In this document: positions 1-41,593 of the stretch, one piece after another
Position numbering within the stretch: position 1 is the first letter of the stretch
Layout: the number at the start of each line of letters is the position of its first letter
Notes under the pieces: model-generated
Seen by the model: only the letters and a program-made list of their open reading frames with translations
Told to the model about the DNA's origin: nothing
Database searches by the model: none
Translations under genes and position numbers: made by a program
Assembly (NCBI GenBank): GCA_903868295.1
Contig: CAIPUQ010000290.1
Span: 1 to 41,593 of the forward strand
Length of the DNA stretch: 41,593 nucleotides
Reading direction: 5' to 3'
Source: an uncultured Roseiflexaceae bacterium
GTDB taxonomy: Bacteria > Chloroflexota > Chloroflexia > Chloroflexales > Roseiflexaceae

Positions 1-183
1 AACTTTGATTTCAACGGTGCCGCATTTGTCGACCACTTTGCACGGCTGCTCAAGGCTGATGCAGCACGGGGTGTATCGTACAACCAAGAATGGCACGCAA
101 TTGCACAATCTGCGACGTTCCGCAAAGCAACCGGGGATGGCATCCTCGAAGTAGATGCTGACGGTCTCCCCAAAAGCTTACAC

Positions 184-3100
184 ATGGACATTCTTATCCC
201 CGGTGATACAAAAACAGGCGCGAGTCGTACCGCAATCCACACAACGTTTTTTGCATATGCACGGACAGGTTTGGCACTGCAAAAGATGCTCAACAATCCG
301 TTGCGCATGGTCAGCCTATGGGTAGGCAGTGATGTACCAACCGTAGGGCTCTGGATCCTTCGGGTGAGCGCGTTGCTCGCGTTAGCCGGGATGAGCTATG
401 TGGTCATCGCATTTCGGCGGCGGTTGATGGCGCCGTTGACCTTTGTCTTTATCGGGGTATTGATCTACCAGCCATTTAGCACAGTGCCGCGTGCATCTGC
501 AGCGACGCAACAAGCCCCCACCCCCATTGCAGTGGCCCAATCCGGCAACACCACACCAGCAGCCCCACAAGTGTTTAATCCCCTGGTTGCCCCGGTACAG
601 CAGTTCGGCGGTATCGTGTTGCCTTCGGCAGGAACGGCAACTGTCGGCGAAAGTACTGCGGCAGTTTTGCCAAATGGTCGCGCGGACTTCACCAGTCGTG
701 CAGCGAACGGTGAGGTCGATACTGATTCAGACAGACTCTCCGATACTGACGAACAGGCACGCCAAACCAGCACCACCAAAAGTGATACCGACAACGATGG
801 GTTGACGGACTACGATGAAGTACAACTCGGTACCAACCCGCTCAGTTCCGACGCAGACAAAGATACCTTGAGCGATAGTGCAGAAATTCAGCTCGGAACC
901 AATCCCAACAGTGCAGATACGGATCTCGACGGCCTGACCGACACCGTCGAAGTAAAGTCTTTCACTCAGTACCCTGGCTCGGTGAACAAGTTCTACAGCA
1001 ACCCGGTGGTCGCAGACACCAATGGTGATGGACTCTATGACGGGCTAGAATGCGTCGAAAAGACTGTCACAAACTCAGCACGCTGTACGGACACCAACGG
1101 AGACGGTGTCCCGAACTTTGTGAGCTTTGACAATGACGGTGATAAAGTCCCAGACCAAGCCGACCTTTCGCCCAACGATGCGAGTGCGATCACGTACACA
1201 GACGCGAACCCGTACGGATTCAAAATCCTCAATACCGCCTTAACGTCCAAACCTCTTACCGTTGACATACAGATTCGTCCTGCCAAAGATGCACTCTTGT
1301 ATGCAAACAATGCCATCTACGATTGGCCGACTGCAGACAAAGACGGCCAAATCCAACGGGGCAAAACAACGACATTTGCCTCAAGCACGGTGTTTAACGC
1401 AACAGACGCAACTGCGAGCAACGGCGACATCAAAGTCACCGCAATGCTCGAAATTCGTATCCCCGTCAGTTCTGGTCAATACGGCAACCTGCCGACCAAA
1501 GCTTGCCCTGCAGATTTGACCAATATCGTGAAGCTCAACCCTGCAGACGCAAACTCGTGTGTAGATACGAGCAAGACGAACCCATACGGCTTGAGCATAG
1601 GATGGAGCCGTGACACACAAGGCAACTCCAAGACAAACGAAGTAACGATCAGCAGTCCACTCAACCCCGATTACGACATCAGCGGATCGATTGTCGCGTA
1701 CTCAACCAAAATGTACTACCAGACTGGCGCACAAGCCTGGACAACGAACCACCAAGTACGGTTGCAATGGCTCGTCTCTTCGATTCAGGACAGTTGCCCG
1801 GCAGACAAAGTCGAGTGTACCGATGCCGAACGCGTCGAGTTTAGCTCCCTCCTGCAAAGTTACTATGGTGATTGGAATCTCGTCGGGATGCAGGCAACGG
1901 AAAATCTCGGTGCCAAAGCAACACTCGTCTACGAAGATGTCACAAAAGCCGAAGTAAATGATGACAGCAAACGCCGCTTGGCAATTACACAATTGGCAAA
2001 TGTAGTCAAAAACAGCTTTGTGGACTTGCCTTTTCTCCAGATAAGCGGAACCGATACCGACAAATCCCTCTCCGTTTTGTTTGACAACACGCGCAACACA
2101 GCCGCTGCTGTCGCCACGACTGCCTATGGCATCAACAAAAGTTCCACTCGGGCATCTACATTTACATACGACACCATGCTCCACATGGTGGCAGTCAATA
2201 CGACCGAAATACCAAAAATTCTGAATGCCTCGCTCTGCCGCAAAAATACGAAAGCCGATGCATGCGCAGAGGCAGCGACGTATCGAGCGGCATGCGAATC
2301 CAAAACCACCATCGAATGTCGCTTGGGTATGGTTATCGCAACCGAAACCACCGAACGTAACGTTTCGTTGTCGTTCAGTGACAATAAACTCGACTTTTTG
2401 AATGAAGACGAAACCATATCACGCACGACCAATGGACTCATGTATCGGGTCAAAGGTGGGCAATGGGTGGCAGTGACTGATTCGGAAGATGTTGCAACCG
2501 AGCTTTCGCTCGTGCAGCAGCAATTTGTGCGTGGCGCTACCCCGACAGCACTGACCGAAAAAGAGTGGAACACCCTCAACCAGACCCTTCTGCTTGCAAC
2601 ATTGACATCGTTTGGTACACCAGTGGCCAAGGGCTACAAAAAATCGCAGATATCAGCAATCCTCGCCGGTGTCACCAAAGCGCGCTTCACCACTGGCATA
2701 AAGACGTTGTGGGGTGACGAAATCACCAACACGTACACCACGTATGCACCATTCATCAATAAGCAGATTATGCAGTTCCGTCTGGCAAGTGTAGCCGGCG
2801 CTTCAAAAATGTCAGACTCTGCGACCAACATTGGAAATAGCTTCGAGGTTGCCGTCTCTGTCATCCCTGCATTAACGGAGGCAGTAGCCGATGTGACTGC
2901 AGGCTTAGCGGACATTTCCCTAAAGAGCAAAGCCAGCATTCTCGTAGCCGCCATCGCGACGTTCAATGCAGCATTTAGCCTCGGAACAACCTTTGACGCG
3001 AGCGGGACTGTAAGCCCGAAGATGCAAGCATTGTTGATTAACAGTGTGAATCTCGTTTTGGCAGTGCGCGAGACGGTCAACGCAGTTAAAGCAGTATCTG

Positions 3101-6100
3101 CTGCAGTGAAGGCAGCGGGCAGTCTGTCGGGCGCAATGACCAAAGCCGCCAGTGTTGCGGCTACCGCGGCCAAAGCAGGAACCGCTGCGAAATTCATGAA
3201 AGTCCTCGGCCCGGTCATGATCGGGCTGGCAATTGCAGCCACCTGGGCAGTCGGGATTATCGCTGCAATCAATGCCGAGTACGGTTGGCAAAAAGGCAAC
3301 GCTATCGCCGGCATGATTGGTCAGACCATTGCGATTCTGTTTGTCCTCGCGCTGACGGCGATACCGGTGGTCGGTCAAATCATTGGTGCGGTCATCGCCG
3401 TCTTGGACGCGCTTGCAGCGATCGCCTGTGCGACGTTGAGCGAAAAAGAACAACGAAGCACTGCGGGCAAATGGCTGTGTGGCGGCATCACAGGCATCCT
3501 GGCGAATTTCTTTACGCCGTATGCTTCGAATATTGTGGTGGACCCAGATGATCCTTGGTCACGGTACATGAAGGTTGATGGCGTCAGCCCCCAAATCAAA
3601 AACCCGTCCGCGGGGTTCAGGGTTGGCAATAGCATGACCAACGGCATCAAGGTAACCGATTACATTGAACGCATGCCGTTCCCCTCAACATGGATGGCAT
3701 TGCCATGGTTTTGGCAATGGAATCGTCAAGATACCCGCGACGCATCGTTCAACTATGCACTCAACCCGGCGCAAATCAACATGAGTGGCAGCATTTCGAC
3801 AGGTAGCCAGCGTGGGCAGTGGACTGCGAACAGCTACTGCGATTCGGCGGTTGAGGGTTGCGAATATTATGTCGACGGAGAAAAAACGTACCAATATCGC
3901 AAATCCGTCACCATCAACTATGATGCGCCGTTTGATAGCAGCGGCATCAATGTGAGCCAACCGGATTTATACCTTTCGACGGCCTACAAAGTACCGCAAC
4001 AGACCTGTTTTCTCCTCTTTATATTTATCGCCGTTATCCCCATTTGTTATATCGAGACACACACCGGCAACCCGAAGTACATCAACATCAATGAAACCTC
4101 CAAAACGAAATACGACATCTTCCCAGCAACGTTCGAAGAGTTTATTGCGTTGCGTGCTGATGCACAAGGATATACGTTTGCCTGGTCACCACTCGATGCA
4201 GTCCCGGCCTTCCCGACCTTCATCGATGCAGACAACGATGGGCTCAGCAATGCCATCGAAGTCACGATGGGCAGCCGCGATAACGCATATGACAGTGATG
4301 CAGATGGTGTGGCTGACAATCGTGAAAAAGCTATCGGTACCCTTGCCGGCAACCCCGACACCGACAATGACGGTTTGACCGACGCCCAAGAAGCGCAGTT
4401 CAAAACAGACCCCGTTGCAGCTGACACCGACGGTGACGGATTGTTGGATGGCGAAGAAGTCGTCCACATGCGCAATGGTGTGGTCACTGGTGGCTGGGAT
4501 GTTGTCTACGCAATCGTCGATGGCGTGCCCAGTATGACCTGGACGGGGTCGGACCCCAACAGTGCCGACGCGGATAACGACGGCATCATCGACCTCCGTG
4601 AGAAAGTCCTCGGCTGGAGTCCCTACGCCAAAAACAGCGGCGAAATCCTGGCGGTCAACGGAGGCCTGCGTGAAGCGCTCGCACCATTGATCCAAGTCGG
4701 CTTTGAACGCCAAGCCACTGGCGCATTTGTGGGCAACGGCAGTGCCGCAACAACCCTGCGTTGTATCGGTACATGCCCAGCAATCAACGCAACTGAGCGC
4801 CGAGGCAACCCCCATTCGGTATTTACTGGCGCACAAGGACTGAGCGCAGGCACAGGCAATCAGTCACTTTTTTCGACCCAATTCACCTTGTCACTCTCAC
4901 TCAAACCGACCGTTGCCGCCTATCAGACACTGTTTAACCAATTCGGGCATGTGGCAGTTCTCCGCACCGCAACTGGTGCTATTCGTGTCATGCTCGAAAC
5001 AACAAACGGCATTGTAGACTTTACCTCCGCCCCTATTGTGCCGATCAACCGCTGGTCACACTTGGCAGTTACCTACGGCGATTCGGCATTGGTCATCTAT
5101 GTCGATGGCGTCGAAGCAACCCGGACGAAGGTAGGCACAATCCTGCGTGACACTGTCGTTTCGGATAGCGAATTGACCATCGGCTCGTACACCCTCAATT
5201 ACGTACCAAAGTTTGTCGGTGGCATCGATGATGTCGCGGTGTATCAGATTGCATTGCGTCCCACCGAAGTCGCGATGCTCAAAAACGGCACATTGCCGAA
5301 CAGTAGCGACTTCGTGGTCCGTCCCGGCGATCGGGTGACCTACAGTGTAAACTCGACCAATAAGCTGCTCGGGCGGAGCATGCAAGGATTGACAACGGTA
5401 ACCGGTACATCAGAGAAAAACGCATACAGCACCGACAAAACCATTGCCATGGGCTTGGCAGCAGCGGCGACATCGTCATTCGATGGCACGTTCGCCGTAC
5501 CGGGATCAGTCAACAACGCAACTAGTCAATCCGTGTACACCAACAGTTGTGTGTTTGCGGATAATCAGCTTTGTGTCAAATTCGACGAAGTTCCCGCTAG
5601 TTATCCGTTTTCGTTTACCGATGTCTCTGCCAACGAAAGCCATTTGACCTGCGCGAGCGCGGTCGCATGTCCACAATACACCGCGAGCGACGGAAGCTGG
5701 CGCTTCACCAGTAATACTGCACTCAGCACTACCCCAGCCGTAGGCAACACCATTAGCTTCCAAGACATGTCGATAGCGCTGTGGGTCCGTCCCGAAGGCC
5801 AGTCAACGGCCACACGCACCATTGTGCAGAGTTCCAACACTGGCGCACCGCTGCAGGTTGCACTCGCACTCGAAAAACCCATCTTTACACTCGGTGGCTC
5901 GACCCTTAGTGCACCAAACGCCTTGCCACTCAACACATGGGCGCACCTTGCCTTTGTGCTCGAAAAACAAAAACGTAGCATTTATGTGAACGGAATATTG
6001 GTTGCCTCCGAAAGCACTCCAGTTGCATACCCAGGCAGCTTTGGCAGCCTGCGCATCGGGCGCGACGCGGCAGCCAATTCGTTTGCCGGTAGCTTACGCG

Positions 6101-9100
6101 ACATCCAGATTCAGAGCCGTTCACTATCAGCTCAACAGCTGCGGATGCTCGCAAACACCTGTGAAGATCCGGCCTTGATGTCGTGTCTCCCCCTTGTTGC
6201 TGCGGACGGCACCACAGACTACAGCACGTATGGTCAGACGCAGAGTGTCTCGGTGAGCGGCGCTGAGGTGAACAACTTCACATCGGCTGCGCAGTACCCG
6301 ACGGGTTTTGCGACGTTGTTGACCAATCATGATTTCACCCTCATCACGAAAGTAAAAATCGCAGCCCTGACGCAGATCATCGCGCAGACGGGGACCGCGG
6401 TGAGTGGTGGCAACCAATTCAAACTCTGGGTGAACAACGGCGTGCCCACACTGACCATGGGGAGTGTCAGCGCAACCACGACGGCCCGGATGGCGGTCGG
6501 CAGTTGGTATGTCATAGCAGCACGGGTCAGCAATGGCACGCTGGCATTGCGGCTGATTACTGCGACGGGCGAAACCTCGGGTGCACAGCGAACTGGCGAT
6601 GCATTGCTCAAGGGGCAAGAACCGTTGACGTTTGGTGCGAGTGCAATGAATCTCGATGCGTTCCGTCTGTATCGCACGGCTGTTTCAGATGCAACGATAT
6701 TGGCTGTTGCACAGTATGCCCTCAACGGCCGTTTGACGGTCGGATTGAATCGCCCGCCAGTGTCCGATCAGATGGACGTGAGTGTCGATGCCCGCCCCAA
6801 AATCATCGTCCCCGATGCAAATTTCGAGCGCATGCCCGATACCTGTAGTGCAATGACTGCCGCCGTCTGTTTGCCGTTCACCTCGGCCAACTATGGATTT
6901 AACGCTTCCTATACGGCATCGGCAACTGCGACACAATCGACGTATTATGGTTTAGGCTTCGTCGCAAGTCATGCAATCGACAATAATGTAGGAACAATTA
7001 CACATACGGGCTTAGTATGGATATTCCCTGAAAACAAGCCCTGGCTCGAAATAGACCTCGGCAGTGTCAAGCCAATCCATACCATACAGGTGTCTAATCG
7101 GACAGACTGTTGTTCAGAACGATTGAATTCTGCCATTGTATTTTTGGGCAACACGAGTTTCGGGCGCGAGAGTGACCTCAATCGCAACGCTGCAAATGCG
7201 GTTGCATGGCGTAGTGTGTTTTGTAACACGGCGAGTTTGAGTTGTAACGGGAGTGCCCCGGTCAGCACGGTCACCTTCCCCGATGGAACGGCAGCACGCT
7301 ACGTCCGTATTCAGTTGCAGGGAATGAATTTTCTCCACGTACGAGAAGTCGCTGTCAACGGGAAATTCTTCTCGTGTGAACAAGACGGGACCTGCCCGAC
7401 TGTATCCAACGGCGGGACCGAATTTGTATCGGGACGCCGCATTGGGATGTCTCAAACATCGTCGAAAACCATTTTTGAAGGTGATAAGAATTTCACCGTG
7501 ATGGGGTGGTTCAAATTCAACAATCCAGCCGCCGAATCATTGATTGTCGGCGACAATGCGGACGTAACCAGTGCATTCAATCGACTCAAAATCGGGGTCA
7601 AATCCAATCGGATGTTCATGTCGTTTGGTGGTTCGTCCGAACAGCTTGGATCAGCCACAGGCACCATCACAGCAAACACGTGGCATCACCTTGCATATGT
7701 GAAAAGTGGTCGCACTACCACCATGTACTTCAACGGCATCGAAGTAGCGAATGCCACTGCCAGCGGCACTGCGAACCTCACCGGGGTCCGGCAGGTGACC
7801 ATTGGAGCAACCAACACGGGTGAAGCGAATCTCAATGGTCTGATGCGGAACTTCGAGATTCACACCGCAGCGCTCACCCCGAGCCAAATCACCACCGTTG
7901 CAGAATCGCCTGTGTATGAGTTGCGCTTTGCACTCGACGAACCAGCTTTGAGTACCACATTTGGCGAAACAACTTCGTCTGCGGTCGCCCTGACCTGCCT
8001 TTCTGCCTGCCCGATGAGTGGAGTGCCAGGCCGCGATGCGACCGCACTCCGTTTCGATGGCACACAAAGCCTCGCTCCCAAAACCAGCGAAACGACACAG
8101 ATGATGTCGTACCTCATGCCGCGGACGACTATACCGTGGTCATGGTCACCTCCCGTTGATTCGCTGTCGTACACCGTCGGCTTGTGGGTCAAACCGACAA
8201 CACACAACAGCTGGCTGATTGGGAATACGTCATCACTCCAGCCACTGCGGCTGGGAATCAATGCAAACGGTGCAGTTACGTTCGAGCGTTCGAAGGAATG
8301 TTGGCAGCAACTTTGGGTATATATTGGGTACACGTGTTACTCATCAACACCGTTGGTGTCAGTGGCAACACTTCCGATCAACACCTGGTCACATGTGGTG
8401 GTGTCGGTGGTGAACGGTAACGAAATGATTTCGGTGAACGGCATCGCAACGACACGGAGCAATGCGCAAACGACGAGTTACCGCGGCGCTTCATTGACCC
8501 AAACAGCTCTGACATTCGGTGAAGGCTTCGTGGGTGAACTCGATGACATCACGATTTCGTCTGTCCCCACCACGTCAGGCAGCGCTGCAACGGCATTGAC
8601 CAAGCAATCACCCAGCTGGAATTTGCGCTTCGAAGAGACACTGAATTCGGAACAAATCACCGTCGCAAACGGGATCACCAAAACGGAGCAAATCGATTCG
8701 GTCGCACTCCCTGATGGTACCTATGGACGGAGTGGCATTCAACGCTACCTGTACGCAGCAAGCTGCAATCTGCCAGAAATCACCGGTGCGCAATGCCCCG
8801 TCGGCGACACCCGTGGTATGGCAGGCGTTGCTGATACCTTCAATGGCCGCAATACGCTGATGACCGTGTCAAATGGTCTCGGCATCACCCAAGATATTGC
8901 CGCCGGCGGTACCTTCCAGCTGATGATCAAGCCGGAACAATTGACCGGGACGCAGACGATTCTGTCCTACGGGAATGCAACCGGCACCGATTCATGGCGC
9001 GTACAGATTGTCGATGGCAAAGTACGCTTTGCGTTGGGAACACGGACGTTTACTGCCAGCAACAAACTCGCACCAGCATGGAATCATGTTGCGTTTAGCT

Positions 9101-12100
9101 TTTCTACTGGAGCAGGGTCGAAAGCAACACTCTATCAAAACGGGAACGAAGATGCCGCGATGGTTTCTTCAACCAGTGGTGATATCGCTTCATTGGGCGC
9201 AAACAATGCATATAAGTTCCGCATCGGCGGCAAAATACTGAATGGGGCTTTCCACGAGATGTTCCGTGGGGGGATTGACGATATCACCCTCACCCCAAGC
9301 AAAATCCCGAACCCCAAAGCATTCCGCATTGCACGCAGTCAGTTTTCGCAGTCCTTTGCAAAAGCGAAGCTCGGCTCGATAACAATCGATGCTGACGTAC
9401 CGACGATCAAGATCACCAATCCCCAGTATGTATCACGGCTCCCACAACAGTTCATCGTCGAAACGAATGACAGCAGTTCATACATCAGCCGTGTAACTGC
9501 AGGTATCACCAGTACGCTCAGTGCGACCGGAGCGATTGTATCCGCAACGACTGCGGCTATCGCAGCACCGGTTTGTGCTGACGCCGCCGCGGGCAAATCG
9601 TATTGTCCAACGTTCGAAGTTTCGCAGTCCCCGAGCAGACCGGTCGAAGGGAAGTACGGCATCATTTTTAATGCATATGACGCTGTCAACAATCGTGCAT
9701 ACGGTCAATCGATGATTCTCGTCGATACAACGGCACCACGTAGCGGCAGCGTTTCGTTGATCCGCCCTACAGGGACCTATACCACGACCCGTGAAGCAAA
9801 CGCCCCATATCACAGCATATTGGTCAACATCGCAGCATCGGACCCGGCCCTTACCAATGCCGGCGGCATGCCCGGGAGCGGTGTGGCAGCGGTATATGTG
9901 AACATAAAAGACAACAGCGGTCGCACCATCAACACCATGCCCATCCCCGCAACAAAGCGTGGAAGTGTATGGCGCGCTCGCATGGAGTTGCCCTTTGGGA
10001 ACCCTTCGGGGTACTATCAGCTAGCGGTGATTGCGCGTGATGCCGTAGGCAATCAAAGCACCGAAATCACCATTGCAGATGCAAGCAACCCAATTCATGT
10101 CGACGGTAGTGCTCCACGCGACACCGTTGCGTTCCCGTCACCCTATGATGCGAACCAATATTTCGTCGGCAACGAACAGCTGTCTGGCCGCATTTCGGAC
10201 TTTACCGACGGACGTGCGCCGCTCGCCGAGGGGATGCGGATTCGCGTCGATTTCAATGCTCCAGATGGCACGAAAGCGTTCGACAACCGTGCCGATAACC
10301 GCTACAACATCAGCTGTGCGACATGTCCAATCATTGGGGTAGATTCGACCGACACCACACGACGCGTCGCGCGTTTCAATATCGACGCACCATCGCAGCA
10401 TCTCATCATCACCAACGGTGCGACGGTAATAACCGGAACGTTCAGTATCGTTATAAACGCCAAGATAACCAACAATGGCACCTTGGTCAGCGCTGGTATT
10501 GCGAGTAACCCGCGGTTCAGGCTTCGTGCAGAACGTGCCGGTACCTCCTACCGGGTAGTCGCACAACGTGGGACAACGAGTGTGGCAACACCAGGTACGT
10601 TACGTGCGAATACGTGGTACACGTTTATTTACAACGAGTTCCGCAACGGGACCGTCCCAACGATGACCCTCTGGTATGGCACAGACCTTCGTGCCATGCA
10701 GAGTGCGCCGACCACGTCATCGGTGAGCAAACCGATTGGAACACCCGGCAACACACCGGTGATGGCCGACATCACGTTGGGAGCAATGCAATCGTCTGCA
10801 CTCACTGCTGCACGGGAAGATTTCTTCCGCGGTAGCCTCGATGACTTCATCCTGTCTTCAACAATCATCAGCCCACGTGACCTCATCGGGCCGAGCGTCA
10901 GTGTAGGCAGTGCCGCGACCCGGCATCAAACCAGACTTGCCATCGAAGAAGACGCCGTAACCCAGACTGATGGTCTGGCCGATTTGGCAGAATTCTATCA
11001 ACCGATGAACCAGACGAGCCTGCCGATGGTCGATAGTTTGAATGGGACACGGAGTTCACGTTGTATTGCCGGCTTTACCATTGACACCAGTACATGTTCA
11101 GCAGTTACTCCTGGCTTCAGCAGTAATGCACTGACTGCGGCTGTTGCCACTGACGGTGTGCAAAGTGGGTACGTGCTCACGACGACCGCGACGACCCAAA
11201 AGACCATTGCAACCCGTATAAAGCTGAATGCAGATTCCCAGTCTGGGCTGCTTTGGTGGCTACAACCGGACGCAACGTCAGATTCGTTGGCGTTCCAAGT
11301 CACATACGACCGTACACTCCAGCAACTAGGGTTTGTGCTCAATGACCGAGACGCTGCGTACGTTCGTACTACAGACACCGCCGTCACTATCGATGACGAT
11401 GCATGGCATACCGTCATGCTCACCACGGTGGGGACTACTGTCGGCGAAGACGTTACCATCTACGTGGACGGTGTCCAAATCCTCAAGACGACAGTCCCTG
11501 GTCATTGGAACGGTGCCACTCTCGGTATCGGAGCACTGACAGGGGTAACCGGATATACCAATCGCGGGAGCATCAGCCAGGCTGCAACCGGAGGCATGGT
11601 CGACGATCTTGCGGTCTTCTCGCAAGCACTCACCACACCAAACATGGTCGCGTATGGCTTTGGCTACAGCACCGTATTGCATGTACCGCTGGATGACGCC
11701 AACATCGTTGCGGGTGCGCAGATTATCGACGCATCTCCATTCGGCCATGCAGGTGTCGTACGCAGTAGCGGTGCCCTGCGCACCGTCATTGGGACCGTTG
11801 GTACGGCCGCACTAAATACTGCGGCAACCGATCGTCTCGAAGTGATTGACGCCAACGGGATTAGCTTCGCGGCACCAGATACTGCCTGGAGCATGTCGGC
11901 ATGGGTAAAGCCAACTGCCAACAACCAGACAGCTACTATTGTCACAGGCACAAATCAAGGGTACCAATACAGACTTTCTACGAACGCAGGTAAACCACGA
12001 TTTGAGATGTCGGGCATTGATGTGCAATCAAACGTCGCTCTTTCAAGCGCCGTTGCAAGCAACGTCGTCGTCTCGAACGACGGGGCGATTGTCAAACTCA

Positions 12101-15100
12101 TTGTTGATGGCATCGTCCAAGCAAGCGCCACTACAACTGCCAGCGGTCCAAGTATCCCAACCAATCCCGAAGAAACACTTGCGTTTGCTACAAGTGTGCA
12201 ATCGAGCAACGACACGAGCGGCGGTTTGTATCCAGCGACAGCAGCACTCGACGGCAATGTGTCAACCTATACCCGCACCCGAACCGAAGCGTACCCATAC
12301 TGGCAAGCAAGTCGCGTTGGGCTCGCCGAACCACAGGTTGTCTTTGATCGCTTTATTCTGCGCAACAGTGGTGTTGCCCTCTTGCCACTCCAGAATTTCT
12401 ATGTATTCGTGATGGATACACCTCTGACTAGCGCAGGCGATGGCAGTATTGCTGCGCTCAAGCAATCAGCGGTTTGGTACACGTATTACTCCGGCACGGT
12501 GTCTGACCGTGCAGTGATTGACCTCCCACCAGGTATAAAAGGATCCACCATTCGCATCGTTGCCGACAATCCAAATGCCGCACTGGCGATCGGTGAGTTC
12601 ATTGCGGTGCGCCTCCCACGGGTCGTCGTCGGCAATGGATTCGTCGGTGTCGTGGATGATGTACGTGTCTACCGTCGCGCACTCAATAGCCAAGATTTGG
12701 CACGGATCCGTGCGATGGCCTGGCGCACCAGCACCCTCGAGCCACAGCTCGATGGGTTTGTGTGGAAGCAGAGCCAATCAGTGGGAATCGAGGCCAGTGC
12801 AAGCTTGCAGAGCATGAGCCAAGACACGAATGGCAACTCGCAACTCTCACAAGGCGAAAAACCACTCTGGGCTGGAAACGTTGATACACTCGCTCCACGA
12901 GTCGTAAAGACTATCAGCGACAAGACGCTATCGGTTACCATTGATGACCGCAACCTCGACATCAGTCAGGTTACTCTGCCATGTGGTGACGCAGACACGC
13001 AATCGCTGCAACGCCCTAACTCACTCTGGTTTTTGCAACACATGAGTGTTTTGGATGGGACATATAGCACCCCCACAAAACTCGAAGCAACATGCCCGAT
13101 TACCGCAGGACCCGAATTCATCCAAACCACTACGCAAGTCGTATCGCCGACATCAGTGTTGGCATACGGAGCCCGCTTTGCCTATCTCGGTGGCATGAAC
13201 TCGCTGTCAGTACTTGATGTCCGCGCCGGTCTTCCACTTATCCAATCGACGATACCGATGCGTGGCAACGTCCAACTGATTACGGTCAACCGTAACAAGA
13301 CGCTCGCATACGTCCTCGGCACGACGGGTACACAATCGTTTCTTTCAATCCTCGACATCGCTTCGAGTCCGCTCGCCCCTACGGTTGTCGGGTTGCTGCA
13401 ACTCGATTTGCCGGCAGGAATAGCCTACACCGCCATGGGTGTATCGACCAACACAGCGGGCGATGCATTTGTCATCTTGATGGACTCTGCAACTCCGCAA
13501 AATATCACGACGATAAACGTGACCGATACCCGCGCTCCGATACGTGGTGCAATAACTAGTATCACGACGGGGGGCATGTATGACTTGGCGGTCTCGGCCG
13601 ATATCGTCGCTACTGCAGCTGGTGAATCAGGAATCGTCCTGTATCGAATCGGCGAAAGCGGTGGATTAACAGCAATCGATCGCATTGCAACGCCAGGATA
13701 CCCACATAAAGTATTCTTCCATGCGAACGATCTGTTTGTCATTGATGATGACGAGGATTATACGGGCAGCGTCGAACCAAGCACCGCAAACACACTACGG
13801 GTCTACCCTGTCATTACAAGCATCGCAGACGGTGAAGCCACGCTGGTTGCTCCGATCATCCAACGGAGTGAATACCAACACACGACACCAATAGATACTG
13901 ACACGCTCGCGTTTTATCGCATGTACGACATCGAGCAATATCACGACAACGAAATCCTCGTGCTGAGCACGAATCTCGACCCCACCACGCATCAACGCGT
14001 TTCGCTTATCGATACTGCACCTGCAACAGCGCGGCTGTTGAGCGACACGCGCATTGCATCTACCGTTCCCGTTGGCCTTGCGTCGAACACAAAAAAACTC
14101 ATCGCAATGACCAAGCAAGGGACGCTCCACCGGCTCTATGGTTTGCAGGTCAACGACACCCGCCAAGACACGACCGCATGCGACCAGCGCAACAACTGCA
14201 CAACGGTAACGTCCAACATCACCAACACGTTGGTGTTAGGCCAAAATCCGCCATTGCAGTCGAGCATTCGTATTCTGAACCAGTCAAATGTGTATGGCTC
14301 GACAGATCAGACTATCCATCTCAGTGCAGAGGCACCGCTGGGGATAAACTCGATTGTTCTGAAGGCAAACAATCAGATTGTGCAAACGATACCGGTTTCT
14401 CCAACACTCACCACCTACGAATCCATGGTTACGCTGGCATTGCCAAGCGGTATCTACACAATGACCGCAGAGTTAACTGACACGCAGCTCGTCACGACAC
14501 AGAGCACGGTACTGAACACAGCAGTCGATACAACTGCGCCTTCCATACGCATCATCGATAGTGTGATTGGCGCATCACAATTCGTCAACGACATGTTTAT
14601 CATCCAAATGGTGATTACCGACGATGTCGGACTTGAGCAGCTCCAGATCATCAACACCTTAACGAACGCCCCCATCCCATTTTCGTCGACGCAACGAACG
14701 TACGACACAACCTGCAGATGTGTAATCACCGACATCAGGACTGCATATAACCGACGTGCGTCGGATGCAACCGGATTACCGATTCGGATGACTGCTATCG
14801 ATCGTGCCGGGCGATCCACGCAACTGACAACCACCATTCTGTTTGACTCGACACCGCCTACCGTTCTCAATCCCGTGTTGAACGCCAACATCGCTGGGGC
14901 AACGACGTCACTGGCTGCGGAGCAAGTTCTCACCAGCAACCCACCGACTGATCTCGCTGTCGCATGGTCGCGTATCACCGACATCTCGAACATCGTGCTG
15001 AATCAGGTCGAATACACGGTACAAACAATCAGCGGGACACGCCAATACACAAATACTGTTCCCGTCAGTGGGCTTTCCGTGCCTGCCGGAAGTACCGCAA

Positions 15101-18100
15101 TTACCAACACGAGTGAAGCAAGCAAAATGACGTTTGCCATGCGCCTTCGGGACGTGTTAGGCAACGAAGGAGTAACCCAACTTCCATCGATATACGTAGA
15201 CACCCCATTAACCCCAGACTATACCGTCGTCGAATCGACTGCGCCGGTGTATCGAGGATTTTTGGGCAATGGGTGTGCAACACTCGGCGAAGATCGTCGT
15301 GCCACAAATCGCGACATCCAACGGTTCGCCATGACCTGGGACACGCAAGCAATCCGCTTGAATTACCAAGGCGCAGACTGGGAATACGATGGTGACCTGT
15401 TTGTCTATCTCGACACCAAGGTCGGCGGGACGGTCAGCAGCTACCGGCCAAGCTCGTACACAAAAACAATCACTGATAGTGTCGCGTTGGGCGAATCGTA
15501 TATCACCCTCCCAGTGAATACCGCAGCGCGCACCATTGCATCATCATCGACACTTGCGTCGTACATCAACACCTTCCAGACGGGGTTAGTAGCGAGTCAA
15601 CGAGGGGTCCGTGCAAACAGCCCGCAAGGTTCGGATTATGTCATCCATGTACAAAATCGTACGGTCGCGCAAATCCTGCGGTGGGACGAGACTGCACGCA
15701 GCTGGATGAATGACGGAGCGGCACCGACTTACCAATTCGTGGATGAATTGGGTATCAAACAAACCGATTTACGCGTTGCATTTGGACAAATCGGATACAC
15801 GACCGGTAATCCATTCGGAGTGATTGCGTACGCGACCGCACCGCAAGGATTTTTGCCATGGGCTACGTTCCCGAGTACCAATCCGATTCGGACCGACCAA
15901 GGGTCTGATTTGATTGCCATCACTCCGATGATCAACGGGTACGGCTGGAGTTCCCTGAACAGTGGCGTTTGTCCAAACACCACGGTAAACAGCCCAGACA
16001 CGACACGTATCAATGCGACACTGCGGAGCACCCCAGGGGGGAGTTACCAGCGTGCAATTGCCGACTCCTATGCAAACACCGAACCAGATGCAATCGTGCA
16101 GATTATCGAAGAAACAGCACAAATCTGTTCCCTTGTGCCGACCAATGGATGGTGCAAACGTGTCGAAGAGTACGCACAAACCAACAGCACGGGTTCTGCT
16201 CTTTTGGATGAGCTATCTAGTGGGTTATTGACCGAGCAATCGCCGGTTGTTGGTGACGGCTCCGTGGTCACCTACACGCTCAGCCTGTCGAACCCGACCA
16301 ACACCCGGTCACGAACCATGTATGCAATTGTCCAAACATATGGTGGTATCTGGTTGACTGAAGGCAACAGCACCGGCGCTGCGCCAATGGCAATCATTGG
16401 TGGTGGGACGTATGACTATCACAGCATCAGTGATCCAACCCTGCGTGACTATCACCTCATCAGAATCAATCCAATCGCTGCGAACTCCAGTTCGACACTC
16501 TCGTTCCGCGGCAGCATCGACCCCAACAAGGCGCAGTCGTCAAGCAGTGATCGTACCAAAACAACAACCATCGCAAAGGTTGAAGTTCGCATAACTGACG
16601 ATGCGACTGCGACTGCAATTAATCGTGCCCGAACGCTCGAGTGGCTGAACGCGGCTGTCGCCATCGATACAGAAGCACCATCAACATTTGCGCCCGATGT
16701 CCAGACGAGCGTGCGGCGCGGAACGACCCGGTTCACAGGCTCGGTCAAAGACATGTCTACCATTCCCTTGGTCGAGTTGCAATACACGACAAATCTACGC
16801 ACAACACCAACACAAATCCAGTGTGGTGCAGCAGTTGTCAGCCGCTGGACTTGTCCCGTTACCATCGCAGCCGGGGTCACGAATGTCTCGTATCGTCTGC
16901 GTGCAAGTGATGCATACGGCCAACAGAGCGATTGGACTGCCTGGTATGGCTCGACGGTCGATGATCAGGCACCGTCGTTCAATTTTGATGCGCAAACAGA
17001 CGCTATGGTGAATGCAGCATATGTCGGCGGCACCACCATTGCCATCAATGGATTTATCACTGACACGCTCAGCACCGCAACGGTTCGCGTCTGCGACGAA
17101 AGTCTCGGTACGTGTGCTGATGCTTCAAGCGCAACCATCACACCGTCGACTCTTGCCCCAATTGTCACATCTGCTTCTCCAAATCAGATTGTGAACGCAG
17201 CACCATGCGCAACCACAGACTTCAGCGAATACGACACCATGGAGATTTCACAGACGAGTGCAGGCAGTACCGATCGTATCGCCAGCCTGAGTGTCGCGGT
17301 CAATGCAACCAGCGTAGCTGTTGAGACCCTCAACCTGTGGCTGCAGTCACCCTCCGGCACGATTGTCCCGCTACTCACGTCCCGCCGTTCAGCAGGTACC
17401 AACCTGCGTGCGGTGTTCGGCGATGAACACATTGCCACCACGGACATACTGACAGGGACAATCGAAATGGCCTCAGACCCCATCTCCGTCCATCCAGATG
17501 GTCAGCTCAGCACATTGATCGGGGAACCCGTCAATGGCGTGTGGAACTTAATCGCCTGCGACCAGGTCGGCGACAGTATCCAATCCACCGTTGCTGATTG
17601 GGCTATTTCGTTCATCCCGGCAGCACCATTCACGAGCACCAACACACCATGGAACTACACACTCCAAAAGACTGCCAACATTGATAACGCACTCCGCGTG
17701 CTCAACATTCGCGGCATTGACGCATCAAGCAACTCGAGCACGACACGTTCGTTGACGCTACGGATCGACACCCGTGCACCAAGTCTCATGGTTACGCAAC
17801 GGGCCACCACAATCCTCAAGGGGACGAGCGCCATCTTGTTTGATGGAACAGTCAACGAAGGGGGAACGCTCCGTTCACTCTCCGCGAACATCTATGACGC
17901 GACGAGTCTTGTTGCAACCGAGTTGATACCGGTGGTAGAGGATGAAAGTACGGAACTTGACCGCCTTTCATTCCTGCATGGCAAAGCCATTCGTACCGCA
18001 TCGTGGGAGCTGCCATTTGACACGGCAACGCTCAGTACCGGCACCTACAAGATCCAGTTCATCGCCATCGATGTGGCAGGCAACCAGACAACAAGTGATG

Positions 18101-19374
18101 CGTTCACGGTCCTTATCCCTGCGGTGAGTATCCCAGAACTCAGTTCCATCCAGCTCCCTGCCAGTGGCTCAGGATCAGCGCTCGAAATCACCGCAGATGT
18201 TTCGACGGGCAGTGGACCGACCACCATACAAACCTCCATCGACATCGATGGGATAGCGACAGCGCCCATTACCGACACGACCCTCATCGTTTGGGATGCA
18301 GCCGGCCAAGCCGACACCCAAAGTCAAACTGCGATAACGACAACGCTCCAAAACACGTTGTTTGCGCAGCTCGAACTCAATGATCATGTCGCTGCAGCAC
18401 TCGACACAAACGGCACATTGACCACCTGGGACCTTGGCACAGACACCATCGGTCTCGCTGAACCGTTGAACAACATCGTTCAATTTGCTCTCGGGGACTC
18501 GGATAATCAGCGGCTCTTGACACTCAATACGACCGGCGTCATCACCAGTTACACAGCACTGGGGAACGAAACGATTGCATTGGGAGCACCTGCTGTTTCG
18601 GTTGCCGCAGGCACCTTCCACTCACTCGCACTGACGGCGAATGGTGATGTCTATGGCTGGGGATCGAACGCGAACAATGCCATCATTACCGGGGACCCAA
18701 CCGTACCAATTACCACACCGGTACGGACGGGGCTTACCGATGTGACGCAAATCGCGGCTGGATTGAACTTCAGTATGGCATTGCGGAGCGACGGCCAAGT
18801 CCATGCATGGGGAGATAACACTCTCGGTCAAGCCACGGTCCCAACGGCCGCACGCGCAGATGTTATCCAAATTGCAGCAGGCGATAGCCATGCACTTGCA
18901 TTGCGTGCCGATGGAACGGTTATTGCCTGGGGCAGTAATGCAGCAGGTCAAACAACCATACCTGTCGGAGCCGTAGACGTCCTCTACATTGTTGCAAATG
19001 CAAAGAGTAGTGCGGCTGTTACACGCAGTGGGCAAATCTATGTATGGGGACAAACCACACTCGATGCAAATTGCTGTACGGGCGCGACCACCGTGGCATT
19101 GAGCACCGCACGCACACTCACAAATGGAGTACGTGCTACCCGGCAACAGAACCGTTCGCTGCCTGCGAGCATCGCACCAGTGGCGCTGCAGTTCCGCTTT
19201 AGCGGGCTTGTCCATGGGCGACGGTACCGATACACGGTGATCGTGAGTAATGCGTCCGGTTCACGAACGTACACAGGGCTATACACCTCTGTTCATCCAT
19301 TCAATCGACTCTTCCTCCCGCAGATTTTTGTCGATAGCGGTGCGACCTCATCATCTACCCCGAGTGGGAAATAA
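184..19374 (+). CDS. Giant multidomain membrane/surface protein (>=6,396 aa): TM segments, thrombospondin type-3 repeats, ~9 LamG/ConA-like domains, F-type lectin and discoidin-like domains, LVIVD-like propeller, Ig-like modules, P-domain, C-terminal RCC1 repeats
   Basis: Uninterrupted 19.2-kb ORF in frame +1 ending at TAA 19372-19374. My own translation of nt 1-183 in the same frame has no stop, so 184 is only the first ATG. Alternative starts are 307, 391, or upstream of the window. Domain motifs were read directly from the translation (see sub-features). Confidence 0.93.
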   Translation: MDILIPGDTKTGASRTAIHTTFFAYARTGLALQKMLNNPLRMVSLWVGSDVPTVGLWILRVSALLALAGMSYVVIAFRRRLMAPLTFVFIGVLIYQPFSTVPRASAATQQAPTPIAVAQSGNTTPAAPQVFNPLVAPVQQFGGIVLPSAGTATVGESTAAVLPNGRADFTSRAANGEVDTDSDRLSDTDEQARQTSTTKSDTDNDGLTDYDEVQLGTNPLSSDADKDTLSDSAEIQLGTNPNSADTDLDGLTDTVEVKSFTQYPGSVNKFYSNPVVADTNGDGLYDGLECVEKTVTNSARCTDTNGDGVPNFVSFDNDGDKVPDQADLSPNDASAITYTDANPYGFKILNTALTSKPLTVDIQIRPAKDALLYANNAIYDWPTADKDGQIQRGKTTTFASSTVFNATDATASNGDIKVTAMLEIRIPVSSGQYGNLPTKACPADLTNIVKLNPADANSCVDTSKTNPYGLSIGWSRDTQGNSKTNEVTISSPLNPDYDISGSIVAYSTKMYYQTGAQAWTTNHQVRLQWLVSSIQDSCPADKVECTDAERVEFSSLLQSYYGDWNLVGMQATENLGAKATLVYEDVTKAEVNDDSKRRLAITQLANVVKNSFVDLPFLQISGTDTDKSLSVLFDNTRNTAAAVATTAYGINKSSTRASTFTYDTMLHMVAVNTTEIPKILNASLCRKNTKADACAEAATYRAACESKTTIECRLGMVIATETTERNVSLSFSDNKLDFLNEDETISRTTNGLMYRVKGGQWVAVTDSEDVATELSLVQQQFVRGATPTALTEKEWNTLNQTLLLATLTSFGTPVAKGYKKSQISAILAGVTKARFTTGIKTLWGDEITNTYTTYAPFINKQIMQFRLASVAGASKMSDSATNIGNSFEVAVSVIPALTEAVADVTAGLADISLKSKASILVAAIATFNAAFSLGTTFDASGTVSPKMQALLINSVNLVLAVRETVNAVKAVSAAVKAAGSLSGAMTKAASVAATAAKAGTAAKFMKVLGPVMIGLAIAATWAVGIIAAINAEYGWQKGNAIAGMIGQTIAILFVLALTAIPVVGQIIGAVIAVLDALAAIACATLSEKEQRSTAGKWLCGGITGILANFFTPYASNIVVDPDDPWSRYMKVDGVSPQIKNPSAGFRVGNSMTNGIKVTDYIERMPFPSTWMALPWFWQWNRQDTRDASFNYALNPAQINMSGSISTGSQRGQWTANSYCDSAVEGCEYYVDGEKTYQYRKSVTINYDAPFDSSGINVSQPDLYLSTAYKVPQQTCFLLFIFIAVIPICYIETHTGNPKYININETSKTKYDIFPATFEEFIALRADAQGYTFAWSPLDAVPAFPTFIDADNDGLSNAIEVTMGSRDNAYDSDADGVADNREKAIGTLAGNPDTDNDGLTDAQEAQFKTDPVAADTDGDGLLDGEEVVHMRNGVVTGGWDVVYAIVDGVPSMTWTGSDPNSADADNDGIIDLREKVLGWSPYAKNSGEILAVNGGLREALAPLIQVGFERQATGAFVGNGSAATTLRCIGTCPAINATERRGNPHSVFTGAQGLSAGTGNQSLFSTQFTLSLSLKPTVAAYQTLFNQFGHVAVLRTATGAIRVMLETTNGIVDFTSAPIVPINRWSHLAVTYGDSALVIYVDGVEATRTKVGTILRDTVVSDSELTIGSYTLNYVPKFVGGIDDVAVYQIALRPTEVAMLKNGTLPNSSDFVVRPGDRVTYSVNSTNKLLGRSMQGLTTVTGTSEKNAYSTDKTIAMGLAAAATSSFDGTFAVPGSVNNATSQSVYTNSCVFADNQLCVKFDEVPASYPFSFTDVSANESHLTCASAVACPQYTASDGSWRFTSNTALSTTPAVGNTISFQDMSIALWVRPEGQSTATRTIVQSSNTGAPLQVALALEKPIFTLGGSTLSAPNALPLNTWAHLAFVLEKQKRSIYVNGILVASESTPVAYPGSFGSLRIGRDAAANSFAGSLRDIQIQSRSLSAQQLRMLANTCEDPALMSCLPLVAADGTTDYSTYGQTQSVSVSGAEVNNFTSAAQYPTGFATLLTNHDFTLITKVKIAALTQIIAQTGTAVSGGNQFKLWVNNGVPTLTMGSVSATTTARMAVGSWYVIAARVSNGTLALRLITATGETSGAQRTGDALLKGQEPLTFGASAMNLDAFRLYRTAVSDATILAVAQYALNGRLTVGLNRPPVSDQMDVSVDARPKIIVPDANFERMPDTCSAMTAAVCLPFTSANYGFNASYTASATATQSTYYGLGFVASHAIDNNVGTITHTGLVWIFPENKPWLEIDLGSVKPIHTIQVSNRTDCCSERLNSAIVFLGNTSFGRESDLNRNAANAVAWRSVFCNTASLSCNGSAPVSTVTFPDGTAARYVRIQLQGMNFLHVREVAVNGKFFSCEQDGTCPTVSNGGTEFVSGRRIGMSQTSSKTIFEGDKNFTVMGWFKFNNPAAESLIVGDNADVTSAFNRLKIGVKSNRMFMSFGGSSEQLGSATGTITANTWHHLAYVKSGRTTTMYFNGIEVANATASGTANLTGVRQVTIGATNTGEANLNGLMRNFEIHTAALTPSQITTVAESPVYELRFALDEPALSTTFGETTSSAVALTCLSACPMSGVPGRDATALRFDGTQSLAPKTSETTQMMSYLMPRTTIPWSWSPPVDSLSYTVGLWVKPTTHNSWLIGNTSSLQPLRLGINANGAVTFERSKECWQQLWVYIGYTCYSSTPLVSVATLPINTWSHVVVSVVNGNEMISVNGIATTRSNAQTTSYRGASLTQTALTFGEGFVGELDDITISSVPTTSGSAATALTKQSPSWNLRFEETLNSEQITVANGITKTEQIDSVALPDGTYGRSGIQRYLYAASCNLPEITGAQCPVGDTRGMAGVADTFNGRNTLMTVSNGLGITQDIAAGGTFQLMIKPEQLTGTQTILSYGNATGTDSWRVQIVDGKVRFALGTRTFTASNKLAPAWNHVAFSFSTGAGSKATLYQNGNEDAAMVSSTSGDIASLGANNAYKFRIGGKILNGAFHEMFRGGIDDITLTPSKIPNPKAFRIARSQFSQSFAKAKLGSITIDADVPTIKITNPQYVSRLPQQFIVETNDSSSYISRVTAGITSTLSATGAIVSATTAAIAAPVCADAAAGKSYCPTFEVSQSPSRPVEGKYGIIFNAYDAVNNRAYGQSMILVDTTAPRSGSVSLIRPTGTYTTTREANAPYHSILVNIAASDPALTNAGGMPGSGVAAVYVNIKDNSGRTINTMPIPATKRGSVWRARMELPFGNPSGYYQLAVIARDAVGNQSTEITIADASNPIHVDGSAPRDTVAFPSPYDANQYFVGNEQLSGRISDFTDGRAPLAEGMRIRVDFNAPDGTKAFDNRADNRYNISCATCPIIGVDSTDTTRRVARFNIDAPSQHLIITNGATVITGTFSIVINAKITNNGTLVSAGIASNPRFRLRAERAGTSYRVVAQRGTTSVATPGTLRANTWYTFIYNEFRNGTVPTMTLWYGTDLRAMQSAPTTSSVSKPIGTPGNTPVMADITLGAMQSSALTAAREDFFRGSLDDFILSSTIISPRDLIGPSVSVGSAATRHQTRLAIEEDAVTQTDGLADLAEFYQPMNQTSLPMVDSLNGTRSSRCIAGFTIDTSTCSAVTPGFSSNALTAAVATDGVQSGYVLTTTATTQKTIATRIKLNADSQSGLLWWLQPDATSDSLAFQVTYDRTLQQLGFVLNDRDAAYVRTTDTAVTIDDDAWHTVMLTTVGTTVGEDVTIYVDGVQILKTTVPGHWNGATLGIGALTGVTGYTNRGSISQAATGGMVDDLAVFSQALTTPNMVAYGFGYSTVLHVPLDDANIVAGAQIIDASPFGHAGVVRSSGALRTVIGTVGTAALNTAATDRLEVIDANGISFAAPDTAWSMSAWVKPTANNQTATIVTGTNQGYQYRLSTNAGKPRFEMSGIDVQSNVALSSAVASNVVVSNDGAIVKLIVDGIVQASATTTASGPSIPTNPEETLAFATSVQSSNDTSGGLYPATAALDGNVSTYTRTRTEAYPYWQASRVGLAEPQVVFDRFILRNSGVALLPLQNFYVFVMDTPLTSAGDGSIAALKQSAVWYTYYSGTVSDRAVIDLPPGIKGSTIRIVADNPNAALAIGEFIAVRLPRVVVGNGFVGVVDDVRVYRRALNSQDLARIRAMAWRTSTLEPQLDGFVWKQSQSVGIEASASLQSMSQDTNGNSQLSQGEKPLWAGNVDTLAPRVVKTISDKTLSVTIDDRNLDISQVTLPCGDADTQSLQRPNSLWFLQHMSVLDGTYSTPTKLEATCPITAGPEFIQTTTQVVSPTSVLAYGARFAYLGGMNSLSVLDVRAGLPLIQSTIPMRGNVQLITVNRNKTLAYVLGTTGTQSFLSILDIASSPLAPTVVGLLQLDLPAGIAYTAMGVSTNTAGDAFVILMDSATPQNITTINVTDTRAPIRGAITSITTGGMYDLAVSADIVATAAGESGIVLYRIGESGGLTAIDRIATPGYPHKVFFHANDLFVIDDDEDYTGSVEPSTANTLRVYPVITSIADGEATLVAPIIQRSEYQHTTPIDTDTLAFYRMYDIEQYHDNEILVLSTNLDPTTHQRVSLIDTAPATARLLSDTRIASTVPVGLASNTKKLIAMTKQGTLHRLYGLQVNDTRQDTTACDQRNNCTTVTSNITNTLVLGQNPPLQSSIRILNQSNVYGSTDQTIHLSAEAPLGINSIVLKANNQIVQTIPVSPTLTTYESMVTLALPSGIYTMTAELTDTQLVTTQSTVLNTAVDTTAPSIRIIDSVIGASQFVNDMFIIQMVITDDVGLEQLQIINTLTNAPIPFSSTQRTYDTTCRCVITDIRTAYNRRASDATGLPIRMTAIDRAGRSTQLTTTILFDSTPPTVLNPVLNANIAGATTSLAAEQVLTSNPPTDLAVAWSRITDISNIVLNQVEYTVQTISGTRQYTNTVPVSGLSVPAGSTAITNTSEASKMTFAMRLRDVLGNEGVTQLPSIYVDTPLTPDYTVVESTAPVYRGFLGNGCATLGEDRRATNRDIQRFAMTWDTQAIRLNYQGADWEYDGDLFVYLDTKVGGTVSSYRPSSYTKTITDSVALGESYITLPVNTAARTIASSSTLASYINTFQTGLVASQRGVRANSPQGSDYVIHVQNRTVAQILRWDETARSWMNDGAAPTYQFVDELGIKQTDLRVAFGQIGYTTGNPFGVIAYATAPQGFLPWATFPSTNPIRTDQGSDLIAITPMINGYGWSSLNSGVCPNTTVNSPDTTRINATLRSTPGGSYQRAIADSYANTEPDAIVQIIEETAQICSLVPTNGWCKRVEEYAQTNSTGSALLDELSSGLLTEQSPVVGDGSVVTYTLSLSNPTNTRSRTMYAIVQTYGGIWLTEGNSTGAAPMAIIGGGTYDYHSISDPTLRDYHLIRINPIAANSSSTLSFRGSIDPNKAQSSSSDRTKTTTIAKVEVRITDDATATAINRARTLEWLNAAVAIDTEAPSTFAPDVQTSVRRGTTRFTGSVKDMSTIPLVELQYTTNLRTTPTQIQCGAAVVSRWTCPVTIAAGVTNVSYRLRASDAYGQQSDWTAWYGSTVDDQAPSFNFDAQTDAMVNAAYVGGTTIAINGFITDTLSTATVRVCDESLGTCADASSATITPSTLAPIVTSASPNQIVNAAPCATTDFSEYDTMEISQTSAGSTDRIASLSVAVNATSVAVETLNLWLQSPSGTIVPLLTSRRSAGTNLRAVFGDEHIATTDILTGTIEMASDPISVHPDGQLSTLIGEPVNGVWNLIACDQVGDSIQSTVADWAISFIPAAPFTSTNTPWNYTLQKTANIDNALRVLNIRGIDASSNSSTTRSLTLRIDTRAPSLMVTQRATTILKGTSAILFDGTVNEGGTLRSLSANIYDATSLVATELIPVVEDESTELDRLSFLHGKAIRTASWELPFDTATLSTGTYKIQFIAIDVAGNQTTSDAFTVLIPAVSIPELSSIQLPASGSGSALEITADVSTGSGPTTIQTSIDIDGIATAPITDTTLIVWDAAGQADTQSQTAITTTLQNTLFAQLELNDHVAAALDTNGTLTTWDLGTDTIGLAEPLNNIVQFALGDSDNQRLLTLNTTGVITSYTALGNETIALGAPAVSVAAGTFHSLALTANGDVYGWGSNANNAIITGDPTVPITTPVRTGLTDVTQIAAGLNFSMALRSDGQVHAWGDNTLGQATVPTAARADVIQIAAGDSHALALRADGTVIAWGSNAAGQTTIPVGAVDVLYIVANAKSSAAVTRSGQIYVWGQTTLDANCCTGATTVALSTARTLTNGVRATRQQNRSLPASIAPVALQFRFSGLVHGRRYRYTVIVSNASGSRTYTGLYTSVHPFNRLFLPQIFVDSGATSSSTPSGK
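343..501 (+). other. ORF A N-terminal hydrophobic pair / signal-peptide-like segment
   Basis: VGLWILRVSALLALAGMSYVVIAF-RRR-LMAPLTFVFIGVLIYQPF-STVPRASA/A. Two hydrophobic stretches (343..414 and 424..477) are separated by RRR. The second is followed by an A-S-A signal-peptidase-like site (493..501). If translation starts at ATG 391, this reads as a Sec (or RR-type) signal peptide. Confidence 0.5.
718..1179 (+). other. Thrombospondin type-3-like Ca-binding repeat block 1 (ORF A)
   Basis: Serial Asp-rich D-x-D-x-D-G-x-x-D-x-x-E units: DTDSDRLSDTDE, DTDNDGLTDYDE, DADKDTLSDSAE, DTDLDGLTDTVE, DTNGDGLYDGLE, DTNGDGVPNF, DNDGDKVPDQAD. Confidence 0.8.
2842..3525 (+). other. Internal Ala/Gly-rich polytopic hydrophobic module of ORF A (aa ~887-1114)
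   Basis: An amphipathic Ala/Lys stretch (AVKAVSAAVKAAGSLSGAMTKAASVAATAAKAGTAAKF) is followed by at least 3 long uncharged helices: MKVLGPVMIGLAIAATWAVGIIAAI, IAGMIGQTIAILFVLALTAIPVV, GQIIGAVIAVLDALAAIACATL. Possible extra helices are ASILVAAIATFNAAFSLGTTF and WLCGGITGILANFF. No family recognised. Confidence 0.6.
4006..4053 (+). other. Isolated hydrophobic TM-like segment of ORF A
   Basis: CFLLFIFIAVIPICYI: 16 consecutive uncharged, mostly aliphatic/aromatic residues between soluble-looking regions. Confidence 0.5.
4222..4605 (+). other. Thrombospondin type-3-like Ca-binding repeat block 2 (ORF A)
   Basis: IDADNDGLSNAIE, DSDADGVADNRE, DTDNDGLTDAQE, DTDGDGLLDGEE, DADNDGIIDLRE. Confidence 0.8.
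6940..7362 (+). other. F-type lectin (fucolectin/FTP-like) domain in ORF A
   Basis: ASHAIDNNVGTITHTG...KPWLEIDLGSVKPIHTIQVSNRTDCCSERLNSAIVFLGN...ARYVRIQLQGMNFLHVREVAVNG. The N-R-x-D-C-C-x-x-R-L string (R-x-D-x4-R at 7099..7122) and the W.(E/V)DLG core are hallmarks of F-type lectin / discoidin-fold domains. Confidence 0.7.
9379..10140 (+). other. Ig-like beta-sandwich modules (ORF A), bounded by D-T/G-x-A-P junctions
   Basis: IDADVPTIKI ... AYDAVNNRAYGQSMILVDTTAP ... ARDAVGNQSTEITIADASNPIHVDGSAP. The D.(A/V)GN plus VDxxAP junction motifs are typical of bacterial Ig-like surface modules. Similar junctions occur near 12885, 14525, 14850, 16665, 16960 and 17765. Confidence 0.5.
12151..12630 (+). 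other. Discoidin / F5-8 type C-like domain apparently inserted within the ninth LamG fold
   Basis: SSNDTSGGLYPATAALDGNVSTYTRTRTEAYPYWQA...FDRFILRN...GSTIRIVADNPNAALAIGEFIAV. It lies between the LamG (L)IVDG strand (ends ~12115) and the closing VVVGNGFVGVVDDVRVY strands (12619..12672). Confidence 0.5.
13156..14150 (+). other. LVIVD-repeat-like beta-propeller region (ORF A)
   Basis: Periodic units: ARFAYLGGMNSLSVLDVRAG, LAYVLGTTGTQSFLSILDIASSPLAPTVVG, DAFVILMDSATPQNITTINVTDTRAP, DIVATAAGESGIVLYRIG, ANDLFVIDDD, NEILVLSTN...RVSLIDTAP. Confidence 0.45.
14230..15215 (+). other. Further Ig-like modules (ORF A)
   Basis: IRILNQSNVYG...IHLSAEAPLGINSIVLKANNQ...; VDTTAPSIRIID...ITDDVGLEQLQI...AIDRAGRSTQLTTTILFDSTPPTV...; RDVLGNEGVTQLPSIYVDTP. 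Confidence 0.45.
17191..17613 (+). other. Proprotein-convertase P-domain-like module (ORF A)
   Basis: IASLSVAVNATSVAVETLNLWLQSPSGTIVPLLTSRRSAGTNLRAVFGDEH...LIGEPVNGVWNLIACDQVGDSIQSTVADWAISF. This matches the (D)L.i.L.SPsGT...L and G.W.L.v.D...D.G.l..W.L.f signatures of P_proprotein domains. Confidence 0.65.
18280..19053 (+). other. C-terminal RCC1-repeat propeller (ORF A)
   Basis: VSVAAGTFHSLALTANGDVYGWGSNANNAI; VTQIAAGLNFSMALRSDGQVHAWGDNTLGQATVP; VIQIAAGDSHALALRADGTVIAWGSNAAGQTTIP; VLYIVANAKSSAAVTRSGQIYVWGQ. More degenerate blades lie upstream (HVAAALDTNGTLTTWDLG; IVQFALGDSDNQRLLTLNTTGVITSY). Confidence 0.8.
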
Positions 19375-19378
19375 GGAG
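19373..19378 (+). promoter_or_regulatory. Shine-Dalgarno (AAGGAG) for ORF B, overlapping the ORF A stop codon
   Basis: gggaaaTAAGGAGcgccgctATG: AAGGAG lies 7 nt upstream of ATG 19386 and overlaps TAA 19372-19374. This implies co-transcription and coupled translation of the two giant ORFs. Confidence 0.65.
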
Positions 19379-19385
19379 CGCCGCT

Positions 19386-19472
19386 ATGAAGAAATCATTA
19401 CTTTTTTCTCACATCATGCTCGTCCTGACCCTCTGCGCGACCACCCTGCTACGCCCAGCACCAGTCTCGGCT
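19386..19472 (+). other. Sec-type signal peptide of ORF B
   Basis: MKKSLLFSHIMLVLTLCATTLLRPAPVSA/APAG: KK n-region, hydrophobic core and a V-S-A cleavage motif. Confidence 0.75.
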
Positions 19473-22400
19473 GCTCCCGCAGGGACCACCGGTGCTCAAC
19501 TGGCGAACGGCAGGAGCGGCAGACTGGCGATGCCAGCGGTCGGACTGTGGTTCAATGCATCCGGAGGCCAATTAGCCGACGGATCTGACGGGATGCGCTT
19601 TGTGTTCCACTGCGCCGATGGCAACGGCGAACAAGTCTGGTTCACCAACGCAGTCAACTATTTCAGTGGTGCGTGTTCAGCAACAGGTTTGAACGTCAAA
19701 ATCGGCGGCACCAATGTGGGATCTCGAGGAATCGACTGGACGTCCAAGACTATTCGCGTCATCAATGGTTCTGCATCGCTGACCGAGTCAGGATCCGGCA
19801 GTGGGTACGCGATTATCGATTACACTGCGACCGTTGGGGGTTACACCTACAACATCGAACGCGAGATAACATACATCTTTCCGAATCAATTTTTCACCGA
19901 GAAATACACCGTTACCGTTCCTGCATCGGCACCGACGCAAACAATAACCATCACCAAAGGTGGCGATACAATGCCCGGGGGGTTCGATCTTGGTGTCGGC
20001 GCGTCGGTCAATCTGCCATTCAAAACGGTGTATTCGATCGAGGAGACTGCACGCAAAATTCTCGGTTTCCGAGAAGGCGTTGCAGGCACATTATCAAACA
20101 TTTATGCAGGTCCATACGGGTCTGCGAACGCGCTTGCAGCGACAAATGATGCGTTTGCATCGGGCATAACGGCAGCATCACACGACACCGGCCTCGTCGC
20201 ACAGTTTGTGATTCCGCACACCACGACCAACGTGTCGCGCTTGTATTCCCGTACATTGCAGACCATTACCTCGTTCCAATCCTTGAGTTTGCAGGCACAG
20301 TTCGGCGAAGCACTCGTTTACAGCAGTACAACGTTGACGTTATTGCTTTCCAATTATTGGTCGAGTTCCGCAAGTAACGCATCTGCGATTCAATTTCGCT
20401 TCAACTTACCTTCCCCGCTCAAAGTCAGTGGTGCGCACAGCTCGACATGCAGCGGAGCGAGTATTACAGCAAACACAGGATCAAACAACATCAACGTTTC
20501 CAATGCCAGTTTGAGTTTTCTGACCACGTGTCAGATTCAAGTACCGGTAGCAATGCCGAGTGCCGGAGTAATCAATCTGAGTAGTTCGCTTGTGTCAAAC
20601 ATGAGTTCCACTGGAGCAGTATTGGTCAACAACGTGGCGGCGTCGTCAACAGATTTCAACTTTGGTCTGCCGACCAACACACGGACGCCGTACCCGACAA
20701 ACACACCGCTTCCCACCGATACGGCTACTGCCACCCACACGGCAACAAACACTCCGACTGCAACACACACTCCGACATCCACCTATACCCATACCCCTAC
20801 CGCGACGTACACACCGACATACACATACACCCCGACCAATACACCGACCAACACCAACACACCGGTAATCAGTCTATCGACGCCTGAAATCCCTGTTCGT
20901 GGCCAGAGTGGACCGGTCTTTGGGTGGGGAGCACCTGCGCCGTACAAACTCAATGCAATCCCAGCAGTTGCCAATAGTGGGATAACCAATCTCGCACTCG
21001 GCGCGCATCATGCACTCGCCGTTACGTCTGCAGGGGCGGTTATTGGCTGGGGTACGAACATCAATGGGGAGCTTACCATCCCGCGCCTCACCGGCGTCGT
21101 ACAGGTTGCAGTGGGAACAGCCCACAGTGCTGCGCTCAAGAGCGATGGTTCGGTCGTGCTATGGGGCCAGCCATCTGCTCGTACTGCACCGGTTGGCGGC
21201 CGTTTGACCAACATCGCCCAAATGGCAACGGGTAATCAACACACGGTCCTGTTGGGCAACGACGGCAAAGTCTTTGTCTACGGAGACCCCACGCAGCGGT
21301 CCGCTGTACCAGACTTCACCGGCAAAACGATTGTTTCCATTGCAGCAGGCTCTGATAGCTCATTTGCCCTCGGCAGTGATGGAGCACTCTACCGATGGGG
21401 TAAGTCCATCGTCATCCCCGCCCGTGTCTCAGGCAGCGTCCAACGCATCTATGCCAGTGGGACTTTGTATGGCGCATTGCGGAGTGACGGCGAGCTCGTG
21501 GTGTTTGGACCCGGCGTCGCTGCACTCAATCCAACCGACAGCGCAACCAAAATCAGTGCATCGACCGCCGGTTGCCCATGCCTCGTCATCCCATCCATGG
21601 AACGACTCCAGTCGCTGAGCCAGACCAAATGGGGTCTGCTGCTGAGCCGTGCGAATCGCCCGGCTCGCGCATACAGTAATACCGGTGCTCGTATACCAGC
21701 GAACATCCCCGTTGCGTACCATGCACTGATTGGGTCACCGAGTCACAATTATGCACTCGGGATTGCCCTGCCTGACGCACCGACGTCTGTTCCTACTCGC
21801 GACACGACGTTCCGCTTGCCAATCCGCACTGCGCCCAAATACCAAACTGCGGGATACCTTTCCATTTGGGGTGCAGATCCACGCTTCACAAATATCCCCC
21901 CAGCTGCCGAGGACACACTCTTTCAAGTCGTCAGCGGAGCGCGCCACGTCAGTGTGTTGCGCACCGATGGTGCTGTTCTGGCCTGGGGCGACAATCAATA
22001 TGGGCAGTCTTCGGTTCCACCCAGTCTGTCACAGGCCCGCGCAATAACCGACACCTTTCGCATCGTTGCACTCGCTGCCGGCACGAACCACACACTCGCA
22101 TTGCGGGCAAATGGAGCCGTCGTCGGCTGGGGCAACAACGATGCTGGCCAGTTGTCCATCCCGTCTGAATGGACGCTAGGGAATCCATCTGCCACCCCGA
22201 CCATGACGCCTGTGACGACGAATACCGAAACGCCGACAATCACCGATACGGCAATCCCCGGTGTATCGACCGAAACAGCAACCAAAACACTCACATCGAC
22301 GCGCACATTGACCGCGAGTCGAAGCAGAACTCCGACCCTTTCGCGTAGCCCAACAACAACCGCATCAGGCGAAACGTCGCGCATCATCCAAGTTGCAGCA

Positions 22401-25400
22401 GGAGCGCGCCATTCTGTCGCACTGCTCAGTAACGGTGCGGTCCAGACATGGGGCGATAACACCTTCGAGCAACTCGTCCAACCACCGATGAGTGCTGTCG
22501 TCAAAATAGCCGCTGGCGCATGGCACACACTTGCATTGCGGAGCAATGGCACCGTCATCGCATGGGGACGCAATCACGTCAATCAAATTGAAGTGGGTGC
22601 GTATACTGATGTCATTGATATTGCTGCAGGCGGAGACACATCTGTCCTCATGCTCAGAAGTGGACAAGTGATTGTTATTGGTGACACCGCCGAAAACCAG
22701 GGTGCTACACCCGCACAGCCAGTCCAATCCATTGCAGTCGGTGAGTCTCATCTGCTTGCGCTCACACGAGATGGCGAAATTCTCGGATGGGGATTGAATG
22801 CAGATCAACAGCTGAACCTCCCAAGCGACTATGCGAACGCATTCCAGATTTCTGCCGGCGCGACATTTAGTGCAATGCTCGCACGGGCGCGTACCGTGCC
22901 AACCCCGACGCTCCCAGCAATGACCGAGACTGCGGTGCCGCTGCCCGTGTTACCGACTGCAGCGCCACGACTTGCCAGTGGAGAGCAGGCAATCATCATC
23001 CGCGATGGGTCTGCAACGACACGTTCGACCCTACCCGTGAGTGCTGTCGAACTCTCTGCCGGTATGGATGTCGTGCTCAACGCCACCGGTACGTTGTCGA
23101 CAACGACACAGACTGACGCAACCCCTGGTGCACCGCCGCAAGATTGGGACACGAGTAGCGTTCACTCGGTTGCGCTCGGCACCGTTGGGGTCATGCTCTA
23201 CCAAAATCGCACCGTGAAAGCGTGGCAGCGGTGTGGAGACGAAGTGTCGTGCGTGAGCACCCCAGCAACTGATATCACCTCCGAAATTCCAGCTTCATTC
23301 CTGAGCAACGTTGCCGAAATCTCGGTACGCGGCCCGCATATGCTTATTCAAACACTCGATGGACGAGTATGGTCCAATCTCCTCACGCTCCCTGTGCTTA
23401 CTGACACCAAACACATCGCAGCCGGGCGGGATTTCGCTACAATTCTGCGCGCTGACGGCACCATCCGTGTATTTGCAAACAGTAGCGAAGAAGGGGTACA
23501 AAACATCCCAGCGGCCCTCAACACCATTATCGAAATCGCTGCAGGCGATTATCACGTCATGGCACTCCAAGCAAATGGTCGGTTGGTCAGTTGGGGAGCG
23601 GATGTCAATGATGTCCATCAAACAGACATCCCAGCATTCGCAACGCAAAACATCATCGCAATCGCAGCAGGAGAACGCCATAGCCTGGCGCTCAATGCCG
23701 CGGGAGTTGCATTCGCCTGGGGCGACTACACACGTCCAAACTTGAATGCCCTGGCAGGCATCAATAGTACCTATCGCATCACTGATATTCATACCGGAGG
23801 GGGAGCACTCGGCCTGCAAGTCGCCCCGCGCAACGCAGGACAACCCTCAGTCACACGGGTTCCAACCGTGACTGCAGTTGCACTCCCCACCATGACCAAC
23901 GTTTCACGCATATCGGGATTCACCGATAATCAAATCGCCTGGTACAGCATGTCAAATATCGTCTCAGCAACGACATTTGCCAGTCGTGGTTCGGCAACGA
24001 CGTACCGTTGCCCAGATCCAGCCAACTGCCCATCGGTCGCTGACCTCATCGGGCCAGACGCGCCGCCAGACGGCAGACTCTTTCCCGCGCTGACCTTTGT
24101 CGACGCACACGGCGATGAACTCTTTTCGAACACCAATGTCAATATTTCCGGTTCTGTATTCACAGCCCGAGCAAGCCTCAAGCGCACCAACGCAGACCGC
24201 CATGATGTGATGTTGAGTCTGGGTAGCGCTGGTTCCGTCCGACGCTACTTCGTGCTCGGGGTAGACAAAGAAAACCGGCCGTATTGCAGTTTTTATGGCG
24301 ATGACTTGGTCAGCGCCACCACATACCGCGACCGCTCATGGCATGACTACGCATGCAGTTTCGACCCTGTGTCGCGTATCCGGACGCTCTGGCGTGATGG
24401 ATCCATCATCGGCCAAGATGTTGTTCTCAATCCAGTGGCCATCCCTGCAGCGCCGCTCACGATCGGCAGACGCATCGATACGATGGAAGGTCTGGACGGT
24501 CAGCTTGGTGAAATTTCTGTCGTCAAACGGATACTGACCACAGCAGAGATGCAAAACCTCACCCCGGTCGCCCCTTCCGAGTACACGGCCGACGTGTTCA
24601 TTCGGACAACGATGCAGTCAGATTCACCAAATAAGGGTTCTGTTTCCTGTGACAACCGCATCGACGGGTCCACGTCGGTCTGTCCGTTCTTTCAAAACGA
24701 TGATCAATCACGTAACGGGACCTATGCTGCCTTCAACGGCGAAGCACTGCTCACCATTCCAGCCCAGCGCACCAGCGATGGATTCAGTCTGGGCATGTGG
24801 ACGAACATCGTGGCGTACAGCGGCGGAACTCCCATGATTGCGCGCCGTGATGCGTCAGGTGCAGGGATGGTTATCGAACAACGCTACGATGACGACGGTT
24901 ATCCAACGATGAGCTGTGCATGGGTTCCCAATCCAGCAAACCAAGAACTAACACAACGACTTTCGTTTGTGACATCGAGCGAAGACAGCCTGTGGCATCA
25001 TTACCTGTGTAGTTATGACGATGCGACTACCACCCTCTCGTTCTATACCGATGGTATTCTCAGAGGCTCACAGACGGTCCCGGCCAAAACCATCTTGGGG
25101 CCAATCACCATCGGTTCGACAACCGGGTCAGATGGTACCTCCAGCGATGCGTATATGGGGCTCGTTGACGATGTGATGCTCTACGACAAAGCACTCGATA
25201 CGCACGAAGTGGTACGTATCATGAATGCAACATCACGGACAACCTACGCGACACCGACTCCTACCGCTTGCCCACAAACCTACGATGGAGCAACCAATCT
25301 GCCTCTGACCGGCATGTCGGTTGCTCAGATTTCGGACCAGTGGGGCGCGTACACCGCAGATCGTGCTATCGATGGGATTACAACCGACACGCTCCCGAAC

Positions 25401-26288
25401 GATGAGGGATATACCTCAGGTGTTGCAATTACCAATGCGAATATGAACGCATGGTGGAAGATTGATCTTGGCCAGCAATACGAAATCGCAAACATCATAT
25501 TGTTCGATTTGACCGACCCAACGCTCCGAACCAATCTGAGCGATGCAATTGTGCTGATTAGTGATGTGGATTTTGGGGCGTCGGGCGAAATCGAATGGAT
25601 GAAGTCGCAGGCGATTGCGTGGAAGTACATCAAGTGCAACGACACAATTGGATGCGGCATTCCCGGATCACACAGCGATGCATCATACACCGTCAGTTTC
25701 CCCCAGGGGATCAAGGGTCGCTATATCCGCGTGCAGCATGAGGAAAGGTACGGCCAACTCAGTATCAACGAACTCCTCATCGATGCGTGGCGCACATCGT
25801 CTGCATGTACGACCGCAGTACCCAGCGCCACGATGACCATCACACGAACCGCATCAGTAACGGGTACGGCAGTGGCAACGCGCACGCCGCTCCCCAATAC
25901 ACAAACACCAACGATGCCCGGGATTACCCCATTTACCGCGACCCGAACCCTCACCCCAACGCCAACCAATAGTCGCACGCATACGGCCACCCGCACTGAG
26001 ACAATTACTCTCACGCCGACATTGCCCACCAGCACGCCGTTCCGTAGCCCGACACGAACCAATACCTCAACCCGCACCCCGCTCTACACAACCAGGACCA
26101 TGTTGGCACGTCGTAGCCCGACGTTCTATGCCCAAACTCTGACCGCCACACGATTAATGGTCGCCCAGACCCAAACCGCTGTAGCACGGACCATTACCGC
26201 GATTGCGGCCTTTACACCGACTGCGACAGTAGCATACCCGTTACCGCCAACGGCAACCCGCGTACCTACTGGCTACCCGACCCCATAA
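19386..26288 (+). CDS. Giant secreted protein (2,300 aa): Sec signal, unknown N-domain, three RCC1-type propellers, two LamG domains, F-type-lectin/discoidin-like domain, Thr/Pro-rich linkers and tail
   Basis: Uninterrupted 6.9-kb ORF with a good SD, an N-terminal signal peptide and domain motifs read from the translation (see sub-features). Stop is TAA 26286-26288, followed by a strong terminator. Confidence 0.93.
   Translation: [2300 protein letters not shown]
20670..20864 (+). repeat. Thr/Pro-rich low-complexity linker 1 (in-frame coding repeat)
   Basis: [65 protein letters not shown], encoded by imperfect ACN-CCN-ACN codon-level repeats. Confidence 0.85.
20910..21776 (+). other. RCC1-type propeller A (ORF B)
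   Basis: GPVFGWG (closure strand); [128 protein letters not shown]. Two degenerate blades follow. Confidence 0.75.
21852..22172 (+). other. RCC1 closure strand plus blades 1-2 of propeller B (ORF B)
   Basis: [75 protein letters not shown]. Confidence 0.7.
22173..22382 (+). repeat. Thr/Ser/Pro-rich low-complexity linker 2, inserted between RCC1 blades
   Basis: [70 protein letters not shown]. Confidence 0.8.
22383..22886 (+). other. RCC1 blades 3-7 of propeller B (ORF B)
   Basis: [135 protein letters not shown] (a half blade that would pair with GYLSIWG). Confidence 0.75.
23154..23825 (+). other. RCC1-like propeller C, partly degenerate (ORF B)
   Basis: [107 protein letters not shown]. Confidence 0.6.
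23910..25228 (+). other. Two LamG/ConA-like domains (ORF B)
   Basis: First domain: [10 protein letters not shown]...[10 protein letters not shown]...WHDYACSF...LWRDGSIIG...LTIGRR...[18 protein letters not shown]. Second domain: [15 protein letters not shown]...AAFNGEALL...WHHYLCSYD...FYTDGILRG...ITIGST...[19 protein letters not shown]. Confidence 0.7.
25314..25790 (+). other. F-type-lectin / discoidin-like domain with degenerate sugar-binding motif (ORF B)
   Basis: [11 protein letters not shown]...[40 protein letters not shown]...[25 protein letters not shown]. The framework matches ORF A 6940..7362, but N-R-x-D-C-C-x-x-R-L is replaced by [12 protein letters not shown] (25503..25538). Confidence 0.6.
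25809..26285 (+). repeat. Thr/Pro/Arg-rich low-complexity C-terminal tail of ORF B
   Basis: ...[74 protein letters not shown]...[13 protein letters not shown]. No terminal hydrophobic anchor or recognisable sorting motif. Confidence 0.8.
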
Positions 26289-26302
26289 GCGACGTACGCC
26301 CA

Positions 26303-26348
26303 CCCAGTTGCGAATCGTGTTGATTCGCAACTGGGTGTTTCTTTTTCC
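26303..26348 (+). terminator. Rho-independent terminator closing the giant-gene pair
   Basis: Perfect 14-bp stem CCCAGTTGCGAATC (26303-26316) / GATTCGCAACTGGG (26322-26335), 5-nt loop GTGTT, then TGTTTCTTTTTCC. It starts 15 nt after the ORF B stop. Confidence 0.8.
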
Positions 26349-26403
26349 AAAGAAGTGCGAGCTGTGTGGTATGCTAGCCACATCGGCATCAATGGAGTTG
26401 TCT

Positions 26404-27930
26404 ATGACACCAGTACTCGAAGTACGCAATCTGACCAAACGGTTCCCCGAGATTGTGGCAAACGACGCAGTGAGTTTCACCCTCGAACCCGGCGAAATCC
26501 ACGCATTCCTCGGCGAAAACGGTGCCGGCAAATCGACCTTGATGAATATGCTCTATGGGATGTACCGCCCCGACGACGGTGAAATACTGCTCAACGGGAG
26601 TGTCGTACAACTGAATGGCGCAAACGACGCCATTCGCCGTGGGTTAGGCATGGTTCATCAACACTTCATGCTCGTGCCGACGCTGACCGTGACCGAAAAC
26701 ATCATCCTCGGCAATGAAGTAACCAAAAACGGGACGCTTGACCTTGTCAAAGCTGGTACCGATATTGCTGCATTGGCCAAAACATATGGGCTCGACATCC
26801 CGGTGCACACCCTCGTCCAAGACCTCCCAGTCGGAGTGCAACAGCGGGTCGAAATTGTCAAAGCCCTCTATCGTGGTGCAGACATCCTGATCCTCGACGA
26901 ACCGACTGCGGTGCTCACGCCCCAAGAAGCGGACGATTTATTTGTGGTCATCCGTCGTCTCAAGGAACAGGGCAAATCCATTATCTTCATCAGTCACAAG
27001 CTCCGTGAAGTGATTGCCTTGGCAGACCGCATCAGTGTGCTCCGACGCGGCAAACTCGTCGGTTCTACGACGCCGTCACAAGCCACCGAAGCGACGCTTG
27101 CGGGCATGATGGTGGGCCGTGATGTCGTCTTGCATATCAACAAAACACCCGCAACGCCAGGTGCAATCATGCTCGCGGTCACTGACCTGACGGTTTCCGA
27201 TGATCGTGGGAACGTCGCAGTCGACCATGTGTCTTTTTCGGTGCGCGCAGGTGAAATCGTCGGGATAGCTGGTGTCCAAGGGAACGGACAAACCGAACTC
27301 GTCGAAGCAATCACCGGCCTGACCATCCCACGCTCCGGTACCATTACCCTCCACAACGAAGAACTCAGTGGACGCGGCACCAACGTCGCAATATCTGCAG
27401 GTATGGGCCACATCCCCGAAGATCGTCATCACCATGGGTTGGTGTTGAGTTATTCGATCGCAGACAACATGGTCCTGTCTACCTATGACCTCGAGCCGTT
27501 TTCGCACAATTATGTCATCAACAAAGACGCCATTGATGCCCAAGCGACCACCCTGGTACGCAACTTCGATGTGCGAACGCCCAGTATCGAAGCCCTCGCT
27601 TCGACCCTGTCGGGCGGTAACCAGCAAAAAGTCGTCGTCGCGCGTGAACTCGCGCGGCCGCTCAAGCTCCTTGTCGCCGCACAACCCACCCGCGGCCTCG
27701 ATGTCGGGTCCATTGAATTCATTCACACCCAGATCGTGGCACAGCGCAATAGCGGCAGTGCAGTTTTGCTCGTATCGGCAGAACTCGACGAAATCCTTTC
27801 GTTGGCCGATCGCATCTTGGTCATGTTCCATGGTCGCATCATCGCCGACATCCCGAGCGCTGACGCACACCGCAACACCATAGGGTTGCTGATGGCAGGC
27901 GTCACGGCGACACAAGAGGTACCCGCATGA
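26404..27930 (+). CDS. ABC transporter ATP-binding protein, fused double-NBD, BMP/nucleoside (CUT2-like) importer type
   Basis: NBD1: Walker A GENGAGKST, Walker B ILILDEPT. NBD2: GVQGNGQTEL, LSGGNQQK, LLVAAQPTRGLDVG. Start chosen at ATG 26404 (GGAG 7 nt upstream). The track's TTG 26308 lies inside the terminator hairpin. ATG 26371 and 26392 are alternatives. Confidence 0.92.
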   Translation: MTPVLEVRNLTKRFPEIVANDAVSFTLEPGEIHAFLGENGAGKSTLMNMLYGMYRPDDGEILLNGSVVQLNGANDAIRRGLGMVHQHFMLVPTLTVTENIILGNEVTKNGTLDLVKAGTDIAALAKTYGLDIPVHTLVQDLPVGVQQRVEIVKALYRGADILILDEPTAVLTPQEADDLFVVIRRLKEQGKSIIFISHKLREVIALADRISVLRRGKLVGSTTPSQATEATLAGMMVGRDVVLHINKTPATPGAIMLAVTDLTVSDDRGNVAVDHVSFSVRAGEIVGIAGVQGNGQTELVEAITGLTIPRSGTITLHNEELSGRGTNVAISAGMGHIPEDRHHHGLVLSYSIADNMVLSTYDLEPFSHNYVINKDAIDAQATTLVRNFDVRTPSIEALASTLSGGNQQKVVVARELARPLKLLVAAQPTRGLDVGSIEFIHTQIVAQRNSGSAVLLVSAELDEILSLADRILVMFHGRIIADIPSADAHRNTIGLLMAGVTATQEVPA

Positions 27931-29027
27931 CACCTACTACCCCTCAAACGCCACGTTCTTGGCAGACCATGCTGACCCCATTGTTGGTTCCATCTCTGGC
28001 TATATTTACCGCACTCGCCATCGGCGCTGTCATTATTGTGGCGACTGGTGCTGATGTCCTTGCTGCATACGGTGGGCTCTTCATGGGGGCAATCGGCACG
28101 CCGCGGTCGATTGCATACACACTCGTCGAAGCCACCCCGTACATCTTTGGTGGACTCGCCGTGCTTGTTGGCTTTCGCGGTGGGCTCTTCAACATCGGTG
28201 TCGAAGGACAAATAGCGGTCGGTTCGATGTGTGCAGCCATTGTTGGGGCCTTTGTCGATCTCCCGTTCGGTCTGCATGCCCTGGTGGCTTTTGCCGCCGG
28301 CGCCCTCGGTGGCGCGGTGTGGGGTGCTATCCCAGGCTGGTTGCGGGCACGCACCGGCGCCCACGAGGTCATCACCACCATCATGTTCAACTACATCGCC
28401 ATCAGAGCAACAGATTACCTCATCAAAGTTCCCTTCAGTGACCCTGAGTCTTCCGCCCAGCGTACCCCATTCATTGCTCCCGGTGCGGAACTACCGTTTT
28501 TGTTCGGCCCTGACTACCGCCTGCATATTGGCTTTCTGATTGGCATTGGTATGGTGTTTTTGACCAACTGGCTGCTCAATCGGACCATCATCGGCTTCGA
28601 AATCCGCACGGTCGGGGCAAACCCCGATGCCGCAGATTACTCCGGCATGAACGTCGGCCGCTCGTTGGTCACGACCATGGCCTTCAGCGGGCTCCTGGCC
28701 GGGATGGCAGGTGCGATCCAAGTCCTCGCGCTCGAACACAATCTCAAAGCATCGTTTTCTGCAGGGTATGGCTTCGATAGTATCGCCATCGCATTGCTCG
28801 CAGCCAGTAATCCGCTCGGTGTCATCCCCGCGGCGATTTTTTGGGGAGCGTTGCGCAACGGCGCAGGCTTAATGCAGCTCAATTCGGGGATTTCCATTAA
28901 TCTCATCAACATCGTCCAAGCACTGGTCATCGCGTTTGTCGCGGCCGATCAGATTGTGCGTCAGATATACCGCATTCGCACCGCAAAATCGAGCAACATC
29001 AAATTGACGCGTGGCTGGGGCCGATAG
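27927..29027 (+). CDS. ABC transporter permease (BMP/nucleoside-type, YufP/NupP-like)
   Basis: Polytopic membrane protein. The ATGA overlap with the ATPase stop (27927-27930) indicates translational coupling. Family-typical FNIGVEGQ and GFDSIAIALLA motifs are present. Confidence 0.9.
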   Translation: MTPTTPQTPRSWQTMLTPLLVPSLAIFTALAIGAVIIVATGADVLAAYGGLFMGAIGTPRSIAYTLVEATPYIFGGLAVLVGFRGGLFNIGVEGQIAVGSMCAAIVGAFVDLPFGLHALVAFAAGALGGAVWGAIPGWLRARTGAHEVITTIMFNYIAIRATDYLIKVPFSDPESSAQRTPFIAPGAELPFLFGPDYRLHIGFLIGIGMVFLTNWLLNRTIIGFEIRTVGANPDAADYSGMNVGRSLVTTMAFSGLLAGMAGAIQVLALEHNLKASFSAGYGFDSIAIALLAASNPLGVIPAAIFWGALRNGAGLMQLNSGISINLINIVQALVIAFVAADQIVRQIYRIRTAKSSNIKLTRGWGR

Positions 29028-29038
29028 GAGCGCTTGAG

Positions 29039-30283
29039 ATGAACACATTTTTTACCCGCGAACGCGTCATCGGCATCATCGGTATCCTGACCGCAATCGC
29101 ACTCGTGTTTTTGGTCCAACAATCGGTACCCGCTGGGGCAACCTCGACGCTGCGCATCCCGTACGCACTCGGTGCGCCGGGTGATGCACCCCTCATCGAC
29201 ATCGTGCTCCCTACGGCGATTAGCATTTGGGTGATGGCCACTGCGCTTGTGGTGGCTGCACTTGCGATGATGGTCCGCCAACGCATCGACCTTGCCCCGA
29301 CATACATGGGTGCAGTTATCGGCGTGACGATTTTGAGCATTCTGTTGACAGCGATTGTCAATGATCGCACCGACATTGTCGATATGTTGGGTCGCATGAT
29401 TCGCTTGGCCACCCCCATCGCCTTGGGTGCATTGGCCGGGATTCTGTGTGAACGCTCTGGGGTGGTCAATATCGCCATCGAAGGCACAATGCTGTTTTCG
29501 GCGTGCGTTGCCTACATTGTTTCGTTACTCACGGGCAGCGCTGTCATCGGGTTGCTGGCAGCAATGATCGCCGGCAGCGGCATTGTGATGATTCATGCGG
29601 TCCTTTCGCTCCATTACAAGACCGACCAGATTATCTCGGGAACGGTCATCAATATTCTGGCCGTCGGCGTCACCGGTTACCTGCGGACCAGTGTCATCTT
29701 GCCGCTCCAAACCACGGTGTATGCAGGGGCTGCACTGCCACAAATCGATATCCCGTTGTTGTCACAAATCCCCGTGTTGGGTCCGATGTTCTTTCAACAC
29801 CGCCCGATAACGTACCTGATGCTCATTCTGGTCCCAGTGACGAGTTATATGTTGTTTCGCACAGCCTGGGGCTTACGCACCCGTGCCATTGGAGAACACC
29901 CCCGTGCGGCAGACACCATGGGTGTCAATGTCAATCGCATGCGCTACATGAATGTCTGGATCTCGGGATTCTTAGCGGGGATAGCGGGGGCTTGGTTTTC
30001 GATTGAGGCGAGTTACAACTTCGATGATGTGATGACCAATGGTCGCGGGTTCATCGCCTTGGCAGCCATGATATTTGGCAATTGGACACCGTTTGGAGCA
30101 CTCGCGGGCGCGTTACTCTTCAGTGCCGCCGACGCATTACAAATCAAAATCCAAGGGTTTGATTTTGCACTGCCATCACAATTTGTACAAATGTTGCCGT
30201 ATGTCATCACCGTGGTTGTCCTCGCCGGGGTGATCGGCCGTGCACGTCCTCCTGCGGCATCAGGCAAAACCTACGAACCCTAA
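29039..30283 (+). CDS. ABC transporter permease (BMP/nucleoside-type, YufQ/NupQ-like) with ~100-aa N-terminal extension
   Basis: GGAG lies 8 nt upstream of ATG 29039. Motifs ERSGVVNIAIEG and GRGFIALAAMIFGNW are typical of this permease family. The protein is polytopic. Confidence 0.9.
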   Translation: MNTFFTRERVIGIIGILTAIALVFLVQQSVPAGATSTLRIPYALGAPGDAPLIDIVLPTAISIWVMATALVVAALAMMVRQRIDLAPTYMGAVIGVTILSILLTAIVNDRTDIVDMLGRMIRLATPIALGALAGILCERSGVVNIAIEGTMLFSACVAYIVSLLTGSAVIGLLAAMIAGSGIVMIHAVLSLHYKTDQIISGTVINILAVGVTGYLRTSVILPLQTTVYAGAALPQIDIPLLSQIPVLGPMFFQHRPITYLMLILVPVTSYMLFRTAWGLRTRAIGEHPRAADTMGVNVNRMRYMNVWISGFLAGIAGAWFSIEASYNFDDVMTNGRGFIALAAMIFGNWTPFGALAGALLFSAADALQIKIQGFDFALPSQFVQMLPYVITVVVLAGVIGRARPPAASGKTYEP

Positions 30284-30299
30284 ACCGATTGAGACGATG

Positions 30300-30333
30300 A
30301 CACGCACGGGGCAACCTGTGCGTGTTTTTTGTT
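30300..30333 (+). terminator. Rho-independent terminator after the ABC operon
   Basis: ACACGCAC (30300-30307) / GTGCGTGT (30318-30325), an 8-bp stem with a 10-nt loop, followed by TTTTTGTT. Confidence 0.6.
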
Positions 30334-30410
30334 GCAAGCAGTCGCTAGAATAATGAATTTCTCATGAATTCCTGATAGTATGAGAAGAATTGTTTTGGAG
30401 AGGTCGCGTG

Positions 30411-31703
30411 ATGAGTAGTGAACTCATTCTAATCATGGTGTTGTTGCTTGCCAACGGCGTTTTTTCGGGCACCGAACTGGCAATGGTATCGGCACGCAGG
30501 GGGCGGCTCCAACAGAAAGCTGACGACGGCGTTTCGGGGGCTGAAGTCGCACTTGCCCTTCAAGACGACCCAAATAGACTTCTGTCGACAGTCCAAATTG
30601 GCATTACCCTCATAAGCACCCTGACCGGCGTGTACGGTGGCGCGAGTATTGCAGACAAAATCACACCCCTGCTCGAACCGGTCCCGTACATCGGACCATA
30701 TGCCGGCGTGGTCGCACTGACCGGTGTGGTCATTTTGTTAACATTCTTCTCGCTTGTGATCTCTGAGCTTGTTCCCAAACGACTCGCGATGATGCATGCC
30801 GAATCCATCGCCATCCGCATGGCAGCCCCGATGAACATCGTCGCGGCGATTTCGCGGCCACTGGTGTGGTTATTGACTGCCTCGACAGAACTCCTCCTAC
30901 GCCTCTTTGGCCAGAACGCCAATAACAGCGCCGCCGTCACCGAAGAAGACATCCGCCAGCTGGTGCGCGAAGGTGCCGAAGGGGGTGCGCTCGACGCGCA
31001 TGAGCGAGAAATCTTTGAAAACGTCTTCAGCCTCGGTGATATGACGGTCCGTCAGGTCATGACTCCCCGGACCGATGTCTATAGTCTCGATGCCGACGCA
31101 TCCATCGAATCAGTCGTCGATGATTTGCTCGAAAGCGGATTTTCTCGCGCGCCCGTCTACGAAAAAGACCTCGACCATGTTGTCGGTGTCGTCCACGCAC
31201 GAGACATCTTGCGCCTGGTGCGGAGCAATGAGACGCGCAATCTCGTGCGTTCTGCTATGCGTCCCCCGTTGTTTGTCCCCGAACAGAGCCGAGCAGGCGA
31301 TACCCTCGCGTTATTCAAAAAGACCCAACAACATCTCGCGGTGGTGGTGGGTGAACTCGGTACCGTCGAAGGTATAATCACCCTCGAAGACGTGCTCGAA
31401 GAAATCGTGGGTGACATCGCCGACGAGCATGATGATGCTGAATCCCCACACATCGTTCGGCGCGAAGACGGCACCTTTCTCATTGACGGCACTACTCCTA
31501 TCGATGATGTCGTGGCACGTACCGAGTTGGTTGTTCACAGCAACGAAAACGCTCAATTCGACACCATTGCAGGCTACATTCTCAGCCTCCTTGGCCACAT
31601 CCCTACTGCAGGCGAGCACGTTGTTGCACACGGGTGGAAGCTCGAAGTCATCGACATGGATGGACTGCGCATCGACAAAGTGTTGCTCAGCGCAGTTTCA
31701 TAA
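30411..31703 (+). CDS. CNNM/CorC ('hemolysin family') membrane protein: DUF21 TM domain + CBS pair + CorC_HlyC C-domain
   Basis: N-terminus ELILIMVLLLANGVFSGTELAMVSARR is a DUF21 hallmark. CBS pair: VMTPRTDVYSLD...VVGVVHARDIL...LAVVVGELGTVEGIITLEDVLEEIVGDI. C-terminus: FLIDGTTPIDD...GWKLEVIDMDGLRIDKVLL. Start is at ATG 30411 behind GGAGAGG, and the track's TTG 30390 is less likely. Confidence 0.9.
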   Translation: MSSELILIMVLLLANGVFSGTELAMVSARRGRLQQKADDGVSGAEVALALQDDPNRLLSTVQIGITLISTLTGVYGGASIADKITPLLEPVPYIGPYAGVVALTGVVILLTFFSLVISELVPKRLAMMHAESIAIRMAAPMNIVAAISRPLVWLLTASTELLLRLFGQNANNSAAVTEEDIRQLVREGAEGGALDAHEREIFENVFSLGDMTVRQVMTPRTDVYSLDADASIESVVDDLLESGFSRAPVYEKDLDHVVGVVHARDILRLVRSNETRNLVRSAMRPPLFVPEQSRAGDTLALFKKTQQHLAVVVGELGTVEGIITLEDVLEEIVGDIADEHDDAESPHIVRREDGTFLIDGTTPIDDVVARTELVVHSNENAQFDTIAGYILSLLGHIPTAGEHVVAHGWKLEVIDMDGLRIDKVLLSAVS

Positions 31704-31770
31704 ATCTTTTCGCCCCGGCAAGGCGTATCCTTTATAGTTGCGTTTTTTAGCTAGAACTAAGGTGAGATAT

Positions 31771-33147
31771 ATGCGGGTCATCATCGCAGGTGCAGGTCCA
31801 GCCGGGTTCGCAAGTGCACATTGGCTTTCGAAAATGGGCCATCAGGTCACATTGCTCGAGAAACGTTTCGTGCCTGGCGGCAAGGTATCTGCATGGCAAG
31901 ACCCCGATGGCGATTGGGTCGAGAGTGGCCTGCATGTGTTCTTTGGTGCGTATCACAATCTGCTCGGCTTCCTCGGCGAAGTCGGTCTCGAAGACAGCTT
32001 CGACTGGAAGCCCGCCGAGATGACGTTTGCGCAACCCGGCGGCGGTTATGCGTCCATCGAATTTGTCCAAGGATTGCCGGCCCCGCTGAATGGTCTGTTT
32101 GGTGTTGCCAAAAGCAAACTCATGACGTTTTCTGAAAAACTCGCCATGGGCCGCGGCTTGATGAAGCCCATTTTCGGATCACAAGCATACATCGACGCAC
32201 AGGCAGACATCACCTATCGCGATTGGCATCTCGCAAACGGCATGGGTCAAAGCACCATCGACAAAGTTATGGATGCTATGGCACTGGCGTTGAACTTCCA
32301 GAAAGCTGATCAGGTATCGGCAAAACTGGTGCTGACTGCACTGTTGCATTTCGCCAAAGAAACAGACGCTCCCAAAATGGGACTGGTCAAAGGGTCCCCG
32401 CACGAACGACTCTGGGTGCCGTTGATGCAACAACTGCGTGACCGTGGCGTCGACATTCGCTTCGATGCCAAAGTCGATACCATCCTGCACGATAGTGCCA
32501 GTAACCACGTGACGGGCATCCAATTGGCCGATGGGCAGATACTGACTGCAGATGCATATATATCGGCAATGCCGGTGCACAGCTTGCGCAAAGTGATGAG
32601 CGACAGCATGCGTGAGCATCCGGTCCTTGACAATCTCAAGCATTTGCGTGGGATTCCAGTGATTACCGTACAACTGTACTATGACCGAGTCGTGACCAAC
32701 ATTGATAACCTCATTTTCAGCGCTGGGACGCACATCAGCGTGTATGCAGACCTGGCTACCGTATCGCCTGATTATCACAAGGGCGCAGGATCGATTATCG
32801 AATTAGTCGTCGCACCTGCCGAAAAACTATTCCCCATGAGCGACGAAGAAATCCTGGCGTTGGTGATCAATGAGTTCACCGGCTTGCACCCCGAAGCAAT
32901 CGGCGCGACGTTAATCAAATCGCACGTTGTACGCATCCCCAATTCGGTCTACGCTGCTCGCCCTGGTGTCGAACGCTATCGACCCGATCAGGCAACACCT
33001 ATTCCGAATTTCTTTTTGACGGGTGATTACACCCAGCAAGAATTCATGGCATCAATCGAAGGGTCCATCAGGAGTGCGCGGCGAGTGGTTGATCGCGTCG
33101 TTGCGGCCGAACAGGCTGGTACCATCACCGCTCCTGTACTTTTGTAA
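31771..33147 (+). CDS. Plant/cyanobacterial-type carotene desaturase (Pds/CrtP - Zds/CrtQ family, FAD amine-oxidase fold)
   Basis: MRVIIAGAGPAGFA...LEKRFVPGGKVSAWQDPDGDWVESGLHVFFGAYHNLLGFL...LPAPLNG...ALNF...SAKLVLTAL...KGSPHERL closely parallels my recollection of cyanobacterial Pds ([29 protein letters not shown]...). Start is at ATG 31771 behind AAGGTGAG, and the track's TTG 31738 is less likely. Confidence 0.82.
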   Translation: MRVIIAGAGPAGFASAHWLSKMGHQVTLLEKRFVPGGKVSAWQDPDGDWVESGLHVFFGAYHNLLGFLGEVGLEDSFDWKPAEMTFAQPGGGYASIEFVQGLPAPLNGLFGVAKSKLMTFSEKLAMGRGLMKPIFGSQAYIDAQADITYRDWHLANGMGQSTIDKVMDAMALALNFQKADQVSAKLVLTALLHFAKETDAPKMGLVKGSPHERLWVPLMQQLRDRGVDIRFDAKVDTILHDSASNHVTGIQLADGQILTADAYISAMPVHSLRKVMSDSMREHPVLDNLKHLRGIPVITVQLYYDRVVTNIDNLIFSAGTHISVYADLATVSPDYHKGAGSIIELVVAPAEKLFPMSDEEILALVINEFTGLHPEAIGATLIKSHVVRIPNSVYAARPGVERYRPDQATPIPNFFLTGDYTQQEFMASIEGSIRSARRVVDRVVAAEQAGTITAPVLL

Positions 33148-33167
33148 TTGTCCGAGAGAGGATCTCC

Positions 33168-36143
33168 ATGACCCTTCCTGAACGCATCATCCACGGAAGA
33201 TACCGTGTGATTTACACGGTCGACGACACTGCAGGGGTAGTTGTCTCGTGTTGCCGAGACGAACAAACTGCTGCCCTGGTCTATGTCGCAGAATGGTCTT
33301 CCCTCAGTCCGGCAGAACAAGACGCGCTGACTGCTGCAGCCAATGCATTACAGGGTCGCATCATCCCCGGTTTGTGCGCCCTGACTGACACCTACAGCGA
33401 CGAAAACGGGTTTGCCGCAGTTGCTCTGGCACCGAACGCGCACACCCTCAGCCAAACCCTGCGTATGCGGAACGGCCCGATGAGTGAGGCCGAAGTCATT
33501 GGTCAAATCACTGGGCTCCTGACAGTCTTGACGTCACTGCATGCAATGCCTACGCCGGCATTTATGCGTGTACCCACATTGGCAGACATTTTGGTATCAG
33601 ACGACGGCAGCTGGCTGGTATTGCCGTTTGTGACCATGCGCACCCTCGCACGCAATGCATCGCCGTATCGTGCACCTGAACTGGCTGGCACCGCAGATGC
33701 AACGCCTGCGACCGACGTGTATGCCGTCTGTGCAATTGCATACCATGCATCAACGGGGGTCGCACCACTGACCAGCGAACAACTCGCACTCGGTGTGCGC
33801 TACGTATCGCCGCGGTCTATTGTTCCTACCATCAGTGACATGTGGGAAGCTGTATTGACACGTGGCATGCAAGATAAGCCAGCAAACCGCTATCAGCACG
33901 CCTCAGAAATGCTGGCAGCACTGCAAACCATGGCCATTCTCGGGGCAAGTGCCCCTTCGATCGAGCAATCACTCCCTGCTAGTTTTGGTACGCCCAATGG
34001 CGAACAAAGCTCCTCTGCAAACATGATCCCTGGTAATGTCCCGATACCTACCAGCGTCACAACTCCTCCCACATCGACACCTAGTCTGCGACTCGGCTGT
34101 GTCGTCGCGTTGGCAGCAACGCTGACGGTCGTTGCCATTATGCTGTGCGTCGTGTTGCTCTTGGTACTGCCAGGGAGCCCACTCCGTTCGTTGTATGACG
34201 GGGAATTGTTTCGTTCTTTTAATTCCGCTGCTACGAGTCCAACGGCCCTGCCCAGCGTCAGCAAGGCTATCGTAGCGGCGACTCCGACGCCACAACAATC
34301 CATCCAAGCGAGCAACCAACCCATTACTGCTGCAAATGCAGCGCGTTTGGCTGCAACTGGAGTGATTACCAATACCACCTTTGGCCCAGTAGCATGGGCA
34401 CCAGATGGTGAGCTCTTGGCAGTCGCCACCGGCAATACTGTTTCACTCCACGAGGCTACCCAACTGACTGTCATGCAACGATTTGACGGGCATGTAGGTG
34501 ACATCACGACCCTGAGTTGGTCGCCGGACAGTCGATTTCTGGCAAGTGGGGCGAGCAATGATTCGATAATCCATGTCTATGACACCAAACAGGGCGCCGA
34601 GGTGTATACCCTTCGTGGCCACGAAGGGTGGATCCGCAATGTGGTGTTTAGTCCTGACGGCAAATTATTGGCTTCGGGTAGCACCGACCTCAGCATTCGC
34701 ATTTGGGATCTCACCACAAAGCGCACCATCCAAACACTCACCGGCCACACCGACCTGATAGGTGGTTTGGTGTGGTCAGCGAATGGTACTGAATTAGCGA
34801 GCGCTGCGCGAGACGGCACGGTACGACGTTGGGATTTGACATCAGGCCAACAAATCCAAGACTTTTCGTACCAGACTGCCACCAATAGTGCCACTCCCGA
34901 TGGCTCACGGTTTTGGGCAACAGCACTGCTGTGGACCAAAGACGACACACAACTCATCGTAGGTGCCACCGACGGCAGCGTACGGATCCTCGATGCACAG
35001 TCCGGCAGCATCATCCGCACACTGACGGCCCACACCGGCTGGATTACCATACGCGGCCTTGCACTCAACAGTGATCAGACAATCCTCTACAGTTCTGGGC
35101 TCGATGGGTTGTTGACGGTGTGGGATATGCGCACCGGCACCCAAACAGCACAGTATAACGAACACGCGTTGGGTATCTTTGGGATCTCGCTCGAGCCAAA
35201 TGGCAATCGTCTCGTCAGCGCGAGCGACCAAGAAGGCAAGTTGCTGGTCTGGGATATGACCACCCAAAAAATCACCACCCTCCGTGTCGGAACCGGCATT
35301 CCTCTCGCGCTGACCTATGCACCCAAAGCAGACAATCAGACGGGTGCAGAAGTCCTTGCCATCTCTGGGTTCAATGGATTGGTACGACTGCACACGACAA
35401 ACAAGAACCAAAGCACATTCTTGTCTGGTACGATGTCGGGTGCCCAGTCGTTTGCGTTCATGGGCAGTGACCAATTTGCGTTGATTGATGGTGCAAATGG
35501 AGTGAATCTCTATACCCCGCAATCGACGACGCCACAACCGCTCGGCGGGATTACCGGTGTGCCGTTGTCGGTCGCATGCAGCCCCGATGGCACGTATTTG
35601 GTGGTCGGTGGCGTAGACGGGGTGCAACTCTGGCGCACCGACAGTTTCGGAACGCCCGCAACCCTACAGACCACGCTCCAGACCATTACGAACATTCAGT
35701 TCAGCTCCGACGGAACCAAAATGGCACTGCGTGGCGGCGGCGAGAACCCCGGCTACGAAATCTGGGATTTGTCTGCACGGAGTCTGCTCTATCGTGCCAA
35801 CGAAGCGGTCTATCGAGTTGAGTTTTTGGCAAGTGGGACGACAATTGCCGTTCTGACCAATGCAAACACAGTCGAGGTGCGGACGCTGAACACTGCAGCA
35901 GCAGTCAAAACACTCACCGCCCCTCCGTCTGAAGGCTTCATGCAGATGTCGACGTTACCTAATACTGATGTCATCGTCGCAGCCGATTTTAACGGCGACG
36001 TCCACCTCTATGACACCGATGGGACAATCTTGGTGACGCTCCCGCAAGACGATGGCATTACCGTCCTTGCATCTAATCCAGCCGGCACCGAACTCTCGGT
36101 CGGCCACCGCGATGGCACCATCACCCGGTACGCAATACCCTAA
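33168..36143 (+). CDS. Hanks-type pseudokinase - single TM - 14x WD40 (double beta-propeller) protein
   Basis: The N-terminal ~255 aa has a protein-kinase C-lobe framework (YRAPE, DVYAVCAIAYHASTG, ...PANRYQHASEM) but lacks catalytic residues. TM segment LGCVVALAATLTVVAIMLCVVLLLVL lies at 34092..34169. C-terminal WD40 repeats include LASGSTDLSIRIWDL and ASAARDGTVRRWDL. Confidence 0.88.
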   Translation: MTLPERIIHGRYRVIYTVDDTAGVVVSCCRDEQTAALVYVAEWSSLSPAEQDALTAAANALQGRIIPGLCALTDTYSDENGFAAVALAPNAHTLSQTLRMRNGPMSEAEVIGQITGLLTVLTSLHAMPTPAFMRVPTLADILVSDDGSWLVLPFVTMRTLARNASPYRAPELAGTADATPATDVYAVCAIAYHASTGVAPLTSEQLALGVRYVSPRSIVPTISDMWEAVLTRGMQDKPANRYQHASEMLAALQTMAILGASAPSIEQSLPASFGTPNGEQSSSANMIPGNVPIPTSVTTPPTSTPSLRLGCVVALAATLTVVAIMLCVVLLLVLPGSPLRSLYDGELFRSFNSAATSPTALPSVSKAIVAATPTPQQSIQASNQPITAANAARLAATGVITNTTFGPVAWAPDGELLAVATGNTVSLHEATQLTVMQRFDGHVGDITTLSWSPDSRFLASGASNDSIIHVYDTKQGAEVYTLRGHEGWIRNVVFSPDGKLLASGSTDLSIRIWDLTTKRTIQTLTGHTDLIGGLVWSANGTELASAARDGTVRRWDLTSGQQIQDFSYQTATNSATPDGSRFWATALLWTKDDTQLIVGATDGSVRILDAQSGSIIRTLTAHTGWITIRGLALNSDQTILYSSGLDGLLTVWDMRTGTQTAQYNEHALGIFGISLEPNGNRLVSASDQEGKLLVWDMTTQKITTLRVGTGIPLALTYAPKADNQTGAEVLAISGFNGLVRLHTTNKNQSTFLSGTMSGAQSFAFMGSDQFALIDGANGVNLYTPQSTTPQPLGGITGVPLSVACSPDGTYLVVGGVDGVQLWRTDSFGTPATLQTTLQTITNIQFSSDGTKMALRGGGENPGYEIWDLSARSLLYRANEAVYRVEFLASGTTIAVLTNANTVEVRTLNTAAAVKTLTAPPSEGFMQMSTLPNTDVIVAADFNGDVHLYDTDGTILVTLPQDDGITVLASNPAGTELSVGHRDGTITRYAIP
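33189..33932 (+). other. Degenerate (pseudo)kinase domain
   Basis: Gly-loop position reads DDTAGVVV. VAIK position reads VYVAEW (33279..33296, no Lys). HRDLKPxN position reads FMRVPTLADILV and DFG reads LPF (33561..33629). APE is retained (33672..33680). Confidence 0.75.
34360..36140 (+). other. WD40 repeat region, ~14 repeats (two 7-bladed propellers)
   Basis: I count 14 units of roughly 40 aa with the h-h-F/W-S-P-D-G...LAS/VGG..DG.h.hWD pattern, e.g. ITTLSWSPDSRFLASGASNDSIIHVYD, IRNVVFSPDGKLLASGSTDLSIRIWD and ITVLASNPAGTELSVGHRDGTITRY. Confidence 0.85.
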
Positions 36144-36186
36144 CGCACCACACACTCGAGATTGCTGATACAGACAAGAGGCAAAA

Positions 36187-37689
36187 ATGGCGAAGCAAAC
36201 CGTTCTCATCATTGGCGCAGGACCTGGTGGCCTTGCCACTGCGATGCGTCTTGCGAAGACAGGCTATGATGTCCACATATACGAAGCCGAAGCAGTACCT
36301 GGCGGGCGTATGCGCGGGTTTTCGAAGGACGGCTATCACTTCGATACCGGTCCATCGATCCTGCAGGTCCCCCGTGTCTACGAAGAGCTCTTTTCGTTCT
36401 GCGGGCTTCGCTTCGACGATTATGTCACCTTGCTACGTGTCGATCCCAACACCCGATTGAAGTTTTGGGATAAGTCCATCATCGACCTCACCTCTGATCT
36501 CGATGCATTCAAGACGCAGTTGGCAGCACGGCGAGCGGATTTGCCGCAACGATTCGACGCCTGGTACACCGAGCACATCCGCAAAAACGACGCTGGCTAC
36601 GCTCCATACTTGGGCACGCCGGTCCGTTCCATTTTGGGGTACCTCAATCCGCGTGAAATTATCACCGCATTGACCTTTCGACCTTGGGAGTCACTCTACG
36701 ACCACTATTTCAACTACTTCCAAGACGAGCAACTCTGCTATGCAATGGCGTATCCTTCCAAGTACTTGGGGATGCATCCCAAAAAATCTGCGAGCGTCTT
36801 CAGCCTTGTCTCGTGGCTCGAATTCAACGATGGCATCTGGCATCCCAAAGGTGGATTCACCGCACTTTCACGCGGCTTGGCAAAAGCAGCGACTGACCTA
36901 GGCGTGACCATTCACTACAATACGCCAGTCGCACGTGTGCTCACCTCTCAAAACCGTGTCCGTGGCATCCGTTTGGAGAATGGCACCGAAGTGTCCGCAG
37001 AGATTGTGGTTACCAATGCTGACTTTGGCTACGCACTCAACCACATATTGACGCCCGAACAACGTGGTCCATACACCAACAGAAAACTCGACTCCATGCG
37101 TTTTTCGTGCTCGACATTTATGCTGTACTTGGGTGTCAACAAAACCTACCCCGACGCCCCGCATCACCAGCTCTACTTGTCCGAACATATCCGGAGCACC
37201 GAACCACCATACGTCGATGACTCAGCACTCGACACAACGGATCCGTCGTTTTATGTCTGTAACCCGACGATGCTCGACCCAGGCAATGCCCCTGACGGAC
37301 ATAGCACCATTTTTGTGCTGGTACCAATTCCCAATACCAGTCATGGTGTTGATTGGAATGAACACAAACAAGGATATCGCGACTACATCATCTCGCGGTT
37401 ACACGAACTCGGGTACGGAGATATATCTGACCACATTGTCAGCGAGACCTGTTATGTCGCCGATACCTGGCAGAACGAGTTCCGCACCCATATTGGAGCG
37501 GTGTTCAATCTAGGGCATGACTGGGGACAACTCGGGCCGTTGCGTCCGCATATCCGCGCAGATTGGCTGCCGGGGCTCTATTTCGTCGGTGGCGCGGTCC
37601 ACCCAGGGAGTGGCCTGCTGACCATCCTCGAATCTGCCAAAAGCTCTGTCCATTTCATCAGCCAAGACCATGCGGTAACCACTGCATAA
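36187..37689 (+). CDS. crtI: CrtI-family carotenoid (phytoene-type) desaturase; family-level call, could be CrtI, CrtD or CrtN-like
   Basis: VLIIGAGPGGLATAMRLAKTGYDVHIYEAEAVPGGRM...GYHFDTGPSIL...GIWHPKGGFTAL...VVTNAD...STFMLYLGV...PDGHSTIFVLVPIP...GAVFNL...LYFVGGAVHPGSGLLTILESAK is collinear with bacterial CrtI. SD AGAGG is upstream. Confidence 0.85.
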   Translation: MAKQTVLIIGAGPGGLATAMRLAKTGYDVHIYEAEAVPGGRMRGFSKDGYHFDTGPSILQVPRVYEELFSFCGLRFDDYVTLLRVDPNTRLKFWDKSIIDLTSDLDAFKTQLAARRADLPQRFDAWYTEHIRKNDAGYAPYLGTPVRSILGYLNPREIITALTFRPWESLYDHYFNYFQDEQLCYAMAYPSKYLGMHPKKSASVFSLVSWLEFNDGIWHPKGGFTALSRGLAKAATDLGVTIHYNTPVARVLTSQNRVRGIRLENGTEVSAEIVVTNADFGYALNHILTPEQRGPYTNRKLDSMRFSCSTFMLYLGVNKTYPDAPHHQLYLSEHIRSTEPPYVDDSALDTTDPSFYVCNPTMLDPGNAPDGHSTIFVLVPIPNTSHGVDWNEHKQGYRDYIISRLHELGYGDISDHIVSETCYVADTWQNEFRTHIGAVFNLGHDWGQLGPLRPHIRADWLPGLYFVGGAVHPGSGLLTILESAKSSVHFISQDHAVTTA

Positions 37690-37751
37690 TGCGTGCCTGA
37701 GTCCACACTCATCCCGTTTCAATACGACTGTCCAATCGAAAAGGAACCATC

Positions 37752-38255
37752 ATGTTGTCCACGCGAACCATAGTTATTGCTCTTGTTCTTGTTGCGAGTA
37801 CGCTCAGTGCGTGCGGCAACCGGCAATCCGACAGTGCAATTACGCAACTCGAAATCAATCAACCGACCCCTTCGCGACCAGCAGCACCACCCGAACAAGG
37901 TGCGTTGGTGATGCTCGATGACGCCGTCCCGGTTGGTATCAACGATGCCTGTCATGCGACGTACTACACCAAGCGCTCACCCGAAGAAGCAATCATCGCG
38001 GTGAACGGCCTCTTCAAGACCAAGGGTTTCCGGGTGAATCCGAATTCGCGCCAGACACAATCGATGTCGAACTTGACCAACGAAGCATGGGTTACCTCAC
38101 GCACCGGGCGCGATGTAACGTTCATCAATGCGGTCTATCCGATTGGGTACGAATTCAACCAAGAGTGGGATCCCATGCAAGGAATCGCCACGGACACCGT
38201 CGTCCAAATTGTGTATAAGCAGTATCTCGACGACAGTGGGAACTGCAACTACTAA
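37752..38255 (+). CDS. Small lipoprotein of unknown function (167 aa)
   Basis: MLSTRTIVIALVLVASTLSAC/GNRQ carries an L-S-A-C lipobox. SD AAGGAA is upstream. It is the last gene before the terminator. No family recognised. Confidence 0.7.
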   Translation: MLSTRTIVIALVLVASTLSACGNRQSDSAITQLEINQPTPSRPAAPPEQGALVMLDDAVPVGINDACHATYYTKRSPEEAIIAVNGLFKTKGFRVNPNSRQTQSMSNLTNEAWVTSRTGRDVTFINAVYPIGYEFNQEWDPMQGIATDTVVQIVYKQYLDDSGNCNY

Positions 38256-38265
38256 CTGCAAAAGT

Positions 38266-38297
38266 AAACCCTCCCCACTATCGTGGGGAGGGTTTTG
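38266..38297. terminator. Bidirectional rho-independent terminator between convergent transcription units
   Basis: AAACCCTCCCCA (38266-38277) / TGGGGAGGGTTT (38284-38295), a 12-bp stem with loop CTATCG. It is T-rich on both flanks (TTTT on the plus strand, TTTACTTTTG on the minus strand). Confidence 0.75.
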
Positions 38298-38497
38298 ACA
38301 TTAAATCGGTTGTTTCGATAAACATCATTACAAGAAACACATCGCAAAAACTCCGGCCACAATCGAACGAGGTACTTTAGCGAACTCGCGTCTCATCACT
38401 AATTGAAACCTGAGCGGTTGAGTCTGTGTGATTTCGTTCGCGTACTCCACAAAACGTTCGCCGCTTGTGTATGTAAAAACCACTTTCGAACACATTG

Positions 38498-39121
38498 CTA
38501 GTTCAGGACTGTCCCGCGGGCAGCGTACTCCACCACAAAGCGCTTCATCTTGTCGCGGAAGAAGGGATTGGTGGTCACTGCATCGCAGGGGTAATTATTA
38601 CCTGCCACCCAACCATCGCGATACATGTAGCCGACACATCGTTCAGCAACGTTATTATCGGGATGGTAGGTATGCCAGAGAAAAGTCGAATTTTTGAGCA
38701 CAATGCCCTTCTCAGGTCCGCCCGTCCATCGAAAAACTCCGACCGCAGCGTAACTATTGGCCCCGATCCACGCCCCCGTGGCATCTGGCCAACGCAATCC
38801 CGACAGGTTCAAAATCGCGGTCCGCACACACCAGTCCTCTGACCCATTCGTAATGGTGGCCAGATACCCGCGCACGCCACGGAACGTCCGTTGTGAGGCC
38901 AGTATGTCGGCTTGGTTCCAGGTCACATCTTTGTAGTACGTCACAATCTCATAGCGATGGGCTACGCCGTTTGCTTGACGCCAAAAGCAACCCTTGGACG
39001 GTTCATAAGCACGGGTGCTCGCATCCGTCGCATTCGGCAACAGAACTATCGACAGCACTGCGACACAGACAAACAGGCTTGTCAGGACAACACTGCGGAT
39101 ACGACTGGTTCTATGGTTCAT
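38498..39121 (-). CDS. Secreted C-type-lectin-like domain (CTLD) protein, 207 aa
   Basis: Signal/anchor: MNHRTSRIRSVVLTSLFVCVAVLSIVLLPNATDAS. CTLD landmarks: C..W(R), TWNQA, GYLATITNGSED.., AWIGAN, FRWTGG, W....PDNN..ERCV.....GW....C, FVVEY. SD GAGAGG lies 5 nt upstream of the ATG. Confidence 0.75.
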   Translation of the reverse strand: MNHRTSRIRSVVLTSLFVCVAVLSIVLLPNATDASTRAYEPSKGCFWRQANGVAHRYEIVTYYKDVTWNQADILASQRTFRGVRGYLATITNGSEDWCVRTAILNLSGLRWPDATGAWIGANSYAAVGVFRWTGGPEKGIVLKNSTFLWHTYHPDNNVAERCVGYMYRDGWVAGNNYPCDAVTTNPFFRDKMKRFVVEYAARGTVLN

Positions 39122-39151
39122 ACTGACCTCTCTTCTGTCACCTTCATTGTA

Positions 39152-40072
39152 TCAATCACGAATCGTTGGACGATGAAAAACAGATGACAGTTGCTCTATA
39201 GCACACGGCATCGTATGATTGATTGTAGTAAAGCGTCTGAACCATGTCGACTGCCGTCGCGCAAACGCATGTGTATTGAATTTAATGCGCTGGACTGCTT
39301 CTGCCAACGTGCACTCGTCTGCCAAGTAGGGTTGTAGTTCGCGGTACCCTATGCCGGACATCGCGGGCAACGCCCACCCATAGCCTGCCGCAACAAGCGA
39401 CTGTACCTCGGCGACCAGTCCATCCGCAAGCATTGCATCCACCCGCGCATCGATCCGTTGGTAGAGTTCTTCGCTCGGCATTTGCAACCACACCACGGTC
39501 GGCTCGAACGTCAACGCTCCTTTGGTCTGGAGCGACGAAAAGGGTGTCCCCGTACCAATACACACCTCGAGTGCTCGGACAACGCGACGGACATTGGTCG
39601 TGTGGATGCTCGCCGCGGCGACGGGATCCAGCAGCGCCAATCGACGGTGGAGTGCCTCATGACCGTCACGGAGCGCATCTGCTTCGAGCTGTGCACGGAG
39701 GTCATCGTTTGGCGGCAACTCTGGTACCGTCCAGCCTTCGAGGAGCGCCGCCAAATACTGGCCCGTCCCACCTGCCACAATCGGCAATACCCCTCGTTCG
39801 ACACAACTCGATATCGCTGCTAACGCATCAGCGCGAAACATGGCAAGGCTGTACCATGCATCCGGCTTGGCGACATCAATCAAATGATGCTGAACCAACG
39901 CACGTTCTGCGACCGTGGGTTTCGCCGTACCGATGTCCATCTGCTGATAGATTTGGCGCGAATCAGCCGAGATGATTTCTCCACCGTACGCACGGGCTGC
40001 CTCGATAGCGAGGGCGCTCTTGCCCACTGCGGTTTGACCCACAATAAACAACACTTGGGGTTTGGTTGGCAT
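39152..40072 (-). CDS. miaA: tRNA dimethylallyltransferase
   Basis: P-loop VLFIVGQTAVGKSALAIE, then EIISADSRQIYQQMDIGTAKPT, HHLIDV and PIVAGGTGQYL, which are collinear with MiaA. Confidence 0.95.
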   Translation of the reverse strand: MPTKPQVLFIVGQTAVGKSALAIEAARAYGGEIISADSRQIYQQMDIGTAKPTVAERALVQHHLIDVAKPDAWYSLAMFRADALAAISSCVERGVLPIVAGGTGQYLAALLEGWTVPELPPNDDLRAQLEADALRDGHEALHRRLALLDPVAAASIHTTNVRRVVRALEVCIGTGTPFSSLQTKGALTFEPTVVWLQMPSEELYQRIDARVDAMLADGLVAEVQSLVAAGYGWALPAMSGIGYRELQPYLADECTLAEAVQRIKFNTHAFARRQSTWFRRFTTINHTMPCAIEQLSSVFHRPTIRD

Positions 40073-40120
40073 CGTCTGCTTCTTTTGAAAACGACCACCT
40101 GGCGATGGGCGTATCGACCA

Positions 40121-40357
40121 TTACACGTCTTGGTTCTGAGGCACCGACCCAGGATTCAACGATGGGCGCGCCAAAATGACGGTTACTCGACGCTCGAAAT
40201 CGCTTCGTGGCATCAGGATACGATGCTGGCACTGTTCGCACCGGACCCCGATATCTGCGCCCAGCCGTACCACACGCCACGCATTGCCGCCACAGGCGTG
40301 GGGCTTGCGTAGTTGCACGACGATATCGAGCTGTACCTCATGCATCGCTATCGGCAT
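40121..40357 (-). CDS. DUF951-family small protein (zinc-ribbon-like)
   Basis: LDIVVQLRKPHACGGNAWRVVRLGADIGVRCEQCQHRILMPRSDFERRV matches my recollection of the DUF951/YyzM consensus (KKPHPCG...W.I.R.G.DI.IKC..C.H....PR..FEK). Start is taken at ATG 40357 with GAGGAG 10 nt upstream. ATG 40345 or 40384 are possible. It overlaps the mazG 3' end. Confidence 0.7.
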   Translation of the reverse strand: MPIAMHEVQLDIVVQLRKPHACGGNAWRVVRLGADIGVRCEQCQHRILMPRSDFERRVTVILARPSLNPGSVPQNQDV

Positions 40358-41593
40358 CGCGCCACAACTCCTCGGTTTGGCCATTCAAATGTCCATCACG
40401 GGCATACAACGCATCCACGCGACGACGATATCGTGCATTAACTTCACGCAGCGCCGCCTCGGCATCGAGGTTGTGCTGGGCCGCAGAGACGGCCAGTGTA
40501 AACAACTGCACCCCAATCGTCTCGTGTGTTGCGTCAGCAGACGTTCCTGCGATGACCATGCCGTAGCGCTTCGATTTGTTGATGAGCGCACTCGTAGCGG
40601 TCAACGCGGGGAGCGCCAATGGCACACCAGCCAAGGGGCTTTTGGGGGTCGCAGTACCTGCAGATTCTGTCGCCTTGATGGCATACCAGTTTTTGAGGAC
40701 TGCCTCGCTGTCGTTGGCAGCAACATCACCAAACACATGCGGGTGGCGGCGCACAAACTTCGTGGTCACGGCAGCATAGACGTCTTCCATGGTGAATCGT
40801 CCCGCTTGCCGCGCCATCTCGGCTTGCATCAAGATATTGAGCAAAACATCGCCGAGTTCTTCGACCAAACTCCCATCGTCGGCGCGATCGAGGGCGTCGA
40901 TTGCCTCGTAGGCTTCTTCGAGCAGGGTGCGTCGCAACGACTGCGGGGTCTGTTCGTGATCCCATGGACAGCCCGCAGGGCCGAGCAAGCGCTCGATCAC
41001 ATACCCAATGCCATCGGCGGTGCGTAGATTGTCGAGCGGCTCTGCGGCAGTGATATACAAGGTGACGGGATAGTGTGTGGGTGGGTGGACCCCGCCGATG
41101 GTACCCCACTCGACCGACCCCTGACCACGTAACAGTGCACAACGGGTTTCGCTCTGGTATACCGCCCGAAGATGGAGCAGCACCGCTGCTGCAATCTGTG
41201 GTGTGTCGATGTTGCAGATCCATGCTTCGGCATGCGGCCGCACCGGGCTGGGGGTAACTCGGTGCACATACGGCGTGCTGGTATGAAACGTCGCCCAACT
41301 CGCCCGTGCATCGGGGCTCGGCACAAACGCCAAGGCATCACACCACTGGGCATTGGCCGCCGCACCATGAAAACCGAGTTCTGCGGCATACGCATCAATC
41401 GGGTGTTCCCCAGGGAGAATTCGACAGCGTTGTGGGACACGGCCAACAATCGCCGCCACCGTTGCATCGGCGATGCGGGGATGCCCCGGGACGAGGTACA
41501 GCACATCCCCCGCACATGCTTCGAGCGCATCAGCGATACGCTGTGCAGCGTCGGGCAGGGCGAGCAGATCATCAAATGCGGTATACGACGCGA
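40338..41593 (-). CDS. mazG: MazG nucleoside-triphosphate pyrophosphohydrolase fused to an N-terminal tetrapyrrole-methylase-like domain (YabN-like); 5' end beyond window
   Basis: MazG core: GCPWDHEQTPQSLRRTLLEEAYEAIDAL...ELGDVLLNILMQAEMA...KFVRRHPHVF, plus a second MazG repeat. N-terminal YLVPGHPRIAD is methylase-like. The frame stays open from 41504 (an internal GTG) to nt 41593 in my translation, so the gene is truncated by the window. Confidence 0.88.
   Translation of the reverse strand, partial: ASYTAFDDLLALPDAAQRIADALEACAGDVLYLVPGHPRIADATVAAIVGRVPQRCRILPGEHPIDAYAAELGFHGAAANAQWCDALAFVPSPDARASWATFHTSTPYVHRVTPSPVRPHAEAWICNIDTPQIAAAVLLHLRAVYQSETRCALLRGQGSVEWGTIGGVHPPTHYPVTLYITAAEPLDNLRTADGIGYVIERLLGPAGCPWDHEQTPQSLRRTLLEEAYEAIDALDRADDGSLVEELGDVLLNILMQAEMARQAGRFTMEDVYAAVTTKFVRRHPHVFGDVAANDSEAVLKNWYAIKATESAGTATPKSPLAGVPLALPALTATSALINKSKRYGMVIAGTSADATHETIGVQLFTLAVSAAQHNLDAEAALREVNARYRRRVDALYARDGHLNGQTEELWRDADSDA

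Follow-up and report, generated by a model that had tools for sequence, protein, structure and literature searches.

Two giant open reading frames, ORF A and ORF B, lie in tandem at the start of the stretch of DNA analysed here (the window, 41,593 nt from an uncultured Roseiflexaceae bacterium). This raises the question of whether the two genes work as one cell-surface system, as an earlier note on this DNA proposed, and what such a system might do. ORF A occupies positions 1-19374 of the forward strand. Its reading frame (frame 1) is already open at base 1, and 6,457 codons without a stop lead up to the stop codon at 19372-19374. ORF B (19386-26288, forward strand) encodes 2,300 aa, also without an internal stop. 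An ATG at position 184 was considered as the start of ORF A and rejected, as homologues and the 94%-identical orthologue in L008 run 156 aa further upstream. Residue 1 of the window corresponds to residue 157 in L008, so the full length of ORF A is ~6,613 aa, with ~156 N-terminal residues beyond the left edge of the window. The GC content is even throughout the window. The dN/dS ratio was 0.09-0.12 for ORF A (against L008 and L001) and 0.10-0.12 for ORF B (against L001 and L002).

The two genes are separated by 11 nt, and the Shine-Dalgarno sequence TAAGGAG overlaps the stop codon of ORF A. This arrangement, described in the earlier note, was read directly at the junction as TAAGGAGCGCCGCTATG (19372-19388, forward strand). 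An intrinsic terminator follows ORF B on the same strand (26301-26347), with a 17-bp stem (26301-26337) and then the T-run TTTCTTTTT. It is the only strong one, as had been claimed: terminator-like matches within ORF A were at background level (24 versus 21.3 +/- 5 expected), with stems of at most 9 pairs. Because the Shine-Dalgarno sequence overlaps the ORF A stop and a single strong terminator follows ORF B, the two proteins are probably produced together, and their translation may be coupled.

We found that A and B homologues are adjacent in every relative for which the upstream side was available (L001, L002, L003, L009, and L090), with gaps of 9-11 nt at identities ranging from 90% to 29%. 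The proposed synteny was thus borne out. The TAAGGAG(C) junction also occurs in L001-L003, while L009, with an 11-nt gap, has the junction TAAGGAAC. In L003, the A homologue aligns collinearly over 3,316 aa at 39% identity, and the B homologue has 29% identity. In L090, the gap is 11 nt, the orthologues are collinear, and the same ABC genes lie downstream. The pairing spans six lineages, reaching 29-46% identity. B-type proteins were found to be rare (a set of 5.8 billion proteins yielded 4 clusters, and metagenomes added 4 loci), and they were found only downstream of A orthologues with an RCC1-ending C-terminus (6/6 assessable cases).

To the right of the pair, the window contains an ABC importer set, and no accessory genes for the pair were found inside the window. 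A divergently transcribed STAND-TPR gene lies just beyond the left edge in L008, outside the window itself, and is conserved directly upstream of A-like genes at orthologous loci. The claim that the pair comes without regulatory genes is therefore correct within the window but does not extend to the orthologous loci. Expression of the pair is probably controlled by this divergent STAND-TPR protein.

The first ~1,550 residues of ORF A form a conserved module, which had no Pfam, NCBIfam, or PDB-sequence match except for TSP3 repeats. The window opens with the C-terminal ~100 aa of a LolA/LprG-like domain (1-330, forward strand, as for all ORF A features below), which is predicted to be extracytoplasmic and whose remainder lies outside the window. 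An AF2 model of residues 1-330 of the homologue P0001 (pLDDT 76) matched LprG (3mh8_A, E 8e-6, probability 1.0), LolA, LppX, and RseB in a Foldseek search of the PDB; homologue alignment A5 covers window 1-510. A Kyte-Doolittle scan predicted a transmembrane hairpin (aa 112-137 and 142-160, with an RRR loop between; 334-480), which is present in all homologues and helical in the AF2 model. It is followed by a first block of TSP3 repeats of the Ca-binding type (aa ~220-400; 658-1200; PF18884 TSP3_bac); in NCBIfam, CglD and MtsD were matched partially, through their TSP3 sections. The family-defining region (aa 400-890; 1198-2670) consists of a beta-rich and then an alpha/beta domain, with an invariant DWP..D..GQ..R in alignments A1-A3 and AF2 pLDDT of 75-93. 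It had no Pfam or NCBIfam match, and Foldseek returned nothing from the PDB below E 0.1.

The next segment (aa ~893-1060; 2677-3180) is variable and poorly conserved across homologues. AF2 models it as long helices with pLDDT <50, and a hydrophobic stretch at aa 980-998 sits inside this low-confidence region. A predicted four-helix membrane bundle comes next (aa 1062-1170; 3184-3510), with AF2 helices at 1062-1091, 1095-1119, 1124-1145, and 1154-1170, Kyte-Doolittle peaks at 1066-1090 and 1110-1128, and a W-x-C-G-G-I-x-G motif conserved in the homologue consensus. The module ends with a conserved beta-sandwich carrying Cys pairs (aa 1174-1384; 3520-4152; AF2 strands, pLDDT 60-80) and a second TSP3 block (aa ~1405-1540; 4213-4620; PF18884), which partially matched CglD and also matched the biofilm-associated surface protein 7c7r (E 9e-4). 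The earlier note had listed several transmembrane-like segments in ORF A. The hairpin and the helix bundle stand, but the segment at aa 1335-1353 was rejected as a membrane helix, since AF2 models it as a beta-hairpin bounded by Cys1336 and Cys1349; a Cys..Cys loop is found at this position in homologues and the C..C is conserved in their consensus.

The number of helices is even in each predicted membrane cluster. ORF A contains 62 Cys, most of them paired at a spacing of 1-12 residues. The TSP3 repeats, the paired Cys, and the even-numbered helix clusters together suggest that the long C-terminal part of A is extracellular. This topology comes from hydropathy and AF2 models of medium confidence (pLDDT 65 and 76); a second cluster of three helices rather than four would make that part cytoplasmic.

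The module marks a protein family for which a profile search, listed with the region at aa 400-890, found 1,048 representative clusters; many of the proteins are 3,000-7,100 aa long. The named genomes with this family are nearly all Chloroflexota and have several paralogues each, and the Pfam lists indicate that the C-terminal domain arrays vary among the paralogues. In the source databases, the homologues are all named 'hypothetical protein' or 'TSP3 repeat-containing protein'. Judged by sequence, ORF A is a member of a large, multi-copy, so far undescribed giant-protein family, mostly from Chloroflexota. The view of the pair as a stand-alone oddity was thus not upheld, and A-B-A arrays are common (in L003, L009, and on the L014/L041 contig). 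The claim of an undescribed system was sustained in that we found no characterised family with the A-B architecture; the literature treats giant proteins only generically.

Downstream of the module, ORF A contains at least eight divergent LamG/ConA-like jelly rolls (aa ~1619-4066; 4855-12198; PF13385, PF02210, and PF00054), each preceded by a short loop with a closely spaced Cys pair. Self-BLAST at E<1e-6 found no repeats within this array. An F-type-lectin/discoidin domain (aa 2310-2441; 6928-7323; PF22633 50.7 bits, PF00754 36.4 bits) carries the canonical F-type-lectin motif H2335 ... R-T-D-C-C-S-E-R2374. Beyond the jelly rolls, ~1,660 aa (12298-17280) gave weak Ig-like matches only (sub-threshold Big_3_3), with no confident Pfam family and no PDB sequence match; the region is collinear with the L003 orthologue at 39% identity. 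A marginal P-domain-like (galactose-binding-like) module was found at aa 5763-5870 (17287-17610; PF01483, 22-24 bits with a cut-off of 21). An RCC1-like beta-propeller (aa ~6124-6352; 18370-19056; PF13540, PF25390, and PF00415) and a conserved beta domain between it and the stop codon complete the protein. This C-terminus is kept in L001, L002, L003, L009, and L090, with 38-84% identity among orthologues.

ORF B (all features on the forward strand; orthologues P0121-P0124) starts with a predicted Sec-type signal peptide (19386-19472), with cleavage placed by eye after V-S-A29. Its only hydrophobic segment is at aa 4-22, and the signal peptide is kept in orthologues. The localisation difference noted earlier, with predicted transmembrane segments in A and a signal peptide without a hydrophobic anchor in B, was therefore confirmed. 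The N-terminal third of B is not conserved between orthologues: at the position of its DUF7933 domain (aa 307-410; 20304-20615; PF25564), L009 has Gly_rich_2 and LamG_3, and P0124 lacks the region. RCC1-like repeats span ~940 aa (aa 508-1449; 20907-23732; 10 stretches of PF13540 and 4 of PF25390), which is enough for two or three propellers. The best PDB sequence match of this region was BLIP-II (1jtd_B, E 2e-29), a secreted protein-binding propeller. Two LamG_3 jelly rolls preceded by Cys loops (aa ~1560-1942; 24063-25211; two stretches of PF13385) are the best-conserved part among B orthologues and include DKENRPYC and WHNYACSF. The discoidin/F5-8C domain (aa 1981-2122; 25326-25751; PF22633 and PF00754) weakly matched the Sm-hPAF F-type lectin (3le0, E 2.5e-4), and a search for the fucose-binding motif in this domain found none. 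A Thr/Pro/Arg-rich C-terminal tail (25773-26285) is conserved in an alignment of six B orthologues, ending ...MLARRSPTFYAQTLTAT...AYPLP...PTGYPTP, and its motif was restricted to B orthologues among 87 loci compared.

Pfam supported the proposed Laminin_G_3, TSP3, F5/8-C, RCC1, and, marginally and in ORF A, P-domain calls, and the LamG, discoidin, and RCC1 vocabulary is indeed common to both proteins. The suggestion that both have F-type-lectin/discoidin domains needs narrowing, as both have discoidin domains but only A has the canonical F-type motif. Recent paralogy of A and B was rejected, since alignment between them is limited to the RCC1 and discoidin segments (31-47% identity). The ligands of LamG, discoidin, and RCC1 folds include proteins and not sugars alone. 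For this reason, calling a domain a 'lectin' is guesswork for all but the F-type domain of A.

On balance, we favour, with moderate confidence in this mechanism, the reading that A acts as a giant multi-lectin protein, an adhesin or fibre anchored to the cell, with B as its co-expressed secreted partner. A would be a polytopic membrane protein of ~6,600 aa whose N-terminal ~1,550 aa hold it in the cytoplasmic membrane; the cell probably lacks an outer membrane. This anchor would consist of a signal/anchor helix, the LolA/LprG-like ectodomain, the transmembrane hairpin, TSP3 repeats, two conserved ectodomains, the four-helix bundle, and the beta-sandwich. The remaining ~5,000 aa would extend away from the cell as a string of domains stiffened by Ca2+: at least eight ConA/LamG jelly rolls, a single F-type (fucose-type) lectin of canonical appearance, spacers of the Ig-like and P-domain kinds, and the distal RCC1 propeller. 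B would be exported by Sec and most likely be retained on the cell surface, where it would form an accessory part or the tip of the A fibre. In Litorilinea, another member of the Chloroflexota, an N-terminally anchored protein of ~6,600 aa forms 180-nm surface filaments (bioRxiv 10.1101/2025.08.19.671072). This offers a precedent for the favoured reading of A.

We weighed this reading against several others. Artefacts of assembly or annotation, or pseudogenes in decay, might be suspected behind the long ORFs, given their origin in a metagenome assembly and the split ORFs in some relatives (three pieces in L006, a frame break in the second copy of L003). However, 6,457 and 2,300 codons without a stop, intact ORFs in L001, L002, and L008, which were assembled independently from other samples, and collinear orthologues in L003 and L090 argue against this, and dN/dS of ~0.1 against the three independent assemblies led us to exclude it for practical purposes and to regard both ORFs as real genes under selection, as had been claimed for their reality. 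A more serious rival is that A and B are independent surface adhesins, mere neighbours in a tandem A-B-A array and each acting alone. The A-B-A arrays, the several A paralogues per genome, and the variable N-terminal region of B would fit, but the 9-11-nt spacing is kept as identity falls from 90% to 29%, the Shine-Dalgarno sequence overlaps the stop at the junctions read, and B was found only behind RCC1-ending A orthologues. We consider independent action rather unlikely.

Less likely again is a structural role for the pair in the envelope, as a sheath, an S-layer-like coat, or cement between the cells of the filament, in place of adhesion to external ligands. In its favour, the host bacteria are filamentous Chloroflexota whose envelope is atypical and probably monoderm, and the ORF A family is found across the phylum in multiple copies. 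The LolA/LprG-like domain suggests that the protein touches lipids or glycolipids of the envelope, and B could span the wall with its Thr/Pro-rich tail as a glycosylated linker. Coat proteins, however, are usually abundant, compact, and self-assembling, and the variable C-terminal arrays of the paralogues and the canonical lectin motif better fit ligand recognition. Polymorphic-toxin or contact-dependent competition loci can share the giant size, the N-terminal anchoring, and the tandem arrangement. On this reading, a C-terminal effector would be delivered by A, with B or a neighbour as the accessory or immunity protein. The C-terminus of A is instead a conserved, non-polymorphic RCC1 propeller and beta domain, no Pfam scan found a toxin, Rhs, PT-TG, or protease/nuclease domain, and the ABC importer set takes the place of a small immunity-like gene downstream, making this reading highly improbable.

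The A-B pair is a conserved two-gene unit of a planktonic freshwater filamentous Roseiflexaceae bacterium. Under the favoured reading of an anchored adhesin with a secreted partner, its likely function would be multivalent adhesion to glycan-bearing particles, algae, prey, or sister filaments.

Translation of the window showed that frame 1 is open from base 1 for 6,457 codons without a stop, up to a TAA at 19372-19374, giving ORF A (1-19374, forward strand), a giant protein predicted to be membrane-anchored. ORF B, of the secreted type, starts at 19386 on the same strand, 11 nt past the A stop, ends at 26288, and encodes 2,300 aa. The junction reads TAAGGAGCGCCGCTATG, from which it can be seen that the GGAG Shine-Dalgarno sequence overlaps the A stop codon and shares bases with it. 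A terminator, consisting of a GC-rich 17-bp hairpin followed by a T-run, was found 3' of B at 26301-26347. Terminator-like matches within A were all weak and numbered 24, compared with 21.3 +/- 5 expected from shuffled sequence. The open frames, the 11-nt gap, and the hairpin at 26301-26347 confirm the tandem pair of giant ORFs with a short gap and a terminator after B that was proposed in an earlier note on this DNA. Both frames were found to be intact in orthologues from independent assemblies (the related loci L008, L001, and L002). Over 3,995 aa, the L008 protein and A share 93% identity, while L001 and L002 are 84% and 81-82% identical to the C-terminal part of A and 90% and 82% identical to B, respectively. 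One protein cluster (P0121) is 100% identical to B. Comparison of the window with its orthologues gave a dN/dS of 0.09-0.12. Judged at the sequence level, A and B are real genes.

The genes located 3' of B were annotated as housekeeping genes. Directly 3' of B lies an ABC importer set composed of a fused double ATPase and two BPD_transp_2 permeases (26404-30283), which was found in the same arrangement 3' of B in two related loci, L002 and L090. No substrate-binding-protein gene lies beside this set in the window. Also downstream of B are genes for a CNNM/CorC protein, two amine-oxidase or phytoene-desaturase-like proteins (31738-33147 and 36187-37689), and, between these two, a 991-aa WD40 protein (33168-36143), as well as miaA and a MazG-like gene. 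The 991-aa protein carries its WD40 propeller at the C-terminal end and shows a weak kinase-like match within the first 400 aa. Three ORFs of 167, 207, and 283 aa, located at 37752-38255 (+), 38498-39121 (-), and 40176-41027 (+), had no Pfam match; the last overlaps the opposite-strand MazG-domain ORF at 40338-41504, so likely just one of these two is real. The GC content was even throughout the window (0.52-0.57) with no step, and a scan found no tRNA genes in it. By these two checks, there is no sign of a mobile island.

To describe the domain content of A and B, we scanned both proteins against Pfam and considered all families with E<=0.01. In A, two blocks of TSP3 were found, together with at least eight stretches of Laminin_G_3 and additional LamG_1/2 matches (aa ~1619-4066), an F5_F8_type_C(_2) domain (aa 2310-2441), a marginal P-domain (aa 5763-5870), and an RCC1 propeller (aa ~6124-6352). 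B was found to contain DUF7933 (aa 307-410), RCC1 repeats (aa 508-1449), two copies of Laminin_G_3, and an F5_F8_type_C(_2) domain (aa 1981-2122). The Laminin_G_3, TSP3, F5/8-C, P-domain, and RCC1 assignments of the earlier note were thus borne out, the P-domain marginally, while LVIVD, which it had named for checking, had no match in either protein. RTX, DUF11, toxin, peptidase, and glycoside-hydrolase families were likewise absent from A and B at this threshold. A stretch of ~1,660 aa in A (aa 4100-5760) matched no family, and a search with aa 4001-5800 gave no PDB sequence match for it.

The F-type lectin fold (FTP / F5_F8_type_C_2) scored above the Pfam cut-off of 27.8 in both proteins (50.7 bits in A and 30.8 bits in B). 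The fucose-binding motif of F-type lectins, as in eel agglutinin, is H-x(~26)-R-x-D-x4-R/K with vicinal cysteines. The discoidin domain of A reads H2335-x31-R-T-D-C-C-S-E-R, in which the Arg/Asp/CC/Arg part is canonical but the His is spaced by 31 residues instead of 26. A motif search found no fucolectin motif in the discoidin domain of B. The term lectin is motif-supported for one domain of A only. RCC1_2 also scored above threshold in A (113-125 bits) and in B (272 bits, 10 stretches), and the closest PDB sequence to the RCC1 region of B was BLIP-II (1jtd_B, E 2e-29), a secreted, protein-binding propeller. A contains 62 cysteines, mostly paired at a distance of 1-12 residues and with several pairs just ahead of LamG domains, and this pairing fits an oxidising, extracellular location. 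Two vicinal Cys-Cys pairs are present. The pair 2370/2371 (nt ~7108-7113) lies inside the F-type-lectin motif, and 6358/6359 (nt ~19072-19077) belongs to the conserved C-terminal region, just past the RCC1 propeller. Self-BLAST detected no internal repeats in A. Between A and B, the RCC1 and discoidin segments alone could be aligned by BLAST (31-47% identity), and we therefore rejected the possibility that B is a recent duplicate of the C-terminal part of A.

The N-terminus of A lies beyond the left edge of the window. All homologues were found to extend ~157-193 aa further than the first residue in the window, which corresponds to aa 157 of the L008 orthologue, giving a full-length A of ~6,613 aa. 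The L008 protein starts with a signal- or anchor-like helix. Using aa 1-1,500 of A as the query, we found collinear homologues in Chloroflexota MAGs and one more match labelled Ilumatobacteraceae. Two conserved blocks were recognized in the N-terminal region, block 1 (aa 2-675) and block 2 (aa 1065-1560). Three features of the resulting family are present in A. Block 1b, a part of block 1 comprising a beta and an alpha/beta domain, lies ~520-640 aa from the N-terminus; across aa 400-700 of A and 12 homologues, identity ranged from 22 to 61% and DWP..D..GQ..R was invariant. An N-terminal signal or anchor is followed by a LolA-like ectodomain and then by a TM hairpin whose loop is basic; of these parts, the window contains the hairpin and ~100 aa at the end of the ectodomain, the remainder is taken from L008 and other homologues, and the fold from a homologous protein cluster (P0001). 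Block 2 consists of a predicted helical membrane bundle with W-x-C-G-G-I-x-G, a Cys-containing beta-sandwich, and the second TSP3 block. Apart from TSP3, this module of ~1,550 aa had no Pfam model, NCBIfam model, or PDB sequence match, and a PDB sequence search with aa 1-1600 returned TSP3-type noise only.

We then scanned 185,579 species genomes with the block-1b pattern, seeding the scan with alignment A2 because A1 was too divergent, and uncovered 87 relatives. In nearly every locus, the block was located ~520-640 aa from the start of an ORF of >4,000 aa running off the fetched DNA. Among the matches listed (80 of the 87 loci), all came from Chloroflexota or unclassified MAGs except for a few bins labelled Klebsiella or Singulisphaera. 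The families represented in these listed matches were Roseiflexaceae, Herpetosiphonaceae, Anaerolineae, Ardenticatenaceae, Caldilineaceae, and Promineifilaceae; single MAGs carried up to 5-6 copies, and the nearest relatives were a Roseiflexaceae MAG (94%) and 'Chloroflexi Tous12m-chloro-G3' (93% identity). The MAGs labelled Singulisphaera sp. (Planctomycetota; L011, L030, L067) and uncultured Klebsiella sp. (Enterobacteriaceae; L014, L032, L039, L041) contain several family copies with 34-70% identity to the window, probably as a result of mislabelling or contamination of the bins. When 1.84 billion representative proteins were searched exhaustively with a profile, 1,048 clusters passed E<=1e-3 and 558 passed E<=1e-30; many of the 1,048 had lengths of 3,000-7,141 aa and an unchanged domain position. 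With the block-1b profile, a word-indexed search yielded no more than six short fragments and named no cultured organism. Seemingly broken copies were also observed. In a Chloroflexales MAG, an A-like gene was called as three consecutive ORFs of 852, 549, and at least 1,506 aa (L006:10001-19199), and in another locus (L007:10001-15027) a 1,421-aa protein stops within block 2, and the next gene is Pam3_Gp34-like (phage-type). Frameshifts, assembly errors, or true truncation or disruption of the copies may account for this.

To further characterize the module, we modelled aa 400-1460 of A with AF2 (mean pLDDT 65). The region at aa 400-890 was predicted with confidence as a beta domain followed by an alpha/beta domain (pLDDT 75-93), and the helical segment after it with low confidence. 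Four helices matching hydropathy peaks were modelled at aa 1062-1170, followed by a beta-sandwich at aa 1174-1384. A stretch at aa 1335-1353 had been read as TM-like but was modelled as a Cys-bounded beta-hairpin within this sandwich. A Foldseek search of the PDB with this model found no match below E 0.1; its top matches, beta-pore-forming toxins and ZP-N, had a probability of <=0.08 and were rejected as chance. The N-terminal ectodomain was modelled on P0001, which is 47% identical (pLDDT 76), and this model matched LprG, LolA, LppX, and RseB with a probability of ~1.0 and E down to 8e-6, pointing to a LolA-like half-barrel fold of the lipid- or lipoprotein-binding type. As far as the predicted structures go, the LolA-like ectodomain is the only part of the module with a structural relative in the PDB. 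From hydropathy and these medium-confidence models, the chain would begin with a signal or anchor helix and place the LolA-like domain outside, pass through a TM hairpin with its RRR loop inside, expose ~900 aa, return through four membrane helices, and leave the remaining ~5,300 aa outside.

B-type proteins were found to be rare: four clusters were recovered from 5.8 billion proteins, and metagenomes added four loci. In loci where the upstream side was available, an A-type gene lies upstream of B. The C-terminus of A precedes B with a gap of 11 nt in L001 and L002 (B 90% and 82% identical). The same 11-nt gap separates an A-like C-terminus (48% identical) from a 2,342-aa B-type protein in L009 and an A-like C-terminus (46%) from a B-type protein (40%) in L090, where the three ABC genes downstream match those of the window. 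In L003, a 6,767-aa ORF, whose last 3,316 aa are collinear with aa 3087-6443 of A at 39% identity, is separated by 9 nt from a B-type gene whose product is 29% identical. L001-L003 retain the junction motif TAAGGAG(C), while L009 reads TAAGGAAC. The synteny of A and B in other genomes that the earlier note had put forward for checking was thus found in five loci (L001, L002, L003, L009, and L090), with gaps of 9-11 nt. A second A-like gene was located 3' of B in L003 (15670-25004), in L009 (8342-20897), and on the L014/L041 contig (CAZMWB010000018.1), forming A-B-A arrays. The frame of the second copy in L003 is broken near 18653/18924. The B-type gene and the next A-like gene of L041 are separated by a GH116 glycosidase gene on the other strand, which is not conserved outside L041 and was rejected as part of the system.

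The N-terminal third of B varied among orthologues, with ~450 aa swapped (window 19386-20900 versus L009:705-2300 versus the cluster P0124). DUF7933 occupies this region in the window and Gly_rich_2 with LamG_3 in L009, and the region is absent from P0124. The RCC1-LamG core was conserved, as was a Thr/Pro/Arg-rich low-complexity tail (25773-26285; ...MLARRSPTxYAxTLTAT...AYPLP...GYPTP). Its consensus, TRTPL..T(R/Q)TML(A/V)RRSPT.YA.T(L/M)TA...QTQTA...AYP(L/I)P...(T/A)(G/A)YP(T/I)P, lies at or near the C-terminus and was found at the ends of the B orthologues in L001, L002, L003, L009, L041, and L090. Among the 87 loci compared, the motif occurred in B-type proteins only. This tail may be a wall-association or glycosylation signal.

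We also found a divergent gene upstream of A in orthologous loci. In L008, an 838-aa gene (388-2904, minus strand) is located 345 bp upstream of A across an AT-rich spacer, and its product is a P-loop STAND-type NTPase (AAA_22/AAA_16) with MalT-like TPRs. In L034, L013, L012, L022, L016, L017, and L014, A-like genes likewise have a divergently oriented homologue upstream (conserved at 23-78% identity). By orthology, this STAND-TPR gene would lie immediately beyond the left edge of the window, and we regard it as a candidate for a dedicated regulator.

We compared A-B with known giant surface proteins. The grappling-hook proteins GhpA of Aureispira and GhlA of Litorilinea aerophila (Chloroflexota) comprise 5,898 and 6,596 aa, respectively; GhlA is built from ~49 near-identical DUF11/Ig-like beads, has a single TM at its N-terminus, and forms 180-nm grappling-hook-like filaments in Litorilinea (bioRxiv 10.1101/2025.08.19.671072). 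Proteins of the grappling-hook kind oligomerise into a filament of ~180 nm whose tip is hook-shaped. A resembles both in its size class (~6,000-6,600 aa) and its N-terminal hydrophobic anchor, and shares the phylum of its host with GhlA. In GhpA and GhlA, one polypeptide spans a long surface filament and the distal end binds, a plan that A could share. However, dozens of consecutive DUF11/Ig-like beads, the hallmark of grappling hooks, were absent from A by Pfam and self-BLAST. In contrast to the DUF11 beads of GhlA, A has no DUF11 match and no BLAST-detectable internal repeats, and it carries the ~1,550-aa multi-TM module with heterogeneous LamG, lectin, and RCC1 domains. For GhlA, a partner gene has not been described, whereas B lies beside A. 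By analogy, GhlA is the closest functional precedent, yet it has no architecture in common with A. RTX adhesins secreted by T1SS (LapA, SiiE, and the Marinomonas ice-binding MpIBP) are megadalton, Ca2+-dependent, extended proteins with extender domains and distal sugar- or protein-binding modules; they are secreted C-terminally by a dedicated T1SS in diderms and retained by an N-terminal plug. A is similar in general plan, but its anchor would be its own predicted TM helices instead of such a plug. Such adhesins are recognised by RTX nonapeptide repeats and a secretion signal at the C-terminus and by neighbouring genes for an ABC exporter, an MFP, and a TolC-like protein. HemolysinCabind or RTX families were absent from every part of A and B (Pfam, E<=0.01), the window contains no MFP or TolC gene, and an RTX/T1SS adhesin was rejected. 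The downstream ABC transporter was rejected as a dedicated exporter, as its BPD_transp_2 permeases are of the importer type and the set is positionally conserved housekeeping.

In Apilactobacillus kunkeei, the consecutive giant genes Giant1-5 encode extracellular proteins of 3,000-8,000 aa, and Giant4-5 co-diverge (PMC12863079). They resemble A-B in their consecutive arrangement and in the co-divergence of neighbours (Giant4-5), but differ in their Firmicute host, N-terminal beta-solenoid binding domains, unrelated domain vocabulary, and lack of a multi-TM anchor module. CglD and MtsD of Myxococcus (NF033765, NF047639), which act in adhesion, gliding, or cohesion, share Ca-binding TSP3 blocks with A, whereas CglD is a lipoprotein of ~1,100 aa that contains a VWA domain. 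The NCBIfam matches of A to them were partial, confined to TSP3 (E 6e-10 to 6e-11), and far below the cut-off (37-41 bits versus 400), and membership of A in the CglD, MtsD, and BamM families was rejected because such partial TSP3 matches fall far below the cut-offs. LamG_3-rich 'huge proteins' in proteome surveys (PMC11573180) and the giant proteins of Omnitrophota (bioRxiv 10.1101/2023.11.21.568195) are like A in exceeding 5,000 aa and in having Laminin_G_3, multiple TM helices, and divergent domains without assigned function, but belong to other phyla (Archaea, Omnitrophota) and have other architectures. These surveys mention LamG_3-rich or multi-TM giants in generic terms only, and term searches in both papers turned up neither the N-terminal module nor the A-B pairing. 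A polymorphic toxin or CDI system was rejected, as the A C-terminus is conserved among orthologues and has no toxin domain, and B and then housekeeping genes lie downstream. Sortase (LPXTG) anchoring was also rejected, as neither protein has a C-terminal hydrophobic segment (A ends ...SSSTPSGK and B ...PTGYPTP).

The earlier note had interpreted the pair as an anchored scaffold with a soluble partner. Its genes, domains, and pairing stood, and the interpretation as a whole was partly supported. In the best-supported reading of these sequences, A would be a giant, membrane-anchored, Ca-stiffened multi-domain fibre with lectin-type and protein-binding modules, and B a co-expressed, Sec-exported partner that probably decorates the A fibre or acts beside it, with expression of both probably controlled by the STAND-TPR gene. 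On present evidence, A-B belongs among the giant bacterial surface adhesins or fibres and is not a categorically new mechanism; the undescribed elements are the N-terminal membrane module, the phylum-wide family defined by it, and the conserved A-B unit. A more far-reaching joint reading, which we consider unlikely, is that the module is a self-contained, unrecognised device that inserts, anchors, and perhaps exports multi-thousand-residue polypeptides across a single-membrane Chloroflexota envelope, and that A-B is a two-component grappling-hook-like fibre with B as distal or lateral binder and a dedicated STAND-TPR sensor as the switch. Besides the LolA/LprG-like ectodomain, the module in this joint reading would contain three conserved ectodomains whose models have no structural match in the PDB, together with seven predicted membrane helices. 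The whole account is a bioinformatic description drawn from sequences and predicted structures.

The cell-surface biology of Chloroflexota is poorly known, and whether they have one or two membranes is still debated. GhlA, the first giant surface filament protein of the phylum, was described only in 2025. Our results add a concrete family definition, a conserved partner gene, and a candidate regulator, and single out the F-type lectin domain, the LolA-like domain of the lipid-binding type, and the A-B junction as testable parts. For many Chloroflexota bacteria, one uncharacterised family of 3,000-7,000-aa proteins represents a heavy investment, with several paralogues per genome and at least 12-20 kb per copy. 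If A and B form adhesion or capture fibres, the family would be relevant to the attachment of abundant freshwater Roseiflexaceae to particles, algae, or prey.
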